64,000 nucleotides of DNA. Origin: Minisyncoccota bacterium. Its GTDB lineage: Bacteria > Patescibacteriota > Minisyncoccia > UBA6257 > 1-14-0-10-44-23. Under the pieces are notes generated by a model, which was not told where the DNA came from, searched no databases, and worked only from the letters and a program-made list of their open reading frames with translations. Shown in pieces: positions 1 to 64,000 of this stretch (positions are counted from its first letter, which is position 1; every line of letters starts with the position of its first letter). Both the position numbers and the translations under genes were made by a program. The stretch covers positions 102,765-166,764 of the forward strand of contig JAWKSL010000001.1 of assembly GCA_041389085.1 (NCBI GenBank), in the 5' to 3' direction.

Positions 1-318
1 CATAGCTCAACGATAAATGGAACTATTATGTAGGTCATAAGCTCTAGTAGATTTATCCCACCGTCGTAGAGAGGAAACATCATCATTCCCTGTATAAAAA
101 TTGCTGCGCCCACCAAGGCAAGGAATATAAGCCACTTCAAAAATTTATTTCTTAACGATGCTTGTAAGGTAAGAAGTACACCCGCAGCTATGCTAAAAAT
201 AGAAAAAAGTCCCTCTGAGTCAATAATTGCACTGAGGACAAAAAATGCTGTAATTAATATTGCGAGGAAGAAAATCTTTTTCTCGTAAGATTGTAGTTCA
301 CTTATTTTCTTAAACATT
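1..318 (-). CDS. membrane protein, N-terminal part only (gene runs off window start)
   Basis: ATG at 318 on minus; hydrophobic translation MFKKISELQSYEKKIFFLAILITAFFVLSAII... open to position 1; not in ORF track because no stop in window. Confidence 0.4.
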
Positions 319-336
319 ACTCTTATTATAAACCAA

Positions 337-364
337 AAAGCCCCGCATTGCGGGGCTTTTTCTA
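337..364 (-). terminator. intrinsic terminator downstream of FKBP gene
   Basis: aaaaagccccgcattgcggggcttttt: GC hairpin flanked by A/T runs. Confidence 0.6.
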
Positions 365-829
365 CTATTTAACTCCGAGGAGCTCTACTTCGAAGTGAAG
401 TGTTGAGTTTGGTGGGATAGAACCTATCGCTCTGTCTCCGTAGCCCATGTATGGTGGGATGGTGAGCTTTCGCACTCCTCCTACCTTCATACCTTCAAAC
501 CCTTGCTCCCATCCCTGAATAACCATACCGCTTCCAAGTACGAAGCTAAATGGGTTTCCTCTGTCGCGGCTGCTGTCGAACTTCGTTCCGTCGTCGAGAG
601 TTCCTACGTAGTGAACTGTTATTTCACTTCCTTTTACTGCCTCTACTCCTTCTCCTACCTTTACGTCTTCGATTTTAAAGTCTTCGTTCATAGTTTCTTC
701 TGTATTTGTTAATTGTGTTTCTTGGTTTGTTTCTCCCTCATCTACCAGAGAGTCTAAGTCTGGCTTATATTTTACTGCCGCGTAGATAATTACTACTGCG
801 AGCACAAGAAATAGTAATACTTTTTTCAT
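365..829 (-). CDS. FKBP-type peptidyl-prolyl cis-trans isomerase, membrane/secreted
   Basis: N-terminal TM/signal; FKBP domain motifs VHYVGTLDDGTKFDSS...GWEQG...GYGDRAIG. Confidence 0.85.
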   Translation of the reverse strand: MKKVLLFLVLAVVIIYAAVKYKPDLDSLVDEGETNQETQLTNTEETMNEDFKIEDVKVGEGVEAVKGSEITVHYVGTLDDGTKFDSSRDRGNPFSFVLGSGMVIQGWEQGFEGMKVGGVRKLTIPPYMGYGDRAIGSIPPNSTLHFEVELLGVK

Positions 830-870
830 ATATAGAGCTGATTATAATTGAAGTCCTTTAGGCTGACAAA

Positions 871-1845
871 CTAGGAAATAGTTTCCTTTATAAACTTCTG
901 AATTTCCTCAAGACCGTCTTCTGTTTCTACGCTGGTGCAGATAACGTTTGGGTTGAGCTTCTTAAGCTCTTTTATTCGCTTCTCTTTTTCCTTGTCTGAA
1001 ATAAGGTCTATTTTTGTGAGTATGATGCACTCATTTTTCTGGCTGAGCTCTTTATCAAAACTCTTGAGCTCGTCCCAAATAGTCTTGTAGTCCTTCTTCA
1101 TGTTTTCTGACTCTGCGCTTATGCAGTGGAAAAGGTAGCGAGTGCGCTTAATGTGGCGAAGAAACTTATCGCCAAGCCCCTTTCCTTTGTGCGCTCCCTC
1201 GATAAGGCCGGGAATGTCTGCAAGAATTGTTTGCACTGCTTTACTGTTGGTTGGGTAAAACACTCCAAGGTTTGCCTCGAGTGTAGTGAAGTGGTAGCTG
1301 GCTACTTTTGCTGTCGCTTCAGTAAGGGCGTTTAAAAGACTGCTCTTTCCTGCGCTTGGGAGCCCGATAAAGCCAGCGTCTGCGATAAGGCGAAGCTCTA
1401 TGTAATATTCAAATTCCTCCTCGCTTCTCCCCTTTTCTGCAAAGTCTGGAGCTTGGCGTTCTGCTGTTCTAAAGTGCCAGTTTCCTCTTCCTCCTTTTCC
1501 GCCTTTTGCGAGGCGCACTTTTTCTCCTACTTCAAGAACTTCGATATCTTCTTTTGTATCGAGGTTGTGCGCGATTGTTCCCACTGGAACTTTGATTATT
1601 AAATCTTCTCCGTTTTTTCCTTTGAGCTTCTTTGTTCCTCCGTCGCCTCCATTTTCTGCCTCAAAAGCTTTTTTAAAGCGGTAGTTTCTAAGCACGCTTA
1701 AATCAGACACTGCCTCCATATAGACACTGCCTCCATTTCCTCCGTCGCCTCCAGTAACGCCTTTTGAGCCTCTGCCCTTCGCAAAAGCTACACGGCCATC
1801 TCCTCCGCGACCTGCACGAACTTTAATTCTTAGCTCATCTACCAT
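871..1845 (-). CDS. obg: GTPase Obg
   Basis: Gly-rich Obg fold N-term (GRGGDGR...GGDGGNGG); G1 motif GLPSAGKSSLLNALT. Confidence 0.9.
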   Translation of the reverse strand: MVDELRIKVRAGRGGDGRVAFAKGRGSKGVTGGDGGNGGSVYMEAVSDLSVLRNYRFKKAFEAENGGDGGTKKLKGKNGEDLIIKVPVGTIAHNLDTKEDIEVLEVGEKVRLAKGGKGGRGNWHFRTAERQAPDFAEKGRSEEEFEYYIELRLIADAGFIGLPSAGKSSLLNALTEATAKVASYHFTTLEANLGVFYPTNSKAVQTILADIPGLIEGAHKGKGLGDKFLRHIKRTRYLFHCISAESENMKKDYKTIWDELKSFDKELSQKNECIILTKIDLISDKEKEKRIKELKKLNPNVICTSVETEDGLEEIQKFIKETIS

Positions 1846-1851
1846 ATAGAG

Positions 1852-2886
1852 CTACTGTTTACCGCTTTCTTTGCCGTTTGCCAAGTGCTCAAGCGCTTGG
1901 TGCGACATTCTACTCTCTACTACCTGGCTCGTACTTACGGCAAAGAAAATGACTGCTGCATAAATACCAAGCATCTGAAATGCGGTGATTGGGATTGATT
2001 TTAGCGAGCCCAAGATAAGAGCGATGTACCAAGACGATATTGATATAGCTCCGCTGGCAAACGCTACGCGGCGGAAGTTTTTAAGCTCTCCGACTTGGTG
2101 GTGGTGGCTCTTTCCGAAAGAAATAGTCATGAGGCGAGGAGAAATGTAGAAGTTGAGAAGCACACCGTTGAAGATAATAATGGCGACGATACCCATCTTT
2201 GCTAAGAACTTTGAAGATACGGCATAGGTGGCTGCAGCAGGAAGGAAAAGCCCGACTCCGCTGAGAACAAGAAGGCCAACTCCCATCCATACTACCTGGC
2301 TCAAGATGCCGAGAATTGAAGACTCGAACTGCGAAATTCTAAAGTCTTTGAGGAAGCGGAAGAAGAAAATGTCTGAAATGGTGGCAGCTCCTACTCCGAG
2401 CGCTACACCGACAAGGTGAAGGATAATCATGAGCGGCTTGAGCACTGCGAGCTGCTCGATAATGGCGCTGTTGAGGTGGAAGACTACGATAAGGAAAATA
2501 ATCGTGGTAATAATCGCTGAGCAAATACACCAGGTACACCATTCTTTGAGCGCGATAGCTTGGATAGCGATAAGGTAGATACTAAAGAGAAATGCTCCAA
2601 GGCTGATGCCAAACAGCATAAAGCTTATCGCTGGACTTGCTATCTGAGGAAAAAGTAGAAGTGTTCCGTAGCTAAAGCCAAGGAAGGCGTAGTAAATCAT
2701 TCCCAAGAGCTCTACTGGAAGGCCAAAGAATTTTGAGTATTCAGAGTGCACTACTTTTGAGCAGTCTGAGCCTACGTAGCAGACCATCGGTTGGTGGCGA
2801 GTCTTTTTGAGTCGAATATAAAGAGCAATAAAGAAGCCTATCCATGCAAGCCCTGCCAAAATTGCGTTTATAACACTGATAGTCAT
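1852..2886 (-). CDS. vitamin K epoxide reductase (VKOR) family membrane protein with extra TM domain
   Basis: Multi-TM; loop Cys pair CYVGSDC and TM CxxC (CTWC) typical of VKOR. Confidence 0.65.
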   Translation of the reverse strand: MTISVINAILAGLAWIGFFIALYIRLKKTRHQPMVCYVGSDCSKVVHSEYSKFFGLPVELLGMIYYAFLGFSYGTLLLFPQIASPAISFMLFGISLGAFLFSIYLIAIQAIALKEWCTWCICSAIITTIIFLIVVFHLNSAIIEQLAVLKPLMIILHLVGVALGVGAATISDIFFFRFLKDFRISQFESSILGILSQVVWMGVGLLVLSGVGLFLPAAATYAVSSKFLAKMGIVAIIIFNGVLLNFYISPRLMTISFGKSHHHQVGELKNFRRVAFASGAISISSWYIALILGSLKSIPITAFQMLGIYAAVIFFAVSTSQVVESRMSHQALEHLANGKESGKQ

Positions 2887-2887
2887 C

Positions 2888-4549
2888 TTATACGTCGTGT
2901 TGGTTGTCTTTCTTCATATGAGCAAGCGCGAAAGCTTTTGTTCCGCCTACCTTTTTGCCTGGGTTGAAAATGTTTTTCGGATCGAACGCATTTTTAACCT
3001 GTTTAAATAATTCTACTACTTTTTCTCCATACATCTGCTCAAGGTATGGCGTGCGGATAATACCATCGTTGTGCTCAGCGGTAATTGATCCGTTGTACTG
3101 CTTTACGAGCGCATAAACTTCGTCTGAAAGCTTAGGGATAACTGCTCTTGCAGTCGCATCTGAAAGATCCATGAGTGGGATGATGTGGAAGTTTCCATCT
3201 CCAATATGCCCGGCGATCGTGTACTGAAGCTTGTCTGAATACTTTGCTACCAGCTCGTTGAGCTTTGGGAAAAATTCTGGAAGGTGTTCAGGCTTTACGA
3301 TAACGTCGTCGATAAATGGAGCTGTCTGCCTTCCTTTTACTTTGTTTCTCAAAAGATTGAAGCTTTCGCGGCGAATTACCCAAAACTCTCTTTCTTCTTC
3401 CTCGCTCTTGGTTATGTGAGTTTTAAGGTTGAGCTTCTTGAGCGCCTCGCTTGCCGCCTGCACATCTTTGTCTATCTGCGCTTCATCGTTTCCGGTAAAT
3501 TCGGCCATTAGTACGAGCTCTGGGAGCCCGCCGGTAAGCATCATCCAAAACTCTGGCAGGAAGTGCACCATCATTTTGAAGAAGTTTTTTGGGCGCAGAA
3601 CTTTTACTAAATCTGGGAAAAACTTCAGTGCGAGCTTGAAGGTGTTTTTGTCGTAAGACTCAAATGTTTCTGGTTTAAAGGCTAAAACTTCGTTTGCTAT
3701 CTGGCCAAGGTTTTTCATATCAGCCTTGCCCATGAAGACAACGAGCATTTTCGAAAGCTTCTTTGGCTGAATAAGTTTGAACTTTATTTCGCTAATAAGG
3801 CCGAGTGTTCCTTGTGAACCCACGAGCAGGCGCGTCATGTCGAAAGTTTCTCCGTCCCACACGTTCCAAAGGAAGTAGCCTGCACTGTTTTTGCTTACTT
3901 TTGGCTTAGCGGCGTCGAGGAGCTCTTTGTTTTGGCTTACTATTTCGTATACCGAACGATAAAGTTGCCCTTCAAAGTTTTGAAGGCGCATCTTCATTTC
4001 CAAATCTACTTTTGAAATTGGTTTAAAGGTGTACTCGTTTCCATCAGCAAGTACTGCCTTGAGCTGCATAACGTAGTCTTCGGTTTTTCCGTACGCAAGC
4101 GTCTTTTCTCCTCCGGCATTGTTGGCCACCATTCCACCGACAGTACAAATTTCTCTACTGGCTGGGTAGCTTGGCATAAGGCGGTCGTGGCGCAGCGTTT
4201 CTTTTTCAAAGTCGCGATAGTAAGTACCTGGCTGCACAATTGCGTATTCTGGAGTAACTTCAACTATTTTGTTGAAGTGAGGCTTCATATCTACCACTAT
4301 TGAGTCGGTAAGCGGACCTCCACTCATACAGGCACCTCCGCTTCGCGCGGTAAGGCTTATGTGTTTACTCTCCCCTCCTTTTTCGCTGGCAAATTTTACC
4401 AGCGCCTTTAAGTCCTCTATGTCTTGAGGCTCCACGATGACTTCTGGCCTCACTTCGAACAAGCTGGCGTCTCTACTCGCGTGCCTGAGTGACTCATCGT
4501 CTGTTTTTACATCTCCTTTTATGACTTCTTTGAGTAGCTGAGATAACAT
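2888..4549 (-). CDS. FAD-binding oxidoreductase (GlcD/D-lactate dehydrogenase-like)
   Basis: FAD-binding PCMH motif ARSGGACMSGGPL; start moved to MLSQLL (4549) because the ORF-track N-terminal extension overlaps the RRM gene and a terminator. Confidence 0.8.
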   Translation of the reverse strand: MLSQLLKEVIKGDVKTDDESLRHASRDASLFEVRPEVIVEPQDIEDLKALVKFASEKGGESKHISLTARSGGACMSGGPLTDSIVVDMKPHFNKIVEVTPEYAIVQPGTYYRDFEKETLRHDRLMPSYPASREICTVGGMVANNAGGEKTLAYGKTEDYVMQLKAVLADGNEYTFKPISKVDLEMKMRLQNFEGQLYRSVYEIVSQNKELLDAAKPKVSKNSAGYFLWNVWDGETFDMTRLLVGSQGTLGLISEIKFKLIQPKKLSKMLVVFMGKADMKNLGQIANEVLAFKPETFESYDKNTFKLALKFFPDLVKVLRPKNFFKMMVHFLPEFWMMLTGGLPELVLMAEFTGNDEAQIDKDVQAASEALKKLNLKTHITKSEEEEREFWVIRRESFNLLRNKVKGRQTAPFIDDVIVKPEHLPEFFPKLNELVAKYSDKLQYTIAGHIGDGNFHIIPLMDLSDATARAVIPKLSDEVYALVKQYNGSITAEHNDGIIRTPYLEQMYGEKVVELFKQVKNAFDPKNIFNPGKKVGGTKAFALAHMKKDNQHDV

Positions 4550-4572
4550 GTTGCCCTTTAGTATATCAGAAT

Positions 4573-4603
4573 AAAAAAGAAACCCTTGCGGGTTTCTTTT
4601 TTG
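4573..4603 (-). terminator. intrinsic terminator after RRM gene
   Basis: aaaaagaaacccttgcgggtttcttttttg hairpin + U-run. Confidence 0.6.
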
Positions 4604-4607
4604 CGTT

Positions 4608-4865
4608 TTATCGCTCTTCGCGTGGGCGAGCTTCGTTGACGTTGATTTCACGTCCTTCGAGCTCCTTTCCGTTGAACATGTCGATAGCCTTTTGAGCATC
4701 ATCGTCACTTTCGTATTCAACGAATCCGAATCCCTTTGAGCGGCCTGAGAACTTGTCGTTGATAACAACTGCATCAGCAACGGTTCCTGCCTGTTCAAAG
4801 TGAGCCTTTAGCGAATCGCTAGTAACACTGTAGGGAAGGTTTCCTACAAAGAGTTTCTTTGCCAT
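4608..4865 (-). CDS. RNA-binding protein (RRM domain)
   Basis: RNP-2 LFVGNL and RNP-1 KGFGFVEY motifs. Confidence 0.85.
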   Translation of the reverse strand: MAKKLFVGNLPYSVTSDSLKAHFEQAGTVADAVVINDKFSGRSKGFGFVEYESDDDAQKAIDMFNGKELEGREINVNEARPREER

Positions 4866-4991
4866 TAACTTTGAGAACTAATTTTAATGAACGCTGTAGA
4901 AGGACCTTCCTATTTGGACGTTTTCAAAAAATACGCTTACACAGGATCTACAAACAATTGCAGAGTAGCACGGGGCTATATTTTGTCCAGT

Positions 4992-5765
4992 CTAGAAGAG
5001 GGTATTCTTGTCTTTTATCTTCCCTTCGAGGCCTTGGCAGACTTTCTTGTATTCACAGTAGTCACAGTCCTTACTTGATGCTGGAATAGAGTCGCTATCG
5101 AGGCATTTCTTGATTTTTTCGAGCGTTGGCTCTATCCAAGCCGTATCTCCGTTTGCCGGAAGGATCATAACGTCGAACTCGAGTTTTCCGTCGAAAGCTT
5201 CTGCATCTTTCTTTCCATTTACATATACAAAGTAGCCGGTGTCGCTTACCTCAAAGCCGTTGTTTCTCAAGAGCCACTGATACACTTCCATTTGGCGTAC
5301 GTACTGCGCGCCCAAGTCTCCTTCAAGGCTTGGCTTTGTGCTTTTTGCCGTCGCTTTGTAGTCGACGACCATGAGCTCTCCTTTCGAATTTTTCCATACG
5401 TCGTCTACCGCTCCGCTGATAGTCATTCCTGTAGGCTCGTGCTTGTGCTGCACTCCTTCAAAGTTTTCGCGCCACTTATCGAGCTCTTCGTGAGAAAAAG
5501 GCACGGCGTCTATACCGTAAGCTTTCATCATTGGGTGCGCCTGTTCCTTTGCACGGTGTATGTCGAACTCGCGCTTCAAAAGTTCGTCGACAGCAATGTT
5601 TAAGGTAAGAGGGAATCCTGGTGGGCGCTTTGTACCAAGCTTGTTGTCTATATAAAAGCAGCGAGGGCATTCGATAAAGAGGTCTATCTTTGAGCGAGAA
5701 AGTTTCCAGTTGCTTCCGCCGTAGTTCCAGTTTGCTCCTCGTTTTGCGCTATAAAATTTTGACAT
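4992..5765 (-). CDS. PD-(D/E)XK nuclease, Cas4/RecB-like with Cys cluster
   Basis: N-term CPRC, nuclease core VVDYKAT, C-term CDYCEYKKVC (Cas4-like 4-Cys arrangement). Confidence 0.6.
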   Translation of the reverse strand: MSKFYSAKRGANWNYGGSNWKLSRSKIDLFIECPRCFYIDNKLGTKRPPGFPLTLNIAVDELLKREFDIHRAKEQAHPMMKAYGIDAVPFSHEELDKWRENFEGVQHKHEPTGMTISGAVDDVWKNSKGELMVVDYKATAKSTKPSLEGDLGAQYVRQMEVYQWLLRNNGFEVSDTGYFVYVNGKKDAEAFDGKLEFDVMILPANGDTAWIEPTLEKIKKCLDSDSIPASSKDCDYCEYKKVCQGLEGKIKDKNTLF

Positions 5766-5803
5766 GTACTTTAGGGTATAAGATTTAATGCGTTGGGTAA
5801 AGT

Positions 5804-6895
5804 TTAGGTGAAGAGGTTTTTGCTGAGTTTTTCTACTCTTAGGCCGATAAGGCGTATCTTTTTCTTTCTTGGGTTTTCTCTGCTATCTAAGAAGGGCATA
5901 AGGAGCTGAAGCGCCTCTGTTTCAAGAATTGGTTTTTTGTTTGTTTCTCTTTCTAGAGTGTGGGCTCTGGTAAGAGTTTGAAAATCTTCGAAGCGCACCT
6001 TTATCGCTACTGTTTTAAACGCCACTCGTTTTTTATTTACTGTGCGCGATACTGAACGAATAAGCTTTTGAAACTCTTCTACTATTTTCGTAGAGTCGAG
6101 CGTGTCTTCTTGGAAAGTGCATTCTTCGCCGATCGATTTCCTCTCTGCTCTTTGCTCAACCTTACTCTCGTCTTCTCCCCTTGCCTTGTCGTACCACTCA
6201 GCCCCGCGCTTTCCGAATTTCTCTTCAAGCTCTTTTTGAGGAAACTTCGTGCGAAGCTCTTTTATTGTTTTTATCCCCGCGTTGTTTAGTGCCTGCTCTG
6301 CTTTTGGACCGATGCCGGGAATGGTGCGAATGTTTTTCGGATCGAGAAAGTTTTGTACATCTTTCTTTTGAATAATAATGAGGCCGTCTGGCTTTTCTTC
6401 GTCGCTGGCTATCTTGGCTATAAGGCGGTTTGGGCCGATACCAATTGAAGCGGTAAGTTTGTGCTTTCGCTTTATGTGAGCCTTTATTTGCTGAGCAAGC
6501 TTTTTAGCTTCACTAAACGTTTTTGTGCTCGATATGTCGGCATACGCTTCATCTATACTCGCTATCTGCAGCTTATCTACTTTCCTTTTTATATATGCAA
6601 AAATTTTCTCGCTTTCAGCTGCGTACTTTTTTATGTTTGGAGCAATAAAGACGGCTTCCGGCTTTCCTTCTGTCTTTGCTTTTTGCGAGTATGTCCATGC
6701 ACGAGAAATTGGCAGTGCGGAGCGAATACCGTATGTGCGCGCTACATAGTTTGCAGTAGAAACAACGCCGCGCCCCTTTCCATCAAGCGGGTCTGAGCCA
6801 ATAACGATTGGCCTACCTTTAAGTCGAGGCCTGTCGCGCTCTTCGACGGCTGCAAAAAAGGCGTCCATGTCTAAATGCATAACTATGCGTGGCAT
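5804..6895 (-). CDS. dinB: DNA polymerase IV (Y-family)
   Basis: MHLDMDAFFAAVEERDRPRLKGRPIVIG... typical DinB N-terminus and HhH region. Confidence 0.9.
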   Translation of the reverse strand: MPRIVMHLDMDAFFAAVEERDRPRLKGRPIVIGSDPLDGKGRGVVSTANYVARTYGIRSALPISRAWTYSQKAKTEGKPEAVFIAPNIKKYAAESEKIFAYIKRKVDKLQIASIDEAYADISSTKTFSEAKKLAQQIKAHIKRKHKLTASIGIGPNRLIAKIASDEEKPDGLIIIQKKDVQNFLDPKNIRTIPGIGPKAEQALNNAGIKTIKELRTKFPQKELEEKFGKRGAEWYDKARGEDESKVEQRAERKSIGEECTFQEDTLDSTKIVEEFQKLIRSVSRTVNKKRVAFKTVAIKVRFEDFQTLTRAHTLERETNKKPILETEALQLLMPFLDSRENPRKKKIRLIGLRVEKLSKNLFT

Positions 6896-6930
6896 ATAGC
6901 CTTAGGATATCAGAAATGACTGAGCCGCAC

Positions 6931-7458
6931 CTATACGGGGTGCGGCTCTGCGAGTTCGCGCTTTTTGGGCGCTTTGATGGGGCTACTTGGCCCCTTTACT
7001 ACCGTGACAGTGAACTTCCACTCGGGAAGCAACCCTCCTGGTGGGTGTTGCGGCATCAGGCTCGGAGGCCTGTCTTCATCGTCGTCGCGATCATCGTCTT
7101 CGTTACTACCCCCAGCCTCCATATAGGAGATGCCGAGGATGCTAGCGATGATAAAGAGTGGCAGCGTAAAGCACTTTGGCCCGAGATTGAAGATAGCTGC
7201 AAAGACTAGGTTGTCCTTGTTTTTGATGGGGCCGATGTGCCCGGCAACAAGCATGTGCACTACCACCATCATCACGGAGGCGATCATGGCGACAGCAGCA
7301 ATCATGAAAGACCGTTGGCTGATGCGGTTGTCCTGCTGCCTGATGCTGCGGGAATGGTGGTGCAGCACCCAACGCACAGGCGCCATCATGATCGCGGAGG
7401 CGACCGTGAGAGCGCACACTACTGCAAAGAGTACCTTGCTTTGGTGATTGCGCTTCAT
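6931..7458 (-). CDS. hypothetical membrane protein (GC-rich island A)
   Basis: ORF with AGGAGG 8 nt upstream of ATG; several TM segments; acidic C-term. Confidence 0.45.
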   Translation of the reverse strand: MKRNHQSKVLFAVVCALTVASAIMMAPVRWVLHHHSRSIRQQDNRISQRSFMIAAVAMIASVMMVVVHMLVAGHIGPIKNKDNLVFAAIFNLGPKCFTLPLFIIASILGISYMEAGGSNEDDDRDDDEDRPPSLMPQHPPGGLLPEWKFTVTVVKGPSSPIKAPKKRELAEPHPV

Positions 7459-7524
7459 GGTCTTGCTCCTCCTTTTGAGCTTTATCTATTTTAGAAGCCT
7501 CGGTCGATGCCCGTCAAACGCCTA

Positions 7525-7553
7525 TTGACATTTTTATATAAATAGGTTATTGT
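7525..7553 (+). promoter_or_regulatory. sigma70-like promoter TTGACA-17-TATTGT
   Basis: perfect -35 at 7525-7530, -10-like at 7548-7553, upstream of 7611 gene; divergent region also has TTGACG-18-TAAAAT on minus strand. Confidence 0.35.
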
Positions 7554-7610
7554 CTTTACTCACCTTCTGAGCGGGATGTTCTCGCTTCGACCAATTTTTC
7601 CGGAGGGATC

Positions 7611-8051
7611 GTGGGAGAAACTCTGACTGTCACGCGCTTCATCGACGGGGCAAGAGGCATCGCAACGGGAGACCGTTCCCTGCCTGTCCTCTTCACCTTC
7701 GAGGAGCTGACGAGATGGCACTACACGAGTGCTCGCGGCGCTTTCTCAACTGGGCCAGTTCGCGACGACTACTACTTCCCTGAGGTGGGAGAGCAGATCG
7801 AGGTGTACGAGCTCTCTGCCAAGGCTGCTCTTCTTGATGGCACTCGCAAGGCCATCGCTTGGGGCAAGCCAGGAGAGTTCGCCGCGCGTAATGCTTCCGC
7901 AGAAAAGGGTCGCAAGACTCTTGAGCGTAAGCGCCTTGAACATGAGGCGGAAAACCAGCTGCGCCAAGCAGCGCGTGCTGCAAGCCAGCGCAAGCGCCCT
8001 CGAGGCACGCAAAAGGGCTCGCAGCGCCACAAGGCTCGCTGTCGATCCTAG
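7611..8051 (+). CDS. hypothetical protein with Lys/Arg-rich C-terminus (GC-rich island A)
   Basis: GTG start with GGAGG 4 nt upstream; followed by terminator. Confidence 0.45.
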   Translation: MGETLTVTRFIDGARGIATGDRSLPVLFTFEELTRWHYTSARGAFSTGPVRDDYYFPEVGEQIEVYELSAKAALLDGTRKAIAWGKPGEFAARNASAEKGRKTLERKRLEHEAENQLRQAARAASQRKRPRGTQKGSQRHKARCRS

Positions 8052-8077
8052 TGTGGGGTTTATACTCACACACCGCT

Positions 8078-8123
8078 GCGCCCGTGCGTTTCCCAAGTGG
8101 AAATGCACGGGCGTTTGTTTTTT
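8078..8123 (+). terminator. intrinsic terminator
   Basis: gcgcccgtgc...gcacgggcg stem then tttgtttttt. Confidence 0.65.
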
Positions 8124-8149
8124 AGATTATAAGACTCTCTTGATAAGCT

Positions 8150-8665
8150 CTATGACTTATCAAACATATTAACTCTCAGTTTTCTCTGTAGAGTTTCTAA
8201 AAATAGACTTAGCGTTTCTAGGGTTGCTTCCTTTTCTTGCTTCCTCTTCATTTCCTCAATGAGCTTTACGTATTCCTCAGGGGTCTTTGGCTTATCTTTT
8301 TCGGCTATTTGCTTTATTAACTCCCCCGCCTCTCCAAAAAGACTTCCCTGATTCTCGGTGTACTTTCTTTCGCGCGCATGAAGATTTCTGTCAATTTTAA
8401 GATTGATAAAATCAATGTCGGCATCTTCATATTCATCTTCGGGCCTCGACTCCCATAGCAAGCCATTAAAAATGTCGTCTCCCTCTTTGTCGAAGCCGAC
8501 CCAAACGTACACTTCATGGCCATTTTCTCCAAAAATCTCCATTTCTGCGTGACCCTCCCGTTTTGCGAATTTGATTCCTGCTTCCTTCGCCAAATCCATT
8601 ACGCCTCCTAAAATGGCGTTTATTCTCTCTTGTGCCTCGTTTCTCTCAAATCCTTGGTTTTCCAT
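8150..8665 (-). CDS. hypothetical protein
   Basis: long ORF, no recognisable motif. Confidence 0.45.
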   Translation of the reverse strand: MENQGFERNEAQERINAILGGVMDLAKEAGIKFAKREGHAEMEIFGENGHEVYVWVGFDKEGDDIFNGLLWESRPEDEYEDADIDFINLKIDRNLHARERKYTENQGSLFGEAGELIKQIAEKDKPKTPEEYVKLIEEMKRKQEKEATLETLSLFLETLQRKLRVNMFDKS

Positions 8666-8666
8666 G

Positions 8667-9203
8667 TTATTTTTTTGCTAGCTTTCCATTATTATCGCAC
8701 GCGGGCGAAAAGATACCTATCTTTCTATCGCGCGCATACTGCTCGAGCTCTCTAAAATATTCTTTTCTTTCAAAGTTTTCGTTTTCATATACTTGAGCAA
8801 GGCCGTTTACTAAAAGCTTCTCTTCAAGAAGCTCTCCGTCTTCCATAAGGATGTGCCGCAAAATTCTATTGAACTGGTCTTTGTCTTTGGCGAGCGGGTC
8901 TTTGTACAAAGAAACCTCTTTGTGCAGCACTTGCTCACGAGAAAATACACTGGCGTCGAATGCCATGCACTCATGGTTTTTATCTTCGTAGTCGAGTTCT
9001 GGCGTATCTACTCCCAGAAGGCGTACTTTTTGAAGTGAGCCATCTTCTCTTTTTACTTGCACTGTATCTCCATCGTATACAAAATTGACCACTACTTTTT
9101 CTAGCTCTTGGTATGCTTCATTCCCCTGCTCCTTTTGTAGTAGTGAGTAGGTAAATACAACTACTGCACACACTACGACTAAAGCTAGGGCTCTCTTTAC
9201 CAT
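8667..9203 (-). CDS. thermonuclease (SNase) family, secreted
   Basis: signal peptide; YDGDTV ... RLLGVDTPE motifs. Confidence 0.8.
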   Translation of the reverse strand: MVKRALALVVVCAVVVFTYSLLQKEQGNEAYQELEKVVVNFVYDGDTVQVKREDGSLQKVRLLGVDTPELDYEDKNHECMAFDASVFSREQVLHKEVSLYKDPLAKDKDQFNRILRHILMEDGELLEEKLLVNGLAQVYENENFERKEYFRELEQYARDRKIGIFSPACDNNGKLAKK

Positions 9204-9207
9204 CTCT

Positions 9208-9441
9208 CTACTCTTTTTCGGTTGGCTCTACGTCGATAAAGCTCTTCTTTGTTTTCGGATTTGTAAGGTACTTGTAGAGCTTTGCTAGAAAGTAAATTCC
9301 TGCGAACACTATCGCTATACTCAGCGCGATAGTGAAAAGTACCGCAAAGACCTGTAGGGCAAATCCTAATAGTACAATTCCGAGCGCAAGCCCAAACCCA
9401 ATTGTTGCGAAGCGAATAACTGTGTCTACTGTTTTTTTCAT
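9208..9441 (-). CDS. small membrane protein
   Basis: two TM helices. Confidence 0.4.
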   Translation of the reverse strand: MKKTVDTVIRFATIGFGLALGIVLLGFALQVFAVLFTIALSIAIVFAGIYFLAKLYKYLTNPKTKKSFIDVEPTEKE

Positions 9442-9443
9442 AC

Positions 9444-9920
9444 TTATTTAAAGTACACCTCTATCTCAAGTGCATTGTCGTTTTCTGGGAGATCTGAAGG
9501 ATTGTCTTTCCTTAGGATTAAAAATCCCTTTTCTCCAAACTCTGGCTTTTCAAACTCGAGCGTAGCGGTGAAATCTACGTAGTCTTCTGTCATCCACTCC
9601 CCATCTGCTGTGGCATAGCTCTCTGCGATTATTTTTCCGTCCCAGTCGGTAAGGATGATTGGGAAGCTGGCTTCAAAAAACCAATACCCGCGAGCCCTTC
9701 CTTCTATAGTAAGCGGCGAGCTAATAGCGTCGCGAGGCTTCGGCGTTTCTATATAGATAAGGTCGTCTTTGTGGTCTACGTATGGCTCTTCTTGAGCTGG
9801 CGGTGTCTTTGTGTCGTCTTCTGTATTTGGCTGATTTTCTCCGTCGCGATTAACCCCAAGGTAGTACCCTACTGCTAATACAAGCGCTGCCACTACAAGT
9901 AAAATGAGTAATTTTTTCAT
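9444..9920 (-). CDS. secreted Gmad2-type immunoglobulin-like domain protein
   Basis: signal peptide from MKKLLILLVV; C-terminal domain SSPLTIEGRARGYWFFEASFPI...LEIEVYF resembles Gmad2. Confidence 0.5.
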   Translation of the reverse strand: MKKLLILLVVAALVLAVGYYLGVNRDGENQPNTEDDTKTPPAQEEPYVDHKDDLIYIETPKPRDAISSPLTIEGRARGYWFFEASFPIILTDWDGKIIAESYATADGEWMTEDYVDFTATLEFEKPEFGEKGFLILRKDNPSDLPENDNALEIEVYFK

Positions 9921-10035
9921 ATTTGTATGTATAGTATCACTTTTTATTCGACGACACACTTTGACTTTTCTTTCTCTTTATCGCACAATGGCTTTCTGTG
10001 CCTAAAGGTGGCACAGATGACACGGGAGGCAATTC

Positions 10036-10410
10036 ATGACAGCGCTTCAGTCGAACTGCGTCAGCGGCATGCTCCACTCGCGAGGATGGTGGGTTGCGAA
10101 GATGAATGGCAACACCATCCTTCTTCGCGTCGTGCCCAACACGCGCGGAGAGGTGGCCAAGCGGCACTCGATCGGCTTCGATCGCGAAGATCGACATGAC
10201 CTGGTCGCCTGTGGTGCCTATTGCACCAGTGGGCTGGTGACGGAACGTGAGGCCATCAACAAGTTGGTGAGCAAGCTCGTCCGGGACAGGGTCAGTCTGA
10301 CCTTGAGCGACCTCTCCTTCGAGGACTTCTCGGGCGCAGCTCTGTTCGCGCACGACCACAGCATGCCCGCGGAGGTCATCGAAGCCTTGCGCAGTCGCGC
10401 AGTGGCCTGA
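10036..10410 (+). CDS. hypothetical protein (GC-rich island B)
   Basis: GGGAGG 6 nt upstream of ATG; TTGACT -35-like at 9961; terminator follows. Confidence 0.45.
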   Translation: MTALQSNCVSGMLHSRGWWVAKMNGNTILLRVVPNTRGEVAKRHSIGFDREDRHDLVACGAYCTSGLVTEREAINKLVSKLVRDRVSLTLSDLSFEDFSGAALFAHDHSMPAEVIEALRSRAVA

Positions 10411-10433
10411 GCAACGCGACACAACACGCAAGA

Positions 10434-10470
10434 GAGCCGGTACCCTTCGGGGTAGCGGCTCCTCTTTTTT
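10434..10470 (+). terminator. intrinsic terminator (shared by convergent Kef gene)
   Basis: gagccggtacccttcggggtagcggctc + ctctttttt. Confidence 0.65.
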
Positions 10471-12172
10471 AATTAATAGCTTTTTCCAGTCGCGCTTCTA
10501 TGTTTTTTATATGCTTTTCTTTGAGCGCGCTCAGCTCTGAACTGTCTTTGTGAAACTGCCGCACTATGTGGCGACCATACTTTGCACTTATCGCATGCGG
10601 TATGAGTACGTAGTCTGCGCCCTTTTCGTATAAATGCTTTGCTTGAGCGAGCGTGTCAGCTACGAGCACAACAAATATTTTTTTATCTAGCTCTTTTACA
10701 TAGCGGAGTAAAAGAAGGTTTGCTTCTTTGCTCGGGATGGTGGAGATAACTATGTTTGCCTCGTCGAGTCCAAGCTCTGCAAGAAACTCTACGTCTTCCA
10801 TGTCGCCGTAGCGGTTTTTTATCCCTTGCTGGTTTAGGTTTGCCACCTCCTTTGGGTTGAAATCTACAACGAGCAATTCTTTTTCAAGCCTCTTCACTCC
10901 GCGCGCTATTTCTGAACCCATGCGGCCGTGACCGAAGATAACAACTTCGGCTGCTTTGTCTTTCCGCCGCTTCTCTGTTTTCTTTTTTGAGCGCCAGTCG
11001 AAGAAGCGGAGGTAGTTTTCTAGGTATGGATAAATCTTGTGTGCGTAGAGAATGAAATAGGTAGAGCCTGCGATAGTAAAGAGTCCTACGAGCGTAATGA
11101 TAGAAACTACTTCTTGGTTTATGTGCCCTACGCTTAGTCCAAGCCCAGCAAGGATAAGAGAAAATTCACTGATTTGCGCAACGGTGAGTCCGGCAAAGAA
11201 ACTTGGGCGCTTTCTGTAGCCAAGAAGAGTCATAAGGATAAAGACGATGAGCGGGTTTCCGATGAGTACGAAGAGTGAAAGAATTATCGCTGGCACCATG
11301 AGCGCACCGATACTTTCGATAACCATCTGCGATCCAAGGAATACGAAAAAGAGTACGAGAAAAAAGTCGCGGAGCGGTTTGAGGCGAGAGCTCATTTCGT
11401 ATGCAAACGGAGCGATAGACATAAGTACTCCGGCAAGAAGTGCCCCTATCTCTATCGAAAAGCCGATGAGGTAAAACACTGTAGCGATACTAAGCCCCCA
11501 TGCGAGTGTGCTGAGAAACAGAAGCTCTTGAGAAGAAGCAAAGAAGTTTCCGAAGCGTGGCAGCACAAAACGCACGAGAAGATAAAGGGCAAAACAAACA
11601 ACCAAGAGCTTACCCATGAGCAAAAGCAGCGTACCTGCAACTCCTTCGCCTGCGCTTGCGCTGATGGCTGATACGACTACAAGAATGAGCGTAGCGATTA
11701 TGTCTTGGATAAGTAGGAACCCGATGGAAATTTTCCCGTAAAGCTTGTGTAAGTCTCCCCTGTCGGAAAGGAGCTTGAGGATTATGATGGTAGAGCTAAA
11801 AGTAAGCGCTATCGCGATATATATAGAAGGTGTTGTCGCGAAGCCGAGGGCTCGGGCTATCGCGTAGCCGATAGCTGAAGTGAAAAGCACCTGCCCGGTA
11901 CCCGCTATTAGAGAAACTTTTCCTACTTCTTTTATAACTTCGGGGCTCAGGTGCACTCCAACGATGAAGAGCAAAATAGCTATTCCAACTTTTGAAAATA
12001 CTTCAAAGGCTTCATGCGACTGGAGAATGTTTAGAAAGTAAGGCCCGGCGAGAATACCGGCGAGAATGTAGCCAACTACAAGCGGCTGCTTAAACAGGCG
12101 CATAATAACGGCGAAGACTGCGGCAACTATCAGTACTGCTGTAAGTTCTACGAATATTGTCATTCGCTTCAT
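10469..12172 (-). CDS. Kef-type K+/H+ antiporter with C-terminal RCK (TrkA-N) domain
   Basis: multi-TM CPA2 core; Rossmann motif VIFGHGRMGSEIA; start set at MKRMTIF (12172), the ORF-track extension runs into a GC-rich island. Confidence 0.8.
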   Translation of the reverse strand: MKRMTIFVELTAVLIVAAVFAVIMRLFKQPLVVGYILAGILAGPYFLNILQSHEAFEVFSKVGIAILLFIVGVHLSPEVIKEVGKVSLIAGTGQVLFTSAIGYAIARALGFATTPSIYIAIALTFSSTIIILKLLSDRGDLHKLYGKISIGFLLIQDIIATLILVVVSAISASAGEGVAGTLLLLMGKLLVVCFALYLLVRFVLPRFGNFFASSQELLFLSTLAWGLSIATVFYLIGFSIEIGALLAGVLMSIAPFAYEMSSRLKPLRDFFLVLFFVFLGSQMVIESIGALMVPAIILSLFVLIGNPLIVFILMTLLGYRKRPSFFAGLTVAQISEFSLILAGLGLSVGHINQEVVSIITLVGLFTIAGSTYFILYAHKIYPYLENYLRFFDWRSKKKTEKRRKDKAAEVVIFGHGRMGSEIARGVKRLEKELLVVDFNPKEVANLNQQGIKNRYGDMEDVEFLAELGLDEANIVISTIPSKEANLLLLRYVKELDKKIFVVLVADTLAQAKHLYEKGADYVLIPHAISAKYGRHIVRQFHKDSSELSALKEKHIKNIEARLEKAIN

Positions 12173-12189
12173 TATAGCAAAACGGCGCG

Positions 12190-12435
12190 TCATCTCTGAT
12201 CGCACCGCTTGATGGTGAGCGAGGAGCCACGGTCTCTTATTTGCGCTCGCCTTCCAGCGGCGCTCCAAAGAGCAGTCTCCTCGTCGTCGGTTATCTTGCG
12301 CACCGTATCGCCATCCAACACCTTCCCCGTAAGTTCAGGGTTTGGGTCGTGTGGGTTTTTGAGCGCGATGACCGCTTCGGCAAACAGGTAGTACTGTCGC
12401 CCGTACATTGTCTTGACCTGGAAGCGGGGCTTCAT
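12190..12435 (-). CDS. small hypothetical protein (island C), translationally coupled to upstream gene
   Basis: ATGA overlap with stop of 12432..12647. Confidence 0.4.
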   Translation of the reverse strand: MKPRFQVKTMYGRQYYLFAEAVIALKNPHDPNPELTGKVLDGDTVRKITDDEETALWSAAGRRAQIRDRGSSLTIKRCDQR

Positions 12436-12647
12436 CGGGGCTCGCGCGGAACCTTCACCTTGAAGGTTCTCCCGTCCGGGCCCTTGTACACAGCCCAATC
12501 ATGGCTGGGCCGCTCAGGTGCATCGACCCTGGTGTCTACCAGGGGCCAGTGGACTGTGTATAGCTTGGTCGCCTTGGCGATGATGCTCTCGTCCCTCTCT
12601 TCCTTTATGCCCTCCAGCTCGCCCCATGCAAGTCGGTAGTGTGACAT
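12432..12647 (-). CDS. small hypothetical protein (island C)
   Basis: AAGGAGG 4 nt upstream of ATG. Confidence 0.45.
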   Translation of the reverse strand: MSHYRLAWGELEGIKEERDESIIAKATKLYTVHWPLVDTRVDAPERPSHDWAVYKGPDGRTFKVKVPREPR

Positions 12648-12673
12648 GTTCCTCCTTTCGTGAGGATTTATTT

Positions 12674-12701
12674 AAAATACTGATTTTTACAGATTTGTCA
12701 A
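12674..12701 (-). promoter_or_regulatory. promoter-like TTGACA-16-TATTTT for 12647 gene
   Basis: minus-strand TTGACA (12696-12701) and -10-like (12674-12679). Confidence 0.3.
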
Positions 12702-12740
12702 ATATAGAAAGAGCGACCACGGCCTTGCGGCGTATGGTCG

Positions 12741-12938
12741 CTACTCGCTGATCAGGATTGGTACAGTGTACCGCTCCTTTTGAGGAGTCTTGAAAATCCT
12801 CAGGCGCTCGGTCAACCCTACTCCTGTCTTGGTGATGACCATCATCCTTCTACCAAGCGCTTCGATGCCTACCTGCTTGTCGCACGGCAAGACGTGTCGA
12901 GCTTCGCGCATGGGCAGCTGTTCGATGTTTTTCTTCAC
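12741..12938 (-). CDS. small hypothetical protein (island C)
   Basis: GTG start with GGAGG upstream; hairpin terminator 12710-12740. Confidence 0.35.
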   Translation of the reverse strand: MKKNIEQLPMREARHVLPCDKQVGIEALGRRMMVITKTGVGLTERLRIFKTPQKERYTVPILISE

Positions 12939-13040
12939 AGCACCTCCACTTATATTTTCTAACTATTTTCCATCTTGTCAATTTTGACTTCGATACGAAA
13001 TTTGCTCATGCTTAGTGTAGTTCCTGACTGGAGGTGACGT

Positions 13041-13835
13041 TTGAGAAAGATCCTCGCCATTTTCCTTTTCGCATTTGTTGGCTGCAAGGCTGCAATGCGC
13101 CCTACTGCGACGCGCGGTGACGCGCTTGCAGAGCTCAATCAGTACACGCTTCAGAGCATCGTGAACTTGCAACAGTTCATCGATACTCGTGTGCTGCTTC
13201 AGTGCTACATGAACACCTATCAGGTGGTTTGCAAGGCCACTGATGGCGAACACGGCGGCTCTGGCGTTCTCTTCGTTTCTCGCGGGAAGTACTATGTGCT
13301 CACCGCTTCACACGTCGTGATGACCGAGCCGGATACCATCGCTTCTCTTCGCAGTCGACTTGGTGAGCCGGCAGTGCTCAATACTGCTACCAAGGTGCGC
13401 GGCACCATCACCGTCCACGACTACGCAGGCACCGAACTCTCTGCAAAGCTGGTTTACTGGCTGCGGCAGTTCGACCTTGCTCTGCTTCTCGTAGACGAGC
13501 CTGCGAAAGTTCGCTCTGAAACTGTCTGCCAGCTCACTATCGAAAACCCCGCCCTCAACGACCGGCTTTTCCTCTGTGGGCGACTCTGGAAGAATGGAGC
13601 CTTGGTGCGCGAAGCGCGTGTACACAAGCACAAGCCTCGCGTCACCATGAGCAGCAGCTTCCTGGCGCTCAACTTCATTGAGGTCAATGAGCGCATCATC
13701 CCTGGGTTTTCAGGCGGGCCCGTATTCACATCGGAGGGGCGTCTTGCCGGCATTGTCTGCTCCACAGACAACCTGCACGCCTACTTCACCCACCCGACCA
13801 GCATCGTAGCCCTCCTCGAGAAGTTCGATGTCTAG
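13041..13835 (+). CDS. trypsin-like serine protease lipoprotein (S1 family)
   Basis: lipobox LFAFVGC; His motif LTASHVV; Ser motif PGFSGGPVF (GDSGGP-like); TTG start with GGAGG. Confidence 0.6.
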   Translation: MRKILAIFLFAFVGCKAAMRPTATRGDALAELNQYTLQSIVNLQQFIDTRVLLQCYMNTYQVVCKATDGEHGGSGVLFVSRGKYYVLTASHVVMTEPDTIASLRSRLGEPAVLNTATKVRGTITVHDYAGTELSAKLVYWLRQFDLALLLVDEPAKVRSETVCQLTIENPALNDRLFLCGRLWKNGALVREARVHKHKPRVTMSSSFLALNFIEVNERIIPGFSGGPVFTSEGRLAGIVCSTDNLHAYFTHPTSIVALLEKFDV

Positions 13836-13844
13836 CTCGAGCTA

Positions 13845-13884
13845 GGCCCGGCAGCGAAAGTTGCCGGGCCTAAAGTCTTTTTAT
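13845..13884 (+). terminator. intrinsic terminator
   Basis: ggcccggcagcgaaagttgccgggcc + t-run. Confidence 0.65.
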
Positions 13885-13914
13885 TGATTGTTTTTGAAAA
13901 ATTTTGTACTGTTT

Positions 13915-14090
13915 GTGAGCTGAGCTTGGCTTTGGGTATGTGGTGCATGGGAACCCCCGCGCAGAGGCTTTGCCCCCGTACCACTCACCCTAGTCGATGG
14001 GCCCCATCCCGCAGGCTTGGGAACGTGAGTTGCCAAGCTCAGCCTTCGCACAGGCTCGCTCTTTAACCGGAGCGAGCCTGAACCATTTCT
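13915..14090 (+). ncRNA. candidate structured RNA element (unclassified)
   Basis: 12 bp perfect long-range stem gctgagcttggc/gccaagctcagc closing ~100 nt, plus hairpin ggctcgctc/gagcgagcc; no supported ORF. Confidence 0.2.
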
Positions 14091-14167
14091 ATCCTTGCTT
14101 TTCGCCTGCCTTTTTCATATTGTTTCTATAGAAACTTCACAACGGTCCATAACCCGAGGAGGGTGCA

Positions 14168-14761
14168 ATGCTTTACTCAGCTAAGGCTGTGGTTTTCGTA
14201 CTCGGGCTCCTAGCTCTCACTATCGCCACGTTTATCTGGTCGACCTCTCGCCTCGTTCAGCAACATCGTGACGTCTACGATGATGTCGCTCAGGAATCTG
14301 ATAGGCTATGCGCCGAACAACGAGCAATTCTCGTGGCCGCAATCCAAGCCAGCGCACCTTCCCCGGAGAAAGTCGCCGGGTTCGCCCGCAACGTTGATAC
14401 GGTGCATCGTAGAGAGCGTCAGCGGAGTAACAGCCTTGCTGCCAACTTCATCCGCTTCTACGCTAGCAACGATCCGTACAGTGTGTCTCTTGGATGGTCC
14501 AGCAAGATCTTCAAAGAAGAGCTTAAAGCTCTTCAGCTCTACAGCGAAAGCCCGCGTGCTTCTATCTTGACCAATCGCTACTTCGAAGACGAATCCTCCG
14601 AAACGGGTTGGTCTTTGGAATTCACCGAGTGGCATGACGGGCGCCTCAAAGCCGAGATGTTCAGCTTTCAAGGCGAGGCTCGAGTATTCCCTAGCCTTTC
14701 GGCCTTCGAGGCTCGCTTCGGCTCGCTCGAGTACTTGCTTGCTCGTAGTGTGCCAGAATGA
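14168..14761 (+). CDS. membrane-anchored hypothetical protein (island C)
   Basis: N-terminal TM helix; GGAGG 5 nt upstream. Confidence 0.5.
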   Translation: MLYSAKAVVFVLGLLALTIATFIWSTSRLVQQHRDVYDDVAQESDRLCAEQRAILVAAIQASAPSPEKVAGFARNVDTVHRRERQRSNSLAANFIRFYASNDPYSVSLGWSSKIFKEELKALQLYSESPRASILTNRYFEDESSETGWSLEFTEWHDGRLKAEMFSFQGEARVFPSLSAFEARFGSLEYLLARSVPE

Positions 14762-14772
14762 GCACCATCGCA

Positions 14773-14815
14773 AACAGCGCGCGTCCTTCGGGATTCGCGC
14801 TGTTGCTGTTTTTAA
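14773..14815 (+). terminator. intrinsic terminator
   Basis: aacagcgcgcg...cgcgctgtt stem + gctgttttt. Confidence 0.65.
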
Positions 14816-15366
14816 AATACTGTTTTTTCTTTTTTTGCGAGCTCGAGGATTTTTTCTAAGCGTTTCTTTTTCGTAGCTTCTTGCTTAGCGCTTAAGTACC
14901 AACGATATATTGGCCTCTTTTTTGAAGGAGAAAGTTTTTCGAAAAACTTTCTTGCTGTTTTATTTTTCTTGAGCGCAGCTGCAAGCTCTTTCGGCATGTT
15001 TGGGTTTTTAGGAATGCCTGCGTCGTGCGTAGGCTTCTTGAGCCCCTCTTTATAGAAGTGGAGGCCGCGCTCTGTCATCTTCCCTTCTTTCTTAAGCTGC
15101 TTGGCGTAGCTCAAGGTATTGTCAGACCACTTTGAGTTTTTGTTTCTTCTGCTGAAGTGGCGAATGTAGCGGTCTTCGTCTATGCGCTTTATCGTTGTAT
15201 CTATCCAGCCAAAGCAAATAGCCTCAAACATAACTTCCTTGTGAGTTGGAAAGCTTTTGCCTGTATGCTTTTTGTGAATGATGAGCGCAACCTTCTCTTC
15301 CTTGTCGTGGTTTTTCTCAAGCCACTTTCGAAAATCTTCTGCGCTAAATACTTCAAACTCCTTCAT
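14812..15366 (-). CDS. YdeI/OmpD-associated family protein
   Basis: Lys-rich ~185 aa with FGWIDT motif, matches YdeI family pattern. Confidence 0.65.
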   Translation of the reverse strand: MKEFEVFSAEDFRKWLEKNHDKEEKVALIIHKKHTGKSFPTHKEVMFEAICFGWIDTTIKRIDEDRYIRHFSRRNKNSKWSDNTLSYAKQLKKEGKMTERGLHFYKEGLKKPTHDAGIPKNPNMPKELAAALKKNKTARKFFEKLSPSKKRPIYRWYLSAKQEATKKKRLEKILELAKKEKTVF

Positions 15367-15426
15367 ACCTTAACTATATCAAAAATGTTTGCGGCGCCCT
15401 TTGTTTGGGGCGCCGCGCGCTGTGTC

Positions 15427-15639
15427 TCAGTCGAAGGTCTCGGCTGAGTGTGGAATGCCTCCCGGGAAGATTTTACCCACCTCCTTCTGCCGGGCCTTTT
15501 CTTGCGCCTCCCTGATCTTTTTGTGCTCTCTCCAGAGCGGACAGAGAGCCGCTTGCCCGGGTGTGTAGGGCATGATTGCACCACAAGTCTCGCAGTGCTT
15601 GGCGTGTGTTCCGGGCATTCGCGCCTCCTTGGGTTGCAC
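15427..15639 (-). CDS. small zinc-ribbon-like protein (island D)
   Basis: CETCG ... C pattern; hairpin terminator 15393-15418. Confidence 0.35.
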   Translation of the reverse strand: MQPKEARMPGTHAKHCETCGAIMPYTPGQAALCPLWREHKKIREAQEKARQKEVGKIFPGGIPHSAETFD

Positions 15640-15723
15640 GAAATCGTGCTCTTTTAGCCTACCCTACACTCCTCCCAAAAATCAAACAGCCCTGCACCGA
15701 ACGTGGTGCAGGGCTGCGCTGGG

Positions 15724-16467
15724 CTAGCGGATGAGGCTGTTGTACTGAAGCACGTGGGCCACCATCGCTGAGAGCTGGCTTACGCCGTGTTCGTTGGGGT
15801 GAACGCCGTCGAGCCAGAGGGTTGAGCCCAAGTTGAAGCGCTTGCCGGCGAGCTTTTGACACCCGCCCCTGCTCGCAGCTATCGCGGAAGAGCTCATCGG
15901 GAAGTAGAAGACTCTTCCGGCGCGCTCCTTGCAGGTTTCTCTAACCTTGGCGTTGAAGCTATCTAGTTGGGCCTGCGTCGGGAACGTGACGCCGTAGAGC
16001 TTGAGCGCGGTGCTATCGGTCAAGTCAGGCACGTCGCCAAGGAGCACGGGGCAGTCGAAGTTTCGCGCAAACGACAAGCCTTGCTCGAAGCGCTCACCTC
16101 GCTCCTCGACTGGCCCGCGGTAGGCAAACCAGAAGAGAAAGTCGGTGGCAACGACCAGTGTAGGGTTGAGCGCCTTGGCAGAGCGGATCTGACTGTCGGC
16201 ACTTTCCACGAGCCTCTCGCTCATCTTGGCATCGGCGAAGTTGAAGACCTGGCAGTCTGGGCCCTGCAGGATCTTCTTCAGGTAGTGGTCGAGGGCTGGG
16301 GCCCACACGCCGCCTGCAGAAGAGCTTGCGCCGATGATGACGATGCGCTGCGTGGTACTGACCATGCAGGGCTCTACCGGCTCCTCCCTTCCTCCCGTAG
16401 ACAAGCAGCTCAGTAGGAGGGGCGCCATCAGAATGCAGAGGAGAAGTTTTCTAACCATGGGACGCAC
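15724..16467 (-). CDS. SGNH/GDSL hydrolase family lipoprotein
   Basis: lipobox LLLSCLS; block I IIGASSS; block V DGVHPN. Confidence 0.75.
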   Translation of the reverse strand: MRPMVRKLLLCILMAPLLLSCLSTGGREEPVEPCMVSTTQRIVIIGASSSAGGVWAPALDHYLKKILQGPDCQVFNFADAKMSERLVESADSQIRSAKALNPTLVVATDFLFWFAYRGPVEERGERFEQGLSFARNFDCPVLLGDVPDLTDSTALKLYGVTFPTQAQLDSFNAKVRETCKERAGRVFYFPMSSSAIAASRGGCQKLAGKRFNLGSTLWLDGVHPNEHGVSQLSAMVAHVLQYNSLIR

Positions 16468-16595
16468 CTCCGTTTTCTATCTCTTCACCATGAAGAGTTC
16501 TATATTTAGTTTACTCCTATCTAACAAATTCTCTAAATTTTACTTATCGGCTTTTATAAAATAGACTGACTCTACCATCGTTGAAAGGAGCAACC

Positions 16596-16844
16596 ATGCC
16601 TTGCGACCATAAGCCTAACTGCGATCAGGCCTTTTGCATGGAGTGCGGCAAAAAAAACCCCTCCTTCAATCGGGATGTGCACGGAGAATACGAGAAGTTT
16701 GTTGATATGCACTGCCTTCTCGGACACCCCTTCGCTGCGAAATTCGCCCTGGAAATGCAAAGGTGTGGCGAGGAGCCGCCGAACTTCTGCCCCGAATGTG
16801 GAGCAGCACTGACCGAGCAGTCACCGCAAGAGCCACTCAAATGA
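16596..16844 (+). CDS. small double zinc-ribbon protein, paralog 1
   Basis: AAAGGAG upstream; CMECGKKNP and CPECG motifs. Confidence 0.55.
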   Translation: MPCDHKPNCDQAFCMECGKKNPSFNRDVHGEYEKFVDMHCLLGHPFAAKFALEMQRCGEEPPNFCPECGAALTEQSPQEPLK

Positions 16845-16862
16845 GTGGCTCTGTTCTTTTTC
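16833..16862 (+). terminator. intrinsic terminator
   Basis: gagccactc-aaat-gagtggctc + t-run; stop codon in loop. Confidence 0.6.
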
Positions 16863-16919
16863 TTTACATATTTATTTCAATAGAATAGTATGGGCTCGTT
16901 AGTACTGGAGATACGACTA

Positions 16920-17156
16920 ATGCCCTGTTCCCACCCCCAACCCTCCAACGTAGCTTTCTGCACGGAGTGCGGCGAGAAAAACCCGTACTTCGACAGGAGG
17001 CTATTTCAGCAGATGCACCGAAACAACAAGAGCTACGAGGAAGCTCTTGGGGACTGCTTCGAAGGCCACTCTGCTACGCTTGAGGCGGCGCGCATCATCT
17101 TCGAAGGTGAAGATGTGCTGCGCTACTGCCCCGACTGCGGGACGGTGCTCACCTAG
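16920..17156 (+). CDS. small double zinc-ribbon protein, paralog 2
   Basis: tandem paralog (MPCSHPQ..FCTECGEKNP vs MPCDHKP..FCMECGKKNP); CPDCG. Confidence 0.55.
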   Translation: MPCSHPQPSNVAFCTECGEKNPYFDRRLFQQMHRNNKSYEEALGDCFEGHSATLEAARIIFEGEDVLRYCPDCGTVLT

Positions 17157-17164
17157 CAGGAAAC

Positions 17165-17197
17165 GCGAGAGCCACTCTGAGGAGTGGCTCTGTTTTT
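17165..17197 (+). terminator. intrinsic terminator (bidirectional)
   Basis: gagccactc-tgag-gagtggctc, same 9 bp stem as 16833 copy. Confidence 0.6.
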
Positions 17198-17646
17198 TAT
17201 TGACAAATATCTATTTTCATGTTTAAATATCTGTCGAACCTCAGAAGAAAGGACTCGCGGTTTGAGCAAGCTTGGCAGGCATTTGAAAACGTTTCTGGTA
17301 CCGGGTTGCACGGCGCTGTTATGCACTCTACCTGCACCTGCCCGCAGACTGGCTGGTACACTGCTGTGCAGGCGTCTACATTTCTTTGCTCTGGCTTGCA
17401 CTCTACTCCTGCTACTGGCGCAGGCTCTGGGTCTGCTTGTACTTGTGGACATTCTTCAAACTCACAGTTTGGGCCGGTGCAGCCAACTGCGCTACCGTCT
17501 GGGCATATCTTTGCCTCAAGAGTGCAGGCTGTGCCATCTGGCTCTTTATCTTCGTTTATTGGCGCTTCCATCTTTTCAGCAAACAAGTAGCTGTATGCTG
17601 CAAAAGCGAGCACAAGGGCTATAAGGGCGAGTAATATTTTTTTCAT
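17197..17646 (-). CDS. secreted Cys-rich protein with Kazal-like domain
   Basis: signal peptide; YQPVCG...C...ETFSNACQAC resembles Kazal-type inhibitor fold. Confidence 0.5.
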   Translation of the reverse strand: MKKILLALIALVLAFAAYSYLFAEKMEAPINEDKEPDGTACTLEAKICPDGSAVGCTGPNCEFEECPQVQADPEPAPVAGVECKPEQRNVDACTAVYQPVCGQVQVECITAPCNPVPETFSNACQACSNRESFLLRFDRYLNMKIDICQ

Positions 17647-17653
17647 ACTAAAA

Positions 17654-18193
17654 TTATACGTTATTTCTTAATTTCTTTCTGAGCTCTTTGTAGTTTGGGA
17701 TAGCTTTTTCTACGAGTGCCCAAAACTCTTTTGAATGGTTAAGTTCTTTAAGATGGCAAAGCTCGTGGACTACTATATAGTCTTGCAGCTCTTGAGGAAG
17801 CAACACTATGCGTGCGCTAAAGCTCATATTTCCTTTGTCTGAACAAGAACCCCAGCGAGTCTTTGGGTTTGTTACTGAAACTCTGTTGTACTGGTAGCCG
17901 TAGAGCTTGTTGAAGTGTGCGAGCCTTTCTTTTACCAGCTTTCTTGCAGCTTCTTTATTCTTTAAATACTGAGTTCGAGTAAAAGACTTTTCCGATACTG
18001 GCTTGAGTTTGCCGAGCTTTTTTACGTTTTTCTCTATCCAGCCTGCGTGAAGGCGCAAAAACTTTTCTATACTTCGCTGGCTTGCTCGTAGCGGCCCGCT
18101 TAATACAACTCTACCTCCTGGGTGTACCGTGAGGCGTAAATATTTTGAGCGCTTGGATTTGCGAATGGTAACTTCCTGCACTACTTCTTCCAA
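17654..18193 (-). CDS. YgjP-like metallopeptidase (DUF45/M48 family)
   Basis: WGSCS and HELCHL (HExxH) motifs. Confidence 0.8.
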   Translation of the reverse strand: MEEVVQEVTIRKSKRSKYLRLTVHPGGRVVLSGPLRASQRSIEKFLRLHAGWIEKNVKKLGKLKPVSEKSFTRTQYLKNKEAARKLVKERLAHFNKLYGYQYNRVSVTNPKTRWGSCSDKGNMSFSARIVLLPQELQDYIVVHELCHLKELNHSKEFWALVEKAIPNYKELRKKLRNNV

Positions 18194-18360
18194 TCTTTAA
18201 TAATAAGGGTTTTGCCTACCTGCTCTACTACAACCTGTTGACGCTCCTGCCAGCGCAGGTTGCGAATCATAGAGGCTGGCAGCGTAACCCCTATTGTTCG
18301 TTTCCCGCCAGTGCGGAAAAGCTTGCGAACGTTTTCATCTCCCAATTTTCTTCGAGCCAT
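18181..18360 (-). CDS. AbrB/MazE/SpoVT-family small DNA-binding protein (59 aa, below ORF-track cutoff)
   Basis: MARRKLGDENVRKLFRTGGKRTIGVTLPASMIRNLRW...: swapped-hairpin-like motif; overlaps YgjP gene start by 13 nt. Confidence 0.45.
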   Translation of the reverse strand: MARRKLGDENVRKLFRTGGKRTIGVTLPASMIRNLRWQERQQVVVEQVGKTLIIKDWKK

Positions 18361-18410
18361 ATTTTTCTTTGTTAATAATCTTTCTCTTAGTTTAACACTC
18401 TTCCCTCCTC

Positions 18411-18457
18411 TGCTCTAGAGCAAGCTCTATATTATGCTCTAGAGCATAATATAGAGC
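18411..18457. promoter_or_regulatory. operator-like palindromes: TGCTCTAGAGCA twice, second inside a 34 bp perfect palindrome
   Basis: 12-mer at 18411-18422 and 18435-18446; perfect palindrome gctctatattatgctctagagcataatatagagc 18424-18457. Confidence 0.5.
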
Positions 18458-18591
18458 AGACAGGGGAGTGGGTTTTTAAAAAAATTGCGCGAAGAGTTCG
18501 CAGTGTACGTGTTTGCTGCTTTTCACTTGCCATTTCTTTGAAATCATTGCATTATTCTCTCACCCCTAATTTCAGGGTGGAGGTCTTTCAT

Positions 18592-19518
18592 ATGGATAGG
18601 ACGGCTTTGTTTGATTTTGCCTTGGAGGAACTCATTACTGCCTTCGACCAGGGGTTGATGCTTCTGGTAGTTGGCGGCAGAAGCACAAACCTGTCCGCAG
18701 AAATGAGAGACGGTCAAAACATCGTGTGGCTTGGTAGCACCGACGCTGCGTCCATGGGTGCAAATAGCATCCCCGAGCGAGTCGGAGTGGTGCTTTTCCT
18801 TCGCTTCATTGATCATAAGCTTTTTGAGCGGTTGCGTGCCGACGCCGATCGCAAGAAGATAAGCTTCCTGGGGCCATTTGGCACCGGAGAGCTTCGCAAG
18901 CTCTACTCCCAGGCTCGCAAGGCCCTGGAGAGCGAGAGTAGCGAGTGCGAGGACGCACATGATTATGAGGCGACTCAGAGGAAGGACTACTCTGGGTTGG
19001 TAGCGGCCATTTTTGACCGCGTGAAGACTGAGGATCTCTCGGAAGAACGCCTCGAGGACACATCCTTCTTGAAGGCTCTGGCCGAGGAACTAAGTATCAG
19101 CTGGCCCTCTCTCTCGCTTAAGCGGACAAGGCGGGTGTTTAGAAGCTGCCTTATCACACTTGAGGTGATAAACCCGGTGCAAACAAGCGAAGAGCAGGTA
19201 GAGGAGGCAGAGGCGCAGACTCGCTCGGAAAGCGAAGAAGTCGCAAAACTCAAGAGAGAGGTTGCTCGTCTTCAGCAGAAGCTCTCAGATGCGACCGCGC
19301 TTGCCAACAAGAGGCATGGCGAGAACTCCAAGCTTATTGGTCAAAACAAGAGCCTGCGAAGGAGGATGCAGGCCCTGCGCACAGAGCTCGCCAAGGCAGA
19401 AGATGCCCAGGCGATAGCAATCGAGATGATGGATAGATTCCCTGTGCTGAGGCTTCTCCTCAGCGATCAGGGAAACGAGGCTGTGCCTCCAGCTGAAGCC
19501 AGTTCTCGTCCTTACTAG
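18592..19518 (+). CDS. hypothetical protein with C-terminal coiled coil (island E)
   Basis: GGTGGAGG upstream of ATG; heptad-rich C-term. Confidence 0.5.
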   Translation: MDRTALFDFALEELITAFDQGLMLLVVGGRSTNLSAEMRDGQNIVWLGSTDAASMGANSIPERVGVVLFLRFIDHKLFERLRADADRKKISFLGPFGTGELRKLYSQARKALESESSECEDAHDYEATQRKDYSGLVAAIFDRVKTEDLSEERLEDTSFLKALAEELSISWPSLSLKRTRRVFRSCLITLEVINPVQTSEEQVEEAEAQTRSESEEVAKLKREVARLQQKLSDATALANKRHGENSKLIGQNKSLRRRMQALRTELAKAEDAQAIAIEMMDRFPVLRLLLSDQGNEAVPPAEASSRPY

Positions 19519-19523
19519 CGAGA

Positions 19524-19563
19524 GCGCTGGTGGCAGCAATGCCACTGGCGCTCAATTTTTTAT
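19524..19563 (+). terminator. intrinsic terminator
   Basis: gcgctggtggcagcaatgccactggcgc + ttttttat. Confidence 0.6.
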
Positions 19564-19620
19564 AAAAATCAAACGGCGCGGGCTTCCTTGCGGATGCTCG
19601 CGCCGAATGGCGTTGTGGGG

Positions 19621-20319
19621 TTACCGGCCGGGTATGGCGGGCGGGCGAAAGCTCATGTCGCCAGCTGCCATACTCAGTGCAGCTTGGAAGCCCTTGAGGA
19701 AGGTGTCTACCTCCCCTTCGGTGCGCAAGGTCTCGGTCCAGGTTGCCTTCGGTGTCTCGACAGTGACGTGGTAGACGGTTACCTTGGGGTCTTGCGCCAC
19801 ATGGATTGCCAAAAGGGTGATCTTGCCCTGAGGGCCAGTGGCAGGAAGATCGTCGACTGTGTTGAAGGCGGCTTCTGTGCTGAAGTTCTCAGGGTAATCG
19901 ACACCCTCGATTGAGGCGGTCGGCATTCCCGTGCCCCACTCAGCAACGTAGGCGTCGACTTCCTCCTGAGTGAAGGTGGGTCTGCCGCCTACCATCCGGT
20001 AGACGACCTTCTCTTGTCTCATGGCCGCCAACAGCTCTTCTTCTTCCATTCCGGTCTTGCGCAAGACCTCGTCGAAGCTCAGACGACTTGGCTGCTCAAA
20101 GTAGTCAACGCCCTCGATTGAGGCGGTAGGCACACAGATCGTAGGCTTCCCCGCCAGGTAGGCGTCGATGTCGGACTGCAGGAACTTCATCTGCCCGCCC
20201 TCGCGCCACACACGAATCTTGCGCTCTTTGATCAGCGCCTCGAGGCCTTCCTCATCGGTGCTCAGCAGGCGCAGGGCCGCGTCGAAGCTCACAAACTCTG
20301 ACTTCTCTTGTCCACTCAC
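19621..20319 (-). CDS. protein with two tandem excisionase-like HTH domains (island E)
   Basis: internal ~65 aa repeat, both ending PTASIEGVDY; resembles MerR/Xis-type HTH_17. Confidence 0.45.
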   Translation of the reverse strand: MSGQEKSEFVSFDAALRLLSTDEEGLEALIKERKIRVWREGGQMKFLQSDIDAYLAGKPTICVPTASIEGVDYFEQPSRLSFDEVLRKTGMEEEELLAAMRQEKVVYRMVGGRPTFTQEEVDAYVAEWGTGMPTASIEGVDYPENFSTEAAFNTVDDLPATGPQGKITLLAIHVAQDPKVTVYHVTVETPKATWTETLRTEGEVDTFLKGFQAALSMAAGDMSFRPPAIPGR

Positions 20320-20586
20320 GATGCTCTCCTGTTCTCCTTCCCCATAGGAAGGGCTGGTTGTACTAAAAGGAAGCCTAGCGTACTCGCTTGGCTATTTCAA
20401 ATTTTTACTAGATTCCTCCGATTGTTCCCTCGAATCCAGCTTGTAGGCCCCAGCGTATTAAAAAGTAGAGGGCTATTAGAAGAATTGCTCCGCCGATAAT
20501 CTTTTTTAGCATGTATTTGTAGTAGGATTTTGTTTTATTAGGCAATCAGTTAGGGGGCTTTCCAGCCGAAGTGTGGAGGGTCCTGC

Positions 20587-21531
20587 TTATTCGAACTCTA
20601 TTGTTTCGATTCGAAGTGCATATTTATCTTCAAGCTGGTTATGGAATTTAGCCTTCTCTTCCCCGGAAGAATTTTGGTAGTCCTCATTACCAAAGAGCTC
20701 GCTATATCTATATGGAAAGGAGTATACCTGATATGTTCCCCACTCTGGATGGTTGTAAGTTTTAGGTTCCGGCAACGGATAAACTTTGTACTCCAAGGTG
20801 TGGTTATTTATCCAGCGGATTGGAATCCTTTCATGACCCGATAATTCACTCTCGCTGAATACCATCGTTTCTCCTTTGCCTAGCAAAATATCTCTTTCTA
20901 TAGAATTTGTTTGCATGTTAAACACTAGTAGCCTGTCGTATTTCGTATTTCCGTTTAACTTTATTGCAACACGATTGCCATCTGGCGAATAAATAAAAGC
21001 ATTCCAATAGATAGTGGTGTTGTCTGGATTTAATTTCTTTAACTTCCCTGATTCTGTGTTAAAGCTATACAGATAGACTGGGAAAAGTGCATCGGTACCC
21101 CCATTAAATCTGGATGCCCTTAAATAGAGGTTATTGTTTATGGGTGTTACCCCGGCACTGTCGGTGCTTATTAGAAAAAAGCTAGAAACATTTGGATTTG
21201 GAACTTCCTCTCCGTAGAGCTCAACTACTTTTTGAGAAAGATTTTCAAGCAAGACAAACTTTTCTCCATTTGCATTGTAATATACAAGAGATTGTGATTC
21301 TGGAGGCGCAAAGGTATTATTCGGCAATGGGTAAACAGACTCTATCTTGTAGCTATTAAGGTCTGCTGGTTGCTCAACGACTGGATTTGTTAAGGTGCTG
21401 TCTTCTTCCGGGGCTTTTGGTATATCTTGCGCGCTTTCTGAATCAGAAATTTCCCTTGACGTATTGCTCAGGGTAAAATATGTGGCGCCTACTAAAACAA
21501 CGATTACCGCACCTATGATTATTTTCTTCAT
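20587..21531 (-). CDS. secreted/membrane-anchored hypothetical protein
   Basis: N-terminal TM; no motif. Confidence 0.5.
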   Translation of the reverse strand: MKKIIIGAVIVVLVGATYFTLSNTSREISDSESAQDIPKAPEEDSTLTNPVVEQPADLNSYKIESVYPLPNNTFAPPESQSLVYYNANGEKFVLLENLSQKVVELYGEEVPNPNVSSFFLISTDSAGVTPINNNLYLRASRFNGGTDALFPVYLYSFNTESGKLKKLNPDNTTIYWNAFIYSPDGNRVAIKLNGNTKYDRLLVFNMQTNSIERDILLGKGETMVFSESELSGHERIPIRWINNHTLEYKVYPLPEPKTYNHPEWGTYQVYSFPYRYSELFGNEDYQNSSGEEKAKFHNQLEDKYALRIETIEFE

Positions 21532-21613
21532 GCTAAAACTATACCCTTCACGCAGGAGGTGGGCAAGATCTAAAGAATTGGCAACTACCTCCCTAATGAA
21601 CCAGGGAAATGAT

Positions 21614-24580
21614 TTATCTTATGCTTCTTGAAAGTTCGCAGTAGCTACAATCAGCCTCATTACAGGTTTTATCCCAAAAGCTGAGATTTAGTATTTCTTC
21701 TGCTACCTTCTTAACTTGGTTCTGAAGCTCCCCTGCTTGGGCTTCTGATATTGAAAACTGGTGGCGCACGTGCCTACCCTTATTATCTGGCTCGACAAAG
21801 TCTATTTCCCCTGTGCGCATCTTGAAACGCGGGGTAGGTTTCCCGCCATCAGTTCCACTGGGCGAGGTTTGCGCTTCTGTTAGATAGTTATCTAACAGAA
21901 GCTTATACAACACGAGCTGGCGGTGGTAGTCGCCGGTAGAGCTTTTTGTTTTACCCTGCAGCACGTGTGCGCTCTTTGGTTTGCCTGTTTTGTAGTCGAC
22001 TACGTTGCACTCATTTGTATCTGGATTTATCTCTATCTTGTCTATCTTCCCGTTTAGCGAAAATTCTTGGCCTGAATCTGTTTGCATCGACACATGCTTT
22101 ACGTTGAACTCATATAAAATATGCTGGCTCCAGCTTTTTGAATTTGCGTCGAAATAAATACTGAGCGCCTCTTTACCCTTCTCTAGCAGCTCCTCAAACT
22201 CTGCTTTTGAAAGCGGCTCCTTTTCTAACTCTGTTTCAAACACTGTAAGAAGAAAGGCTTTCTTTGCCGGTTCTCCTTCCTTCACTTTCTCGAGCGTTTT
22301 GTGGAGCGCTTCGTGGATAGCGGTGCCGTAGCTCATGTGTTTTGTCTTTGCTTGTGGAAGGCGCACGAGGTTTTTAAAGAAGAACTGCCACGGGCACTTA
22401 AGGTAGTTGTTGAGCGCGGTAACTGAAAGGCCGCGAGAGAGAAAGAGCTCGTTTAAAAACTCTTTTTCTCCTTGCCCTATTCCGCGCGCAACTATTTTTG
22501 AGGGGCTAAACAAAATGTCTTTCTCTTTTTTGAAAGCTTCTTCGAGCTTAGTTGTATCTACCTCCTTCAGAAGCTCTGCGTCTATTTCGCTTAGATACTG
22601 GCTTGGGAGCTGGTCGCGCTCACTCGCACTCTTTTGCGCATAGCTTATAAGTACTTCTTTGCGCGCTCGCGTAAGGGCTACATAGAAAAGGTTTCTTTCA
22701 TCCTCGTGAGCATCGTCTGTTGTTTGCCCGAGCAGGCTAAATGCCTTTGCGGGGAGCTTAATGTTTTCTTTCTTCTTCCTGTTTCCCCAGTGGCCGTCGA
22801 AGGCGTTTGCTATATACACCGTGTCGAATTCCATACCTTTCGACTTGTGTGCCGTCATAAGGCGAACTTTTCCTGCTGACTGCTTTGGAGCTTTCTTGAT
22901 AAGGAGGTCGTGGCTCTTTAGAAGCTCTATGTAGTCGATAAACTGGCTGAGTAAATATTCCTTGTGGTTTGCTACTAGGCTTTTTACTTCGTCGAAAAGC
23001 GCGTTGAGCTTGTCGAGCTTTTCAGCTGCGTTTGGCAGGCTCAGAATATATGGGAGGAAGCCGCTTTCTCGCACTATCTCCTCGAAGAGCTGGGCGAAGT
23101 TTTGGAAGTGGGCCTTGCGCTTCCAGTTTTCAAGCTTCTGGAAGAGCTTATGCATAGACTCTGCAGATTCAAGGCCTAGGTTTTGGAGCGCTCCTGCATC
23201 TTTCAGTAGGTGGAGAACTTTTTTCTTATGCTCTTTGCAGTGGGCTATGGACCGGTAAATGTCGAATGGGGCTATACCAAGAAAGTCTGCGTGCATAAGG
23301 CGGATAAGCGACTCCTCGCTTCCAAGACTGTTTACGCTTTCTAAAAGTAGGAGAAGCTTTTTTATATCTTCATCTTCGAAAATGTTTTGGTCGCTTTCTA
23401 TAAGGAAGGGAATGCCAAACTTTTCAAGCATGTGCGCTATTGGCAGCGCGTCGCGGTTGTCGCGATACAGCACGGCTACTTCGCTTGGGTTTGCGCCTTC
23501 TTTGAGCTTCTTTTGAATAGACTTTGCAAGGAAGTAGTTTTCACTCTCGGCTGTTTCAAGCGCTGTGTAGTAAAGCTGCTTTTCTTGGTGAAGGCTTTGG
23601 GCCTTGAGCTTTATCTTTGGGTCGATACTGCTCTTTTTTACTGCATGTGCCGCATTGAGAATAGTTTGGCTGGAGCGGTAGTTGCTCTCGAGCTTTATTA
23701 GCTCGGCTTCTGGATAAAGCTTTTGGAAATAGAGGAAGTTTTCTAAGCTTGCTCCCTGGAAACGATAAATCGCCTGCTTCTCGTCGCCCACTACGAAAAT
23801 GTTTGGGCTTTTGTGGAAATTCATAAGAAGCTCGAGAATTTTGTTCTGAGCGTTGTTGGTGTCTTGGTGTTCGTCTACTAGCACATAGTGAAAGCTTTCT
23901 TGAAGTTGAAAGAGGAGGTCTTTGTCTTTCTTCAAAACATCAAGAACTTGAATGAGCATGTCGGAGTAATCGTAGAGCTTTTGTTTCTTGAGCTCCTCTT
24001 GGTAGCTCTCGAAAAGATTTGAAAGCTCGTTGTTTTTCTCTATATTTTTGAGCTCCTTTTGATAGACACCTTTCATCTTGCCTTTGTGTGCACCCTTCTC
24101 ATGGTAGAGGTCTTCGATAGAGGCAAAGCTTTTCTCTTCTTCTTTTACTATTTTTCTAAACTCCTCTACAGAGACTGCTTCACGCTTGAGGCTGTTTATG
24201 GACGCCAAAATACTCTTGAGGTAATAGTGTGGGTCGCCAAAAGGTTTGAGCGGGCTTTTGCCTGGAAGCTTTTCTATGAGCTTTTCTAAAATCTGCACCT
24301 GCTCTACTTCGGTAATAGCTCGGCTGCCGATAATCTGCTCAAACTGGTCTGGGTAGTCAAAAATAATTGAGTTTGCAAACGCGTGGAAGGTAGTAATGTT
24401 TACGTAGTAGGCTGGCGATCCTATAAGCTGAGCAAGGCGCTTTTTCATAGAAGCTACTCCGCTTTCGGTAAACGTTATGGCGAGGATATTTTCTGGCTCT
24501 GTATCTGTCTTTTCTAAAATGTTTGCTATACGCAGGGTGAGAATCTGAGTTTTCCCCGTACCCGGACCGGCGATAACCAT
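21614..24580 (-). CDS. UvrD/PcrA-like helicase with C-terminal PD-(D/E)XK nuclease domain
   Basis: Walker A GPGTGKT; C-term VVDYKTGK and Cys cluster CNEADCSYC. Confidence 0.85.
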   Translation of the reverse strand: MVIAGPGTGKTQILTLRIANILEKTDTEPENILAITFTESGVASMKKRLAQLIGSPAYYVNITTFHAFANSIIFDYPDQFEQIIGSRAITEVEQVQILEKLIEKLPGKSPLKPFGDPHYYLKSILASINSLKREAVSVEEFRKIVKEEEKSFASIEDLYHEKGAHKGKMKGVYQKELKNIEKNNELSNLFESYQEELKKQKLYDYSDMLIQVLDVLKKDKDLLFQLQESFHYVLVDEHQDTNNAQNKILELLMNFHKSPNIFVVGDEKQAIYRFQGASLENFLYFQKLYPEAELIKLESNYRSSQTILNAAHAVKKSSIDPKIKLKAQSLHQEKQLYYTALETAESENYFLAKSIQKKLKEGANPSEVAVLYRDNRDALPIAHMLEKFGIPFLIESDQNIFEDEDIKKLLLLLESVNSLGSEESLIRLMHADFLGIAPFDIYRSIAHCKEHKKKVLHLLKDAGALQNLGLESAESMHKLFQKLENWKRKAHFQNFAQLFEEIVRESGFLPYILSLPNAAEKLDKLNALFDEVKSLVANHKEYLLSQFIDYIELLKSHDLLIKKAPKQSAGKVRLMTAHKSKGMEFDTVYIANAFDGHWGNRKKKENIKLPAKAFSLLGQTTDDAHEDERNLFYVALTRARKEVLISYAQKSASERDQLPSQYLSEIDAELLKEVDTTKLEEAFKKEKDILFSPSKIVARGIGQGEKEFLNELFLSRGLSVTALNNYLKCPWQFFFKNLVRLPQAKTKHMSYGTAIHEALHKTLEKVKEGEPAKKAFLLTVFETELEKEPLSKAEFEELLEKGKEALSIYFDANSKSWSQHILYEFNVKHVSMQTDSGQEFSLNGKIDKIEINPDTNECNVVDYKTGKPKSAHVLQGKTKSSTGDYHRQLVLYKLLLDNYLTEAQTSPSGTDGGKPTPRFKMRTGEIDFVEPDNKGRHVRHQFSISEAQAGELQNQVKKVAEEILNLSFWDKTCNEADCSYCELSRSIR

Positions 24581-24853
24581 AACAGGGCCTTCAATAGTAT
24601 CTACGGCTTCTTTCTGCTCAGGATTGAGGCGCTGATATGACTTTTTGAAAATCCATGTGCACTGACCTTATTGTAGCGATACTGAGCTTTTTATGCTATT
24701 TAGATATAAGTTCCTTACTCCTGAGGAGAATCGCTCATGCCTGACGAATGGCTCCTTCACTGCTACTGGCCTTTTCGGAGGCCTCCTGCGTCTTCTTCAT
24801 CGCATTCTGCGCATGTAGCTGGATTGCCCGGAAGCACAAGGAGGAGCGGAAGC

Positions 24854-24958
24854 ATGACTAGCTTCCACTGGTTCTTGGTTGCCGGCTTTGTTCTCATCGC
24901 CGGCTTGGCCATCGCTTTCTGGATCGCGCGCTATAATGAGCGCCGCCCTCCCTGGTAG
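24854..24958 (+). CDS. tiny hydrophobic peptide (34 aa, island F)
   Basis: AAGGAGGAG 8 nt upstream of ATG; single TM helix. Confidence 0.3.
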   Translation: MTSFHWFLVAGFVLIAGLAIAFWIARYNERRPPW

Positions 24959-25032
24959 GAGTGCGGCGCTTGTTCTTTTTTTGATATCTGATATAAAAAG
25001 ATTTCCTTCGCAGTGAGGGAAAGGAGGCATTG

Positions 25033-25182
25033 TGGGGCGAGAGGAACACAATCCCTGGAAGTACTGGACTGGTCTTTTCATCTTTCTCTTCATCGTAACT
25101 CTCCTTGCTTGCTCATGGCGCATTAGTGAGCTCAAGAAGGAGGTAAACAACCTCAAACAGAGGTTTAGCGTGGGGCGCTAGG
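25033..25182 (+). CDS. tiny membrane peptide (49 aa, island F)
   Basis: AGGAGG upstream of GTG; TM helix; terminator follows. Confidence 0.3.
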
Positions 25183-25223
25183 GCGCTTTCGATCTCGATC
25201 GAAGGCGCCTCAAATATTTTTTA
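25183..25223 (+). terminator. intrinsic terminator
   Basis: ggcgctttcgatctcgatcgaaggcgcc + tcaaatatttttt. Confidence 0.6.
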
Positions 25224-25244
25224 GAAAGCTTTTTGTTATTTTCT

Positions 25245-26308
25245 TTATTTGACTATAGTTTTCAGCTTCCATGAGCTTAATGCGGAGCTTTTTGCACCGT
25301 CAAAGTCTGAGCAGTAGGCTTTGTAGTGCTTTTTCATATAATCGAAGTTTTTGAGCCAGTCTTTAGCTTTTAGCTTTGCGGGCTCGCTCTTTCTTTTTTT
25401 CCTTTCTGGCCCGTAAGTTTTTACATAGAGCTTTGTGTGCTCAAGCATTATCTTGAGCTGCTTTTTTAGACTTGGTTTGTATGGCTGCCCGATGCGCCCG
25501 TGACGGACGTGGTTTCTCACCGTGAAAAACCACGGCTTGCCGAAGATGCCTCGGCCTACCATAGTTCCGTCTGCGCCAAACTCTTCGCAGAGCTCACCAG
25601 CCTGACTCAAAGTTTCTACATCTCCATTTCCAAGCAATACTGGGCGCTCGCTTTCAGGAAGCTTATTTACGAGCTCGCGCATAGCGCGCATACGGCTCCA
25701 GTCTGCTGGTACTTTGCTCATTTGCTTTCTGGTTCTTAGGTGCATGATTATAGCAGCTGGGCGCGCTTCAAGGAGGTGAGCCATCCACTCTTCGAGAACG
25801 TCTGTGTTGTAGCCCATGCGCGTCTTTACTGAAACGGGAAGGTTTGGTGCTCCCTTTTTTGTAGCTAGAATAATGGCCTTTGCTCTTTCTGGGTCTTTTA
25901 TAAGTGCTGAGCCTGCGCCACTTTTCTCTACCCCTTGTCTGGGCAGCCCATGTTTATATCGATGCCGTCGAAAACTCCTGCCTCTTGTATTTGCCTTGCC
26001 ACTTTTTCAAACTGCTCCGGTTTTGAGCCGAAAATTTGAGCTACTGTTGGCGCGTGCTTATCGAGCTTATAAAAATCTACGAGTGCTATGTCTCTTCCTT
26101 CAGAAAGAAGCGCCTCTACTGAAACAAACTCTGTCCAGGCAACATATCTCTCGACATGCTCGAGATTGTGCTTAGCTCCTCTACGACACTGTGTGCAGGA
26201 GTACTTAGCGATAATGGCACGAAAAACCGCGTCGGTAACGTTTGCCATCGGCGCGAGTGCGAGTATTGGTGTTTTTAGCTCCTTCCAAAAATTTTTAGTC
26301 GTCGTCAT
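25245..26308 (-). pseudogene. dus: tRNA-dihydrouridine synthase with one frameshift
   Basis: N-term LAPMANVTD..DINMGCP (25928-26308) and C-term MVGRGIFGKPWFF (25245-25817); missing middle KSGAGSALIKDPE readable in shifted frame; shift near cccagacaagggg ~25925-25935. Confidence 0.7.
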
Positions 26309-27365
26309 CTCTCCTCTTAAATATCATTCTCAAAAGCCACTTGAGGATAAAGTAGATAAAGACGAGAAGCAAGGCGTAGAAGAGCCACTTTATCTTAAAG
26401 ATAAAGTACATAAGTGAGATAAAAAGTAAGTAGGCCCTTTTGAGCGCGCCGCGTTCTGAACCTTTTATTTGCAACTGCTGCTCATCTTCAGCTCCTGATG
26501 TTTGGCTTTCACTCTTAGTTGTACTTATAACCTTGCTTTCTGTTTCTTCAATTTCTGCCTTGAGCTTCTGGCGAACTCCAGCTAAAGACTCTGCCTGCTT
26601 TTGCGCAAAGTCTTCGAGCTTTTCGTAAACTGTTTTTGCAACCTGCTTGGCCGTTGCCGCTCCCCCATCTTCTACGACCGGAGCTTCCTCCGCTACCTTT
26701 TCTTCTTCCACAAACTCAGACTCTCTTGCTGAGAGCGGGTTTGCGTCGTGACCGTCGAGAACGTCGTCGTTGTCGCTATCTGGGTCGAGCGGGTTTGTGC
26801 CCTTTTCCTCTTCTTCTTTATCGCTCAGACCATCTTGGTCGGTGTCTTTGTTTTTCGGATCAGTTCCTAGCTCTTCCTCTTTTTTATCGGTAAGGCCGTC
26901 GCCATCGTCGTCTTGGTCTTCCTTGTCTCCTACGCCGTCTCCATCAGTATCGAAGTCTACATCGAAAGACTCCTCAGCTGTTTTTGCGTTTACTGCTATA
27001 ACAAAGGCATTTGGATCGTCTGCTAGATATGCCTTCTTTATACGAGCTGTTAGTGTATGCTCCCCACTCGCAACTTTCCAATCTACCTGTACTTGCGCGA
27101 GCTGACCTGCTGGCGCTTTGAACTCGATTGTTCCAATACTCTTACTGTTGTCGAAAAACTCTACTTCACCTTTTATTTCCTGATCTTCACTATTAAAGAC
27201 TGCTGAATAAATAGTGATTGTTTGGTTAGCAAAAAATGGCGTTTGGGAGTACCAAATGTTTCTATCTATAATTCCAAAGTTCTTTTCCTCTTGGCTTTGA
27301 GCTCCTGCTGCAAGCGGCACTATTGTTAGAAGGGCAGCGCAGAACAAGAGGGCTTTATTCCTCAT
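26295..27365 (-). CDS. secreted protein with thrombospondin type-3-like Ca-binding repeats and C-terminal TM
   Basis: signal peptide; DTDGDGVGD / DDDGDGLTD / DQDGLSD repeats. Confidence 0.55.
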   Translation of the reverse strand: MRNKALLFCAALLTIVPLAAGAQSQEEKNFGIIDRNIWYSQTPFFANQTITIYSAVFNSEDQEIKGEVEFFDNSKSIGTIEFKAPAGQLAQVQVDWKVASGEHTLTARIKKAYLADDPNAFVIAVNAKTAEESFDVDFDTDGDGVGDKEDQDDDGDGLTDKKEEELGTDPKNKDTDQDGLSDKEEEEKGTNPLDPDSDNDDVLDGHDANPLSARESEFVEEEKVAEEAPVVEDGGAATAKQVAKTVYEKLEDFAQKQAESLAGVRQKLKAEIEETESKVISTTKSESQTSGAEDEQQLQIKGSERGALKRAYLLFISLMYFIFKIKWLFYALLLVFIYFILKWLLRMIFKRRDDDD

Positions 27366-27412
27366 ACTTCTATTATAAAGAAAAATAAGCCTTTCGGCTT
27401 ATTTTTCTTCAC

Positions 27413-27646
27413 TTAGAGCTGACTTGCGTCTTGATCGTAGTCTTGAAACTCGGTTTCAAGATCTGTTTGATTGAGCCCTTCGAGCTCTGCTTCCATTGAA
27501 GCTGCACTGTCATCTTCTGGGCCTGGGACTTCACCTACTTCTTCCATTTGCTCGATTGAGCCTGCCCCATCCTTGTCTGCTACAAATATCCAGTAGCCAA
27601 GGAAGATAAGAATTATGATAACAATGACGATTGTGGCTTTCTTCAT
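27413..27646 (-). CDS. small acidic membrane-anchored protein
   Basis: N-terminal TM. Confidence 0.4.
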   Translation of the reverse strand: MKKATIVIVIIILIFLGYWIFVADKDGAGSIEQMEEVGEVPGPEDDSAASMEAELEGLNQTDLETEFQDYDQDASQL

Positions 27647-27694
27647 TGGTTATTTTGCTAATACATTTATATTAGCTTTATTATAGCAGTTTCT

Positions 27695-28444
27695 TTATTC
27701 GTCTGCAGAGTCGTCTTCTGCATCCTTCACAAGCTCAACTGCTGTACGAAGCTTTTCTCGTGCGTTTTCAATATCTTGCTTTACCGCTTCAAGGTCTTCG
27801 TGCATTTTTGCCTTGAGTTCAAGCGCTGCATCTACTGATGCATCTTCACTTTCAACATCGAGCTCGTAGGTCATTTCTGCCTGCGCGTCTACTGACGCTT
27901 GTGCTGCATCGATGGCTTCTTCAGCTGCCTGAATTTCTTCATCTGCATCTACCCCCAGCTCATCTGCCTTGTTTTCTACGCGGGTAAGAATTTCGCGCAT
28001 TTTTGTGAGCTGCTCGGTCCAGTGTGTTGTAACTCGAGCATTTATGTCCTCAGCGCGGTCGATAAGGCGAAGGAGAATTTCTGCCTTCTTTTCGTCGCTA
28101 AAGTTTTCAAGGCGCTCCTTTAGGTTTTCTTTGTGCTCTTCCCACTTTTCGCGAGCTGCCTCCATGCGATCTTTGAACTCACCCACTATTTCTTGGTGGC
28201 GCTCCTTAAAATCTTCCTTTCTCTCTTCCCAGAGGTCTTTCATTTCTCCTCTGTGCTCTTCCATGAACTCTTTACGCTCTTCTCTGTTTTCTTCCATATG
28301 CTCTTTGCGCTCCTCCATAGCGTCTTTTCGCTCTTGGCGAACTTCAGCGCGAAGGTCTGCATTTACATCTGTTTGAGCAAATGCTGCTAGTGGCGTAAAT
28401 GCCATAAGCGCAGCAAGTGATGTAGTAACTATTCGTTTGTCCAT
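27695..28444 (-). CDS. secreted highly charged coiled-coil protein
   Basis: signal peptide; E/K/R-rich repeats. Confidence 0.5.
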   Translation of the reverse strand: MDKRIVTTSLAALMAFTPLAAFAQTDVNADLRAEVRQERKDAMEERKEHMEENREERKEFMEEHRGEMKDLWEERKEDFKERHQEIVGEFKDRMEAAREKWEEHKENLKERLENFSDEKKAEILLRLIDRAEDINARVTTHWTEQLTKMREILTRVENKADELGVDADEEIQAAEEAIDAAQASVDAQAEMTYELDVESEDASVDAALELKAKMHEDLEAVKQDIENAREKLRTAVELVKDAEDDSADE

Positions 28445-28637
28445 AATTAAAAATCTTAAATTTGTAATGCTTCTTTTAATTTATAGTATCATGTGCGATT
28501 TTCCTTTTTAACGCTGCTGCGCCGTCAGTGCGTGCGCAGCAGCGAAAAAGGATTTACCCTTATGCCCAATTTATATTGGGCGCTCCTCACACACTTTAAA
28601 AGACGACTCTTTAGTTATTTTCTTACACCTTTTGTAT

Positions 28638-28666
28638 TTGACATTTCACTATTAATGTTTGATAGT
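28638..28666 (+). promoter_or_regulatory. sigma70-like promoter TTGACA-17-GATAGT
   Basis: perfect -35 28638-28643; upstream of 28692 gene. Confidence 0.35.
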
Positions 28667-28691
28667 AATTAAAGTCTTTGGAGGACGATCA

Positions 28692-29027
28692 ATGGGACTT
28701 CCCCGTAACTCGTATGACGCCCTCCTTAGGAGGGCGTGGGACATCTTGCAGGATCAGTGGGTTGACCACGTCAATCCGCGAGTCCTTGCATCGTGCGCCG
28801 TTGGTCGCGCGCGAGCTGAGCTTGCTGTTGCCATGAGCGCCCTGAGCGACGAAGAGAGGCACAGCATGTATGCCCGGCTCGAGAAGATGGAAGCGAAGCA
28901 CCGCGACCGTCTTCGAGAGCTTGCTGCTGAGCGCAAAGCTCGGCGGGCCAAGGCCTACTCAGGTAGCCTTCCTCGCTCACTGCGTGGTGGCAACCACGGA
29001 AATGCCCTTCCACGGGGCGACCGATAG
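28692..29027 (+). CDS. hypothetical protein (island G)
   Basis: GGAGG 6 nt upstream of ATG. Confidence 0.45.
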   Translation: MGLPRNSYDALLRRAWDILQDQWVDHVNPRVLASCAVGRARAELAVAMSALSDEERHSMYARLEKMEAKHRDRLRELAAERKARRAKAYSGSLPRSLRGGNHGNALPRGDR

Positions 29028-29122
29028 CAACGAGCGGCTTTTCCTAACGGAGAGGTCGCTCGTTTTGCTTTCACTACTTGCCGGGCGTATAATAAAGGCA
29101 ATATTCAATAACAATTTACTCC

Positions 29123-29557
29123 ATGAAAAAAACAAGTGTTCTTATATTAATCATCCTCGCTCTCCTCATCGGCTTTATGGTGTGGCGATTTATTAATATT
29201 TCGAAAAAGGACGCCATTGTTGTAATTGGAGAAGGAAGCGTTGAAGTAGTAGACCAGAAGCCAGGGCAGCTTGGTACCACAATAAAGGAAGTGCGCTTGG
29301 CGCAAAACGGGTTTGTAGTAATAAAGGGAGTAGTAAACGGCAATGCTGGAGTTACTGTAGGAGTAAGCAAACTTCTTCGCGCTGGAGTACACAAAAATGT
29401 GCAAGTACTCATGGAGCTTGTACCGGGGCAGGAGTACGCCGTATTTCTCTATGCGGACAACGGAAACGGAGTCTTTGATGACTTAGACGATGTGCTCATA
29501 GAAGAAAGCGAAGCTCACTTCTTCGTAGATGAAGATGAGGCCTTCTTTGGAAAATAA
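29123..29557 (+). CDS. membrane-anchored hypothetical protein
   Basis: N-terminal TM. Confidence 0.5.
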   Translation: MKKTSVLILIILALLIGFMVWRFINISKKDAIVVIGEGSVEVVDQKPGQLGTTIKEVRLAQNGFVVIKGVVNGNAGVTVGVSKLLRAGVHKNVQVLMELVPGQEYAVFLYADNGNGVFDDLDDVLIEESEAHFFVDEDEAFFGK

Positions 29558-29561
29558 ACCT

Positions 29562-29590
29562 AAAACCCGCGAAAGCGGGTTTTTTATTTT
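29562..29590 (+). terminator. intrinsic terminator
   Basis: aaaacccgcgaaagcgggttttttatttt. Confidence 0.7.
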
Positions 29591-30852
29591 CTTCGTATAA
29601 ACTTTGTGCGCTGTCTTCGCCCGAAGTTTATTGAAAACCGGTGTGCCTCGTCGCGCACTTGCTGGAAGACTTTTTTAGAACCAACTAAAAGCTCTTTGCC
29701 TACTTTTTTTGTATTTAAAATAACCAGCTTGTCGTTTTTCGCACTACTTTGACTGTGCATACCTGCTTTTGATAGGCCGACTACTGGAGGACGCATATTG
29801 TTTATAGCTAAAATGTCGCGCACTGCTTTTACTTGCGCGAGCCCACCGTCTACAAACACTATATCTGGCATAGCCCACTCGGCGTGCTTTATTCTTCGCT
29901 CGACTACTTCCTTGAGCATGTCTGTGTCGCTCTGAGTTTTTTCTCCTCTTATCTTGAAAATTCTATACTCTGCTTTGTTTGGCTCGTTGTCTTCAAACAC
30001 AACCATTGCGCCTACTGGTTCCTTACCGGCTAAATGACTTATATCGTAGCCTTCGATTCTTAGCGAAGAAAGTTCGTTTGATTTTTGCAGGAGTTTTGAA
30101 GACTTTTGCAAAAGCGCTATGTCGCGCACGTGGTCGAGGGCGCGAATAGCTTCGTTGCTCTTTTCCTTTTTGAGTGCTGAAAGGAGGCGCTTCTTTTCCC
30201 CTTTGAAGAAAAAAATAAGGTTTGAAATGTTTTTCTTATACTCTTTGCTACTCACCTGCCCCGTGCAGACACCCGGGCAAAGGCCTATTTGAAAATGGAA
30301 ACATGGGCGCTTTGAATTTGGTGTACATGTTGAGTATGGAAAGATCGGGCGCAAAAGCTCGAGGGCTGTTTTTAGAATTCGATAGCTTTGATATGGGCCA
30401 AATACATATACTCCCGCGCGCGGGCGACTTGTCCCCTGCGACATATATTTTGCTAAATCTTTTCCGCGCACTACAAGCAGCTTTGGAAAGTCTTTCTTCG
30501 TATCGATAACGAGGTAGATAAAAGACTTGTCGTCTTTTTCTTTTACGTTGTACTTTGGCCAATACTTTTTAATCAAGTTTGCTTCAAGTACCACTGCTTC
30601 AAGCAAAGTTTTTGTTTGCTCCCAATCAAGACTCACTGCCGTTTCTACCATCTCTGCTATACGGCTATCTTTCGTATTGAAGTAGTTTTGTAGTCTATTT
30701 TTTAACGAGCCTGCGCGGCCGATATAAAGAATATCGTTATTCGTGCGCCCCCGCCCAAGGCGGGTCCGCCTCTGGCGGAAAAAGTACACCCCTGGCTTAT
30801 TTGGGGCTTTCTTTGCTTTATTTCTAAGCTTGTCGCGTTTAGATTTCGGCAT
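29584..30852 (-). CDS. uvrC: excinuclease ABC subunit C, compact form lacking C-terminal (HhH)2
   Basis: GIY-YIG (KPGVYFF..ILYIGRAGSLKNRL), Cys4, UVR motif, endonuclease domain IEGYDISH...RDEAHRF; start set at MPKSKRD (30852). Confidence 0.85.
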   Translation of the reverse strand: MPKSKRDKLRNKAKKAPNKPGVYFFRQRRTRLGRGRTNNDILYIGRAGSLKNRLQNYFNTKDSRIAEMVETAVSLDWEQTKTLLEAVVLEANLIKKYWPKYNVKEKDDKSFIYLVIDTKKDFPKLLVVRGKDLAKYMSQGTSRPRAGVYVFGPYQSYRILKTALELLRPIFPYSTCTPNSKRPCFHFQIGLCPGVCTGQVSSKEYKKNISNLIFFFKGEKKRLLSALKKEKSNEAIRALDHVRDIALLQKSSKLLQKSNELSSLRIEGYDISHLAGKEPVGAMVVFEDNEPNKAEYRIFKIRGEKTQSDTDMLKEVVERRIKHAEWAMPDIVFVDGGLAQVKAVRDILAINNMRPPVVGLSKAGMHSQSSAKNDKLVILNTKKVGKELLVGSKKVFQQVRDEAHRFSINFGRRQRTKFIRRK

Positions 30853-30910
30853 AGTTGCTTTGGTTAGTATAAGCTTGAGCCCTCGCAATAGTCTACTGCG
30901 AGGGCTCGTA

Positions 30911-31144
30911 CTAGAAGCGAAGGCCTCCTTCCTGCCACCACCCTTTCGGCCATCGTAGCCTCTGAAAGGGCGGGTTGAAACGCGGAGGCATGTACTGGTT
31001 GCGCGGGCGCTTGCGAAGGCGCTCTTCCTCTGCCTCCTCAAAGGCCTTGAGCTCTTCGGGCGTGGGCGGGCGAAACTCGATCTTGCCGCCCGCTGCCCGG
31101 TGAAGCCTTGCGAGAATGTTGTCTTCTGGCGCTTGCTCTACCAT
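30911..31144 (-). CDS. hypothetical protein (island H)
   Basis: ORF only. Confidence 0.3.
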   Translation of the reverse strand: MVEQAPEDNILARLHRAAGGKIEFRPPTPEELKAFEEAEEERLRKRPRNQYMPPRFNPPFQRLRWPKGWWQEGGLRF

Positions 31145-31226
31145 GAAGGTCTCCTTTCACTTTTATTTTACCCCAAACTGAAGCGGCCACCCTGCGTAAT
31201 GCTGAGTGGCCGCTGCGTTGGTTGGG

Positions 31227-31766
31227 CTAGGCTTCCTCTCGGAAGAACCTGCCCTGCCCTGCGTCCTCGATGATCTTCTCTTGGACGCAGGCCTTGTGGA
31301 GCTCCTTGAACTTGGTTCGGAACTCTTCTGGGTCGATAAGCGCTTCAACTTCGAGGTCTGTGGTGGGGATTTCGCCCTTCTCACACCTCTCTGCCCGATC
31401 CAGCGCCCGTGCGAGCTCTCGCAGACGCTTATGTGCACGTCGGCGCAGCTCATCTCTTCCCAGCTCGAGCCCTTCCTCATCCACGCTGAGCTCATCTAGG
31501 ATCCGCCTCAGGCTGCGCTCGCGGTTTTGCAGAGTCGACAGCACCCACACAGATACTGCGAAAAGTGCCACTCCGATGAAGACTAGAGGGCTTAGCTCTG
31601 GCATGGGCGCTGCGAGCTTGGCTTCCCTGGGGAGATCACGATACGCATCATGCTGTATCGCATAGTAGATCACTCCGCCAAAAGATCCTACCATCCCGAG
31701 AACTAGCCCGAGGATTGAGCAGTTGATGGCTACATTGAGAGCCCGGTACTTTTGAATGATCTTCAC
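31227..31766 (-). CDS. hypothetical membrane protein (island H)
   Basis: GTG start, GGAAAGG upstream; two TM helices. Confidence 0.45.
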   Translation of the reverse strand: MKIIQKYRALNVAINCSILGLVLGMVGSFGGVIYYAIQHDAYRDLPREAKLAAPMPELSPLVFIGVALFAVSVWVLSTLQNRERSLRRILDELSVDEEGLELGRDELRRRAHKRLRELARALDRAERCEKGEIPTTDLEVEALIDPEEFRTKFKELHKACVQEKIIEDAGQGRFFREEA

Positions 31767-31890
31767 TTGAAACCTTTCCGACCTTCGCGCAATGGAGGTT
31801 TCATCACCTCACTCCTGCAAGGATTCGCGCCCCTGCAACAGCACTTCATTGCCACGCATTGGCGGTCGTTTTGCCAATTTCGCTTCTATT

Positions 31891-31920
31891 ATTATACCAC
31901 TAAATAGCCCCTTTTGTCAA
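31891..31920 (-). promoter_or_regulatory. consensus sigma70 promoter TTGACA-18-TATAAT (minus strand)
   Basis: minus strand TTGACA (31915-31920) and TATAAT (31891-31896); overlaps uvrA terminator hairpin aatagcc/ggctatt. Confidence 0.45.
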
Positions 31921-31931
31921 GTGGCTATTTT

Positions 31932-34502
31932 TTAGAGATAGTCTTTGAGGAAGCGGCCGGTGTGGCTCTTTGGGTGCTTGGCTATTTGCTCTGGAGTGCC
32001 TTCGGCTACTATTTTCCCTCCTCCAGCTCCTCCTTCTGGGCCCATGTCTATGATCCAATCTGCGAGCTTGATAACGTGCATGTTGTGCTCGATGAGCACT
32101 ACGGTGTTCCCCTTCTCTACAAGCTTGTTGAGCACGGTCATTAGCATCTTTATATCTTCATAGTGAAGTCCTGTTGTTGGCTCGTCGAGAATGAAAAGAT
32201 TTTTCCTTGCGAGTGGGCGGGCGAGCTCCTTACTGAGCTTTATTCTTTGTGCTTCTCCTCCTGAGAGCGTTGTTGCGCTTTGGCCAAGCTTAATGTAGCC
32301 AAGACCTACGTCTTTAAGAACCTTCAACTTGTCTGCTATGTGGTAAATGTCTTGGAAAATTTCGTAGGCGTCTTCTACTGTCATGTTGAGCACATCAGCG
32401 ATACTCTTGCCTTTGTACTCTACTTCGAGGGTTTCTCTGTTGAAGCGCTGGCCCATACAAACTTCGCAGCTTACATACACGTCTGGAAGGAAGTGCATTT
32501 CGATAACCTTAACTCCGGCTCCTTCGCAGGCTTCGCAGCGTCCGCCTTTTACGTTGAAACTAAAGCGCCCACTTCCGTACCCTCTCTCCTTTGCTTCTGG
32601 GAGCATTGAAAAAAGATCGCGAATTGGGCTAAACACACCTGTGTAGGTTGCTGGGTTTGAGCGCGGGGTTTTACCGATTGGTTTTTGGTCAATTTCGATA
32701 ACTTTTTTTATAAATTCGGTACCGAGTACTTTTGATACGTTTTCGAGGTTGTTGTTAAATCCGCCAAGCTTCTTTTGTATGTTTTTATAGAAGATATCGT
32801 CTATCAGCGTACTCTTCCCGCTTCCTGAAACTCCGGTAATACATACAAGCCTACTGAGCGGCACGGTAACATCGAGATTTTTAATATTGTTTTTTGTAGC
32901 ACCAACAAGCTTTATGTTTGCCTTGTCTTTGTTTCTTCGAGTTTTTGGAACTTCTATTTCTTCTTTTCCGGTTAAGTAGTTTAGGGTTAAGCTTCTCGAT
33001 GCACTCGAAGCTGCGCTGCCTTTGCCACCTTTTTTCTCTTTCTGTTTCGAGCCTGTCGAAAAACTTGCCAAAAGCTCTTTTGTTGGCCCGTGTACTACAA
33101 CGTTTCCTCCGTGCACCCCTGGGCCAGGACCTATTTCTACAAAATGATCGCTTTCTTTTAGTACGCGCTCGTCGTGCTCTACGACAAGTACGGTGTTTCC
33201 AAGATTTTTTAGATCTTTAAGAATTTTAATGAGGCGCTCGTTGTCGCGCTCATGGAGCCCTATGGTTGGCTCATCGAGCACATAGAGCGTACCGCTGAGC
33301 TTTGAACCTATCTGGCTTGCAAGACGAATACGCTGAGCCTCTCCTCCTGAAAGAGTTCCGCTCTCGCGGTTGAGAGTAAGGTAGTCGAGCCCTACCTGAA
33401 GAAGGAAGTCGAGCCTATCTACTATTTCCTTTAGTGCGTTTACTGCTATCTTCTTTTCGTTTTCAGTAAGGTGCTTTGGAAGCTCGGCAAAAAATTCGTA
33501 GGCCTTGTCGATGGTAAGCGCGGTAGCCTCTGAAATGTTTTTGTCGAGAATTTTTATTGAGAGCGGCTCTATCTTTAGTCTGTTTCCTTTACATACTTCA
33601 CAGACTGATTCTTGAATAAACGGGTTTCGCCCAATACCATGGCACTCTTCACACGCTCCGTATGGACTGTTGAATGAAAAAAGGCGCGGAGTTATTTCTG
33701 GGAAAGAAAATCCTGTCTTTGGATCGGTAAAGCTTGCGGAAAGGACTATGCTGTCTTCCTCTACTGCAGCTCCTGGGTCTTCGCCAAATACGACGCTTAC
33801 TAGCCCCTGGCCTTCGTAAAGCGCTGTTTCTACCGCTTCAAACAGGCGCTGCTGATCGTTTGGCATAAGCTTGTCTACTACTATGTCTATGTCGTGCATG
33901 CCGTAGCGCTTAAGCTCTACCTTTTCGTGTAGGCTCTGCCACTTTCCATCGATGCGTGCTTCTGAAAACCCTTTTGCAAAATAGTTTTGTAAAAGCTGGA
34001 AGTACTCTCCTTTTCTTCCGCGAACTACGGGAGCTAAAATTGTAACCACCTTTGCCTTACGCTTTTTTGCTTGGGTAATGACGGCGTCTACCATTTCTTC
34101 CGGACTGAGCTTTTGAATTTTCTCCCCTGTTTCTGGATGGTAAGGAACTCCAATACGCGCGTAAAGTACGCGCATGTAGTCATAAATTTCCGTTAGCGTT
34201 GCAACGGTAGAGCGCGGGTTTGCGCTGTGAGCTTTTTGATCTATGGCTATGGCTGGTGAAAGCCCTGTTATTTCGTCTACATCTGGCTTTTCCATTTGCC
34301 CGAGAAACTGGCGCGCGTATGGAGAAAGACTTTCTACATAGCGGCGCTGACCCTCAGCAAAGATAGTATCGAATGCTAAAGAGCTCTTCCCGCTTCCAGA
34401 AAGACCAGAAAATACGATCATTTCATTTCTTGGCAACTCAAGATCGATATTTTTTAAGTTGTGTACGCGAGCTCCGCGAATCGTTATCTTTTTTGCATCC
34501 AT
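31932..34502 (-). CDS. uvrA: excinuclease ABC subunit A
   Basis: two ABC modules, GLSGSGKSSLAFDTIFAEGQRRY; start set at MDAKKITIRG (34502). Confidence 0.9.
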   Translation of the reverse strand: MDAKKITIRGARVHNLKNIDLELPRNEMIVFSGLSGSGKSSLAFDTIFAEGQRRYVESLSPYARQFLGQMEKPDVDEITGLSPAIAIDQKAHSANPRSTVATLTEIYDYMRVLYARIGVPYHPETGEKIQKLSPEEMVDAVITQAKKRKAKVVTILAPVVRGRKGEYFQLLQNYFAKGFSEARIDGKWQSLHEKVELKRYGMHDIDIVVDKLMPNDQQRLFEAVETALYEGQGLVSVVFGEDPGAAVEEDSIVLSASFTDPKTGFSFPEITPRLFSFNSPYGACEECHGIGRNPFIQESVCEVCKGNRLKIEPLSIKILDKNISEATALTIDKAYEFFAELPKHLTENEKKIAVNALKEIVDRLDFLLQVGLDYLTLNRESGTLSGGEAQRIRLASQIGSKLSGTLYVLDEPTIGLHERDNERLIKILKDLKNLGNTVLVVEHDERVLKESDHFVEIGPGPGVHGGNVVVHGPTKELLASFSTGSKQKEKKGGKGSAASSASRSLTLNYLTGKEEIEVPKTRRNKDKANIKLVGATKNNIKNLDVTVPLSRLVCITGVSGSGKSTLIDDIFYKNIQKKLGGFNNNLENVSKVLGTEFIKKVIEIDQKPIGKTPRSNPATYTGVFSPIRDLFSMLPEAKERGYGSGRFSFNVKGGRCEACEGAGVKVIEMHFLPDVYVSCEVCMGQRFNRETLEVEYKGKSIADVLNMTVEDAYEIFQDIYHIADKLKVLKDVGLGYIKLGQSATTLSGGEAQRIKLSKELARPLARKNLFILDEPTTGLHYEDIKMLMTVLNKLVEKGNTVVLIEHNMHVIKLADWIIDMGPEGGAGGGKIVAEGTPEQIAKHPKSHTGRFLKDYL

Positions 34503-34504
34503 AA

Positions 34505-35215
34505 TTATTCGGCTTTTTTTAACATAACCATTTCGGCATTTATTCTCTGCCCCACTCTTGGTGAGGTCCATGCTCCCTGCATAACATCTTCTACAACGCT
34601 CCAGCCCTTTGGTAGATTTAGCTCCTTTAAAGCTCCAACATGGCTTTCTAGTGGTATATCTCCCACAACTTGGCGTACTGTTTCTGAAAATTCTTTTGTA
34701 ATTTCTTCAAAGCTTAAGGTAGCTGTCTTTTTTGCTTTCGCTAAAATAGACAAGATAACTTTTTCTATATCTTCTTTTGACACATAGTATAGAGCACTTA
34801 GAGATACAATATGATCGTAGCTTCCCTCTTGCTCTACTGCCTCTTCTATCCTGCCAAGAATCACCTTTTCATATCCCGCCTTAATTGCCTGCTGTGCCAT
34901 GCCTGGCGAAATATCTACTCCAGTTAGCTCAAAATTTGCCCCTTCAATTTTTTGAAGTGCATTTCCTACGACGCCTGGACCGCACCCAAGATCGAGCACT
35001 GTTCCACTTTTTACATCGTGATTTTGAAAGAAACGCAGCATAGTTTCGGGAAGAGCATAGTTTATCTTTTCTCCGTATGCATCTGCTTCATAACTTTCCG
35101 CCTCGGCGTCATACATAGCCGCAAACTTTTCTATCGGTTTCCCTTCGAGGCCATCTATGGCCTCTATCTTTCCTTCTTCGACGAGGCGTTCAAATTCTGA
35201 TTTATATTGCTCCAT
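34505..35215 (-). CDS. class I SAM-dependent methyltransferase
   Basis: motif I VLDLGCGPG. Confidence 0.8.
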   Translation of the reverse strand: MEQYKSEFERLVEEGKIEAIDGLEGKPIEKFAAMYDAEAESYEADAYGEKINYALPETMLRFFQNHDVKSGTVLDLGCGPGVVGNALQKIEGANFELTGVDISPGMAQQAIKAGYEKVILGRIEEAVEQEGSYDHIVSLSALYYVSKEDIEKVILSILAKAKKTATLSFEEITKEFSETVRQVVGDIPLESHVGALKELNLPKGWSVVEDVMQGAWTSPRVGQRINAEMVMLKKAE

Positions 35216-35285
35216 AGTATTGCGCCCCCATTTAACTCTATGGGGGTGATATGTGTAAACCTAGTATATACAAACTGGCTTTTTT

Positions 35286-35324
35286 GAAAAGTTTCAACCC
35301 CGCGGCGCATGATGCGACGCGGGG
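35286..35324 (-). repeat. repeat module copy 1 (hairpin terminator gaaaagtttcaa-ccccgcg..cgcgggg)
   Basis: 38/39 identical to 35766-35804. Confidence 0.7.
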
Positions 35325-35338
35325 TCTACTGGTGAGAG

Positions 35339-35746
35339 CTATGCATTTGCATTCTCTGCAAGCCAGGCGATGGCTCTGAGCTCCCTCTCTTCTCCTGGCC
35401 GCTGCTCTATATCCGCACCGACCCTCTTGCCGGAGAATTTGATGGGCCCCTTATCCCTTACGACCATGAGCATCATGATCTTGCCATTCCTGTGCCACTC
35501 GACATCGATCTGCTCACCGCGAGCTACTTCGGCATAGGTTGGCAAGGGAAAGCCGGGATACCTCTTCGCTGCCTTTCTAAGGTAGCGAATGAGCCTTCTC
35601 TGCGCCCTTTTGACAGCCTTGAGCTTCAGCTCTAAGGGCTCGCCCTCTGAGTCGAGAAGGTACGCTTCTGGAATGAGGCGGCGCCTCAATCTCCGAATGA
35701 ATGCTTCTACTCTTTGCACGACTAACTCCTTTTTTTCTTTCTGCAT
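35339..35746 (-). CDS. hypothetical protein (island I)
   Basis: ORF; alternative GTG start with GGAG RBS. Confidence 0.4.
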   Translation of the reverse strand: MQKEKKELVVQRVEAFIRRLRRRLIPEAYLLDSEGEPLELKLKAVKRAQRRLIRYLRKAAKRYPGFPLPTYAEVARGEQIDVEWHRNGKIMMLMVVRDKGPIKFSGKRVGADIEQRPGEERELRAIAWLAENANA

Positions 35747-35765
35747 TCATTTTTATGTATTGAAT

Positions 35766-35804
35766 GAAAAGTTTCAACCCCGCGGCGCATGGTGCGACGC
35801 GGGG
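35766..35804 (-). repeat. repeat module copy 2
   Basis: see copy 1. Confidence 0.7.
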
Positions 35805-35815
35805 TTGCGTTGAAG

Positions 35816-36079
35816 CTAGGCATCTACGCCTGCTCTGCGAAGGAACCTGCCGGCGCAGTCGCGAACCTCTCGCGAAAACTTCCTGCGCCTCTCCATCTCT
35901 GGAGCGACTAGGACCACCATGGCCTGGCCGACCTGCTTGGCTGTGCCAGTAAGGTCGCCAAGAAGCTTCTGAATCGACTCCTCGGCTCCCTTGCCCTTCG
36001 GGTCTCTGAGGTCGCACCCGATCATGTTGAGGATGCACGCTTCGTTGAGCGTTGCTCGAAAGACTACTTCCTTGGGCAT
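35816..36079 (-). CDS. hypothetical protein (island I)
   Basis: ORF. Confidence 0.35.
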   Translation of the reverse strand: MPKEVVFRATLNEACILNMIGCDLRDPKGKGAEESIQKLLGDLTGTAKQVGQAMVVLVAPEMERRRKFSREVRDCAGRFLRRAGVDA

Positions 36080-36516
36080 GTTCGCCTCCTTTGGGTGCTG
36101 TTTTCCAGAAATACTTCTAGTTGCCTAGCAAGCATCTCTGGAGTGGTCGTGTGAGTTACTACTCTACTGTCTTCCGACGTGCAGACGCCAAGGATCTCCT
36201 TGGCAGCTCTCAGGCTCTCCGGCTTGGGGTACCCGGTACGGTCGATGTAGCCACTGTCAATTGGCTTCTTCACTTGCGCCTCCTTCTTGTAGCGCACACT
36301 AGCCCTATCCAAGATCTCCCTTGCACTTTTCAGCGTTTTTTCTGAGAACGCCTCCTTTTTCTTCCTGGCTACGAGTGCCTCCATGCACCGAGCGATATCG
36401 ACTGAGGGGCCGCTGAGTTTGCCGACAAAGCGATCTACGCTCTCTGTATCACCCCTTCCTAAGGCGACTGCGATGACCATGAGAAAATTGGCTTGATCGA
36501 TGGTGACCCGTGACAT
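36064..36516 (-). CDS. hypothetical protein (island I)
   Basis: ORF overlapping downstream gene by 16 nt. Confidence 0.4.
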   Translation of the reverse strand: MSRVTIDQANFLMVIAVALGRGDTESVDRFVGKLSGPSVDIARCMEALVARKKKEAFSEKTLKSAREILDRASVRYKKEAQVKKPIDSGYIDRTGYPKPESLRAAKEILGVCTSEDSRVVTHTTTPEMLARQLEVFLENSTQRRRTCPRK

Positions 36517-36561
36517 CTACACCTCCTTGGTCTACTCCTAGCTTAGAGCGAGTTAAAAGGC

Positions 36562-38397
36562 TTAGTCAAATTCTCGTATTTCTTTTTTGATTGTCTTTGG
36601 CGTGATGCCGTGTTTTTTGTTGTACTCAAGCTGTATTTTTCTGCGACGCTCACTTTCTTTTATCGCAGCGTTCATAGACTTGGTTTTACTATCGGCATAC
36701 AAAATAACACGGCCGTTTGCGTTTCGAGCAGCGCGGCCCATGGTTTGGATAAGGCTTGTTTCGTTTCTTAAAAATCCTTCTCTATCTGCATCGAGTATGG
36801 CAACTAAACTCACCTCTGGAAGGTCGAGCCCTTCTCTGAGAAGGTTTATGCCTACGAGAATGTCGAATTCCTGCTTTCGGAAATCTGAAAGTATCTTAGT
36901 GCGCTCAAAAGTATCGTTGTCGCCGTGCATGTAGCGCGACTTGAAGCCTTGCTCCTTCAGGAAAGTGTCGAGCTCCTCTGCCATCTTTTTTGTAAGAGTA
37001 AGAATAAGGGTGCGCTCGTTTTTCTTTGCAGTTTCTATAGCCTCCTGCATAACGTCGTCTACCTGGCTTCTATTCTTCTCTTTATCAAACACTGGGCGAA
37101 TTTCTATCGGTGGATCTACGAGCCCGGTTGGGCGAACGATTTGCTCCACTACGTTTTCTGAATGCTCTTTTTCATAGTCGCCTGGCGTTGCACTGGTATA
37201 TACAACTTGGCCTACGCGCTCTTCAAACTCTTTAAAGTTGAGCGGCCTGTTATCAAGAGCACTTGGAAGACGCCACCCGTGCTCCACGAGGGTTTCTTTT
37301 CGACTTCTGTCGCCGGCAAACATTCCTCGCACCTGCGGAACGCTAATGTGGCTTTCGTCGATGATGGTCAGAAAATCTGGCGTTCCATCTTCTTTGTGTG
37401 GGAAATAGCCGAGAAGTGTATCTGGAGCATCGCCTGGGAGCTTTCCGGTAAGGTGGCGACTGTAGTTTTCTATCCCGTGGCAAAAGCCGAGGGTTTGGAG
37501 CATCTCCATATCGTACTTCGTGCGACGCGCGAGTCTTTCACCTTCAAGCAGAAGCCCTTTCTTCTTTAGATACACGAGCCGCTCTTTAAGCTCCTCTTTT
37601 ATATCTTTAATAGCCCTCTCGCGGTCTGGCAGACTGGTAACAAAGTGCTTTGGTGGGAAGATAAGTATTTCAGTAAGGTCTTCTTTTATATTTCTGGTTA
37701 CTGCCTCTGTTATCGCTATTGAAAGAACCTCCTGGTCTTTGAGCTCTATACGGTATACGAGCTCCTCGCTGGCAAACTGTATTTCAAACACATCGCCTCT
37801 AAGGCGGAAGTTTCCTCTCTTGAGCGCTGTCTGGTTTCTCTCAAACCCGATCTTTACCAAGTTTTTCATCAAATCTTGCCTGGTGATTTTCTGCCCTACC
37901 TCGAGTTTTATAACTGAGTCGAAATAGTTTTCTGGCAAACCAAGGTTGTAGATACAGGAAACACTAGCTACGACGATAACGTCGCTTCTCGTTAAAAGTG
38001 AACTGGTAGCAAGGTGACGAAACTTGTCTATTTCTTCGTTTATCATCGCCTCTTTCTCAATGTAGGTGTCTGTCGTAGGTAAATATGCTTCCGGCTGGTA
38101 GTAGTCGTAGTATGAAACGAAGTAGCAAACACGGTTTTTTGGGAAGAAGCTTTTGTACTCCTGATAAAGCTGGGCTGCAAGTGTTTTGTTTGGCGCTATC
38201 ACCAGCGTTGGTTTTTGTATTTTCTGAATAACGTTTGCAACGGTAAAAGTTTTTCCGCTTCCGGTAACTCCGAGCAACGTTTGATGGCGCTGCCCTTTTT
38301 CTATACCTTCAATTAGCCCTTTGATAGCTTTGGGTTGATCTCCCGCCGGAGCGAAGTCTGAGCTTAGTTCGAATTTTATATTCTTTCTATTTGGCAT
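36562..38397 (-). CDS. uvrB: excinuclease ABC subunit B
   Basis: GVTGSGKTFT Walker A, helicase motifs; start set at MPNRKNIKF (38397). Confidence 0.9.
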   Translation of the reverse strand: MPNRKNIKFELSSDFAPAGDQPKAIKGLIEGIEKGQRHQTLLGVTGSGKTFTVANVIQKIQKPTLVIAPNKTLAAQLYQEYKSFFPKNRVCYFVSYYDYYQPEAYLPTTDTYIEKEAMINEEIDKFRHLATSSLLTRSDVIVVASVSCIYNLGLPENYFDSVIKLEVGQKITRQDLMKNLVKIGFERNQTALKRGNFRLRGDVFEIQFASEELVYRIELKDQEVLSIAITEAVTRNIKEDLTEILIFPPKHFVTSLPDRERAIKDIKEELKERLVYLKKKGLLLEGERLARRTKYDMEMLQTLGFCHGIENYSRHLTGKLPGDAPDTLLGYFPHKEDGTPDFLTIIDESHISVPQVRGMFAGDRSRKETLVEHGWRLPSALDNRPLNFKEFEERVGQVVYTSATPGDYEKEHSENVVEQIVRPTGLVDPPIEIRPVFDKEKNRSQVDDVMQEAIETAKKNERTLILTLTKKMAEELDTFLKEQGFKSRYMHGDNDTFERTKILSDFRKQEFDILVGINLLREGLDLPEVSLVAILDADREGFLRNETSLIQTMGRAARNANGRVILYADSKTKSMNAAIKESERRRKIQLEYNKKHGITPKTIKKEIREFD

Positions 38398-38620
38398 AGT
38401 GCTTTTTGAAGGCTTTTTGCTGTAGTAGAAGCTAACAGTCAGACTGAGCTTCACTACCGGGCAGGCCTGCTGGTTTGAACTTTGAATCAAGCTCAAATTT
38501 TACTTTTCGTCTTCCTTTGTTGGGCATTTATGAAATATGGTAAGCGCCCAGAATTTAGCCCTCTGGGTTAATGTATTGTTCCTGTGCGCACTTTTGCGCG
38601 CACAGGAAAGTCGAGGTCAG

Positions 38621-38791
38621 CTGAAGCGCCGAACGCCACACCTGCGACGGAAGACTCCTCCGGGCGTGACCCGAGAGCTACCGCCCCTTCTTGGTGCATG
38701 GAAGCTGGGAATACTTCGTGGCACCTTCGTTGTAGCCCTGGAGACCAGGGCACTGATGCCGACAAGCGCGATGAACCGTGCTGCGTCCATG
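38621..38791 (-). CDS. small secreted peptide (56 aa, island L)
   Basis: AAGGAGGGG upstream of ATG; signal-like N-term; perfect 10 bp hairpin tcctgtgcgc/gcgcacagga at 38596-38625. Confidence 0.3.
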
Positions 38792-38828
38792 CTTTACGCC
38801 CCTCCTTTTGCAGGCGTCTTCTTATTTT

Positions 38829-39809
38829 CTATTCCTCAGCCTCTGGTGTCAAATTTACCCCGCGGACTTCTCCTCCACGCTCGATAAGGCGGTTTGCTTC
38901 AACGTTTTCCTTGAGCTTTATCATTTCATGAATTTCTTGAAGCTTTTGAGCCTGCTCTGCGCGCTGGTTTGCCTGGCGCAGAAGGGCTTGAGCGGCCTGC
39001 TTATTCTCTTCTGCTTTATCTAAAATTGAGCCTTCTCGTAGCGTCTTCTGACCTTCCTCTATTTTATCTTCGATGTCTTTTTGCGCGGCAGCGTGTACCT
39101 GCTCGCGAATTTTCTCGTAGCGTTTTCTGGCTGCTTCTATATTTTCTTGTGCCTTCAGCTCCTCTTCTTCAACGGTCATGTCGTCTTCGGCTACATACTC
39201 TGGTGGCGTAATGTTCTTTCGCATAAGCTGAATGCGCGACACAAACGAGTTTAGATTTTCGCTGTTTTCAAAATTTTCTACGATAGTTGAGACTACTTCT
39301 TCGTGAGTTTGTAGTTGAAGATTTATTTCCCCCTGCAATACGTACGCTGTTGTCGTAGCGAGCTGCGCAAGACTTTCATTTATACGCTCTGCTCTCTGGT
39401 TTACTTGGCTTTCTATATCTTTCTTTAGCTCTGCTTCAAGCCTTCCTTGAGCTGCAAGTATTTCTGCCTCTTTGAGGCGCTCCTCAAGAAGACGGGCGTT
39501 TGTTTTTGTCTTTGCCTGAGCTCCTACTGAAACCATTTCTTGCACTCGCTCGTTTACTTGAGTTTTAACAACGTAAAGCTTTTCCCCCGGAAGTGACCCC
39601 TGTGCTGCAAAGCTTGTACCTGCTGAGAGCATAATAATGAGAACTCCTGCTACTGGTGCATACCCAAAGTGCATAAAGTTTGCTCGCACTCCTTTTATAC
39701 GAGACGGATTTTGCGCCACAAACAAAAGTAGCTCACCTTTAATACCCTCTTTGGTTTTCCTTGAGAGTCTTATAGTTTTGCACTTTTTGAATTCTTTATT
39801 TAGTCTCAT
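38829..39809 (-). CDS. putative anti-sigma factor (membrane-anchored, coiled-coil)
   Basis: start overlaps ECF sigma stop by 14 nt; single TM then extracytoplasmic coiled coil. Confidence 0.5.
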   Translation of the reverse strand: MRLNKEFKKCKTIRLSRKTKEGIKGELLLFVAQNPSRIKGVRANFMHFGYAPVAGVLIIMLSAGTSFAAQGSLPGEKLYVVKTQVNERVQEMVSVGAQAKTKTNARLLEERLKEAEILAAQGRLEAELKKDIESQVNQRAERINESLAQLATTTAYVLQGEINLQLQTHEEVVSTIVENFENSENLNSFVSRIQLMRKNITPPEYVAEDDMTVEEEELKAQENIEAARKRYEKIREQVHAAAQKDIEDKIEEGQKTLREGSILDKAEENKQAAQALLRQANQRAEQAQKLQEIHEMIKLKENVEANRLIERGGEVRGVNLTPEAEE

Positions 39810-40332
39810 ACGCTTTTTTGAGTTTTTGCACCGCCCTATGGATCCTTACCGAAACTACGTTTGTGGTGAGGTCGAGAAGACTTGCTATCTCCTTCGGCCT
39901 CAGATCATCTACAAACCGCATCAGTATCAGATCTTTATCTTCCGGCTCAAGCTCGTCGAGCTTATGCAGAAGCGCCTTTATGTCTGCTGCCTTCTCGATG
40001 TCTTTATGACTATCGTCTGAGACTTGCAAGCCATCGTCGGTGAGAGCGTCTAAGGACGACTCTTTCTTTTTTCTATAGTGGTCGATGATGAGGTTTGTAG
40101 CGACCCTATACAAAAATGCCCTTATGTTTTTGGGAGTTTCGTTTTCACGCATATACTCCCACGTCTTCATAAAGGTTTCCTGCATCAAATTCTCTGCAGT
40201 ATCCTTATCTGAAACACGAAAGTAGCAGTGCCTATAAATCGCGTCTGCGTATTTTTCGTATGCTTTTGAAAAAACTTTTTGGGGATTTTTCATTATCTTT
40301 GACGCTTTATAGCGCGTTTCCTTACTTTCCAA
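39796..40332 (-). CDS. RNA polymerase sigma factor, ECF subfamily
   Basis: region 2 and region 4 motifs (DLILMRFVDDL..EIA..L). Confidence 0.85.
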   Translation of the reverse strand: MESKETRYKASKIMKNPQKVFSKAYEKYADAIYRHCYFRVSDKDTAENLMQETFMKTWEYMRENETPKNIRAFLYRVATNLIIDHYRKKKESSLDALTDDGLQVSDDSHKDIEKAADIKALLHKLDELEPEDKDLILMRFVDDLRPKEIASLLDLTTNVVSVRIHRAVQKLKKAYETK

Positions 40333-41020
40333 GGCGCTTTTCTCGCCTTAGAGCCTTACTAAGGGCTTTTCTTAAATCTGCTTTTGTAAATTGAGGCCAG
40401 AGCTTTTCAGTAAAATAGAAGTCGGTGTTTGCAGCCTGCCACATCATAAACCCTGCTGACCAGTGTGGTTCCCCTCCTGTGCGTATAACGAGGTCTAGGT
40501 CTGGGAGCGACCCAGTCTGAAGGTTTTTCCTAAACTCTTCTTCTCCCTTCTTCCCACCCATCTTACGGGCTGCCTCTAGCACTTCTTTCCTCCCATCGTA
40601 GCCGAAAAGAATTGTGAGAAAGTGATCTTTATTTTTCTCTGTTTTTTGCTCAAGCGCTGCTATGCACTTATCGAGCTCTTTATCTTTTACTATCTTAGCA
40701 CCGTCGCCAACTATTCTCACCTGCACTCCTTCGTCCATCAAATCGCTACTTTCTACCATTTCTTTTAGATAGCTTTTAAGGAGGCGCACCAAAAAGGCTA
40801 CTTCTTGCTTTGAGCGCTTCTGAAGATTGTCTATCGATGCAGCCCAAAAAGTAAGGTAGCGAACATCGTTCCTAAAACTCTCCTTCATAATCTGCTCAAA
40901 CTGAGCAGCTCCTTTTTTGTATCCGTTCCACAAACTAAGCTTCGCGCCGCGCGCAAAGCGCCTGTTTCCATCTGGAATTATTGCTACGTGGTTCAAACTC
41001 ATGTCTTTCAAGAATATCAC
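40322..41020 (-). CDS. uppS: isoprenyl transferase (undecaprenyl diphosphate synthase)
   Basis: HVAIIPDGNRRFA motif. Confidence 0.9.
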   Translation of the reverse strand: MIFLKDMSLNHVAIIPDGNRRFARGAKLSLWNGYKKGAAQFEQIMKESFRNDVRYLTFWAASIDNLQKRSKQEVAFLVRLLKSYLKEMVESSDLMDEGVQVRIVGDGAKIVKDKELDKCIAALEQKTEKNKDHFLTILFGYDGRKEVLEAARKMGGKKGEEEFRKNLQTGSLPDLDLVIRTGGEPHWSAGFMMWQAANTDFYFTEKLWPQFTKADLRKALSKALRREKRLGK

Positions 41021-41066
41021 TATTTAAAAGTCGTGGGCGGGAACATTACTGCTCCCGCCCATGCGG

Positions 41067-41378
41067 TCAGCTGGCCCTGCGCAGCGGCGATACAATTCGC
41101 CGGCGCTTGTAGCCTGCTGACTGGAAGAAGTTCGGCGCCTTCCGGAAGATTCTCCCATCTGAGCTCTGATAGACCGTGAAGCGAAGCTCCTTGTCTGTCT
41201 TTGCCCTTTCAAGAAGAGTCCACAGAATGGACTTGGCGTTCTCAGGGATGTCGAGGACATGCACCTGCTTGCCGCCAATCTCGATAGGCCGAACTGCTGT
41301 GTCATGTGCGCCATCTGCCAGCGCACCTGCGAGGGCGTTTCGCGCCTTCTCGCTCTGCGTATATACGTACCATCGCAT
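41067..41378 (-). CDS. hypothetical protein (island M)
   Basis: ORF followed by hairpin gggcggga/tcccgccc at 41037-41062. Confidence 0.4.
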   Translation of the reverse strand: MRWYVYTQSEKARNALAGALADGAHDTAVRPIEIGGKQVHVLDIPENAKSILWTLLERAKTDKELRFTVYQSSDGRIFRKAPNFFQSAGYKRRRIVSPLRRAS

Positions 41379-41450
41379 CGCAATGCCTTTCCGCAGGCTA
41401 GGAATCTAACCCAGCACGAAACTATGACAGCTTTACTCAAAAAGTAAAGT

Positions 41451-42221
41451 CTAAATGTTGAAAAGTAGAATGAAGGCGAGGATAGCGAATGCTATGCGGT
41501 AGTAGCCGAATGCTTTGAAGTCGTTTTGCTGAATGAACTTCAGAAGAAACTTTACTGCGGCGAGGGCAACAACGAAAGACACGGCGCATCCGATCAGCAG
41601 AAGCCTTATCTGCTCTGCGGTAAATACTGGAGCTGTCTTGAGAAGGTCGAGCCCGGTTGCAGCTGCCATCGTTGGGATGGCCAGAAGGAAAGAAAACTCC
41701 ACAATTGCTCTGCGGCTCAATCCAAGGCCAATACCACCCAAAATCGTTGCTGCGGCTCTTGATACTCCTGGTACTATGGCAAGGCTCTGAAAGAGGCCGA
41801 TGCTTACTGCTTGTTTTATTGTTATGTCCTTTACCTCTGTGCCTTCTTTTTCTTTGAACATGTATTCGAAAATGATGATTGCTACTCCTCCGAGAAAGAG
41901 AGCGTAAAGCACCGTTGTGGTAGAGCCAAGCAAGACGCTTTTTACAATTGGGTATGCAAGGAGTCCGATAACTGCTGTTGGTATAAAGGCGCAGAGCACT
42001 TTTATAAACGTATCTTTATCGAGCAGAAGACGCCTCCAGTATAAAAAGAGTACGGCAAGGATGGCTCCAAGCTGTATTGCTATTTCAAATGTAGTTAAAA
42101 AGCTGCTTTGCTCAACGGCGAGAGCCTTTGCTGCTATAATTAAGTGGCCTGTTGAAGATATTGGCAAAAACTCAGTAATACCTTCGACAATACCTAGGAT
42201 AATTGCTTGCAGAACTGTCAT
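41451..42221 (-). CDS. uppP: undecaprenyl-diphosphatase
   Basis: multi-TM with PGVSRAAATI motif. Confidence 0.85.
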   Translation of the reverse strand: MTVLQAIILGIVEGITEFLPISSTGHLIIAAKALAVEQSSFLTTFEIAIQLGAILAVLFLYWRRLLLDKDTFIKVLCAFIPTAVIGLLAYPIVKSVLLGSTTTVLYALFLGGVAIIIFEYMFKEKEGTEVKDITIKQAVSIGLFQSLAIVPGVSRAAATILGGIGLGLSRRAIVEFSFLLAIPTMAAATGLDLLKTAPVFTAEQIRLLLIGCAVSFVVALAAVKFLLKFIQQNDFKAFGYYRIAFAILAFILLFNI

Positions 42222-42241
42222 TAGAACTATATTAGCAAATT

Positions 42242-42499
42242 ATGGACTCACTTTTGAAATCTGACATATTTTTTATCGTGACTACGGCTATGGTCATACT
42301 TGTGGCCCTTGCTGTACTTGTAATTCTTTTTTACCTCTTTCGTATTGTACGCACTGCAAAGAAGGTGTCTGACGAGGTAGCAAAAACCGTAGACCATATC
42401 GCAAAAGATACCGAGAAAGCTCGCTCAAAAATTAAAACCACTGGGCTTTCTGGAGTAGTTGAGATAATAGCCGGAACAAAAAAGAAAAAGCGTAAATAG
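42242..42499 (+). CDS. small membrane protein
   Basis: one TM, Lys-rich tail. Confidence 0.45.
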   Translation: MDSLLKSDIFFIVTTAMVILVALAVLVILFYLFRIVRTAKKVSDEVAKTVDHIAKDTEKARSKIKTTGLSGVVEIIAGTKKKKRK

Positions 42500-42502
42500 C
42501 TT

Positions 42503-43318
42503 ATGTTTCTCAGCCCCGTAATTCGCCAAGCGCTTACATCGATGAGGGAAGACAAAACTCATCGGCTTGGCGCTGCGCTTGCCTACTACTCTTTGTTTTC
42601 CCTTGTTCCACTTCTCCTTTTTCTTCTCTTTATATTTGGAGGGCTTCTTTCACAGCCTGGCGTGCAGTTGGGGGTGCTCAATAGCGTAGGACAATACTTC
42701 GGCGCTCCAGTAAAGGAGCTCCTTGGCTCTGTTCTTTCTAATGTGCAGTCTGTCCGAATAGAAGGAGTTTATGGGCTCATACTCCTTGGTGTGCTCCTTT
42801 TTAGCGCAACTGGGGCATTCCGCCACCTAAAAGAGTCTATGAACATTATCTGGCACATATCGGAGGTGCCGCGCTTTTCTATACTTACCACCATCTATAA
42901 AAACTCTCTTGCCCTTTTTATGATTTTCTTCACTGGACTGCTCATGCTTGTTTCTATGAGCTTCACTGTCGCCTTCTCCTCCGTACTCGAACAAGGGCTT
43001 TTAAGCTTTAGAGTTTTTGAGGCAATCAACTTCCTATTTACCCTCTCTATCACTTCCGTAGTTTTTGCGCTGATGTTTTCAAGCCTGCCTGACAAAACTC
43101 TGTCATTCAAAGAGATGTTTCTTCCTGGATTTATAACAGCCCTTTTGTTTGTGCTTGTTAAGATACCTTTTGGTATCTACTTAGGACTAAGCAATATAAC
43201 CACAACATTTGGAGCTGCTGGTTCGATGGTGGTGTTCCTTCTCTGGATCTATGTAAGTGCCCAAATTTTCCTTTTCGGAGCTGAGCTTTCGCGAGCTCAC
43301 TATCTTTCGAAGAAATAA
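42503..43318 (+). CDS. YihY/BrkB family membrane protein
   Basis: LGAALAYYSLFSLVPLL motif. Confidence 0.8.
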   Translation: MFLSPVIRQALTSMREDKTHRLGAALAYYSLFSLVPLLLFLLFIFGGLLSQPGVQLGVLNSVGQYFGAPVKELLGSVLSNVQSVRIEGVYGLILLGVLLFSATGAFRHLKESMNIIWHISEVPRFSILTTIYKNSLALFMIFFTGLLMLVSMSFTVAFSSVLEQGLLSFRVFEAINFLFTLSITSVVFALMFSSLPDKTLSFKEMFLPGFITALLFVLVKIPFGIYLGLSNITTTFGAAGSMVVFLLWIYVSAQIFLFGAELSRAHYLSKK

Positions 43319-43350
43319 AAAAGTGCCCATTCCTGGGCACTTTTTCGTCT
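43319..43350 (+). terminator. intrinsic terminator (bidirectional)
   Basis: aaaaaagtgcccattcctgggcactttttcg. Confidence 0.65.
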
Positions 43351-43744
43351 AGTTCTGGTCGCCTGTACAGTGTGCGCACTTCGTCGCTTCGATGTTGATT
43401 TTTTCTTTGCAGAATCTGCAGGTTTTTGTTGTTGGCGCTGCGGGCTCTTCATCTTTTTCATTGAGCTTGTTTATGGCCTTTACTACAAGGAATATTGAAA
43501 ATGCGATGATAATAAACTCTATCAAAGCATTGATAAAGTTTCCGTACATGATTGCTGAGGTTTCCGTAAGTGGAATGCTGAGATTTGAGAAGTCTATCTT
43601 TCCGGTAAAGATGGAAAGGATAGGGTTTATAAGATCGTTTACTACTGAGCTTACTATTTTCCCAAACGCAGCTCCGATTACAACACCGACTGCAAGATCT
43701 ACGGCGTTGCCCTTAATGGCGAACTTTTTGAATTCTTCAATCAT
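43349..43744 (-). CDS. mscL: large-conductance mechanosensitive channel with C-terminal zinc-ribbon extension
   Basis: [20 protein letters not shown]; extra C-term [18 protein letters not shown]. Confidence 0.85.
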
Positions 43745-43757
43745 AGTTTTATAGTTT

Positions 43758-44921
43758 TTACTTTTTAGGACTTTCGAGACGCAGCCAGCCTTGTATAAGC
43801 AGTGGGCCTACAAAGGTGGTGATTGCTGAAAGTATTACTAACGATGATATCAAGTCTTCGTGAATAATACCAAGCTCAAGCCCTGAAAATGCTACTGCGA
43901 GCGTAGTCGATAGCTGAGGTATGCCAGCTACCCCCATCAGACCCGCCTCCTTTGGCGGAATCCTGTTGAGACGTCCAGCGAGATAACCAGCCACAAACTT
44001 TGCTAATATGAGCGCTGCGACAGTAGCTACTGTGAGGTTAAGTATGTTTTTATCTGCGCTCGTAAATGCACTGATATCTATCTTTGCTCCTACAACCATG
44101 AAAAATATCGGGATAAATAGTCCGTAGCTTATTGCTGAAAGCTTACCCTTGAGCTGATCTTTGCGTACAGAGTCTGAAAGAATAAGCCCTGCAAGGAAGC
44201 CTCCAACAATTGGGTGAAGTCCTACGATTTGAAAAGCTATAACTGAACCAAGGAGCATGACGAGTACAACCTGAAGCTCGTGCCCACCTTTTTGCTCATC
44301 TGCAAAAAGAAATCCCATAACTTTTTCTACTGGTTTTTTAATCCAGCGCAGCCCAGCGAAAAGCACCAAAATAAGCGGGTACAAAACCCCTGGCTGAATT
44401 GGGCTGAGGTCGTTTGTCGTTTGGAAAATTAGAGAGAGAAGGAAAAGGCTTGAGATGTCGAGCACAATTGTCGTATCGACAATGAGCTTGCCTACTTTTG
44501 TGCCGAGCTTGCCTGCCCTCTCGAGGGTAGGAATAACAACTGCTACCGATGAAGATATAAAGATAACTCCCAAAAGCACAGAGGCATTTCTTCCAAGCTC
44601 GAAGAAATTTCCTACTCCAAAACCGGCAAGGAATGGGATGGTAATACCGAGCGCCGCTGCAATAACAATCTCCTTCTTTAGCCCTGCAAAGCTTGAGAGT
44701 CGTGCCTCAAGTCCGGCCATAAACATAAGAAAGATAAGCCCGATCTCTGCGATAAAGAGCACTGTTTCGTTTAGGGAAACGAGCGCGAGCCCCTGAGGAC
44801 CGACTACTATTCCAGCAACAATCAACGCTACCACCCAAGGAAGATGGAAGCGATTAAAAATTTCAGAGAAAAAGAGTCCTGCAAAGAGAATGATAAAGAA
44901 AGAAAGTAGTGCTGAGGCCAT
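43758..44921 (-). CDS. cation:proton antiporter (Na+/H+ exchanger family)
   Basis: 11-12 TM CPA fold. Confidence 0.75.
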
Positions 44922-44926
44922 TTGGT

Positions 44927-45607
44927 CTACTTTTGTTTGTCTTTTTTCTTGAGGGCTTTTAGCTCTTCGTCTACCTTACTTTCTGCGCGATAGAAGCGCA
45001 TGAATGAAAACGTCACAATTCCCCCAAACACAATACCGATTGTGTTCATAAAGAATACGAGAAGAAAAAATCTTGATAGCGCAAACCCTGTCCCTGCTAG
45101 CCCAATACCGATAAGGCTCAGTGGTGGCACTAAAGAGACTGCTACTGCTATACCTGGAAGAATATCTGAGCTATTGCGGTGTGCAAAAGCGAAAGTTGCT
45201 GCTGCTCCTGAGCAGAGCGCCACGATAAAGTAGAGCACTGCTGTGCGCATCGTATCTGCAAAAAAGAAATCTTGTGGTGGTTGCCCAAAGATAAAGCGAA
45301 GGAGAAATCCTGAGAAAACAATAAACCCAAATGATTTGAGGAGAAAGAAAGACATTCTCCTGAGCAACTCTCCTCTGCCGACTGTTATAGCAAGGGCTAT
45401 AGCAATAATCGGAGTGAGGACTGGTGTTACTATCATGCCTCCGATCACAATTGCTGAGTTTGAGAGTAAAAGGCCGCTCGTGATAATAAGGCTCGAAACA
45501 AAGAGGAGAAAATAGTATGTAAACGATGGTTGGCTCTTTGCTATAAGCTCATCTACGGTGTGAAATTGCTGCTTTTTTGTCGGTACAGCGGTTCTTTTTA
45601 GTGCCAT
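44927..45607 (-). CDS. DUF389-like membrane protein
   Basis: multi-TM pattern. Confidence 0.5.
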   Translation of the reverse strand: MALKRTAVPTKKQQFHTVDELIAKSQPSFTYYFLLFVSSLIITSGLLLSNSAIVIGGMIVTPVLTPIIAIALAITVGRGELLRRMSFFLLKSFGFIVFSGFLLRFIFGQPPQDFFFADTMRTAVLYFIVALCSGAAATFAFAHRNSSDILPGIAVAVSLVPPLSLIGIGLAGTGFALSRFFLLVFFMNTIGIVFGGIVTFSFMRFYRAESKVDEELKALKKKDKQK

Positions 45608-45626
45608 ATATGGCTTAGTATAGCAT

Positions 45627-46214
45627 TTAGAGCACTAATTTTGTCATATCGATGGTTAAAATTTCGTGAAGCGGGGCAAAGTTTTCTGCCTGCTCCTCTA
45701 CTGTGCGTGTATAGACGTGCACAATGTCTGCGTTTTGCGTTACAACAAACTCGGTGCCTGCTCCCGCCCACCAGCACATAGCAAATGAGCGCGGCTCTCC
45801 TTCTGTACCGCTCATATCGAGGCTGCTCTTCATTTCACTGCAGGTGCCCTGGTGCGTACCAAGCTTAAACCCACCGAGTTTTATTGGGCGGCCATCTATC
45901 TGGAAGTCGTCTAGGTAAATCCTCACGAGTGAATACGGTAGCTCCCCTGCCTGTTCAAGCTCAAAGAACTCCCAGCGAATTTTTGAAAATGAATATGTCT
46001 CGCTACGCACCTGCTGGTACATGTATCCAGCATCAGCACCATCGGTCGCTCCGATGTCGGTAATATCGAAAGGCTTCTCTTGTGCTACCTGCTCCTCGCT
46101 CTCCTGCTGTTCCTGTTTCTCTCCTTCTGGCTCTTTTTTAGGTTTTTGACTAACAAGAATTGGCAGTACGGCTAACAACACTATTGCAGTTACTATGAGT
46201 GTATTTCTTTTCAT
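45627..46214 (-). CDS. secreted hypothetical protein
   Basis: signal peptide. Confidence 0.45.
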   Translation of the reverse strand: MKRNTLIVTAIVLLAVLPILVSQKPKKEPEGEKQEQQESEEQVAQEKPFDITDIGATDGADAGYMYQQVRSETYSFSKIRWEFFELEQAGELPYSLVRIYLDDFQIDGRPIKLGGFKLGTHQGTCSEMKSSLDMSGTEGEPRSFAMCWWAGAGTEFVVTQNADIVHVYTRTVEEQAENFAPLHEILTIDMTKLVL

Positions 46215-47002
46215 TGCAGTATATTGTCTTGATCGAGGACAAAAACCTCCTCTTTGTCTTTTGCTCTTACAGTATACTCTCCTGCTTTAAGCCCGTATAT
46301 ATCAAGTGTCACTGATTCTTCGAATGGTACAAGTGCTTGCGTACAGAGCGCCTCTGCATCTCTCGCTGTCGCTACATCAATAGTGAATTGCTTGCCCACT
46401 GCGCTAAAGCGCGACTTTACGCTCTCTATCTGCGTACATCCGTCTGCTAGACTCCCTTTTACGATCGCTCTCATTTGAAGAGGGAAAGACTCAAGCATGA
46501 GAAGGTCTATGCCGTCTACGTAGTAAATTCCCTCTACTAAATCTCCTCCAAGCGAAAATGTTTGCACTTGCTCTGAGGCGATCACAATATAATCCCCTCT
46601 CTCTAAACCACTTGTATCGAGCGGTACTTCGCGCGTGAAGTTTCTTGTTCCACTTTCACACTTTTTATTTTCATCTCTTTGGGCAATAACGCTTATATCG
46701 AAGGTGGCCGTACTTGTGTCGCGTAGTGTTTCTACTTGTAGCACCTCTGTGCAACTATCTTTTAGCGTCCCTTCAATATATGCGACTGCGGTATCGCCCT
46801 GGACTTCCACTGAAAGTTCATCGGTGCGTGCTATCACAGTCACTTTTCCATCCTGCTCTTCAAGAATAAGCTCTCCTGATTTGCTAAAGTCGCGCGAAGT
46901 TATCGCCCAGCTAAAAAATGCCAGCGCCACAAGGAAAAATACTACTACTAAGCTCATTCGCTTCATTGGCGTGATAATACCATGCGCTCCCCCGCATACC
47001 AA
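46211..47002 (-). CDS. secreted hypothetical protein
   Basis: signal peptide; 4 nt overlap with next gene. Confidence 0.45.
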   Translation of the reverse strand: MVCGGAHGIITPMKRMSLVVVFFLVALAFFSWAITSRDFSKSGELILEEQDGKVTVIARTDELSVEVQGDTAVAYIEGTLKDSCTEVLQVETLRDTSTATFDISVIAQRDENKKCESGTRNFTREVPLDTSGLERGDYIVIASEQVQTFSLGGDLVEGIYYVDGIDLLMLESFPLQMRAIVKGSLADGCTQIESVKSRFSAVGKQFTIDVATARDAEALCTQALVPFEESVTLDIYGLKAGEYTVRAKDKEEVFVLDQDNILQ

Positions 47003-47022
47003 AAAGGCCCTTGCGGGCCTTT

Positions 47023-47559
47023 TTATGGAATGAAGCTTTGCATTGTTTGGAACTGCACGTCGCTTGGTGGATCGAATTGACTGTCTGATACAGCAGTTTG
47101 CTCACAGAAGTCTTTAAACCTCTCTATTTCTGCCTTTATCTCAGCTCGGCTCTGCACTCCTGCACTCATCGCATCGTCTCCTGACTCTACCTCAACCTCT
47201 GGCACTTCGAAGATAAAGCCTATCTTTTCATCTGCTTGCCAGAAGTATGCAGTCTGGTCTTTATAGATAATGTGAAACTTTTGTCCGAGCTCATCTACGG
47301 TGTCTACACGCAGACTGTCGCCTTTTATGTAGGTTACTGAACTTGCGTCTACATCTGGAAGCTCGTACTCGCAGCGCACTGAAACCTCTCCTTTAAATGC
47401 AGCTGTAATTACGTCGAAAATGTCTCCTGACATTTCTTCTGTTGCCTCTTCTGGTCCGGTTGTGTCTTTACCGCCAAGAATTGCTAATGCAATGATGGCA
47501 AGCACAACGATGATTCCAATTAGAATGTGTTTTTTCATAGTGCTTTGACTATAGCACAC
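47023..47559 (-). CDS. secreted hypothetical protein
   Basis: signal peptide. Confidence 0.45.
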   Translation of the reverse strand: MCYSQSTMKKHILIGIIVVLAIIALAILGGKDTTGPEEATEEMSGDIFDVITAAFKGEVSVRCEYELPDVDASSVTYIKGDSLRVDTVDELGQKFHIIYKDQTAYFWQADEKIGFIFEVPEVEVESGDDAMSAGVQSRAEIKAEIERFKDFCEQTAVSDSQFDPPSDVQFQTMQSFIP

Positions 47560-47849
47560 TAGAGGCTGAGTAAGTCCTGTATTTCCTCTGCGTATTCAGG
47601 GAAATACAAACTTATTTCCATAAGGCTAAACTGTGGCAAAATTCGCTCCTTGTCCTGGCGCTCTAGTAGAAACTCAAAGCTTTTTTTAATAAGAATTTCT
47701 GGCTTCACCTGAGCTGCGGTTATGTTTTCATAGTCTCGCGCAGTGAGCTCCACCTCGTGTGTGCTCGAATCGCCATCTTCTCCCACTACAACCTCGAAAA
47801 TCCAGCCTCCTGGGAGTCTATCTTTTTCTTCAATAATTATTTCTTCCAT
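47559..47849 (-). CDS. hypothetical protein
   Basis: ORF coupled to upstream gene. Confidence 0.4.
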   Translation of the reverse strand: MEEIIIEEKDRLPGGWIFEVVVGEDGDSSTHEVELTARDYENITAAQVKPEILIKKSFEFLLERQDKERILPQFSLMEISLYFPEYAEEIQDLLSL

Positions 47850-47927
47850 GATGGAAAAAATTGTAACAGAAAAAACACCCTCGTGTTAGCAGGGTGCTTT
47901 TTCTGTGGAAAACAACCAATAGCTGGT

Positions 47928-48215
47928 TTACATTCCTCCTTTGCCTTTGCACATAGTGCAGCACTTCTTGTGACTTGCAAGCTCGTAAATTGCTGAGAGA
48001 CCAACAAGGATGTATACGATGCGAGCAACCATTCCGTCCATTCCTCCAAGTACCCAGTGACCAAGCTCAGCTCCAAAGATTGCAAACAAGAGCCAGTTGA
48101 TTCCTCCGATAATAAGAAGGATGAATGTTATCATGTGTAGTTTCATAAGATTTTCAAGAATCTTTATGTGCGACCTTTCTCTACTTTCTTCATTAATTAT
48201 ACGATTTTTAGCCAT
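47928..48215 (-). CDS. DUF378 family membrane protein (true start may be internal Met near 48146)
   Basis: GGINWLLFAIFG...IVYILVGLSAIYEL motif. Confidence 0.55.
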   Translation of the reverse strand: MAKNRIINEESRERSHIKILENLMKLHMITFILLIIGGINWLLFAIFGAELGHWVLGGMDGMVARIVYILVGLSAIYELASHKKCCTMCKGKGGM

Positions 48216-48363
48216 TTTTAGGGGTTTTTTTGGGGATAAGGGCTGTAATAACCGCTCCAGATGTACGTTATACTAGTTATGAGGTTTAGAACGGTGACAG
48301 GAGGAACGTAAGTGACTCCTTCGCGGATTTTTCCGATAGGCGTTCCAAGCCTCGCTTGAAAAC

Positions 48364-48418
48364 CAGGCCCCACTGCACATTTTTATAGTGTCTAGTGGGG
48401 CCTGGTTTTTTAAATTTG
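48364..48418 (+). terminator. strong intrinsic terminator inside 5' region of TrmH-like gene
   Basis: ccaggccccact/agtggggcctgg 12 bp stem + ttttttaaa. Confidence 0.6.
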
Positions 48419-48431
48419 CTATTCTATACAC

Positions 48432-49010
48432 ATGGATAGGAAGGAGAAGATATATTCGGTAGCAAAGAATCGGCAGAGTGGAATTGTTGTTGTGCTTGAA
48501 GATGTTCACGATCCACACAATGCCGCTGCGATACTTCGTAGTTGCGATGCGTTTGGCGTACAGGATGTATATTTTATTTTTGATAAGCAAAAACCCTACA
48601 ACCCTGCTCGCGTTGGTAAGGTAAGTTCGTCTTCAGCAAACAAATGGCTGAGCTACAAACGATTTAGTAGCGCTTCGGAGTGCGCGAGCGAACTTAAGCG
48701 CGATGGCTTTACCACATTCGCCACTATCCTTGATAAGGAGGCCCGCAGCATTTTTAAAACTAAATTCTCTAAACATAAAAAGATAGCCATCTTTTTTGGT
48801 AACGAGAAAGACGGACTCTCCCCTGAGGCCATTCGCTGCTGCGATAAAAAGGTATATATACCGATGCGCGGACTTGTGCAAAGTCTTAATGTTTCCGTAA
48901 CTGCTGCACTTTTTATTTTTGAGGCAACTCGACAGCGCGGTAGCTCTTCACGTTTTAAAAGGAAAAAGAGCGATGTAGACGCTCTTTTTGACGATCTTTC
49001 CTCTCGCTAA
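48432..49010 (+). CDS. SpoU/TrmH family RNA 2'-O-methyltransferase
   Basis: VVVLEDVHDPHNAAAILRSCDAFGV. Confidence 0.8.
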   Translation: MDRKEKIYSVAKNRQSGIVVVLEDVHDPHNAAAILRSCDAFGVQDVYFIFDKQKPYNPARVGKVSSSSANKWLSYKRFSSASECASELKRDGFTTFATILDKEARSIFKTKFSKHKKIAIFFGNEKDGLSPEAIRCCDKKVYIPMRGLVQSLNVSVTAALFIFEATRQRGSSSRFKRKKSDVDALFDDLSSR

Positions 49011-50242
49011 TCTATCTTGCTCAGATCGCGATTTCTAAAGAAGTTAATTGTCCAGTCGAGCATTATTTGTAAGCGCTTTGGCCAGCTCGCAAAGTTGAAC
49101 AGATAAATTGTTCGCCACATAAACCAGGCGATAAAGCCACTGAAGTGAAACGGACCTATCTTTGCAAGCGCTTTGTGGTTTCCAAGACTTACAAGCCTTC
49201 CCTTCTCCCTATATTCAAATGGTTTTACACTCTTTCGCCCGAGGAGACTTTCAATATTTTTACCGATATATTCCCCCTGCTCTTTTGCTACCTGTGCGAG
49301 CATAGGGAGCATGCTTTCGTCGTGCCAGTGCGCACCTGCTATATCTCCAAGAACAAAAACGTCTTCCCCTGATTTTATTCTTAGATTTTTATCTACAAGG
49401 ATTCTTCCTCTTTCCGCCTCTGGCTCAGGCATAACCGAAACTGGGTTTGCCTTTACCCCTGCAGACCAAATTGTGGTGTGTGAAGGTATTTTTTGCCCAC
49501 CGCTTGTAGTAAGCGAGTCGCTCTCTACTTTTACTACTTTCGTGTTGTTTATTATGTTTACTCCAAGATTGGTGAGTATTTTCTGGGTATTTTCTTGGAA
49601 GTGGCGCTCAAAATGCTTGAGAGGAAACTCATCGCTATTTATAAGATTGAGTGTAATTTCACTCTCTTTTATTTGTGTATATTCTTTTGTAGCTGTTTCA
49701 AAAAGCCACTCCGCGAGCTCCCCTGCTAGCTCAACGCCTGTTGGCCCTGCGCCTACAATTGAAAAGCTTAAAAGTTTTTTGCGCTCATCTTCGTCGTGCT
49801 TTTGATTTGCCTCTTCGAGAACTGCGAGGATTTTATTCTTAATTATCTGCGCGTCTTTCAGAGTTTTTAGTGAAAGACAGTACTCTTGTGCTCCTTCTAT
49901 ATTGAAAAAGTTATTCACCGCACCGAGTGCAAGCACGAGCACGTCGTAGCTTATTGTTTGATGCTCGAGCTCTACAGTTTTTTCTTGTGTATTGATGCGC
50001 TTGATTGAGCTTTCAATAAACTGAGCATCATCACCAATAAGGCTTCGAATCGGTTCTATAACATGGCTTCTGTTGAGCGAGCCGGTTGCTACCTCGTGAA
50101 TGAGTGGAGTAAAGACGAAATAGTTGTTTTTATCTACTAGGGTGATGTCGAAGTTCTTCCGCACTTTTTTTGGCATACTTCGATAGGTGTAAAGACCCGC
50201 AAATCCTATGCCGAGGATAACGAGTTTTTGCTTTTGCTTCAT
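49007..50242 (-). CDS. type II NADH:quinone oxidoreductase (NDH-2) family
   Basis: two Rossmann motifs KLVILGIGFAG / SIVGAGPTGVE. Confidence 0.75.
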   Translation of the reverse strand: MKQKQKLVILGIGFAGLYTYRSMPKKVRKNFDITLVDKNNYFVFTPLIHEVATGSLNRSHVIEPIRSLIGDDAQFIESSIKRINTQEKTVELEHQTISYDVLVLALGAVNNFFNIEGAQEYCLSLKTLKDAQIIKNKILAVLEEANQKHDEDERKKLLSFSIVGAGPTGVELAGELAEWLFETATKEYTQIKESEITLNLINSDEFPLKHFERHFQENTQKILTNLGVNIINNTKVVKVESDSLTTSGGQKIPSHTTIWSAGVKANPVSVMPEPEAERGRILVDKNLRIKSGEDVFVLGDIAGAHWHDESMLPMLAQVAKEQGEYIGKNIESLLGRKSVKPFEYREKGRLVSLGNHKALAKIGPFHFSGFIAWFMWRTIYLFNFASWPKRLQIMLDWTINFFRNRDLSKID

Positions 50243-50264
50243 ATAGAGAAGGATAGCTTAGATT

Positions 50265-51726
50265 TTATTTCTTTTTTAGGTCGAGCAAATCTATCTTCCC
50301 GGTAACGCCAACCTGCTCAACAAACTCTGGAAGGTGGGATACTAGAATCATAGCCCCCTGATAGTCTTTAAGAGCCTTTGCAATTACAGGGAGGTGGCGG
50401 AAGTTTATGTGGTTTGTAGGCTCGTCGAGAATAAGGAGTCCTGGGCGCTGAAGCACTAGGCGTGCAAAGCTCAAAAGCCCCTTTTGCCCTTCTGAGAGGT
50501 AGGAAATATGGTGGCGCATAAGCTCAGAGTCGATAAGGAACGAAGCTGCTGTTGAGCGTACTTCTTCTTCTGTGCGACCTGTCGCTACATCAATAAGGCT
50601 GTCGTATACTTTCTGCTCTGGATCGAGCGTAGAGAAATCTTGTCGGTAATAACCAACTTTACTCCTCCTCTATCTTTACTCCTTTTGCCTCGTTGTTTGC
50701 TATGCGTTCAAGCCAGGTAGTTTTCCCAATACCGTTTGGACCTGAAAGAAGAATCTTTTCTTTCTTGTGCAGTCCTAGTTCGAGCTTCTTCTCTACTATC
50801 TTGTCTTTTTGAATAACGGAAACTGAGCTAATTGTTGCAATTAAACTCTCAAGACCTTCTTGCGGTGGAATTGAAAATGGGCGAATAGTTTTATCTTCGC
50901 GAGTTGCCTCTCCCATACCTTCCTCAAGCTCCTCTACTCTGTCTCTCATCTTTTTAGCAACAACACGCATCTTTCCTCCTTTTTGAGCAAAGAAGTTTGC
51001 CTTGTCTTTTCTTTCTTGAATTTCCTTTTCTGCCTTTGCTCTTTGACGACGTTCTCTGTCTTGCTTTGCTGCAATTTCATTTACTACGTCGTTGTAGTTT
51101 CCATCAAACTTTTCGAGCTTCTTTGTAAAAATATCGAGATACAAAACCCCGTCGGTAAAGGCGTTTAGGAACTCTGCATCGTGGGAAATAACCAAGCAGG
51201 TTTTTGGATACTCAACGAGAAACTGTGTAAGGTGCTTTAACCCTTCTACATCGAGGTTGTTTGTAGGCTCATCGAGCAAAAGAATATCTGGATTCTTTAT
51301 CAGTGCGCTCGCGAGCAAAATTCGCGCTTGCTGCCCTCCTGAGAGCTCTTTAAGCTTTCTGTCTGTTGGTACTTGAAGGTTTACCGCATCAAAAACCTTA
51401 GCGATACGCGGATCTATATCGTACACCTTTTCAGTAAAAAGGCTTTCGAAGTACTCCTTTATTTTCAAATCGAGCTTGTCTTTTGGAATAACCTGCTCGG
51501 CGATAGCGATGGTAGCTTTCTTATCTATAGAAACGCTCCCATCCTCTGGTTTGAGTTTGCCAGCGATAAGCTTAAAAAGAGTAGATTTTCCTGCCCCGTT
51601 TTGCCCCATAAGCACTATTTTGCTTCCTCTGCGTAAACTAAAGTTTGCCTCATTAAGAATGGGCTTATTGTGTCCGTATTCAAACGATACGTCGGTAAAT
51701 TTAAGAATTACGTTGCCGTTGCTCAT
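50265..51726 (-). pseudogene. ABC-F family ATPase with one frameshift
   Basis: first ABC module complete (50659-51726); second Walker A LSGPNGIGKTT then stop; remainder (signature LSEGQKG, Walker B) in shifted frame 50265-50661; shift within gaggaggag at ~50662-50676. Confidence 0.7.
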
Positions 51727-51796
51727 AAGCTAGCTATAAAGCCCTATTCTAGGTTAAATAACGCCTTGTTTCAAGCTTAAACAAAAAGAGCCCTTG

Positions 51797-51940
51797 CGGG
51801 CCTTTTTTATTTCTTAAACGCCTTCATGCGCTTCGCGTGGGCCTTCGCCTTCTTCTCTGCAAGCATCGTTGCTTTTGCAGCACGTCGCTTTGCAGTCTTT
51901 TTTGAGCGAGATGGAAGCTTCTTTCCTACTCCTGTTCTTC
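51797..51940 (-). CDS. small basic protein (47 aa), possibly ribosomal-protein-like
   Basis: MSKRRTGVGKKLPSRSKKTAKRRAAK...; bidirectional terminator 51778-51810. Confidence 0.3.
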
Positions 51941-51986
51941 GTTTTGACATATTACCTATAAACTTATGATTTGCCTTAGACTAGCA

Positions 51987-52289
51987 TTAAACTAATCTTA
52001 TCTCAATCGCTACCTTATCTTGATCAAAGAGCCCTTCAGCTTTTCTGACCTGTGCTTTGAGCGGGAGAAGATAAGTCCCAGACTTTTTGTCAGGGAAAAT
52101 TGAGGTACTCCACTGCGTCTTCCCTATCTTTACCTCTACTGGAAGCGAACCCCAACCACGCGCTTGGTCTTTGAAGTCTTTTTTAATTTGCTCGCTTTCC
52201 TTTTTCGGCACGCTCGCAAAATGCCAACCTCCCATACCAGGGTAGGCAAAAACTTGGGTTTTTACTTTGTACTGTTTTTTCTTCGGCAT
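51987..52289 (-). CDS. DUF1905 family protein
   Basis: GMGGWHFASVP...TQWSTSI...YLLPLKAQVRKAEG pattern. Confidence 0.6.
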   Translation of the reverse strand: MPKKKQYKVKTQVFAYPGMGGWHFASVPKKESEQIKKDFKDQARGWGSLPVEVKIGKTQWSTSIFPDKKSGTYLLPLKAQVRKAEGLFDQDKVAIEIRLV

Positions 52290-52438
52290 AGCTTTACTAC
52301 CCTTATCGCACCTACTGTAGCGACTATTACTCCGAGTAGTTGCCCGCCCGGACTATCGTCGTACTCACCGTAGACAAACATAAGTACTCCTAAAACTATA
52401 AGTAGGGCGTAGAGGAGAGCTGCTTTAAAGCCGCTCAT
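52268..52438 (-). CDS. small membrane protein (56 aa)
   Basis: two hydrophobic helices; below ORF-track cutoff. Confidence 0.3.
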
Positions 52439-52642
52439 CTATTTCTTCAAATACTTCCCTGCGATGCTGAGTGCGAATGATGGGAGTATGATGAACACGC
52501 TTATAAAGAGAAGCTCGTGAAGCCTCTGGTTTAGCACTGAAGCCCCTTCTCCATCTGGACCTCCTGCGAGGATAAGCAAAATGCCTATTATCCCAAACGC
52601 TACTGAGGCGCAAATAAATATGTTTGTTGCTATTTTTTGCAT
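52439..52642 (-). CDS. small membrane protein
   Basis: two TM helices. Confidence 0.4.
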   Translation of the reverse strand: MQKIATNIFICASVAFGIIGILLILAGGPDGEGASVLNQRLHELLFISVFIILPSFALSIAGKYLKK

Positions 52643-52694
52643 AGCTCTATATTAGCCTAATTTTGGCTTTACGTCGTGGATATTTTTTTGGTCT

Positions 52695-53291
52695 CTATGA
52701 GTCTTTTATGTCTTCAATGAGCTCTGGGAACGTTTCTTGTGTAAAATGCCCCCTATCCTCGAACCATTGAAGTTTAATGTGTGGGATATTTTTCTTATAT
52801 TTCTCCGCGTCTTGATATGGTACGGCTTCGTCGTCTTTGCTTTGGTATAGGAAAATGCGTTCTGTCTGCTCACCAAGCCCTTCTATACTTTCTCCAAGCT
52901 CAAAATCTGCAAGTGAATCCTTGCAGTGCTCTGTGTCGTATGGCGGCGCAACAAGATGGACGGATTTTATCTTCTTTGGGAATTTGTTCTCAGCTAAGTA
53001 TTTTGCGAGAAAAATGCCACCCAAAGAGTGACCAATCAGAACAACCTCGTCATTCAGTAGAGGAAAAAGTTTTTCAAACCACATCTTCCACTCAGGGTAT
53101 CGAGCGTTCTTAGCGTTTGGCATCTTAGGATAAAGAACATCAAAATCTGGAAGTACTGATTGAAGCCTATCCTTCCAGTCCCTTGCCTTTATTTTCTCTA
53201 TAGTTAGCTTGCAAGACTCCAAATACCCTAAGTATTCTTCGTAGGTCTCGAAAGTTGTACCTCCATGGATTATTACGATCTGCTGCTTCAT
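52695..53291 (-). CDS. alpha/beta hydrolase (RBBP9/YdeN-like serine hydrolase)
   Basis: GHSLGG nucleophile elbow. Confidence 0.65.
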   Translation of the reverse strand: MKQQIVIIHGGTTFETYEEYLGYLESCKLTIEKIKARDWKDRLQSVLPDFDVLYPKMPNAKNARYPEWKMWFEKLFPLLNDEVVLIGHSLGGIFLAKYLAENKFPKKIKSVHLVAPPYDTEHCKDSLADFELGESIEGLGEQTERIFLYQSKDDEAVPYQDAEKYKKNIPHIKLQWFEDRGHFTQETFPELIEDIKDS

Positions 53292-53356
53292 ATCAAAACT
53301 ATACCTAAAATGAGAAATAACGCCTTCACACGTACGTGTGAGGCGTTTATTTTAAA

Positions 53357-53678
53357 TGCTCCGCGCAGGGATCGAACCTGCGACATCTTCGTTACGCTTT
53401 ACCTACTATTACTAGTAGTGCGGACTATATCATCGTCTTTCTATTTCTAGCGAAGACGCAAGGCGCTTCCCGTTGTTACGTAGCATGCTACGTAACAGCC
53501 GAGTACTCCCTTTTCGGGATAGTCTCTGAACCTTCCTACCCAAGGGCCAAGGCTTGGCTGCTGATTGCCCAGCCTAGACTGGGTTTCCAGCAATTCACCT
53601 TGTTTTTCAATCTGCATTTCTGCGAACCTGCGACATCTTCGTTAACAGCGAAGCGTTCTACCACTGAACTACCGCGGA
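53357..53678 (-). tRNA. tRNA-Asn(GUU) gene interrupted by group I intron
   Basis: minus strand: UCCGCGG-UA-GUUCAGUGGUAGAAC-G-CUUCG-CUGUUAA-CGAAG-AUGUC-GCAGG-UUCGAUC-CCUGC-GCGGAGC-A when exons joined (near-identical D/anticodon arms to E. coli tRNA-Asn); acceptor pairing imperfect in hand fold. Confidence 0.55.
53394..53644 (-). ncRNA. group I intron (approximate bounds)
   Basis: R element GGUUCAGAGACUA (53515-53532) and S element GAUGAUAUAGUCC (53421-53433) forming P7; P9-like hairpin CUACUAGUAAUAGUAG; terminal G; 22 nt direct repeat at 53372-53393 and 53623-53644. Confidence 0.65.
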
Positions 53679-53706
53679 ATACAGGAACGATAACAAAAAA
53701 CCCTTT

Positions 53707-55170
53707 TTAGCTCAATAGCTCCTTTATTACCTCCTGAAGGGCAGCAGGGTTTGCTCTTCCCTTGAGCTCTGCCATAGACTTTCCAACGAAAAACATAAGG
53801 AGCTTGTCGTTCCCGCCTTTGTACTTTTCTACTGCGTCTTGGTTTTCTTCCATCACCTTTTGAACTGCTTGTGCGAGGGTTTGCGGGTCGGAAATTTGCT
53901 CAAGGCCCTCTGACTTCACTATTTCTCGAGGGTCTCCCCCATTCTCATACATTTTTGCAAGCACGTCTTTTGCTGCTCTACTGTTTATCGTTTCTTTTTC
54001 TACAAGTACGATAAGGTCGGCAAAGTTTTCTGCTGTTATCTTGCTTTTGTGTGGATCGGAAATTCCGTCTTGGATAAGAAGGCCCTTAAAGTCACTGGTA
54101 AGGTAGTTATAAGCAAGCTGCGCTGCGCGCACTTGGTCGTTTACTTCTTCTGTTTTTAGCTCAGATACTGCTTCTTCAAAAAAGGCAGCGATTGGACGCT
54201 CAAGCGTAAGCAAGCCTGCTTGTTCTGCGTTTAGGCCAAACTCTTTCTGTAGTCTTTCTCTCTTCTCCCATGGGAGCTCAGGCATTTCTTCCTTAAGCCG
54301 ATTGAAATCAAACTGAGCGATGTTTATCGGTGGAAGATCTGGCTCTGGGAAGTAGCGGTAGTCGGCACTTGTTTCCTTTATGCGCTGACTTACTGTTTGC
54401 TTATTTATATCGTCCCAGCCGCGAGTTTCTTGTACTACCTTTTCCCCTTCCTCAAGCACCTTTGTTTGGCGCTCTATTTCGTAGCGGGCTGCTGCTTCTG
54501 CCATCTTGAAGCTGGCTATGTTTTTAACCTCTACTTTTGTACCGAATTTAAGCTCACCATCTTCCATAGTTCCAAGGCTGAGGTTTACCTCTACACGCAT
54601 CTGGCCTTTTTCAATGTCTGCATCGGCTACGCCAAGATAGCGAAGAAGGAGCTGGAGCTCGCGTGCGAACTCTCCTATTTTTTCTGGAGACTTTATGCAT
54701 GGCTCGGTAACGAGCTCCATAAGAGGCACTCCTGCTCGGTTAAAGTCTACAAGCGTTATTTTCTCCCCTGCCTCGTTTGCTCCATGGGTAAGCTTCCCAG
54801 TGTCTTCTTCTAAGTGCACTCGAGTGATTTTTACTCCTGCAAGAAGCCCACCGAATACAAACGGTATGTCGTACTGGCTTATCTGATAGCCCTTTGGCAG
54901 GTCTGGGTAGAAGTAGTTTTTTCTATCGAACTTTGAAACTGCAGGAATTTCTCCGCCAATGGCGGTACCAATCTTAAGCATAGACTCGATAGCCTTCTGA
55001 TTCATGACCGGAAGGGCTCCTGGCTGCCCGGTGCAAACTGGACAGATGTGCTTATTTGGCTCGGTTTCGTCTGGATCGTTTAAACACGCGCAGAACATTT
55101 TTGTGCGCGTGTTGAGCTCGGCGTGAATTTCTAGCCCGATAACTGGTATGTACTTAGGACTATTTGTCAT
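53707..55170 (-). CDS. gatB: Asp-tRNA(Asn)/Glu-tRNA(Gln) amidotransferase subunit B
   Basis: YIPVIGLEIHAELNTRTKMFCAC N-terminus and GatB core. Confidence 0.9.
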   Translation of the reverse strand: MTNSPKYIPVIGLEIHAELNTRTKMFCACLNDPDETEPNKHICPVCTGQPGALPVMNQKAIESMLKIGTAIGGEIPAVSKFDRKNYFYPDLPKGYQISQYDIPFVFGGLLAGVKITRVHLEEDTGKLTHGANEAGEKITLVDFNRAGVPLMELVTEPCIKSPEKIGEFARELQLLLRYLGVADADIEKGQMRVEVNLSLGTMEDGELKFGTKVEVKNIASFKMAEAAARYEIERQTKVLEEGEKVVQETRGWDDINKQTVSQRIKETSADYRYFPEPDLPPINIAQFDFNRLKEEMPELPWEKRERLQKEFGLNAEQAGLLTLERPIAAFFEEAVSELKTEEVNDQVRAAQLAYNYLTSDFKGLLIQDGISDPHKSKITAENFADLIVLVEKETINSRAAKDVLAKMYENGGDPREIVKSEGLEQISDPQTLAQAVQKVMEENQDAVEKYKGGNDKLLMFFVGKSMAELKGRANPAALQEVIKELLS

Positions 55171-55195
55171 TTGTTTACTTTATCTTTTTAGTAAG

Positions 55196-55415
55196 TATAA
55201 TGGCACTAGCGGTTCGATGATGCAATAAGCGGTTTCTTGCCGAACCTAGCCCTTGTCGCGGAGTACAGCTGTGCGAAACTTTCTTTGTCGCATCTTCGGC
55301 ATCTGCCGAGACTGTCAGCAGAACAGCCATTGCGGTGGCTGCACCTGCTGCCGGACCTGACCGTCCGATCAACTCTCCCGTGCTATCAACTCGTATAGCG
55401 CGGGAGCTCTTTTTT
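55196..55415 (+). ncRNA. candidate ~200 nt noncoding transcript antisense to gatB leader
   Basis: TATAAT at 55196-55201 with TTTACT 16 nt upstream; terminator ctcccgtgc..gcgcgggag + tcttttttt at 55376-55415; no RBS-supported + ORF; strong internal hairpins. Confidence 0.25.
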
Positions 55416-55929
55416 TAAGAATCTCTATATTTCTTCTGTGCCAACCTAGCTCCCTTTGCCACTTCTTTGAGAGTCTAAAATTTAGCAATTTTCTTTCAAT
55501 TTTTGTAAGCGGGATGCCCTCTTTTTCTATTGAATGCCCGCTTACAAACGCGCTCACTGCTGATTTTGGATACCCCATTAGCTCTCCGACCTCCCTTTTT
55601 CTTATTGTTGCGTCTCCACTCCTCTCTGCCCTCTCTATTTTTTTTAGCGTCCTGCGAGTCTTTGCTACCTCACTGAATACCGTTAAATCACTGTCTTTGA
55701 TTGGGTAATTTATCCTTGGGTTGATGATTAGTTTATTCGCCTTTAGGTATTCTTCAAATTTTCTTATTCGTTCCCTGAAATCCTTCTCTGCTATTCCCTT
55801 TTCTTTACGATATGAAATTTCTACTAGGGCAGCTTTTTTTCTTCCACTCTTAAGCAAAACCAAATCTACTAACTCGCTTAAGCATAAAATGTCTTGAAAA
55901 TTTTCGATGCCCTCTAATATTCTTTTCAT
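55369..55929 (-). CDS. hypothetical protein
   Basis: start set at MKRILEG (55929). Confidence 0.45.
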   Translation of the reverse strand: MKRILEGIENFQDILCLSELVDLVLLKSGRKKAALVEISYRKEKGIAEKDFRERIRKFEEYLKANKLIINPRINYPIKDSDLTVFSEVAKTRRTLKKIERAERSGDATIRKREVGELMGYPKSAVSAFVSGHSIEKEGIPLTKIERKLLNFRLSKKWQRELGWHRRNIEILKKRAPALYELIARES

Positions 55930-55964
55930 ATGCAGAGGATAGCGCAGGGGCCTAAAAAGTGAAA

Positions 55965-55993
55965 GGCGCCGGCACACATGGTGTGACGGCGCC
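55965..55993 (-). repeat. palindromic repeat copy 1 (ggcgccggcacacatggtgtgacggcgcc)
   Basis: three near-identical copies with aaaagt(c/g)aaa flank. Confidence 0.75.
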
Positions 55994-56004
55994 CTCGCTG
56001 GCCC

Positions 56005-56334
56005 CTAGAGGGGCTCGTCTGACCTGCGCACGAAGACAAGCAGGTCGACCTCCTTGTCTGCTCCTTCGACCTCGATGACGTCGTAGAGTCGGTGCACCTC
56101 ATTGGTCTTCTGCGGAATCCTCTCGAAAGCATCGATGAATTTCTGATCGATCTTGCAGTCTTCGAAAATCCTCTCTTCGTCGTTCATCGCGACGAAGATC
56201 TGGACAGCATCGAGGAAGCTATCCCTCGTATCCTCGAACCGCCTCCCTGAGACGGCGTAGTTGAGGTTGAGAGCGACCGCGCTCCACAGCCCATCTTCAT
56301 CGGGACAAATCAGGACCCTTACTTCTCTTTGCAT
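56005..56334 (-). CDS. HicB-like/DUF1902-like small protein (island J)
   Basis: LICPDEDGLWSAVALNLNYAVSG...DSFLDAV pattern resembles HicB N-domain; paralog of 56759..57085. Confidence 0.4.
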   Translation of the reverse strand: MQREVRVLICPDEDGLWSAVALNLNYAVSGRRFEDTRDSFLDAVQIFVAMNDEERIFEDCKIDQKFIDAFERIPQKTNEVHRLYDVIEVEGADKEVDLLVFVRRSDEPL

Positions 56335-56398
56335 TCTAATCCTCTCTTTTGCGACGAAGGGTCCTTACAGGCTAGGCTTTTGACTAAAAAAAGTCAAA

Positions 56399-56427
56399 GG
56401 CGCCGACACACATGGTGTGCCGGCGCC
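56399..56427 (-). repeat. palindromic repeat copy 2
   Basis: ggcgccgacacacatggtgtgccggcgcc. Confidence 0.75.
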
Positions 56428-56452
56428 CTATGAGTTTGTTAGCTTGAGCACG

Positions 56453-56668
56453 CTAGCTCTGACGGCCGAGGAAGGCAGCCTTGCTGAGGTTCGCCTGCAG
56501 CCCCTGCAGGACCCTGCGCTCGTGCATCTCTTCGCGCCGCATCTTGTCTTGGTAGACCTCGATGTAGCGATCGCACTCGCCCTTCGTGCCACAGAACACT
56601 TGGAGCCCTGCCCTCATGACTCGGTGGTACCTCTTGTCCTTTTTGATGCAGAGGAACTCGATCCGCAT
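56453..56668 (-). CDS. small hypothetical protein (island J)
   Basis: ORF between repeat copies. Confidence 0.3.
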   Translation of the reverse strand: MRIEFLCIKKDKRYHRVMRAGLQVFCGTKGECDRYIEVYQDKMRREEMHERRVLQGLQANLSKAAFLGRQS

Positions 56669-56722
56669 GCCACGTCTCCTTTCTACTTTCTAGACTAGCC
56701 TATGCTATTTATAAAAGTCAAA

Positions 56723-56751
56723 GGCGCCGGCACACATGGTGTGACGGCGCC
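56723..56751 (-). repeat. palindromic repeat copy 3
   Basis: identical to copy 1. Confidence 0.75.
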
Positions 56752-56758
56752 CTGATTG

Positions 56759-57085
56759 CTAGGCGGCGATGATGGGGACGCAGTTGATCGCGAAGACGTA
56801 GGGGGTGCCCTTCAACGTCTCGTAGCGCGCGATACCGCGCATAAGTCCGTTGAATTGCCTGGCACACCTGAGTACCTCCTTGGCCTTGTCGCGAGTACTA
56901 GGCCTGGCCTCCAAGTCCTCCCCTTCAACAAGGCGCCGCCCGACTTCTGCGATGAACGCGTCGATCGCCTCCTTGGTGTCTGCCCCTTTTGCGCGCAGAG
57001 TGCTGCCCGTGATCCCTTGCACAGCCCAACTCCCGTCTTCCTGACAGAAAAGCAGGGCTGCAACCTCTTTCTTTTCTTTATTCAT
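56759..57085 (-). CDS. HicB-like/DUF1902-like small protein (island J)
   Basis: LLFCQEDGSWAVQGITGSTLRAKGADTKEAIDAFIAEV. Confidence 0.4.
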   Translation of the reverse strand: MNKEKKEVAALLFCQEDGSWAVQGITGSTLRAKGADTKEAIDAFIAEVGRRLVEGEDLEARPSTRDKAKEVLRCARQFNGLMRGIARYETLKGTPYVFAINCVPIIAA

Positions 57086-57186
57086 GATTCACCTCCTCTA
57101 CCAGCCTAAACTTAGGAGGCGGGTATGTCAAAAATGTTTACGCCCCCGAGTCCTTGCGGAATCGGGGGCGCGTATTGCGTTGAGCG

Positions 57187-57732
57187 CTAGCTCGGGATCG
57201 GATCGGGATAGGCCTGCGGTTCTTCGAACCCGCAAACCGGACAATCCCTCTTGCCGCACCTGCAGCTGGGCCCTCCCACCTTGATGGTAGGGTAGCAGTC
57301 TTCGACAAGGTCGGTGGGCCTACTCCTGACGTCGATCATTTGCATGCGTGCTTCCATGAGCTCGCCAGCCGAAAGATCGACCTCTCCGATATGTATGCCC
57401 AGCTCCTCGCTGCAGCCCTTGGGGGCGAACTCCTTGAGCACCTTGCCGGCAAGCACACTAGCGCTTCGCGGGAAGAGCAAGATCTTCCCCTCCATCGTGA
57501 CTAGCACGATGACGTATCGACCCTTCTCTAGAAAGTCCTTCCCCCGCGATACGTCTGCGCCTCGAAGAGTTGAAGGCGCATGCCCCCTCTCTCCAGGCAC
57601 TAGGCACCAAGCGCCTACGTACCTTGCAGGAATCTTGTCGGCAAAGGTGCTGCTACCGCGAGATGAATGGGTGATGTCGATTGCACCTGCGGGGATGAGC
57701 TTCCGAAGCCACTGACGCTTTGAAATGGGCAT
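57187..57732 (-). CDS. hypothetical protein with C-terminal zinc ribbon (island J)
   Basis: CRCGKRDCPVCG; hairpin cgcccccga/tcgggggcg at 57125-57160. Confidence 0.4.
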   Translation of the reverse strand: MPISKRQWLRKLIPAGAIDITHSSRGSSTFADKIPARYVGAWCLVPGERGHAPSTLRGADVSRGKDFLEKGRYVIVLVTMEGKILLFPRSASVLAGKVLKEFAPKGCSEELGIHIGEVDLSAGELMEARMQMIDVRSRPTDLVEDCYPTIKVGGPSCRCGKRDCPVCGFEEPQAYPDPIPS

Positions 57733-57898
57733 GTGCCCTCCTGGTCTGGAACGCGGGGTTTTAGCCCGCTTAGCAGATTTTTAAGCTGGAACGCAGAGGC
57801 ACACGCCATCTGCTTAGCAGCTCAGGTTCTAATATAATTATCGCATATTTTACCTATTTTGTCAATATCTCCTTTTTTGACTGCTTTTGCGGCGTACA

Positions 57899-57930
57899 AA
57901 AAAGAGCCCTTTTGGGCTCTCTTTAATATT
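57899..57930 (-). terminator. intrinsic terminator after rplK
   Basis: aaaaaagagcccttttgggctctc hairpin with flanking A/T runs. Confidence 0.65.
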
Positions 57931-58355
57931 TAGTCTTTTACTTCTATACCCATGTTCTTTGCGGTACCTTCGATGATTTTTGCTGCTTGGTCTACGTCGT
58001 AAGCATTTAGGTCGTTTAACTTCTTTTCTGCTATTTCGCGAACCTGAGCTTTTGTTACCTTTCCTACTTTCTGAGTAAGTGGATTTCCTGCTCCCTTCTC
58101 TACTCCGGCCGCTTTCTTAAGCATGTCTGAAGCTGGAGGAGTTTTAAGGATAAAGGTGAAGCTTCGGTCTTCGAAGATAGTGAGAACTGCTGGGATAACC
58201 TGGCCCATCATTTCTTTTGTAGCGTCGTTAAACTGCTTGCAGAAGTCTGCAATGTTTATACCGTGTGGCCCAAGCGCCGTTCCTACTGGAGGAGCTGGAT
58301 TTGCTTGTCCTGCTGGGATTTGAATTTTTACTGTTGCTTTTATTGGCTTTGCCAT
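57930..58355 (-). CDS. rplK: 50S ribosomal protein L11
   Basis: [25 protein letters not shown]. Confidence 0.95.
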
Positions 58356-58360
58356 ATGTT

Positions 58361-58924
58361 TTAAATCTTTTGAACTTGTAGACTGTCTATCTCTACTGTG
58401 GTGTCGCGACCGAAGATAGCTATTGCTACCTTTATTACTCCGCTCTTCTCATCTACCTGAGTTACTTTCGCTTCGTAATCCTTAAATGGTCCGTCGGTAA
58501 TTTTTACCATTTCTCCTACTGAAAGGTCAACAGTGTACTGTTTGTCTTTGTTCATCTTGCCCATGAGCTCGTCTACTTCGCGCTGTGAAAGCGGTGATGG
58601 CGTAGTAGTATCTGAGCCTACGAAACCGGTAACGCGCGGGGTGTTTCGCACTACATACCAAGTGTCGTCGGTAAGAATCATGTCGATAAGTACGTATCCT
58701 GGGTAGATTTTCTCCTCTACTTCGGTGCGGCGTCCGTTTTTGATCTTGATCTTGGTTTCCTTTGGAACGATGATTTTGAAAATCTTGTCGTGGAGGTCGA
58801 GACTTTCAACGCGCTGCTTTAAATAACGCTCTACGGCGTCTTCGTACCCTGAGTAGGTGTGCACTGCGTACCAGTGGCGCTCACCTGACTGCTGTTTGCT
58901 GTTTTGTGACTTTGCTGCCTCCAT
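58361..58924 (-). CDS. nusG: transcription termination/antitermination protein NusG
   Basis: NGN domain [11 protein letters not shown] and KOW motif. Confidence 0.9.
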
Positions 58925-58933
58925 TTATTTATT

Positions 58934-59122
58934 TTACAGGTTTATAACTGTTTGGAGTATGTACTGGTAGAGGTAGTCGAATGCACCAAGGTATATAGCG
59001 GCCATCAAAGAAAACCCGATAACGATTAGGGTTAGACTGCGTGTTACTTGGGCTGTTGGCCACTGCACGTGTTTGAGCTCTTGCTGAGCTCCTTTTAGGT
59101 ATGCTCCTATCTTTGAAAACAT
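58934..59122 (-). CDS. secE: preprotein translocase subunit SecE
   Basis: ELKHVQWPT + single TM, position upstream of nusG. Confidence 0.8.
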   Translation of the reverse strand: MFSKIGAYLKGAQQELKHVQWPTAQVTRSLTLIVIGFSLMAAIYLGAFDYLYQYILQTVINL

Positions 59123-59167
59123 GTTTGACGATTTTACTAATTTTGTCTGTATTGGTCAAGCTCCTCT

Positions 59168-61144
59168 TTAGATATCGAGGTTCTTTACGTTGAGCGCGTG
59201 GCTCTGGATGAATTTTGAGCGTGGGGCTACGTTTTCTCCCATCAGGATGTCGAAGAGCTTATCTGCCTCCTTAGCGTCGGCAACAGTGATCTGCTTGAGC
59301 ACTCTATTTTCCTTATTCATAGTAGTGTCGGCAAGCTGGTCGGCGTTCATCTCTCCAAGTCCCTTGTAGCGCTGGATTGAAACTCCTTTTACTCCCTTGA
59401 GGGCGTCGTCCCCTTCTGACTCGTCTATCTGCACACCCTTAGACTTAGCGATTTTCTTAAGAAGCGCGTCTTTTTCGTCGTCTTTATATACGTAGGTCTT
59501 CTCTTTTCCGTTTTGAATAAGGTAGAGCGGTGGCTGCGCTACATACACGTGTCCACTCTTAATAAGCTCTGGGAAGTAGCGGTAGAAAAGAGTAAGCAGC
59601 AAGGTGGTAATGTGGCGGCCGTCGACATCAGCGTCGGAGAGGATGATTATCTTGTGGTAGCGAAGTTTGTTTATGTCGAAGTTTTCTGCGATCGCGGTAC
59701 CAAAAGCGATAACGAGAGATTTGATTTCTTTGTTGGCGAGCATCTTGTCGATACGAGCTTTCTCAACGTTGAGCGGCTTTCCTCGAAGTGGAAGTACTGC
59801 CTGAGTCTTCTTGTCGCGACCCATACGTGCGCTACCACCTGCGCTGTCTCCCTCTACGATGAAGAGCTCACTTTCTTCTGGGTGTTTTGAAATACAGTCG
59901 GTAAGTTTTCCTGGAAGCTGAAGCCCTTCAAGCGCACCCTTTCGAATAACGGTGTCTCGAGCAGCCTTTGCAGCTTTGCGCGCCTTTGCAGCAAGAATAC
60001 ACTTTTCTACAATCTTCCCTGCGTCTTTACTGTTTCTCTCAAAGAAGTTTTTCAGCGCTTCTCCTACTGCGCTTTCAACTGCGGTACGAGCTTCTGGGCT
60101 ACCGAGCCTACTCTTTGTTTGCCCTTCAAACTGTGGTTCGCGAAGCTTTACTGAAACAATAGCGGTAAGTCCTTCGCGCGCATCCTCTCCGGTGAAATTG
60201 TTTTCTTTTGCTTTTAGATAGTTGTTTGCCACTGCCCAGCTGTTGAGCGTACGGGTTAGGGCTGTTCTAAAACCGGTAAGGTGCATTCCTCCGTCTGGAG
60301 TATAAATGTTGTTGGCGAAGCTGAGCTCCTGAGTTTCTATTTCGTCTGTGTAGGTGAAGGTAACTTCTACTTGAATGTCGTCTACTGTTTTTTCTACGTA
60401 GAAAATTTCGTTCTGCACTACGGTGCGGTCTTCGGTGAGGTGGCGGATAAATGAAAGAAGTCCTCCGTCGAAATAAAATCCGTGGAAGGCCGCTGGTGCT
60501 TGGCGGTGATCAATAAACTCAATGTTTATTCCTTTCGTAAGGAAGGCTTGGCGGCGAAGACGCTCAAGAATAGTTTTTGTACTAAACTCGGTTGTTTCAA
60601 AAATTGAAGCGTCTGGTTTAAAGATTATCTTAGTTCCGGTACCTTTTGCGGTGCCAGCTTTCTTTACCGCTCCCTGCGGTTTTCCAATTTTGTACTCTTG
60701 TACATAAAGCGCGCCGTCTCTCTTTACCTCTGCGCGAAGATATTCTGAAAGAGCGTTTACAACTGAAACTCCTACTCCGTGCAAACCTCCTGAAACTTTA
60801 TACCCTTCTCCTCCAAACTTTCCTCCTGCGTGTAGCACTGTAAGAACTGTCTCAAGTGTAGACTTTTTTGTTTGTGCGTGCTTTTCAACTGGAATTCCTC
60901 GTCCGTCGTCTGATACTGCAACGTGCCCGTCTGCCAAAAGCTCAACGAGAACGTTTTTCGCGTGGCCAGCCATGGCCTCGTCGATAGAGTTGTCTACAAC
61001 CTCCCAAATAAGGTGGTGCAACCCAGCTACATCGGTGGTACCGATGTACATACCTGGTCGCTTTCGTACTGGATCGAGCCCTTCGAGGACGGTAATGTCT
61101 TTCGCGCTATATCCGCTTTTCTTCGCTTTTGCTTCTTTCGGCAT
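59168..61144 (-). CDS. gyrB: DNA gyrase subunit B
   Basis: GHKL ATPase motifs, Toprim; start set at MPKEAKAK (61144). Confidence 0.9.
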   Translation of the reverse strand: MPKEAKAKKSGYSAKDITVLEGLDPVRKRPGMYIGTTDVAGLHHLIWEVVDNSIDEAMAGHAKNVLVELLADGHVAVSDDGRGIPVEKHAQTKKSTLETVLTVLHAGGKFGGEGYKVSGGLHGVGVSVVNALSEYLRAEVKRDGALYVQEYKIGKPQGAVKKAGTAKGTGTKIIFKPDASIFETTEFSTKTILERLRRQAFLTKGINIEFIDHRQAPAAFHGFYFDGGLLSFIRHLTEDRTVVQNEIFYVEKTVDDIQVEVTFTYTDEIETQELSFANNIYTPDGGMHLTGFRTALTRTLNSWAVANNYLKAKENNFTGEDAREGLTAIVSVKLREPQFEGQTKSRLGSPEARTAVESAVGEALKNFFERNSKDAGKIVEKCILAAKARKAAKAARDTVIRKGALEGLQLPGKLTDCISKHPEESELFIVEGDSAGGSARMGRDKKTQAVLPLRGKPLNVEKARIDKMLANKEIKSLVIAFGTAIAENFDINKLRYHKIIILSDADVDGRHITTLLLTLFYRYFPELIKSGHVYVAQPPLYLIQNGKEKTYVYKDDEKDALLKKIAKSKGVQIDESEGDDALKGVKGVSIQRYKGLGEMNADQLADTTMNKENRVLKQITVADAKEADKLFDILMGENVAPRSKFIQSHALNVKNLDI

Positions 61145-61287
61145 AATGTAAAAAAGGCACAAATCGCCTTTGTTTAAAGCTATTTTAGCCCAAATTGCCC
61201 TATAAATCAATTGCCATACCAAGCTCAAAATGCCATACTTTTTTAGCGTTCCTGCATAGTGTGGGAGGCATGGGCTAAGGAGGTCTC

Positions 61288-61680
61288 TTGAACACCATCG
61301 GCAATTTCTGCATTAGGGCGAGCATCTTGATGCGGGTCGTCACCGAAGGCAGGACCTATTCGCTCAGGGCAGCGTTCCCCGAGAAGGGTTACAGCAGGGG
61401 TGAGAAGAGGATGGCAATTGGCTTCCTCAAGCGCTTGCGCTCCATGCAGAGAGCTCGCGATCTGCACGGCACGTACAGCGGAGCTGGTGCTGCCATTCCC
61501 TGCCAAGTACTTCGCCACTCTGGTGAGCGTCTACGCGGCACGCTCTGCTGGACCAAGCAGGTGGTTGGGAGTGCTCGACTCGCCCTGCGTCTTGACCCCA
61601 ACCCTCTCTACGCCAATGATTTCTTCTCCCCCGCTGTTTTTAACCATGGGAAAGAAGATGCACTTCTGGTCTTGGTCTAG
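61288..61680 (+). CDS. hypothetical protein (island K)
   Basis: TTG start with AAGGAGG 4 nt upstream; hairpin at 61690-61735. Confidence 0.35.
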   Translation: MNTIGNFCIRASILMRVVTEGRTYSLRAAFPEKGYSRGEKRMAIGFLKRLRSMQRARDLHGTYSGAGAAIPCQVLRHSGERLRGTLCWTKQVVGSARLALRLDPNPLYANDFFSPAVFNHGKEDALLVLV

Positions 61681-61732
61681 CCTCAGGGTCGGAAGACGAA
61701 TTCGCCGCTTTCTCTTCGGAGGGGGCGGCGAT

Positions 61733-63178
61733 TTACTTTATAGAAAAGTCGTTGGCGTTGTTGTCTGTGTCTTGTAGGCGCTCAAGTCTTTTGTTTGCTC
61801 CTGGGTTTTCTGGATATGGCGCCGTTTCTGCAAAAATATTTTCTGCGCTTCCCCACGCGACTGAGTCGGTTATCTGGCCCGTATCTTGATCGCCAAAGCG
61901 AATCGCTACTCCGTTGTCATTTGAAATCGATGCTGAAGTGCGCGTGTCTGCTTGTACGTCAGTGTAGTTTGAGTTCGCCCACATGTACGTCTCCCCCGGC
62001 TGTAAAAATACATCTTCAGTGAACGATTTAATCGAGCTGTCGGTAGAGCCTGTCTTTGTTCGCTTTACGAGCCGGTAGCCATTTAGGTTCACTTCTTCAT
62101 CGGAGTCGTTTTTAATAACAATGAGGTCGTTTGTTGTGAGCCCTTGGCCGCCAGTTATTTGCACTGATTGGATAATGAGCCTTTTTGCCTCTTGCTGCAT
62201 CTCGGGCTTTTCTTCTGGCTCTTCTGTTTCTATAACGACCGCTTCTTCGTCTTCAAAGATTCCTAATTTTGCGTCTTCCTCGCTTTGCTCTGCTTGTTGA
62301 TTTTCTTTATCTTGGGAATTGTTTGTTTTCTTAACTACTATCTCTATTGGGTTATTTTTTGCTGGGCTTCCTCCTGTCTGATGACTACTGTACCAACTTA
62401 AGTCTGGCGCTCTTTGAGCTGTAAGCCTTTTCGCTGAATTTCCTGCTGGCCAATTTGGCGCCGCTAAAACTTCGTCTTGTAAGCGGCAGCTTTCATCAAA
62501 GAGCCTTAGCCCCTCATCTGTATTTGCTAAGGCGCCTGTATACAGCGGAGCTTCTATTTTGGTTAATACGCGCTCCCCTCTCTTTACTAAATAAAGTGCT
62601 GCCTCTGGCAAAAGCACTCCGTCGGTAATGGTTATTTTTATCTGCTCGGCTTTATCGATGATTGCCCAGCCGGAAATATCTTTTTCTTTATCGGAAATGT
62701 TTTTGAGCTCTATCCATTCGTTGTTCGAACTATCTTTATCGCCAGCCCAATTTACTTCGTTAAAAATAACCGTTGATTGGTCGGGTAGAAAGTCGGTAGT
62801 AAATTCGCACTCGGTGTCTTCACTCTTTACCCTTTTTGTAGACTTACTCTCTGCAAGAATTTCTTTTCTTACTTTTGGTTGCGAGCTGTCTACAAAAACT
62901 CCCGGTACCTCCTCTTTGCTTTTCGTGGCTACTCCTTGGTAAGCGACAGGAGAAGAAACACCGAGGACTTTTTCTTCTGGCAAAACTGCTACCGGTAAAA
63001 CTTCTTGCTGTGTATACGCCTCTCTTGTAGTGGCTAGGAGCTCAAACTGTTCCTCTTTTTGAAACGCCCCAGCAACTTTTGAAAACGCAGCATCTACAAC
63101 CGTGGAGAGGCTCGAGCCCACAAAAGCTCCGAGTGCGATAAGTAAAAATGCCTGCTTGTTTTCTTTTAAAAAGGTCAA
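61733..63178 (-). CDS. secreted protein with two lamin-tail (LTD) domains
   Basis: signal/TM; NEVNWAGDKDSSNNEWIELKN LTD motif twice. Confidence 0.6.
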   Translation of the reverse strand: MTFLKENKQAFLLIALGAFVGSSLSTVVDAAFSKVAGAFQKEEQFELLATTREAYTQQEVLPVAVLPEEKVLGVSSPVAYQGVATKSKEEVPGVFVDSSQPKVRKEILAESKSTKRVKSEDTECEFTTDFLPDQSTVIFNEVNWAGDKDSSNNEWIELKNISDKEKDISGWAIIDKAEQIKITITDGVLLPEAALYLVKRGERVLTKIEAPLYTGALANTDEGLRLFDESCRLQDEVLAAPNWPAGNSAKRLTAQRAPDLSWYSSHQTGGSPAKNNPIEIVVKKTNNSQDKENQQAEQSEEDAKLGIFEDEEAVVIETEEPEEKPEMQQEAKRLIIQSVQITGGQGLTTNDLIVIKNDSDEEVNLNGYRLVKRTKTGSTDSSIKSFTEDVFLQPGETYMWANSNYTDVQADTRTSASISNDNGVAIRFGDQDTGQITDSVAWGSAENIFAETAPYPENPGANKRLERLQDTDNNANDFSIK

Positions 63179-63333
63179 AGGCCTGTTGCTTCGTCTATAT
63201 GTTGCTCAATAATTATTGGCGCTACCTCTGTTTCCTTCGCACTAAGGTAGCCGAGTGCGAATGAAAGTGTTGTGACTATAAAGAGAAGAATGAAGAGAAC
63301 TACGTCTTTTTTATTTTTTTGGAAAAAATTCAT
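63175..63333 (-). CDS. small membrane protein (52 aa), translationally coupled
   Basis: TAATG overlap with upstream gene; below ORF-track cutoff. Confidence 0.3.
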   Translation of the reverse strand: MNFFQKNKKDVVLFILLFIVTTLSFALGYLSAKETEVAPIIIEQHIDEATGL

Positions 63334-63902
63334 TAGAAGCGCAGAAATTTATCCCACTTATCATAGAGAGCTTGAGTAGCGAAAAGATCGTCTGCATTGT
63401 AGCGAGCTATATCTAGATACCTTCCTTCTTTGAAAAGCGCAGTTACATCTTCCCCCTTTACCCCATTGTCTTTTGGGCTCTTTAGATTGAAGGCGCGCAT
63501 ATACATGTGCATAGCCCCGCTCCTGCGCAGCGCCCCATAGTAGTTGAGCTGGTCGAAGAGGTCGATATGAATAGCGTCGGGTGTTTGCTGGTAAAGATAT
63601 CTGCCGCGCATAAGATCTTTGGTTGGGCGTATGCCGTTTATGGCACTTCTCATGTTTATAAAGGGAATATCAAAGCCCCTTCCATTGAAGGTTATGAAAT
63701 GCTGGTAGCTTTGCGCACCCTCCCAAAAAGCCTGGAGCATATCTTTTTCGCTCATTGGCTTATAGGTTATATCGCCCTCCACGCTTTCCTTTTCTTTTCC
63801 TTTTGTCTGGTAGTAAACGACTCCCTTACTCTGATGGTGGTCGAGCACTCCTATTGCTACAATCTGGGCGGTAAGCGGTGAAAATACGAGATTGTTTTTC
63901 AC
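63333..63902 (-). CDS. RNase H-like / PolB-exonuclease-like domain protein
   Basis: ITFNGRGFDIPFI and YNADDLFATQALYDKW motifs; GTG start after GGAGG. Confidence 0.45.
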   Translation of the reverse strand: MKNNLVFSPLTAQIVAIGVLDHHQSKGVVYYQTKGKEKESVEGDITYKPMSEKDMLQAFWEGAQSYQHFITFNGRGFDIPFINMRSAINGIRPTKDLMRGRYLYQQTPDAIHIDLFDQLNYYGALRRSGAMHMYMRAFNLKSPKDNGVKGEDVTALFKEGRYLDIARYNADDLFATQALYDKWDKFLRF

Positions 63903-64000
63903 CTCCGCTATTCCTTCTTCAAGCTCCTTATCTGACTTTGCGGTGTTCCTTATATACGTAGTTAGTACGTCTTTGGTGGTTTTGTCGTATGTATCAAAAT

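Follow-up and report, generated by a model that had tools for sequence, protein, structure and literature searches.

The GC-rich islands that punctuate the 64-kb stretch of DNA analysed here (the window) are probably autonomous, moron-like cassettes of horizontal origin, with turnover beside terminator hairpins. The window itself is a normal piece of chromosome from an ultra-small bacterium (CPR/Patescibacteria); the source MAG is deposited at NCBI as 'Candidatus Paceibacterota' (locus tags R3B52_), and the analysis drew on these 64 kb from a single genome plus short contigs from its relatives. The backbone encodes Obg, DinB, UvrA/B/C, GyrB, GatB, UppP/UppS, NDH-2 and an ECF sigma factor, in housekeeping operons that lie nearly all on the same strand and have a GC content of ~44%. 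Neither phage genes in the backbone nor phage database matches were found within the 64-kb window, no recombinase, integrase or transposase was present among the backbone ORFs scanned in it, and the ORFs scanned included no mobility genes.

Islands were called by an unsupervised two-state HMM on per-base GC, which returned 13 high-GC segments (6766-8113, 10007-10462, 12183-12636, 13080-14800, 15391-16426, 18640-20357, 28694-29087, 30742-31868, 35298-36472, 38581-38816, 41032-41398, 55942-57769, and 61246-61730) totalling 12,345 bp, or 19% of the window, with islands of 0.24-1.8 kb. GC content was 57.6% in the islands and 44.4% in the rest of the window. These segments match 13 of those listed in a first-pass annotation, whose GC-rich islands are real; its three other segments proved marginal (24690-25235, 50.0% GC; 55170-55410, 51.5%; 16560-17200, 52.6%). 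The GC excess was located at synonymous sites (GC3 of 0.69 in island genes versus 0.46 in backbone genes). By GC-normalised dinucleotide distance, the islands lay 97 from the backbone (null, 21±7; maximum, 45), but odd-numbered and even-numbered islands only 25 from each other. One distinct GC-normalised dinucleotide signature, unlike that of the host, is common to all islands, which implies that the cassettes may stem from a common external GC-rich gene pool. Most islands are bounded 2-36 bp from backbone gene ends, and no backbone gene was interrupted by an island after over-long ORF starts were discounted.

Shine-Dalgarno (SD) sequences are largely missing from backbone genes. The median SD:anti-SD duplex energy was -10.3 kcal/mol for 21 island genes versus -0.7 for 57 backbone genes, and 71% of island genes had a duplex at -8 or stronger versus 3.5% of backbone genes (p=3e-7), strongly bearing out the SD contrast first reported. 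A -10 box ended 4-9 nt 5' of the start codon in 17 of 53 backbone genes, compared with 6% at random positions, which suggests that many backbone genes are read from leaderless mRNAs; backbone -35 elements were weak by inspection. Predicted island promoters, in contrast, are -35-driven, with leaders of ~20-120 nt, and so are not the host-like promoters that had been described. Promoter matches of at least 10/12 were found for 29% of island and 4% of backbone genes, and nearly every cassette has its own predicted -35/-10 match and SD. TTGACA occurs at 7525(+), 12701(-), 12981(-), 28638(+), 31920(-), 38852(-), and 57865(-), and 11 of the 16 such sites of the window lie inside islands or at island edges; the hexamer was rarer than expected in the backbone (11 observed versus 22 expected), and 6 of those 11 were island-edge promoters. 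Of the perfect TTGACA boxes claimed earlier, those at 7525, 12701, 12981, 28638, and 31920 stood, but the one at 9961 reads TTGACT. With a strict terminator detector (hairpin of -12 kcal/mol or stronger plus T-tail), terminators were found for 62% of island and 13% of backbone genes, and several further island hairpins were seen besides; a strong hairpin thus ends most island genes, though not every island as had been stated. Consensus promoters and hairpin/T-tail terminators, both consensus predictions, were strongly enriched at islands, which are, as initially proposed, compositionally foreign and apparently self-contained expression units amid a housekeeping backbone largely without SD.

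The islands were compared with those of a related species (L166, ~84-91% nucleotide identity to the window) and of a more distant relative (L001, UvrA 73% identical); backbone gene order across the islands was collinear with L001 and with the related species. Island 1 (6896..8149) holds two divergent cassettes that share a central AT-rich promoter region, with promoters at 7488-7517(-) and 7525-7553(+), and encode a 175-amino-acid (aa) membrane protein (6931-7458(-), R3B52_00575; terminator 6922-6948(-)) and a 146-aa protein (7611-8051(+); 16-bp-stem terminator 8078-8114(+)). Island 2 (9960..10468(+)) is a single cassette with promoter TTGACT-17-CACAAT at 9961-9989, SD GGGAGG, a 124-aa ORF at 10036-10410(+) and a terminator hairpin at ~10436-10462; its boundaries were 97-100% identical to those in L166, and its ORF ~50% at the nucleotide and ~35-40% at the amino acid level (by eye). 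Island 3, which with its AT-rich leader region spans 12173..13040(-), has TTGACA promoters at 12701-12674(-) and 12981-12954(-) and small genes at 12190-12498(-), 12432-12647(-) (71 aa; SD AAAGGAGG), and 12741-12938(-), all three of which were also called in L166.

Island 4 is tripartite. Its first cassette (4a, 13041..13872(+); terminator 13843-13872) encodes a trypsin-like serine protease lipoprotein of 264 aa (246 aa in the NCBI call; Trypsin_2 match, E=1.8e-15), which against L166 gave a dN/dS of 0.06 and a dS of 0.70, the same dS as that of the backbone gene KefB. A candidate structured-RNA unit follows (4b, 13886..14090(+); promoter-like TTGATT-17-TACTGT; terminal hairpin 14051-14080; MFE, -88.9 kcal/mol; z=-5.0), and the spacer around it (13836-14091) shared 95.7% identity with L166, a level that none of the genes next to it reached. 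The third cassette (4c, 14092..14808(+); 197-aa ORF 14168-14761; SD GAGGAGG; terminator ~14772-14800) is wholly absent from L166, in which the YdeI stop codon abuts the 14051-14080 hairpin; this indel has no flanking repeat, so hairpin duplication did not accompany every event. Island 5 (15391..16470(-)) comprises a terminator at 15391-15416(-), a 70-aa gene at 15427-15639(-), a terminator hairpin at 15686-15717(-) and an ORFan lipoprotein of 247 aa (15724-16467(-), R3B52_00640). At the 15686-15717 hairpin, L166 carries an extra, AlaE-like cassette that is absent from the window; a 40-nt hairpin plus T-tail stands on both sides of this cassette and in single copy in the window, and the hairpin loop is inverted between the two genomes. 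The single-copy hairpin in the window could equally stem from a deletion between two repeats. One marginal segment (16560..17200(+), 52.6% GC) encodes zinc-ribbon paralogs at 16581-16844 and 16890-17156(+) with GC3 of 0.61 and 0.73 and duplicated 3' terminator regions, and is possibly an older, partly ameliorated cassette pair.

Island 6 (18434..20406) is a convergent two-gene module, with a 326-aa protein (18538-19518(+), R3B52_00665; terminator 19522-19553) facing a 232-aa HTH_17 protein (19621-20319(-)) that is excisionase-like with a weak PHROG match. Homologous modules in L161-L164 encode proteins 38-46% identical to these along their whole length, with a 93% identical inter-gene spacer and 75-83% identical promoter flanks. 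Island 7 (28638..29087(+)) has a TTGACA promoter at 28638-28666(+), a 16-bp-stem terminator at 29029-29064(+) and, as best candidate, a GC-rich ORF at 28659-29027(+) whose frame is uncertain. Island 8 (30850..31920(-)), between UvrA and UvrC, has a perfect 12/12 promoter at 31920-31891(-), TTGACA-18-TATAAT with TG, and encodes a 179-aa membrane protein (31227-31766(-)) and a 77-aa protein (30911-31144(-)). Island 9 (35285..36561(-)), between UvrB and methyltransferase/UvrA, contains genes at 36064-36516(-), 35816-36079(-), and 35339-35746(-) and two 41-nt hairpin/-35 modules, 98% identical, at 35285-35325 and 35765-35805. The UvrB/UvrA and UvrA/UvrC slots of L001 hold unrelated GC-elevated, SD-led genes; no homology was found between same-slot cargo of the window and L001. 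Island 10 (38581..38852(-)) combines a TTGACA promoter at 38852-38824(-), SD AAAGGAGGGG and a 57-aa ORF at 38617-38790(-).

Island 11 (41021..41450(-)) is a single cassette of leader, 103-aa ORF (41067-41378(-), R3B52_00775) and hairpin (~41029-41052) between UppP and UppS, whose orthologues overlap by 4 nt in L001, so that the slot filled by 430 bp in the window is empty there. The island was 87.5% identical in the relative L167, and its gene is more conserved than the adjoining genes. Island 12 (55955..57900(-)) is a four-cassette array with promoter TTGACA-17-GATAAT at 57865-57837(-), genes at 57187-57732 (181 aa), 56759-57085 (108 aa), 56453-56668 (71 aa), and 56005-56334 (109 aa), all on the minus strand, and three 41-nt hairpin/TTGACT modules, 93-98% identical, at 56713-56753, 56389-56429, and 55955-55995. 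In arrays, unrelated small ORFs are parted by hairpin modules 93-98% identical. Some adjacent cargos within arrays may have arisen by tandem duplication and divergence instead of being captured independently. Island 13 (61229..61732(+)), which consists of one cassette and has GyrB on one side and a lamin-tail-domain protein on the other, has SD TAAGGAGG, a 130-aa ORF at 61288-61680(+) and a 13-bp GC-stem terminator at ~61690-61730.

Island proteins had a median length of ~130 aa, and most were ORFans with no Pfam, NCBIfam, PHROG or PADLOC family; all three searched against 5.8 billion proteins returned self-matches only or one Logan homologue. The early impression of exclusively small unknown proteins held for most of them but not for the Trypsin_2 protein of 264 aa, the HTH_17 protein of 232 aa or the 326-aa protein. 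The window had no DNA or protein matches in phage, plasmid and viral-contig collections, so that the phage or plasmid partner suggested earlier was not found there, and the searches run found no donor genome of the islands. Several islands encode lipoproteins, membrane proteins or very fast-evolving proteins, plausibly host-interaction or conflict genes.

A related species (SRR23004066-75) has these islands in diverged form at matching slots; islands 2-6 and 11 are those that recur. Island genes shared with the related species had dN/dS values of 0.06-0.30 and a dS of 0.16-1.3, versus 0.3-1.05 in the backbone; by these ratios the shared genes are under purifying selection, and since several islands are shared at backbone-like dS, they are not recent, yet have kept their GC excess. 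Identical boundaries in all relatives, which would speak for ancestral islands, were seen only in one related species and only in part; cassette indels, hyper-divergent cargo and, in the more distant relative, unrelated or absent cargo all point to turnover. Three cargos were hyper-divergent between boundaries 93-100% identical, a pattern that suggests allele swapping or arms-race evolution. A terminator hairpin stood at the junction in two of the three documented gain, loss or exchange events. Atypical composition, patchy distribution and a lack of close-lineage orthologues, the criteria for horizontally transferred DNA, are all present.

An origin of the islands as native, vertically inherited, lineage-specific and fast-evolving accessory genes under a different selective or mutational regime, such as an SD-translated regulon, is unlikely. 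It would agree with the co-divergence of shared island genes and backbone given by the above dS and dN/dS values, with the SD-led, GC-elevated small genes in the same slots of L001, with the conservation of 41067-41378 beyond that of its neighbours and with the lack of mobility genes among the ORFs scanned. It does not account for the distinct dinucleotide signature that the islands share, for same-slot cargo without homology to L001 and one slot empty there, for whole cassettes present or absent between related species or for most cargo being ORFan among 5.8 billion proteins; moreover, we know of no process by which certain short genes within a genome would keep GC3 23 points above the rest.

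We consider it improbable, too, that the cassettes are non-autonomous mobile units of a hairpin-targeting capture system, put in and cut out at terminator-like hairpins by a recombinase acting in trans and encoded elsewhere in the genome, e.g., an integron-integrase-like tyrosine recombinase or an HUH/Y1 enzyme; such a system would be integron-like but dispersed, with cassettes carrying their own promoters. The exact duplication of the 40-nt hairpin and T-tail around the L166 AlaE-like cassette, the inverted loop, the dissimilar ORFs between 93-98% identical modules, the conserved boundaries around hypervariable cargo and the specificity of each hairpin family for its own island all fit such capture. 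However, each family is confined to one island, which leaves the islands without a shared recombination site; the hairpins resemble plain intrinsic terminators with perfect GC stems and T-tails, in which inspection revealed no GTTRRRY/RYYYAAC core sites; the 64-kb window yielded no recombinase; the 14092-14808 indel lacks a repeat; and the 40-nt repeats could have recombined through RecA or through replication slippage, with no need of a special enzyme. In IS200/IS605 and REP/RAYT elements and class C group II introns, which insert after intrinsic terminators, an extragenic hairpin serves as the insertion landmark and hairpin repeats lie at the boundaries, as here. Those elements encode, or are mobilised by, an HUH transposase or reverse transcriptase, neither of which was found in the window, and to our knowledge they lack cargo genes equipped with a promoter and SD of their own.

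It is very unlikely that the islands are what is left of a large integrated element (prophage, ICE or plasmid), or of a few, scattered by rearrangements and deletions. One compositional signature in all islands, the excisionase-like HTH_17 protein with its weak PHROG match and the small ORFan genes in moron-like architecture would fit such remnants, but the backbone is collinear with L001 and with the related species across the islands, which therefore represent 13 separate intergenic insertions and not rearrangement-dispersed fragments. Genes for structural proteins, replication or integration were not found in the window, nor were matches to phages, viruses or plasmids.

An assembly chimera, contamination or an engineered construct, to which the sharp compositional switches and textbook-like promoter, SD and terminator signals could point, is highly improbable and for islands 11 and 12 refuted, because three independent assemblies from two other runs (SRR32608987 and SRR28338161), L168 (99.97%), L169 (100%), and L171 (100%), reproduce islands 41032-41398 and 55942-57769 with three of their backbone junctions (island 11 at 99.97-100% identity in L168 and L169; island 12 at 100% in L171, which covers 57912-56988). 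Natural relatives hold diverged versions of the cassettes in matching slots, and islands begin and stop where genes do. The sequence comes from an environmental MAG in a public archive and showed no resemblance to plasmids or vectors.

Phage morons (HK97 gene 15 type; Juhala/Hendrix; review, PMC3594210) are among the closest known counterparts of such cassettes. Like morons (PMC3594210), the cassettes add DNA where relatives have two genes side by side, as seen in the UppP/UppS slot, at 14092-14808 and for the AlaE-like cassette; their GC content is unlike that of their surroundings (57.6% versus 44.4%; dinucleotide distance, 97); each would, by its predicted promoter and terminator, be an independent transcription unit; and they carry mostly small genes of unknown or accessory function that spread horizontally. 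Morons by definition reside in phage or prophage genomes, whereas these cassettes lie in a cellular chromosome with UvrABC, GyrB, GatB and Obg, and are not morons in the strict sense: the backbone is a housekeeping one in which phage genes and matches were not found. Unlike in morons, translation starts differ from those of the backbone (SD-led versus SD-less or leaderless), and arrays are parted by near-identical hairpin modules.

Integron cassettes and CALINs (attC arrays without integrase) are likewise short, mostly one-ORF units, often ORFans, each ending in an imperfect-palindrome hairpin, with unrelated ORFs between similar hairpins and one-by-one gain and loss. Integron attC sites, however, are imperfect palindromes of 55-140 nt with R''/L''/L'/R' boxes, whereas the hairpins here are 26-37-nt terminator-like stems without R/L core boxes; by inspection they are flanked by TTTGATTTT or TTTGACTTTT, with no GTTRRRY core of the attC type (RYYYAAC ... 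GTTRRRY). Integron cassettes are mostly promoterless, share a common upstream promoter and sit in one array, whereas these have their own -35/-10 match and SD in nearly every case and are dispersed over 13 slots; integrons also have an IntI tyrosine recombinase beside attI and the Pc promoter, but the backbone ORFs scanned in the 64-kb window included no recombinase domain, and no attI was found there. Classical genomic islands (>~10 kb, with integrase, often beside a tRNA gene and between direct att repeats) also differ, as these islands measure 0.24-1.8 kb, no integrase was found among the ORFs scanned, and the sole tRNA signal of the window, at 53.6 kb, is not at an island edge. In Patescibacteria, horizontally acquired regions make up as much as 13% of genome length in PMC12455944, and many of them have no known function. 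That study describes conventional islands, single transferred genes and prophages found by standard tools; its text as consulted makes no mention of a fine mosaic of 0.25-2-kb GC-rich cassettes, an SD-led/leaderless split or hairpin-bounded turnover.

Under the acquired-cassette explanation, cassettes would break into housekeeping operons at intergenic slots. Each would consist, in order, of a -35/-10 promoter that often seems to share sequence with the T-tail of the hairpin before it, a leader in which a strong SD of AGGAGG type stands, a GC-rich ORF, usually an ORFan, and a long GC-stem hairpin terminator. Comparison with relatives shows that cassettes are gained, lost and exchanged singly. 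The boundary modules with their conserved hairpin and promoter may be where recombination, homologous or site-specific, takes place, through a putative enzyme. A chromosome-wide cassette economy in this lineage, in which terminator hairpins downstream of housekeeping genes dock self-expressing, foreign-dialect cassettes (SD-led, -35-driven, GC-rich) that are captured from an external GC-rich pool, duplicated, swapped and lost, is a bolder extension that we regard as doubtful. Hairpin-specific recombination could then use an enzyme encoded elsewhere, much like a dispersed integron without a common promoter, and the gene pool might lie in the bacterium that hosts the symbiont, or in mobile elements of this bacterium.

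The genomes of CPR/Patescibacteria are tiny and streamlined, these bacteria presumably depend on host cells, and little is understood of the ways in which they gain and refresh accessory functions. In the housekeeping region analysed here, ~19% of the sequence is made up of foreign, apparently self-contained cassettes whose transcription and translation signals are unlike those of the resident genes, with cassette turnover gene by gene between related species. Acquired DNA can thus be markedly GC-richer than its recipient, which constrains the source of that DNA. If general, GC3 together with SD in an SD-less genome would provide a simple signature of the accessory genome of uncultured symbionts, the islands would be a natural case of two gene-expression 'dialects' within one cell, and terminator hairpins would offer a testable lead as recombination sites for gene capture.

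Segmentation of the window (mean GC of 46.9%) by a two-state HMM on per-base GC, blind to genes, returned 13 high-GC segments (islands 1 to 13, numbered from left to right) that together spanned 12,345 bp (19% of the window) and had a GC content of 57.6%, versus 44.4% in the remainder. The GC-rich islands reported in the first-pass annotation were thereby confirmed: 13 of its segments coincided with HMM islands, and those at 24690-25235, 55170-55410, and 16560-17200 proved to be merely 50 to 53% GC. For most islands, the compositional edges lay 2 to 36 bp from the ends of adjoining backbone genes, so that the islands, once over-long ORF starts are discounted, occupy intergenic slots and disrupt no gene. 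The longest-ORF starts of the KefB-like antiporter gene (10469-12268, minus strand) and of the UvrC gene (29584-31041, minus strand), both TTG, run into adjoining GC-rich islands; these N-terminal extensions are probably spurious, with domain positions and relatives placing the starts near 12172 and at about 30843, respectively. GC at the first, second, and third codon positions was 0.60, 0.44, and 0.69 in the likely coding frames of the islands versus 0.54, 0.35, and 0.46 in the backbone, so the GC excess lies chiefly at synonymous sites and constitutes a DNA-level signature. Pooled islands lay at a GC-normalized dinucleotide distance of 97 from the backbone (size-matched backbone samples, 21 ± 7; maximum, 45), and odd- and even-numbered islands differed by just 25, like two samples from one genome; the 13 islands thus have one non-host signature in common. 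Two zinc-ribbon paralogs (87 and 88 amino acids [aa]) at 16581-17216 (plus strand) had a GC content of 52.6% and GC3 values of 0.61 and 0.73, and their 111-nucleotide (nt) 3' region, terminators included, was duplicated; the pair looks like an older tandem cassette duplication.

The backbone encodes, among others, Obg, VKOR, DinB, the KefB-like antiporter, an AddA-like helicase, UvrC, UvrA, UvrB, UppS, UppP, NDH-2, GatB, GyrB, and an ECF sigma factor, with 50 of 57 genes on the minus strand. Given this cellular backbone and a megablast search against phages without match, we rejected the window as a phage; no integrase, transposase, or other recombinase was found among the ORFs scanned in it. 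Island and backbone genes differed markedly in their expression signals. The median SD:anti-SD duplex energy was −10.3 kcal/mol for island genes versus −0.7 kcal/mol for backbone genes, and duplexes of −8 kcal/mol or stronger preceded 71% and 3.5% of the genes, respectively (P = 3e-7), or 86% and 9% when all start codons among the first 40 codons were admitted for both classes (P = 1e-9). Matches of at least 10 of 12 to TTGACA-N16-18-TATAAT lay upstream of 29% of island versus 4% of backbone genes; TTGACA occurred 16 times across the window, 11 of them within islands or at their edges, and was depleted in the backbone. The −10 boxes of islands were frequently TAGNCT. Hairpins of −12 kcal/mol or stronger followed by a T-tail were found 3' of 62% of island versus 13% of backbone genes by a strict detector, beyond which additional island terminators were visible. 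Terminators also differed in style, island stems being GC stems of 12 to 16 bp and those of the backbone short GC stems between A and T tracts. In 17 of 53 backbone genes (versus 6% of random positions), a TATAAT/TATAGT-like (TANNNT) box ended 4 to 9 nt 5' of the start codon; such genes without an SD include 20587-21531, 17197-17646, 52695-53291, and 26295-27365 (minus strand). This pattern suggests that leaderless mRNAs may be widespread among the backbone genes of this CPR bacterium. At 53402-53678 (minus strand), a group I intron match (RF00028, 81.6 bits) overlapped a tRNA match (RF00005, 38 bits), and ARAGORN called no tRNA anywhere in the window, consistent with a tRNA gene interrupted by an intron at this position.

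Within islands, the unit is a cassette of an ORF with its SD and its own predicted promoter and terminator. Island 1 (6896-8149) consists of two divergent units with a common central AT-rich promoter region and a strong hairpin at both outer ends. In island 12 (55955-57900), four units are arrayed on the minus strand, each ordered as hairpin, TTGAC(A/T) overlapping the hairpin's T-tail, −10 box, AGGAGG-type SD, and small ORF; its 41-nt hairpin/−35 module occurs three times at 93 to 98% identity, and the intervening ORFs have no recognizable kinship. Island 9 (35285-36561) carries its own pair of hairpin/−35 modules (98% identity), and the hairpin families of islands 9 and 12 were confined to their own island. 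The outer edge of island 6 (18434-20406) bears a perfect 34-nt palindrome, GCTCTATATTATGCTCTAGAGCATAATATAGAGC, at 18424-18457, of which the portion reaching the end of a related species' contig (L161) was 100% conserved. In island 4 (13041-14808), a promoter-like site (TTGATT-17-TACTGT), a fold of −88.9 kcal/mol (z = −5.0), and a terminal hairpin make 13886-14090 (plus strand) a candidate structured-RNA gene. It had no Rfam match; the spacer enclosing it was 95.7% identical to that of the related species versus about 86% for flanking genes, and the 11 substitutions available to a covariation check carry no information on pairing.

To account for the islands, the first-pass annotation had proposed an engineered construct, an assembly chimera, or a GC-rich mobile partner such as a phage or plasmid. 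An engineered origin is ruled out by independent assemblies together with diverged natural relatives. The assemblies were Logan assemblies reached by exact-sequence look-up: L168 (SRR32608987) was 99.97% identical over 42359-39303 of the window, L169 (SRR28338161) 100% identical over 41519-39618, and L171 100% identical over 57912-56988. L168 and L169 cover UppP, island 11 (41021-41450), and UppS, L169 starting within the island's leader, and L171 covers the AT-rich/GC-rich junction of island 12. Since these near-identical assemblies reproduce islands 11 and 12 and three junctions with the backbone, an assembly chimera is excluded for both; as an explanation of the islands, the chimera option was rejected along with the construct.

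No phage or plasmid partner emerged. Blastn of islands 3 to 6 and 12 (12173-20406, with interruptions, and 55955-57900) gave no match in phages, plasmids yielded no match to islands 3 to 6 (blastn) or to the 326-aa protein of island 6 (tblastn), and viral contigs yielded none to either of two island proteins or to two hairpin patterns. In PHROGs and PADLOC scans, weak protease and excisionase-like matches were the sole exceptions; these searches gave no phage, plasmid, or viral source at either the DNA or the protein level. Island proteins comprised a trypsin-like lipoprotein (Trypsin_2, E = 1.8e-15), one HTH_17 protein, and two zinc ribbons; the remainder had no match in Pfam, NCBIfam, PHROGs, or PADLOC. 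When three island proteins were searched against 5.8 billion proteins, each matched itself, and only the 326-aa protein had a further hit, a single Logan homologue. For the HTH protein, exhaustive HMMER searching returned domain-level relatives only, and no island ORF homologue was present in the 160 loci compared, related CPR contigs included. Alignment of the small island proteins revealed no clear family, and the impression of a HicB-like N terminus in two of them was not backed by Pfam, NCBIfam, or PDB searches. The 247-aa lipoprotein of island 5 (15391-16470; R3B52_00640 in NCBI) gave an AlphaFold2 model with a pLDDT of 43; on reading, its sequence contains an SGNH-like motif (…DGVHPN…).

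We then compared the window with contigs of a related species (L161 to L164, L166, L167, and L170; SRR23004066-75), which were collinear with it at about 84 to 91% nucleotide identity, with backbone proteins 94 to 96% identical. Most islands within these contigs occupied the same slots as in the window. The trypsin-like gene had a dN/dS of 0.06 and a dS of 0.70 (dS of KefB, 0.695), and the other shared cargos had dN/dS values of 0.13 to 0.30, in a table from which UppS was left out; purifying selection and a backbone-like dS indicate that the shared island genes are functional and older than the split of the two species. The cassette at 14092-14808 (a 197-aa gene and its terminator) was absent from L166, where the YdeI stop codon adjoins the next hairpin directly. 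Conversely, an AlaE-like cassette (Pfam PF06610, 34 bits), GC-rich and SD-led, is additional in L166 and sits exactly at the window hairpin 15686-15717; as a hint of the donor this cargo was uninformative (28 to 30% identity to enterobacterial AlaE). The hairpin with its T-tail (40 nt) flanks the L166 insert at either end (229-268 and 836-875) and is single copy in the window. The window hairpin has a perfect stem, and its loop, ACGTTC, is the reverse complement of that of the first L166 copy (GAACGT), the second being CAACGC; these differences suggest that hairpin-mediated strand switching or recombination may have occurred. Three cargos were hyper-divergent within almost identical boundaries. 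For the 124-aa gene of island 2 (9960-10468), identity was 100% in the terminator, about 97% on the promoter/SD side, and only about 50% (nucleotide) in the ORF; in island 6, the two convergent genes encode proteins 38 to 46% identical over their full length, with 93% identity in the inter-gene spacer and 75 to 83% in the promoter flanks. Comparison with relatives shows that cassettes are gained, lost, and exchanged one by one. In L170, beyond the window on the left, 2 kb of 57% GC (3159-5156) coincided with a 665-aa FG-GAP repeat protein; islands thus occur outside the window and can hold large genes.

The closest species representative, a Candidatus Saccharibacteria MAG (L001; UvrA, 73% identity), keeps the gene order uppP-uppS ... 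uvrB-uvrA-uvrC. In NCBI, the R3B52 series to which several window proteins belong is recorded as a Candidatus Paceibacterota MAG, and the organism is placed in the CPR/Patescibacteria. The L001 orthologues of UppP and UppS have a 4-nt overlap, whereas a 430-bp cassette separates them in the window. The UvrB|UvrA and UvrA|UvrC slots of L001 hold small GC3-elevated genes with SDs of −10.8 to −15.5 kcal/mol amid an SD-poor backbone; orthology with the cargo of the same slots in the window was rejected, as no similarity was found. A gene pair for the ECF sigma factor (Sigma70_r2/r4) and DUF5667 between UvrB and UppS (38829-40332, minus strand), backbone-like in GC, was without counterpart at the corresponding L001 position (tblastn). 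A metagenome scan with the AddA-like helicase returned distant relatives only, none more than 50% identical, and their synteny was of no use.

The proposal of foreign or mobile DNA is supported by the non-host signature and by cassette turnover between relatives. From the duplicated-hairpin junction, the near-identical module arrays, and the conserved boundaries around variable cargo, we infer that hairpins may act as recombination sites. Cassette turnover would need nothing beyond ordinary homologous recombination, or slippage of replication, between 40-nt repeats, and a recombinase dedicated to it is no more than possible. Phage morons are "obvious additions" that have a promoter and a terminator of their own and a GC content unlike that of the genes around them (PMC3594210); the cassettes would function alike as a chromosomal counterpart, but their backbone is not phage, so a defining feature of morons fails. 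To a degree they also work like integron cassettes, yet a defining feature of that family is likewise missing, with no integrase among the ORFs scanned, no attC site, and no promoterless cargo. Horizontal gene transfer and genomic islands of up to 13% of genome length are already known in Patescibacteria (PMC12455944); a nonexhaustive literature search found no description of a fine-grained, two-dialect mosaic. In their ORFan status and mosaic evolution, the islands are more like mobile-element "dark matter" than like the core genes of any bacterium sequenced so far, and the signature they share suggests a single GC-rich gene pool outside the host. On the best-supported reading, the islands are autonomous expression cassettes, acquired horizontally and inserted between the genes of an SD-less CPR chromosome.

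Follow-up and report, generated by a model that had tools for sequence, protein, structure and literature searches.

A phased 12-bp palindromic array upstream of a small AbrB-like gene is a probable autoregulatory operator in a Minisyncoccota bacterium

The window analysed here is a stretch of 64,000 nucleotides from a Minisyncoccota bacterium; it contains a 48-bp palindromic array upstream of the gene for a 59-residue AbrB-like protein. The array is real and non-random. Comparison of homologous loci shows it, at the level of sequence, to be a family-wide companion of the AbrB-like gene. The array is probably the operator of the adjacent protein and would mediate its negative autoregulation, a reading to which we give a probability of about 0.72.

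The array and its surroundings

The 12-mer TGCTCTAGAGCA occurs twice upstream of the AbrB-like gene, with a start-to-start distance of 24 bp, and the second copy is the core of a 34-bp perfect palindrome, GCTCTATATTATGCTCTAGAGCATAATATAGAGC. Both features had been pointed out in an earlier, sequence-only reading of this DNA, and direct reading of the sequence confirms them. The dyad centres fall at 18416/17, 18428/29, 18440/41 and 18452/53; since these are exact 12-bp steps, the element consists of four 12-bp units. Full and half dyads alternate in the 48-bp design: full, half, full, half (Table 1). In the region upstream of the AbrB-like gene, 12 is also the top direct-repeat lag, with 25/36 matches.

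No other palindrome in the window is as long as the 34-mer. The runners-up are 24 bp long, and the longest palindromes in 30 shuffles range from 12 to 20 bp. With up to one mismatch, TGCTCTAGAGCA has two matches in the 64 kb compared with 0.31 expected; two matches are reached in 4 of 100 shuffles. There is no third copy of the 12-mer in the 64-kb window, even with one mismatch allowed. The 8-mer core CTCTAGAG is likewise confined to the array within the window. A regulon search across the same 64 kb of the ~313-kb contig, using a 10-mer with one mismatch, gives matches at chance level outside the array.

The genes named in the sequence-only reading are all present: the 59-residue MazE/AbrB-like ORF on the minus strand, the plus-strand ORF and the HTH ORF. 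The start codon of the AbrB-like gene is separated from the array by 50 nt. At its other end, the AbrB-like stop codon is overlapped or abutted by the start of the YgjP-like gene, which is either TTG at 18193 or GTG at 18181; the latter shares one base with the TAG. Because of this overlap or abutment, the two genes are probably co-transcribed under the same operator, and they probably constitute one operon.

Table 1. Positions of the array, its units and the neighbouring features in the window
Feature	Position	Strand	Basis or remark
YgjP-like (HExxH) metallopeptidase gene	17654..18193	-	PF01863, E=5e-48
59-residue domain-only AbrB/MazE/SpoVT-like protein, probable binder	18181..18360	-	Pfam, profile, AF2, Foldseek
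Extended -10-like element TGTTAAACT, putative promoter of the AbrB-like gene	18389..18397	-	consensus match
Putative operator array, four tandem 12-bp units	18411..18458	.	sequence, lag 12, register of units, layout common to homologues
Unit 1, full palindrome TGCTCTAGAGCA (TGCTCT/AGAGCA)	18411..18422	.	closest to the AbrB-like gene
Unit 2, half dyad (AGCTCT/ATATTA)	18423..18434	.	left half fits consensus, right half A/T-rich
34-bp perfect palindrome formed by units 2-4	18424..18457	.	longest in the window; shuffles up to 20 bp
Unit 3, full palindrome TGCTCTAGAGCA (TGCTCT/AGAGCA)	18435..18446	.	middle of the 34-bp palindrome
Unit 4, half dyad (TAATAT/AGAGCA)	18447..18458	.	right half only; most distal from the gene
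Promoter-like site of the plus-strand gene	18527-18555	+	promoter scan; ~70 bp past the array
Coiled-coil ORF	start 18592	+	
HTH ORF	19621-20319	-	HTH_17/excisionase-type match

The region 18592-20319 is a patch of ~57% GC in a background of ~45% GC, and holds the coiled-coil and excisionase-type HTH ORFs. The HTH ORF has an internal repeat, in which PTASIEGVDY occurs twice. The patch is possibly foreign DNA; neither of its genes is conserved beside AbrB-like homologues. The segment 18473-18519, which lies between the array and the plus-strand gene's promoter-like site, consists of an A/T tract (TTTTTAAAAAAATT) and, after it, two weak hairpins that resemble terminators and lie on opposite strands. 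This segment could insulate the two divergent units. A reading as terminator was rejected on two counts: the hairpins (18488-18519) are weak, and the array has no gene reading into it. Further away on the plus strand, a tandem duplicate consists of two neighbouring, paralogous ORFs (16581-16844 and 16890-17156), which are 87-88 aa long and match double zinc ribbons.

Two 24-bp palindromes elsewhere in the window were also noted. One is a perfect palindrome, AGAAAGTTTTTCGAAAAACTTTCT, at 14929-14952 within an OmdA/YdeI-like ORF (14812-15366); the shuffle maximum is 20 bp. The other, TGTTACGTAGCATGCTACGTAACA, lies at 53474-53497 and was considered as a sign of a second paralogue; the family HMM is negative there, and the palindrome is located within a group I intron. 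This intron splits a tRNA gene on the minus strand (53402-53678; RF00028, 81.6 bits, at 53402-53654; RF00005, 38 bits, at 53618-53678). The gene was missed by ARAGORN, which reported no tRNA in the window. A ~20-nt stretch, CGAAGATGTCGCAGGTTCG, recurs at the two ends.

Homologous loci

Scans of genome and metagenome contigs, the latter from a 5-sequence alignment, yielded 96 more loci. The comparison set consists of 84 non-redundant loci with at least 120 nt of upstream sequence, the window's own included. Palindromes with up to two mismatched pairs were counted within 120 nt upstream of the gene. Random windows of the same loci (n=420 for the lag-12 count) and other intergenic upstream regions (n=94) served as controls.

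Palindromes of at least 24 bp are present in 71% of the family loci (n=84), compared with 3.8% of random windows and 9.6% of other intergenic upstream regions; for palindromes of at least 30 bp, the corresponding values are 54%, 1.1% and 5.3%. A lag of 12 gives the best direct-repeat period in 58 of the 84 family loci (69%), in 33 of 420 random windows and in 5 of 94 intergenic upstream regions. The palindromes had earlier been taken for operator sites, and this enrichment, with a layout that is kept and a sequence that is lineage-specific, argues for that claim. A palindrome of at least 24 bp is missing in ~29% of the 84 family loci, which counts against the operator model.

The closest homologue (62% identity) is from Patescibacteria and has gene neighbours unlike those of the window. 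Just upstream of it, CTCTAGAG, CTCTAGAG, CTCAAGAG and CTCTAGAG follow one another at exact 12-bp spacing. In the related loci, which together comprise 137 kb, only three stray copies of site cores are found outside arrays. A rhodopsin gene (PF01036) lies beside the closest homologue in a Patescibacteria MAG (L001 573-1202, L003 1566-2195).

Between lineages, the layout of the array is kept while the sequence of the sites has changed. CTCATGAG occurs three to four times in L014, L018 and L088; CTACGTAG occurs three times in L076 and L079; arrays of AATTACGTAATT are found in L011-L013, L020 and L067. L094 contains CCCTAGGG, while L032 and L041 contain GTACGTAC. In L015 and L016, half dyads flank AACTGTACAGTT, a full-plus-half design like that of the window's 34-mer.

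The sequence of the sites varies with that of the protein's N-terminal half. The proteins that belong to CTCTAGAG-bearing arrays (the window, L001, L004, L009 and L049) have KL[FT]R[TV] in common. Across the family, protein identity over residues 1-32 correlates with operator similarity (Spearman 0.26, Mantel p<0.001); identity over residues 33-59 does not (Spearman 0.02, p=0.33). Such a pattern is expected of a protein that reads DNA with its N-terminal half, and shared ancestry on its own would hardly account for it.

Two MAGs contain two paralogues each, and in both cases the arrays of the two paralogues are unrelated. In JAESTJ01, CTCTAGAG (L004) is found beside AATAGGTATT (L006); in JBLIMJ01, AATTACGTAATT (L013) is found beside CTCATGAG (L014). 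This suggests orthogonal pairs within a single cell, with mis-binning as another possible cause. The window contains no second paralogue; the family HMM matches 18181-18360 alone in the 64 kb.

Near-identical arrays of 40-46 bp, together with near-identical N-terminal halves of the protein, are found in L015 (3001-3177), L016 (403-579) and L019 (3001-3177). The assemblies are labelled Campbellbacteria, Saccharibacteria and Paceibacterota, and the downstream genes differ. This likeness hints at movement of gene plus operator as a cassette.

The neighbouring genes vary widely. Enough sequence downstream of the family gene is available for 74 of the 84 loci; a co-directional ORF follows in 50 of these and none in 24. 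Many of the downstream ORFs start just 2-5 nt after the small gene. Ten downstream proteins were compared with Pfam and match LexA-like, SNase, serine hydrolase, NYN, TatD, class II aaRS, HhH-GPD enzyme, SerRS, TsaD and Obg families. No cognate toxin of the PIN/VapC, MazF/PemK or Doc type adjoins the small gene: the neighbour is YgjP-like in the window, and the ORFs in the 50 loci are assorted, ten of them being those checked by Pfam. None of the window's HTH, coiled-coil and YgjP-like proteins has a homologue in loci L001-L099. In L053 (160-285), immediately ahead of the family member, a 42-residue stretch is 60% identical to the cysteine-rich 149-residue ORF of the window (17197-17646); no other neighbour is shared with the window.

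On the upstream side, 53 loci have a co-directional neighbouring gene and 12 a divergent one. Since neighbours are not conserved, the array belongs to the small gene and not to a divergent promoter or the HTH protein. The sequence-only reading had placed the palindromes in a divergent promoter region; from the orientation counts, and from the promoter-like site that the plus-strand gene has of its own, this arrangement appears incidental. Of the two candidate binders then proposed, the AbrB-like protein is retained, as the similarity of the arrays follows its residues 1-32; the tandem-HTH protein is set aside, having no homologue in the other loci.

The AbrB-like protein and known regulators

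The 59-residue protein is identical to NCBI R3B52_00660, a hypothetical protein encoded on a 312,629-bp contig of a Candidatus Paceibacterota MAG, and belongs to no named family in NCBIfam. Taken alone, it matches the Pfam MazE/AbrB family PF04014 with E=0.016 and 15.6 bits, which is under the threshold of 24.7. PF04014 is matched by 45 of 52 aligned relatives, at best with 3e-11. A HMMER search of the whole protein library gives 351 cluster representatives at E<=1e-3, most of them 55-63 aa in length. Viral contigs and GenBank phages contain no homologues of the protein. Among the papers searched, none connects AbrB with Patescibacteria or CPR.

When the family profile is compared with the PDB, the B. 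subtilis AbrB N-domain is matched over the whole length (residues 11-57; E=0.0018). In the family profile alignment, R12 and R33 of the window protein align with R8 and R24 of AbrB; a set of four arginines has been proposed as the DNA-binding site of AbrB, and R8 and R24 both belong to it (PMC4022651). Among the 52 relatives, R12 is nearly invariant; R33 is invariant in a 14-member subset. The spacing of D8 and R12 (D8-x3-R12) agrees with the DXXXR motif that is cited for the AbrB/MazE/SpoVT family (PMC12957436).

The AF2 model of the monomer (pLDDT 82.7) has a beta-beta-alpha-beta-beta topology, in which two strands (14-17 and 22-25) precede the helix (29-35) and two follow it (43-48 and 51-56). 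In a Foldseek search of the PDB with this model, swapped-hairpin proteins account for 35 of the 36 best matches (MazE, VapB, SpoVT, AbrB/Abh, Sso7c4, C56 and C68); MazE is matched with a TM score of 0.72 and an rmsd of 1.3 A. These profile matches and the predicted fold place the protein in the AbrB-fold swapped-hairpin superfamily.

The chain ends three residues past the last predicted strand. A C-terminal toxin-binding tail is therefore absent from the 59-residue protein as modelled, and the relatives are mostly 55-63 aa. An AbrB-type C-terminal multimerisation domain is also absent; the 59 residues form a single domain. The protein was considered as an antitoxin, and this reading was rejected as it has neither tail nor toxin. 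The missing tail and the missing conserved toxin partner together point to a stand-alone autoregulator.

Antitoxins of the MazE, PemI(Kis) and VapB type are small, are encoded first in their operons and autoregulate via palindromic sites in their own promoters (PMC4803016). The window protein resembles them in its predicted swapped-hairpin DNA-binding fold (Foldseek, PF04014) and in having a putative palindromic operator in its own promoter. Unlike them, it is 59 aa long, without a C-terminal toxin-binding tail, and has no conserved toxin. The site differs also: unlike antitoxin operators, it belongs to a type of array with three to five units and a strict 12-bp period.

MraZ represses its own promoter, upstream of which it binds cooperatively to four boxes separated by 6-nt spacers (PMC12957436). 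The likeness to the present case (an AbrB fold, the first gene of the operon and about four evenly phased short boxes) is one of working, not of membership. MraZ has two AbrB-like halves in a chain of ~150 aa and also helices through which an octameric or dodecameric ring is assembled; the MraZ boxes, conserved across bacteria, are direct repeats of GTG[G/T] plus a 6-nt spacer, with a 10-bp period. In contrast, the protein described here has a single domain, and its putative sites are dyad-symmetric, have a 12-bp period and are lineage-specific. The dcw context (mraZ-rsmH-ftsL...) is absent; the downstream gene is YgjP-like in the window and variable in relatives.

B. subtilis AbrB, Abh and SpoVT are likewise similar, AbrB being the best PDB sequence match and having R8 and R24 opposite R12 and R33. 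AbrB has a C-terminal multimerisation domain and, as a tetramer, acts on over 100 genes, whose recognition sites differ widely (PMC4022651). It has 94 aa including the C-terminal domain, compared with 59 aa and no such domain here. The putative sites of the window protein also differ from those of AbrB, in that they are precise palindromes which, within the 64-kb window, are limited to its own promoter; in related loci almost none are found elsewhere.

The yefM-yoeB operator provides a parallel for the spacing. Its L and S palindromes have a common hexamer core, lie 12 bp apart centre to centre and overlap the promoter; this spacing is needed for cooperative binding (PMC4803016, PMC1802561). 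The window array has the same centre-to-centre distance, but the yefM-yoeB binder has another fold (Phd/YefM) and belongs to a toxin-antitoxin pair, and its operator has two sites, not four.

In size and composition, parallels are found in archaea and their plasmid or virus elements, namely Sso7c4, C68 of pSSVx and C56 of pSSVi, which consist of the swapped-hairpin domain alone in ~55-60 aa (Foldseek 5itm/5itj, 3o27 and 7xi6). Sso7c4 binds DNA through arginine pairs on the dimer surface and is described as chromatin-like, compacting DNA (PMC5222340). In contrast to Sso7c4, the present family is bacterial, mainly from CPR, and appears to have a dedicated sequence-specific array at its own gene.

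The 59-residue protein thus lacks defining features of antitoxins (tail and toxin), of AbrB (C-terminal domain) and of MraZ (two halves and dcw context); within the 64-kb window, no sign of a global regulon was seen. The kind of regulation is known; the toxin-less family, with its putative, strictly phased operator, is undescribed.

Promoter, proposed regulation and wider meaning

The pattern TGNTANNNT has a single match upstream of the window's AbrB-like gene, the extended -10-like element TGTTAAACT, which lies 13 nt downstream of the array and has its 3' end 28 nt before the ATG. We infer the -10 of the AbrB-like gene from this 9-nt pattern. Its position predicts a transcription start near 18382, which would put the array at about -30 to -75; if the assignment is correct, unit 1 would overlie the -35 region. 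A scan with a sigma-70-type consensus gives no minus-strand site here, which counts against the assignment; CPR promoters are uncharacterised.

Where relatives have the extended -10 motif before the ATG, it comes 9-13 nt after the array. Clear arrays span, at the median, 18 to 54 nt upstream of the ATG. From this span and the position of the extended -10, the arrays would cover the -35 region or lie immediately upstream of it. In 20 of the 84 loci, where ~1 is expected, the TGNTANNNT pattern ends 4-11 nt before the ATG, which points to leaderless or nearly leaderless mRNAs. The gap of 50 nt between array and ATG in the window is wider than in most relatives (median 18) and counts against the model.

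The proposed mechanism is as follows. Swapped-hairpin dimers of the AbrB-like protein would recognise GCTCT/AGAGC dyads, and adjacent dimers 12 bp apart would bind cooperatively. Given such cooperativity, the two full dyads would nucleate binding, and the two half dyads would then be filled. The occupied array would span roughly -30 to -75 of the extended -10 promoter, and its proximal full dyad would overlie the -35 region. RNA polymerase would be shut out, resulting in negative autoregulation of the abrB-like gene and the overlapping YgjP-like gene. A step of 12 bp is not an integral helical repeat, which counts against the geometry of cooperative binding.

The position of the array would fit repression or activation alike. 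The AbrB-like protein may therefore bind it with another outcome, either positive autoregulation, with the array replacing a missing -35 in the manner of a class II activator, or a structural or insulating nucleoprotein complex; we consider this unlikely. The family promoters do appear to be extended -10 promoters without a recognisable -35, with the array where an activator would sit, but characterised AbrB-fold proteins that bind their own promoters, namely MazE and MraZ, repress them (PMC4803016, PMC12957436). Domain-only AbrB-like proteins such as Sso7c4 are architectural DNA binders (PMC5222340); in the 64-kb window and the related loci, the arrays are specific, local and single-copy, not genome-wide, and this points away from a general architectural role. 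It is very improbable that another protein binds the array, such as the tandem-HTH protein, and chiefly controls the divergent plus-strand gene. Both genes are close by and HTH_17/excisionase-type domains bind DNA, but other loci among L001-L099 keep the array without a homologue of the HTH or coiled-coil protein. The preponderance of co-directional upstream neighbours (53 loci, with only 12 divergent), the separate promoter-like site of the plus-strand gene and the operator sequence, which follows the N-terminal half of the AbrB-like protein, are further arguments against such a binder.

A role of the palindromes as RNA, with a stable hairpin in a 5' leader or upstream transcript that acts on stability, termination or translation, is less probable still. 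The minus strand of 18361-18480 folds at -35.9 kcal/mol (z = -4.8), and the 15-bp hairpin of the 34-mer is dominant; such folding comes with any perfect palindrome, however. Neither strand has a U-run after the hairpin, no gene reads into the array, and an Rfam search of 17000-20500 with E up to 1 gives no match. The tandem direct arrays of short dyads in L001, L014, L076, L088 and L094 would not make one hairpin, while 12-bp phasing and dyads that run through the exact centre are properties at the DNA level. In relatives the -10 motif lies between array and ATG, so the array would not be transcribed. The least probable explanation is that the array serves DNA processing (as the end of a mobile element, a site of recombination or attachment, or a replication origin of cruciform type) and only happens to be beside the gene. 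Long perfect palindromes are known from such sites, the 57% GC patch with its excisionase-type HTH gene adjoins, and near-identical gene-plus-array cassettes occur across CPR lineages (L015, L016 and L019). Against this, the 64-kb window contains no second copy or matching inverted end. No recombinase is present among the listed ORFs near the gene (genome-derived loci) or among the co-directional downstream ORFs (all loci; ten checked by Pfam), and no viral or phage homologues were found. The fixed position of the array with respect to the start codon and the -10 motif suits a promoter element. An attachment site was also considered in view of tRNA genes; the tRNA scan of the window was negative and lent no support.

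Negative autoregulation through the array remains the preferred reading, and its possible meaning extends beyond this locus. CPR bacteria, or Patescibacteria, cannot be grown alone, and to our knowledge almost nothing is known of their transcription factors and promoters. The 59-residue protein and its 48-bp site make up a concrete pair that is testable heterologously. About a hundred natural variants, mostly from CPR, have altered site sequences and a fixed 12-bp layout; they could help show how the swapped-hairpin fold reads DNA sequence. For annotation, genes of this family that are often labelled antitoxin or hypothetical would be stand-alone, toxin-less regulators.

A broader system, mostly specific to CPR and undescribed, can be suggested tentatively. 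It would comprise hundreds of domain-only AbrB-like proteins, each with a private 12-bp-phased array and an extended -10, often leaderless. Such a portable, self-limiting promoter cassette would stand before genes of widely differing kinds, some of them essential (TsaD, Obg and tRNA synthetases), with several mutually orthogonal copies per genome. If true, genome-reduced bacteria would have a major layer of transcription control that has so far gone unnoticed, and the cassettes would form a natural library of repressors and operators in orthogonal pairs. The family may be a source of small pairs of this kind, and may define a promoter architecture of CPR bacteria, with an extended -10 and often without a leader.

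Follow-up and report, generated by a model that had tools for sequence, protein, structure and literature searches.

Two of the closest described systems are known from phages. In T4-like phages, promoter-early stem-loop (PeSL) cassettes have been reported (Arbiol et al. 2010, PMC2839356; Comeau et al. 2014, PMC4122927); ORFan192 of phage RB49, for example, is flanked by two PeSLs, and a single chimeric PeSL is found instead in phage phi1 (PMC2839356). According to the authors who described PeSL shuffling, there was as yet no evidence of it in cellular organisms (PMC2839356). Lambdoid phages have morons (Hendrix et al. 2000, as summarised in PMC2839356), which also resemble the locus studied here: between genes that are adjacent in a relative lies one additional gene of deviating base composition, equipped with a terminator of its own and possibly with a promoter. 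Morons, however, are not thought to move via such regulatory sequences, and their definition is tied to phages and prophages, whereas the present locus has a repeated flank at which the breakpoints lie.

We analyzed a 64,000-nucleotide stretch (the window) of the genome of an uncultured Paceibacterota (CPR) bacterium, in which a GC-rich island of 1.3 kb with three orphan genes (island I) is situated among DNA-repair genes. The MAG encodes the proteins MEZ4156488-MEZ4156526 (locus tags R3B52_*) on a contig of 312,629 bp. On balance, we lean towards the reading that this segment is a lineage-specific accessory island in a Candidatus Paceibacterota chromosome, made up of two expression cassettes whose terminator-type modules double as a homology tract for the gain and loss of orphan cassettes.

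Genes of the island and their setting

The three ORFs of island I (150, 87 and 135 aa), all on the minus strand, lie between uvrB (36562..38397, minus strand), which is directly upstream and the start of which agrees with that of the NCBI protein, and a gene for a class I SAM methyltransferase (34505..35215, minus strand; identified by Pfam and by its NCBI name). Beyond the latter follows uvrA (31932..34502, minus strand), the true start of which is at 34502. The identities of uvrC, uvrA, the methyltransferase and uvrB are supported by Pfam, and the presence of uvrABC, gatB, rplK, nusG, uppS and bacA in the window places the island in the context of a bacterial chromosome. The GC content of the island is 52-60% compared to 39-47% in the neighbouring genes (0.42, i.e., host-like, in the methyltransferase). 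Shine-Dalgarno 5-mers were found ahead of 12 of the 24 GC-rich genes in the window but of only 3 of the 54 host genes (Fisher p = 1.6e-5), and the hairpins of the island are long with poor U-tracts, whereas the terminators of the host are short, of the A-tract/T-tract type. The island is thus foreign in character relative to the host genes in GC content (0.53-0.59 against 0.39-0.47), Shine-Dalgarno usage and hairpin style. Across the window, the wider contrast in GC content, ribosome-binding sites and style of terminators suggests that this genome houses two differently “formatted” populations of genes. The initial annotation of this DNA had proposed a repeat-punctuated, GC-rich three-gene island within a uvrC-uvrA-methyltransferase-uvrB gene string, and the ORFs, the repeats, the GC content and the Pfam-supported neighbours all bear this out.

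The first island gene, p150 (36064..36516, minus strand), encodes an orphan, basic (pI 9.7) and soluble protein of 150 aa and starts 45 nt past the stop codon of uvrB, with no terminator in between. Only its last 106 aa are annotated at NCBI (R3B52_00750), and the 150-aa start is favoured because AAGGAGGTG is located 4-5 nt upstream of the ATG at 36516. The second gene, p87 (35816..36079, minus strand; 87 aa), has GGAGG 5 nt upstream of its ATG and overlaps p150 by 16 nt, so the two genes are probably translationally coupled; it is an orphan apart from a single variant of 92% identity that a close relative carries. The third gene, p135 (35339..35746, minus strand), the cargo of a 480-bp cassette, encodes a very basic protein (pI 10.3) of 135 aa, although its start is more likely the GTG at 35719 (126 aa), ahead of which AGGAG is found. 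The number, the sizes and the overlapping or adjacent arrangement of these small ORFs are as initially described.

All three genes look real. GGAGG or AGGAG occurs 5-8 nt upstream of their starts, and the GC content at the three codon positions follows the pattern GC1 > GC2 < GC3 in each of them (0.52/0.45/0.62 in p150, 0.64/0.43/0.72 in p87, and 0.58/0.39/0.63 in p135). For p87, comparison with its cluster mate (P0005, from Logan run SRR23004066) yielded dN = 0.036, dS = 0.085 and omega = 0.42. The island proteins are small, basic and soluble, and none of them matched an entry in Pfam, NCBIfam, PHROGs, PADLOC or the PDB sequences; the early impression that they carry no recognisable motifs was therefore upheld by these searches. 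In a word-indexed search of 5.8 billion proteins, p150, p87 and p135 each matched only themselves, and an exact-sequence look-up of the three proteins on contigs found none on record. A full HMMER search of p135 against 1.84 billion representatives added one weak match, which was judged spurious and rejected (45 aa at 33% identity, its score inflated by adding up five repeats within a 639-aa repeat protein). Single-sequence AlphaFold models had a pLDDT of 49.6 for p150 (unusable) and 39.7 for p135.

The repeat module and its hairpin

A 39-mer occurs exactly twice in the window, at 35286-35324 and 35766-35804, with 38 of 39 positions identical. Extended to 41 nt, the two copies (copy 1, 35285-35325; copy 2, 35765-35805; both on the minus strand) are identical in 40 of 41 positions, the sole difference being one loop base, and by inspection of the sequences no exact stretch that they have in common exceeds 27 nt. 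The number of such repeats expected by chance was 0 in 100 shuffles. Both copies lie just 3' of a gene: copy 2, the upstream joint of the p135 cassette, begins 8 nt past the TAG stop codon of p87, and copy 1, its downstream joint, 13 nt past the TAG stop codon of p135. In these respects the module corresponds to what had been reported at the outset. Downstream of copy 1 and ahead of the methyltransferase extends a leader (35216..35284, minus strand) that carries a small hairpin, CCCCCAT...ATGGGGG, at 35225-35246.

On the sense strand, copy 2 (arms at 35775-35807) reads ACCCCGCG-U-CGCA-CCA-UGCG-C-CGCGGGG, then UUGAAACUUUUCA. The module folds into an element of 29-33 nt, in which a stem of 7 + 4 bp with one 1x1 internal mismatch (G.A on the plus strand, U.C on the sense strand) closes a 3-nt loop, and RNA folding gave -23.8 kcal/mol (z = -4.6) for copy 1 and -26.1 kcal/mol (z = -5.3) for copy 2. 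The 7-bp outer stem and the inner stem of the hairpin first proposed are thus present, but the “bulge G” and “bulge A” of that proposal are opposed bases, which make up the single mismatch.

Like an intrinsic terminator, the module presents a stable GC stem-loop a few nt past a stop codon on the sense strand, and in several island hairpins G.U pairs are formed on the sense strand alone. It differs in its tail, UUGAAACUUUUC, the interrupted U-tract of which (6 U in 12) fails a simple U-tract criterion; a terminator scan listed neither copy. U-tract-poor, “I-shaped” intrinsic terminators have been reported in high-GC bacteria. The near-identity of the copies and their position at the boundaries of an indel (see below) are, however, not properties of ordinary terminators. 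Promoter-like hexamers were found next to both copies, namely a weak TTGAAA-17-AAAAAT at 35777-35749 (copy 2) and, with hexamers unlike those of copy 2, TTTTCA-16-TATACT at 35290-35263, in the leader after copy 1. Each agrees in 9 of 12 positions, and such sites are not commoner in the region than in shuffled sequence (11 vs. 11.5). In the modules of island J, a second island of the window, TTGACT or TTCACT is followed after 16-18 nt by TAGCCT, TAGTCT or TATCCT. The best reading of these signals is that the modules are putative terminator-type hairpins, possibly a terminator plus a promoter.

The initial annotation had also suggested one family of palindromic elements, or a common origin, for the module and the repeats of island J. 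Their gross layout does match (a 7-bp outer stem, one mismatch, an inner stem of 4-5 bp, a 3-nt loop and a T-rich tail with ACTTTT), but the stems of the two islands have no sequence in common. A covariance model built from the three island J modules gave 17.9 and 12.3 bits to those of island I, and 19.7, 19.6 and 16.4 bits to unrelated terminator hairpins of the plus strand at 25178, 10429 and 24935. Because generic terminators score alike, the resemblance falls within the range that GC-rich terminators of this window give, and a single family is not supported and was rejected.

The residual similarity of copy 1 to copy 2 reaches upstream into the stop-codon context and the last codons (ATGCNTAGCT). 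This would fit an old tandem duplication of a gene plus its terminator, of which the modules are the leftovers, the genes having diverged, the terminator having been selected, and the relative having lost one copy. The window provides a precedent in two paralogues of 87 and 88 aa at 16581-16844 and 16890-17156 (37% identical, E = 5.5e-11), as the hairpins that follow them have the same 10-bp stem; in island J, a 109-aa and a 108-aa protein match each other weakly at the N-terminus (E = 0.006). A paralogy search among the island proteins, however, found only the pair at 16.6-17.2 kb: p135 and p87 are dissimilar (E = 0.62) and differ in length, and p135 showed no similarity to p150 either. Moreover, the module is 40/41 identical even in its unpaired tail and mismatch bases, which a divergence that erased all protein similarity should have altered. 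Since identity thus extends to unconstrained positions next to dissimilar proteins, it is more economical to assume that the module was copied or exchanged recently, and we regard the old duplication as unlikely.

Dispersed copies of the module were absent from 185,579 species-representative genomes (this genome is not among them). There, 24 matches to the hairpin pattern were attributed to chance, as they were single, mostly perfect palindromes from unrelated taxa and without the flank. Scans of IMG/VR with the repeat families of both islands found nothing. The one further copy detected is an orthologous one, from a close relative.

The corresponding locus of a close relative

This relative is represented by a 1308-bp Logan contig (L028) from a single run, SRR23004066, with about 94% nucleotide identity. 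The contig begins 16 nt before p87 and displays the gene order p87, one module, and then directly uvrA. Positions 5-330 of L028 align to window positions 36091-35765 (94.5% identity), positions 291-405 to 35325-35211 (89.7%), and positions 410-1308 to 34493-33595 in uvrA (94.2%). Because the single module of L028 (positions 291-330) aligns to both copies of the window, the window has 480 bp extra that are bounded by the module; L028 lacks p135 plus one module copy, with the breakpoints inside the module. The module that remains is a hybrid: its upstream flank and its loop base are those of copy 2, but its downstream flank is that of copy 1. Judging from this alignment, the 135-aa gene together with one module copy constitutes an indel bounded by the module, a single indel in two taxa for which gain and loss are alike possible. 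Beyond what the initial annotation could offer, the orthologous copy thus shows what the repeat marks.

The methyltransferase gene is absent from L028 as well, where the leader lies directly ahead of uvrA; in the window it sits exactly between the leader and the uvrA ATG, flanked by TATGGA microhomology and without any bordering repeat. The uvrA-methyltransferase “block” supposed at first is therefore not a conserved one, the methyltransferase being an indel of its own. A metagenome scan with the methyltransferase as query retrieved only methyltransferases of 25-29% identity without uvr neighbours.

An assembly collapse is unlikely to have produced the empty site of L028, because exact stretches between the two copies do not exceed 27 nt and because the methyltransferase, which no repeat borders, is missing too. 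It could also be argued that island I is an ordinary horizontally acquired islet with terminators that are alike by accident, and that the difference from the relative reflects an unrelated deletion or an artefact of assembly or binning: GC-rich hairpins after small genes are common in the window, the island J model does not single out those of island I, and MAG and Logan contigs can be chimeric. We consider this very unlikely, given that a 41-nt repeat with one mismatch is unexpected by chance, that both ends of the indel fall inside a module of 40 nt, and that independent assemblies agree, L028 reproducing p87 with the module and L030 a 925-bp part of island J at 100% identity. The hairpins are also constrained, as that of the module is identical in the window and in L028, and another one at 41034-41061 differs from that of L029 in the loop alone despite a dS of 0.4-1.0 around it.

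In the explanation that we favour, that of cassettes joined by terminator-type modules, the first cassette would consist of the overlapping p150 and p87, which have strong Shine-Dalgarno sequences and are probably read through from uvrB, and would end at module copy 2; the second would consist of p135 and end at module copy 1. In the transcript, the module, a stable GC hairpin of 11-13 bp followed by its U-containing tail, would most likely serve as an intrinsic terminator or attenuator and as a stem-loop stabilising the 3' end, and the tail may offer a -35-like hexamer to the next unit. As direct repeats, 40/41 identical and 480 bp apart, the two copies could also act as a recombination joint. 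An exchange between the two modules, or between one already in place and another brought in by a circle or fragment, would remove or add exactly p135 plus one module and leave the neighbouring genes undisturbed; it might proceed by homologous recombination or slippage and would need no dedicated recombinase. It is the one indel at this one module pair that points to such a joint role.

Comparison with known systems

Imperfect hairpins after small genes could alternatively be the sites of a dedicated site-specific or single-strand recombination, either integron/attC-like or by HUH enzymes as in REP/RAYT and IS200/IS605, in which case the islands would be arrays of captured cassettes. As in integron cassettes, attC arrays and CALINs, promoter-poor small ORFs in one orientation are each followed by an imperfect palindromic site, and the loss of a cassette leaves a hybrid site, such as the one in the empty locus of L028. 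The hairpins show an asymmetry, since three different hairpin sequences (at 35297, 55965/56723 and 57141) have in common a U.C mismatch whose U stands on the 5' arm, and by our own reading GTTGAAA after the stem agrees with the attC core GTTRRRY in 6 of 7 positions. An attC site is, however, defined by complementary R''/R' cores that bound about 55-141 nt, and a regular-expression search of both strands of the whole window for complementary RYYYAAC (R'')/GTTRRRY (R') pairs at 54-148 nt found none, on which the attC hypothesis was rejected; the ends of the module (ACGCAAC/AGTAGAC and GTTGAAA) each miss the consensus. The element of 29-33 nt is about half the length of the shortest attC and consists of a single 7 + 4 bp helix without R''-L''/L'-R' box pairs or a central spacer, with one mismatch (replaced by G.U in island J copy 2, hence not strictly conserved) in place of spaced extrahelical bases. 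Among about 45 window ORFs scanned with Pfam, no intI and no tyrosine or serine recombinase, Y1/HUH or transposase domain was found.

REP elements and BIMEs, too, are GC-rich, imperfectly palindromic sequences of 30-40 nt that lie 3' of genes and can stabilise mRNA, attenuate transcription and promote rearrangements. They are dispersed in tens to hundreds of copies and linked to RAYTs, whereas the module is present in two copies in 64 kb, within one island, and GTAG adjoins the hairpin of copy 1 alone, whereas GCA or CCA stands there in copy 2 and in L028. For elements of the IS200/IS605 or PATE type, an empty site should be devoid of the hairpin, yet L028 keeps a complete one. Taken together, a dedicated recombination system of this sort seems unlikely. 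The fact that three stems of islands I and J, although unrelated in sequence, carry the same U.C (G.A) mismatch would suggest, as a further variant that we hold to be quite improbable, an undescribed cassette-capture system of CPR bacteria, integron-like in function with far shorter recombination sites; if true, it would supply the numerous orphan mini-genes, GC-rich and Shine-Dalgarno-led, that are scattered among Shine-Dalgarno-poor, leaderless-looking core genes.

The preferred reading, in which terminator-type modules serve as homology tracts, is closest to the PeSL cassettes. Both systems have a short conserved intergenic module that starts at the stop codon of the upstream gene and in which a GC stem-loop, in island I a putative terminator, stands beside promoter-like hexamers; in both, small ORFans in variable regions are flanked by the module, and an ORFan with two modules in one genome corresponds to one chimeric module in a close relative. 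Neither is known to have a dedicated recombinase. The orphan status of the island genes and the hybrid module of L028 show this same combination of a flanked ORFan and a single chimeric module after the indel. Several differences should be mentioned. The island module has no sequence similarity to PeSLs and its promoter component is only putative, and there are two or three copies per island compared to about 50 per genome. The island is located in a CPR chromosome between housekeeping genes, not in the hyperplastic region of a T4-like phage, and mini-circles are hypothetical in its case. A blastn search of the island against phage and plasmid collections found no match, and in IMG/VR the proteins p150 and p135, together with a 181-aa protein of island J and a 232-aa HTH_17 protein, retrieved only a trivial zinc-ribbon match of 16 residues. 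Because of the bacterial chromosome context and the lack of matches in these phage, plasmid and IMG/VR data, we would class island I by this comparison as an analogue of the PeSL system, not a member of it.

The host belongs to a streamlined CPR lineage, and the source of its large fraction of orphan genes is unexplained. The p135 cassette of 480 bp, with its two 41-nt joints and a natural empty site, provides a concrete, testable unit, on which one could study how tiny accessory genes come into reduced genomes and are lost from them while tightly packed housekeeping operons remain undisturbed. As such, the locus is a candidate for PeSL-like shuffling in a bacterial chromosome.

Genes of island I and two gene populations in the window

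The minus-strand, GC-rich island I contains the three small ORFs listed in the initial annotation: p150 (36064-36516; 150 aa), p87 (35816-36079; 87 aa) and p135 (35339-35746; 135 aa). Pfam identified their neighbours, all on the minus strand, as uvrB (36562-38397), a class I SAM methyltransferase (34505-35215), uvrA (31932-34502; true start MDAKKITIRG) and uvrC (29584-30852). The three ORFs have a coding codon-position pattern (GC1 > GC2 < GC3). Shine-Dalgarno sites of p150 and p87 (AAGGAGGTG and GGAGG) were found 4-5 nt upstream of their ATGs, which argues for a p150 start at 36516 and not at the internal Met picked by NCBI (106 aa); for p135, translation probably starts at GTG 35719, which is in frame and has AGGAG 7 nt upstream, and the product would then have 126 aa. 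No hydrophobic segments occur in these small, basic proteins (pI 9.3-10.4). They had been described as motif-less, in agreement with searches for families, defence systems, phage families and PDB entries, none of which gave a match (a full HMMER scan of p135 returned a single weak, repeat-inflated match), and single-sequence structure models were unusable. Their sole entries in a collection of 5.8 billion proteins are MEZ4156492, MEZ4156493 and MEZ4156494 (R3B52_00740, 00745, 00750); these come from the MAG Candidatus Paceibacterota bacterium (contig of 312,629 bp).

The window is bimodal in GC, with core genes at 0.39-0.49 and about 24-27 small genes, mostly orphans and nearly all without Pfam matches, at 0.53-0.62; the latter form at least 12 islets with GC3 up to 0.86. 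Of 24 GC-rich genes, 12 have a Shine-Dalgarno 5-mer upstream (GGAGG or AGGAG), and of 54 core genes 3 do (Fisher p = 1.6e-5), while a -10-like box 4-12 nt upstream of the start was detected in 11 of the 54 core genes and in none of the 24; the core genes with such a box look leaderless. The 3' hairpins of GC-rich genes are long (12-15 bp, one mismatch or G.U pair, interrupted U-tracts), those of core genes short stems flanked by A- and T-tracts. Published work on Patescibacteria reports horizontal transfer as well as genomic islands that take up as much as 13% of the genome's length (PMC12455944).

Several other loci are recorded here. Island H (30853-31931, minus) opens with a promoter that matches perfectly (12/12; 31920-31891) and comprises a 179-aa gene (31227-31766), a hairpin, a 77-aa ORF (30911-31144) with an AGGAG Shine-Dalgarno site and a further hairpin (30877-30907); the 77-aa sequence is absent from the protein collection and thus apparently unannotated. 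The real start of uvrC is ATG 30852, not the long-ORF TTG 31041. The GC-rich region 12241-20319 is larger and consists mostly of orphan genes. It encodes a trypsin-like peptidase (13041-13835) and an HTH_17 protein with an excisionase-type helix-turn-helix (19621-20319), and may be an integrated element; no integrase was recognised in it. Two tandem paralogues at 16581-17216 (+; 87 and 88 aa, 37% identity; repeat D1, 111 nt, 70% identity) are each followed by a hairpin with an identical 10-bp stem (AGAGCCACTC/GAGTGGCTCT) and a differing loop. A group I intron (53402-53654; 81.6 bits to Rfam RF00028) lies within a tRNA-Asn(GTT) gene (53358-53678, minus), and ARAGORN found no tRNA in the window; a related contig, L033, carries an intact, intron-less tRNA-Asn (1959-2033) and lacks the adjacent 689 bp bearing a 198-aa alpha/beta-hydrolase gene (52695-53291).

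The repeat module and its comparison with island J

The 39-nt repeat of the initial annotation was recovered in exactly two copies in the 64 kb (38/39 identical; 0 expected from shuffles), and as a 41-mer it occupies 35285-35325 (copy 1, 3' of p135) and 35765-35805 (copy 2, 3' of p87), with 40/41 identical positions. On the sense (minus) strand the copies begin 8-13 nt past a TAG stop. In the fold of each copy a 1x1 U.C mismatch separates a 7-bp GC stem from a 4-bp one that is capped by a 3-nt loop (-23.8 and -26.1 kcal/mol; z = -4.6 and -5.3), and UUGAAACUUUUCA comes after the hairpin. The two bulges proposed earlier are thus one internal mismatch in both copies. Upstream, weak similarity between copies reaches the stop-codon context, ATGCNTAGCT. 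The near-identity of the copies, whose preceding genes are wholly dissimilar, points to recent copying or exchange of the module; an old tandem duplication that left two modules, for which the paralogues at 16.6-17.2 kb are a precedent, fits the 40/41 identity poorly and is considered unlikely.

The modules would act primarily as RNA hairpins of the sense strand, which terminate or attenuate transcription of each small unit and shield the 3' end of its transcript. Several island hairpins have a non-Watson-Crick pair that is G.U only when read on the sense strand, and stems are kept across relatives while loops vary. A promoter role for the module tail is possible: promoter-like matches in island I read TTGAAA or TTTTCA, and those in island J TTGACT or TTCACT followed after 16-18 nt by TAGCCT, TAGTCT or TATCCT.

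Three of the four small minus-strand genes of island J (55955-57840) are followed by a 41-nt module (copies 93-100% identical), and 925 bp of this island were found at 100% identity on another contig (L030, SRR32608987). The hairpins of islands I and J had been proposed to form one family; the common layout stands, but the stems share no sequence, and a covariance model built from three island J modules scored the island I modules (17.9 and 12.3 bits) no better than unrelated plus-strand terminators at 25178, 10429 and 24935 (19.7, 19.6 and 16.4 bits). The likeness thus lies within the range of this window's GC-rich terminators, and these comparisons give no support to common descent. Searches of species-representative genomes and of IMG/VR likewise gave no dispersed copies.

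Three unrelated hairpin sequences of islands I and J have a U.C mismatch in common, in each case with U in the 5' arm (55965-55993, 56723-56751, 57141-57170, 35297-35325 and 35777-35805; minus, the sense strand). In island J copy 2 (56399-56427) both mismatch positions are changed, giving G.U, the module being otherwise unchanged save one tail base common to copy 3; the recurrence may be a selected asymmetry or a coincidence. At the start of island J is a promoter close to consensus, TTGACA-17-GATAAT with TG (57865-57837). At the site past the rplK terminator (window 57837-57930, minus), a different Shine-Dalgarno-led gene (MSKRAKIEIG...) takes the place of island J in relative L031 (SRR23004066; 5999-6124), and this site is therefore a hotspot.

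Island I in a close relative and proposed cassette turnover

The second member of the 90% cluster of p87 (P0005, 92% identical) is encoded on L028, a 1308-bp Logan contig (SRR23004066) with the order p87 homologue, one module, leader, uvrA. By blastn, L028 5-330 aligned to window 36091-35765 (94.5%), 291-405 to 35325-35211 (89.7%) and 410-1308 to 34493-33595 (94.2%). Its single module (291-330) matches both window copies, and the window therefore has a module-bounded surplus of 480 bp, made up of p135 and one copy of the module; both ends of this difference fall within the module. In the single module of L028, upstream flank and loop base are those of copy 2 and the downstream flank is that of copy 1. 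L028 also lacks the methyltransferase, whose 717 bp lie in the window exactly between leader and uvrA ATG; TATGGA microhomology flanks the insertion (34505-35215, minus), and the methyltransferase stop is 2 nt upstream of the uvrA start.

Assembly collapse is an unlikely cause, because the longest exact run common to the window copies is at most 27 nt and the methyltransferase difference has no bordering repeat. More broadly, an assembly or binning artefact (itself unlikely given independent assemblies), or an unrelated deletion in an ordinary islet with chance-alike terminators, seems highly improbable. An integron-like or HUH-type site-specific recombination system acting on the hairpins is a rather doubtful account, since attC features are absent, no recombinase was found among about 45 scanned ORFs and, against IS200/IS605-type elements, the empty site still has its hairpin.

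A more distant contig (L029, SRR23004074; ~84% identity; 1252-1700) keeps a GC-rich 103-aa gene (41067-41378, minus) and its hairpin (41034-41061, stem unchanged), and omega of this gene between window and L029 is 0.18; some islets are therefore old and under selection. Its dS (0.38) is about one third of that of the adjacent bacA (1.05), and 72 nt of non-coding sequence upstream (within 41021-41450) are 96% identical; dS is likewise low in p87 (0.085 vs 0.30 in uvrA).

In a model for T4-like phages, recombination between two flanking regulatory cassettes, the promoter-early stem-loops (PeSLs), excises or inserts an ORFan and leaves one chimeric cassette; its authors noted that none was known from cellular organisms (PMC2839356). 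Island I matches the model in its near-identical modules and in the empty site with a single hybrid module, and is, from one indel in one relative, a candidate for PeSL- or moron-like cassette turnover in a CPR chromosome.
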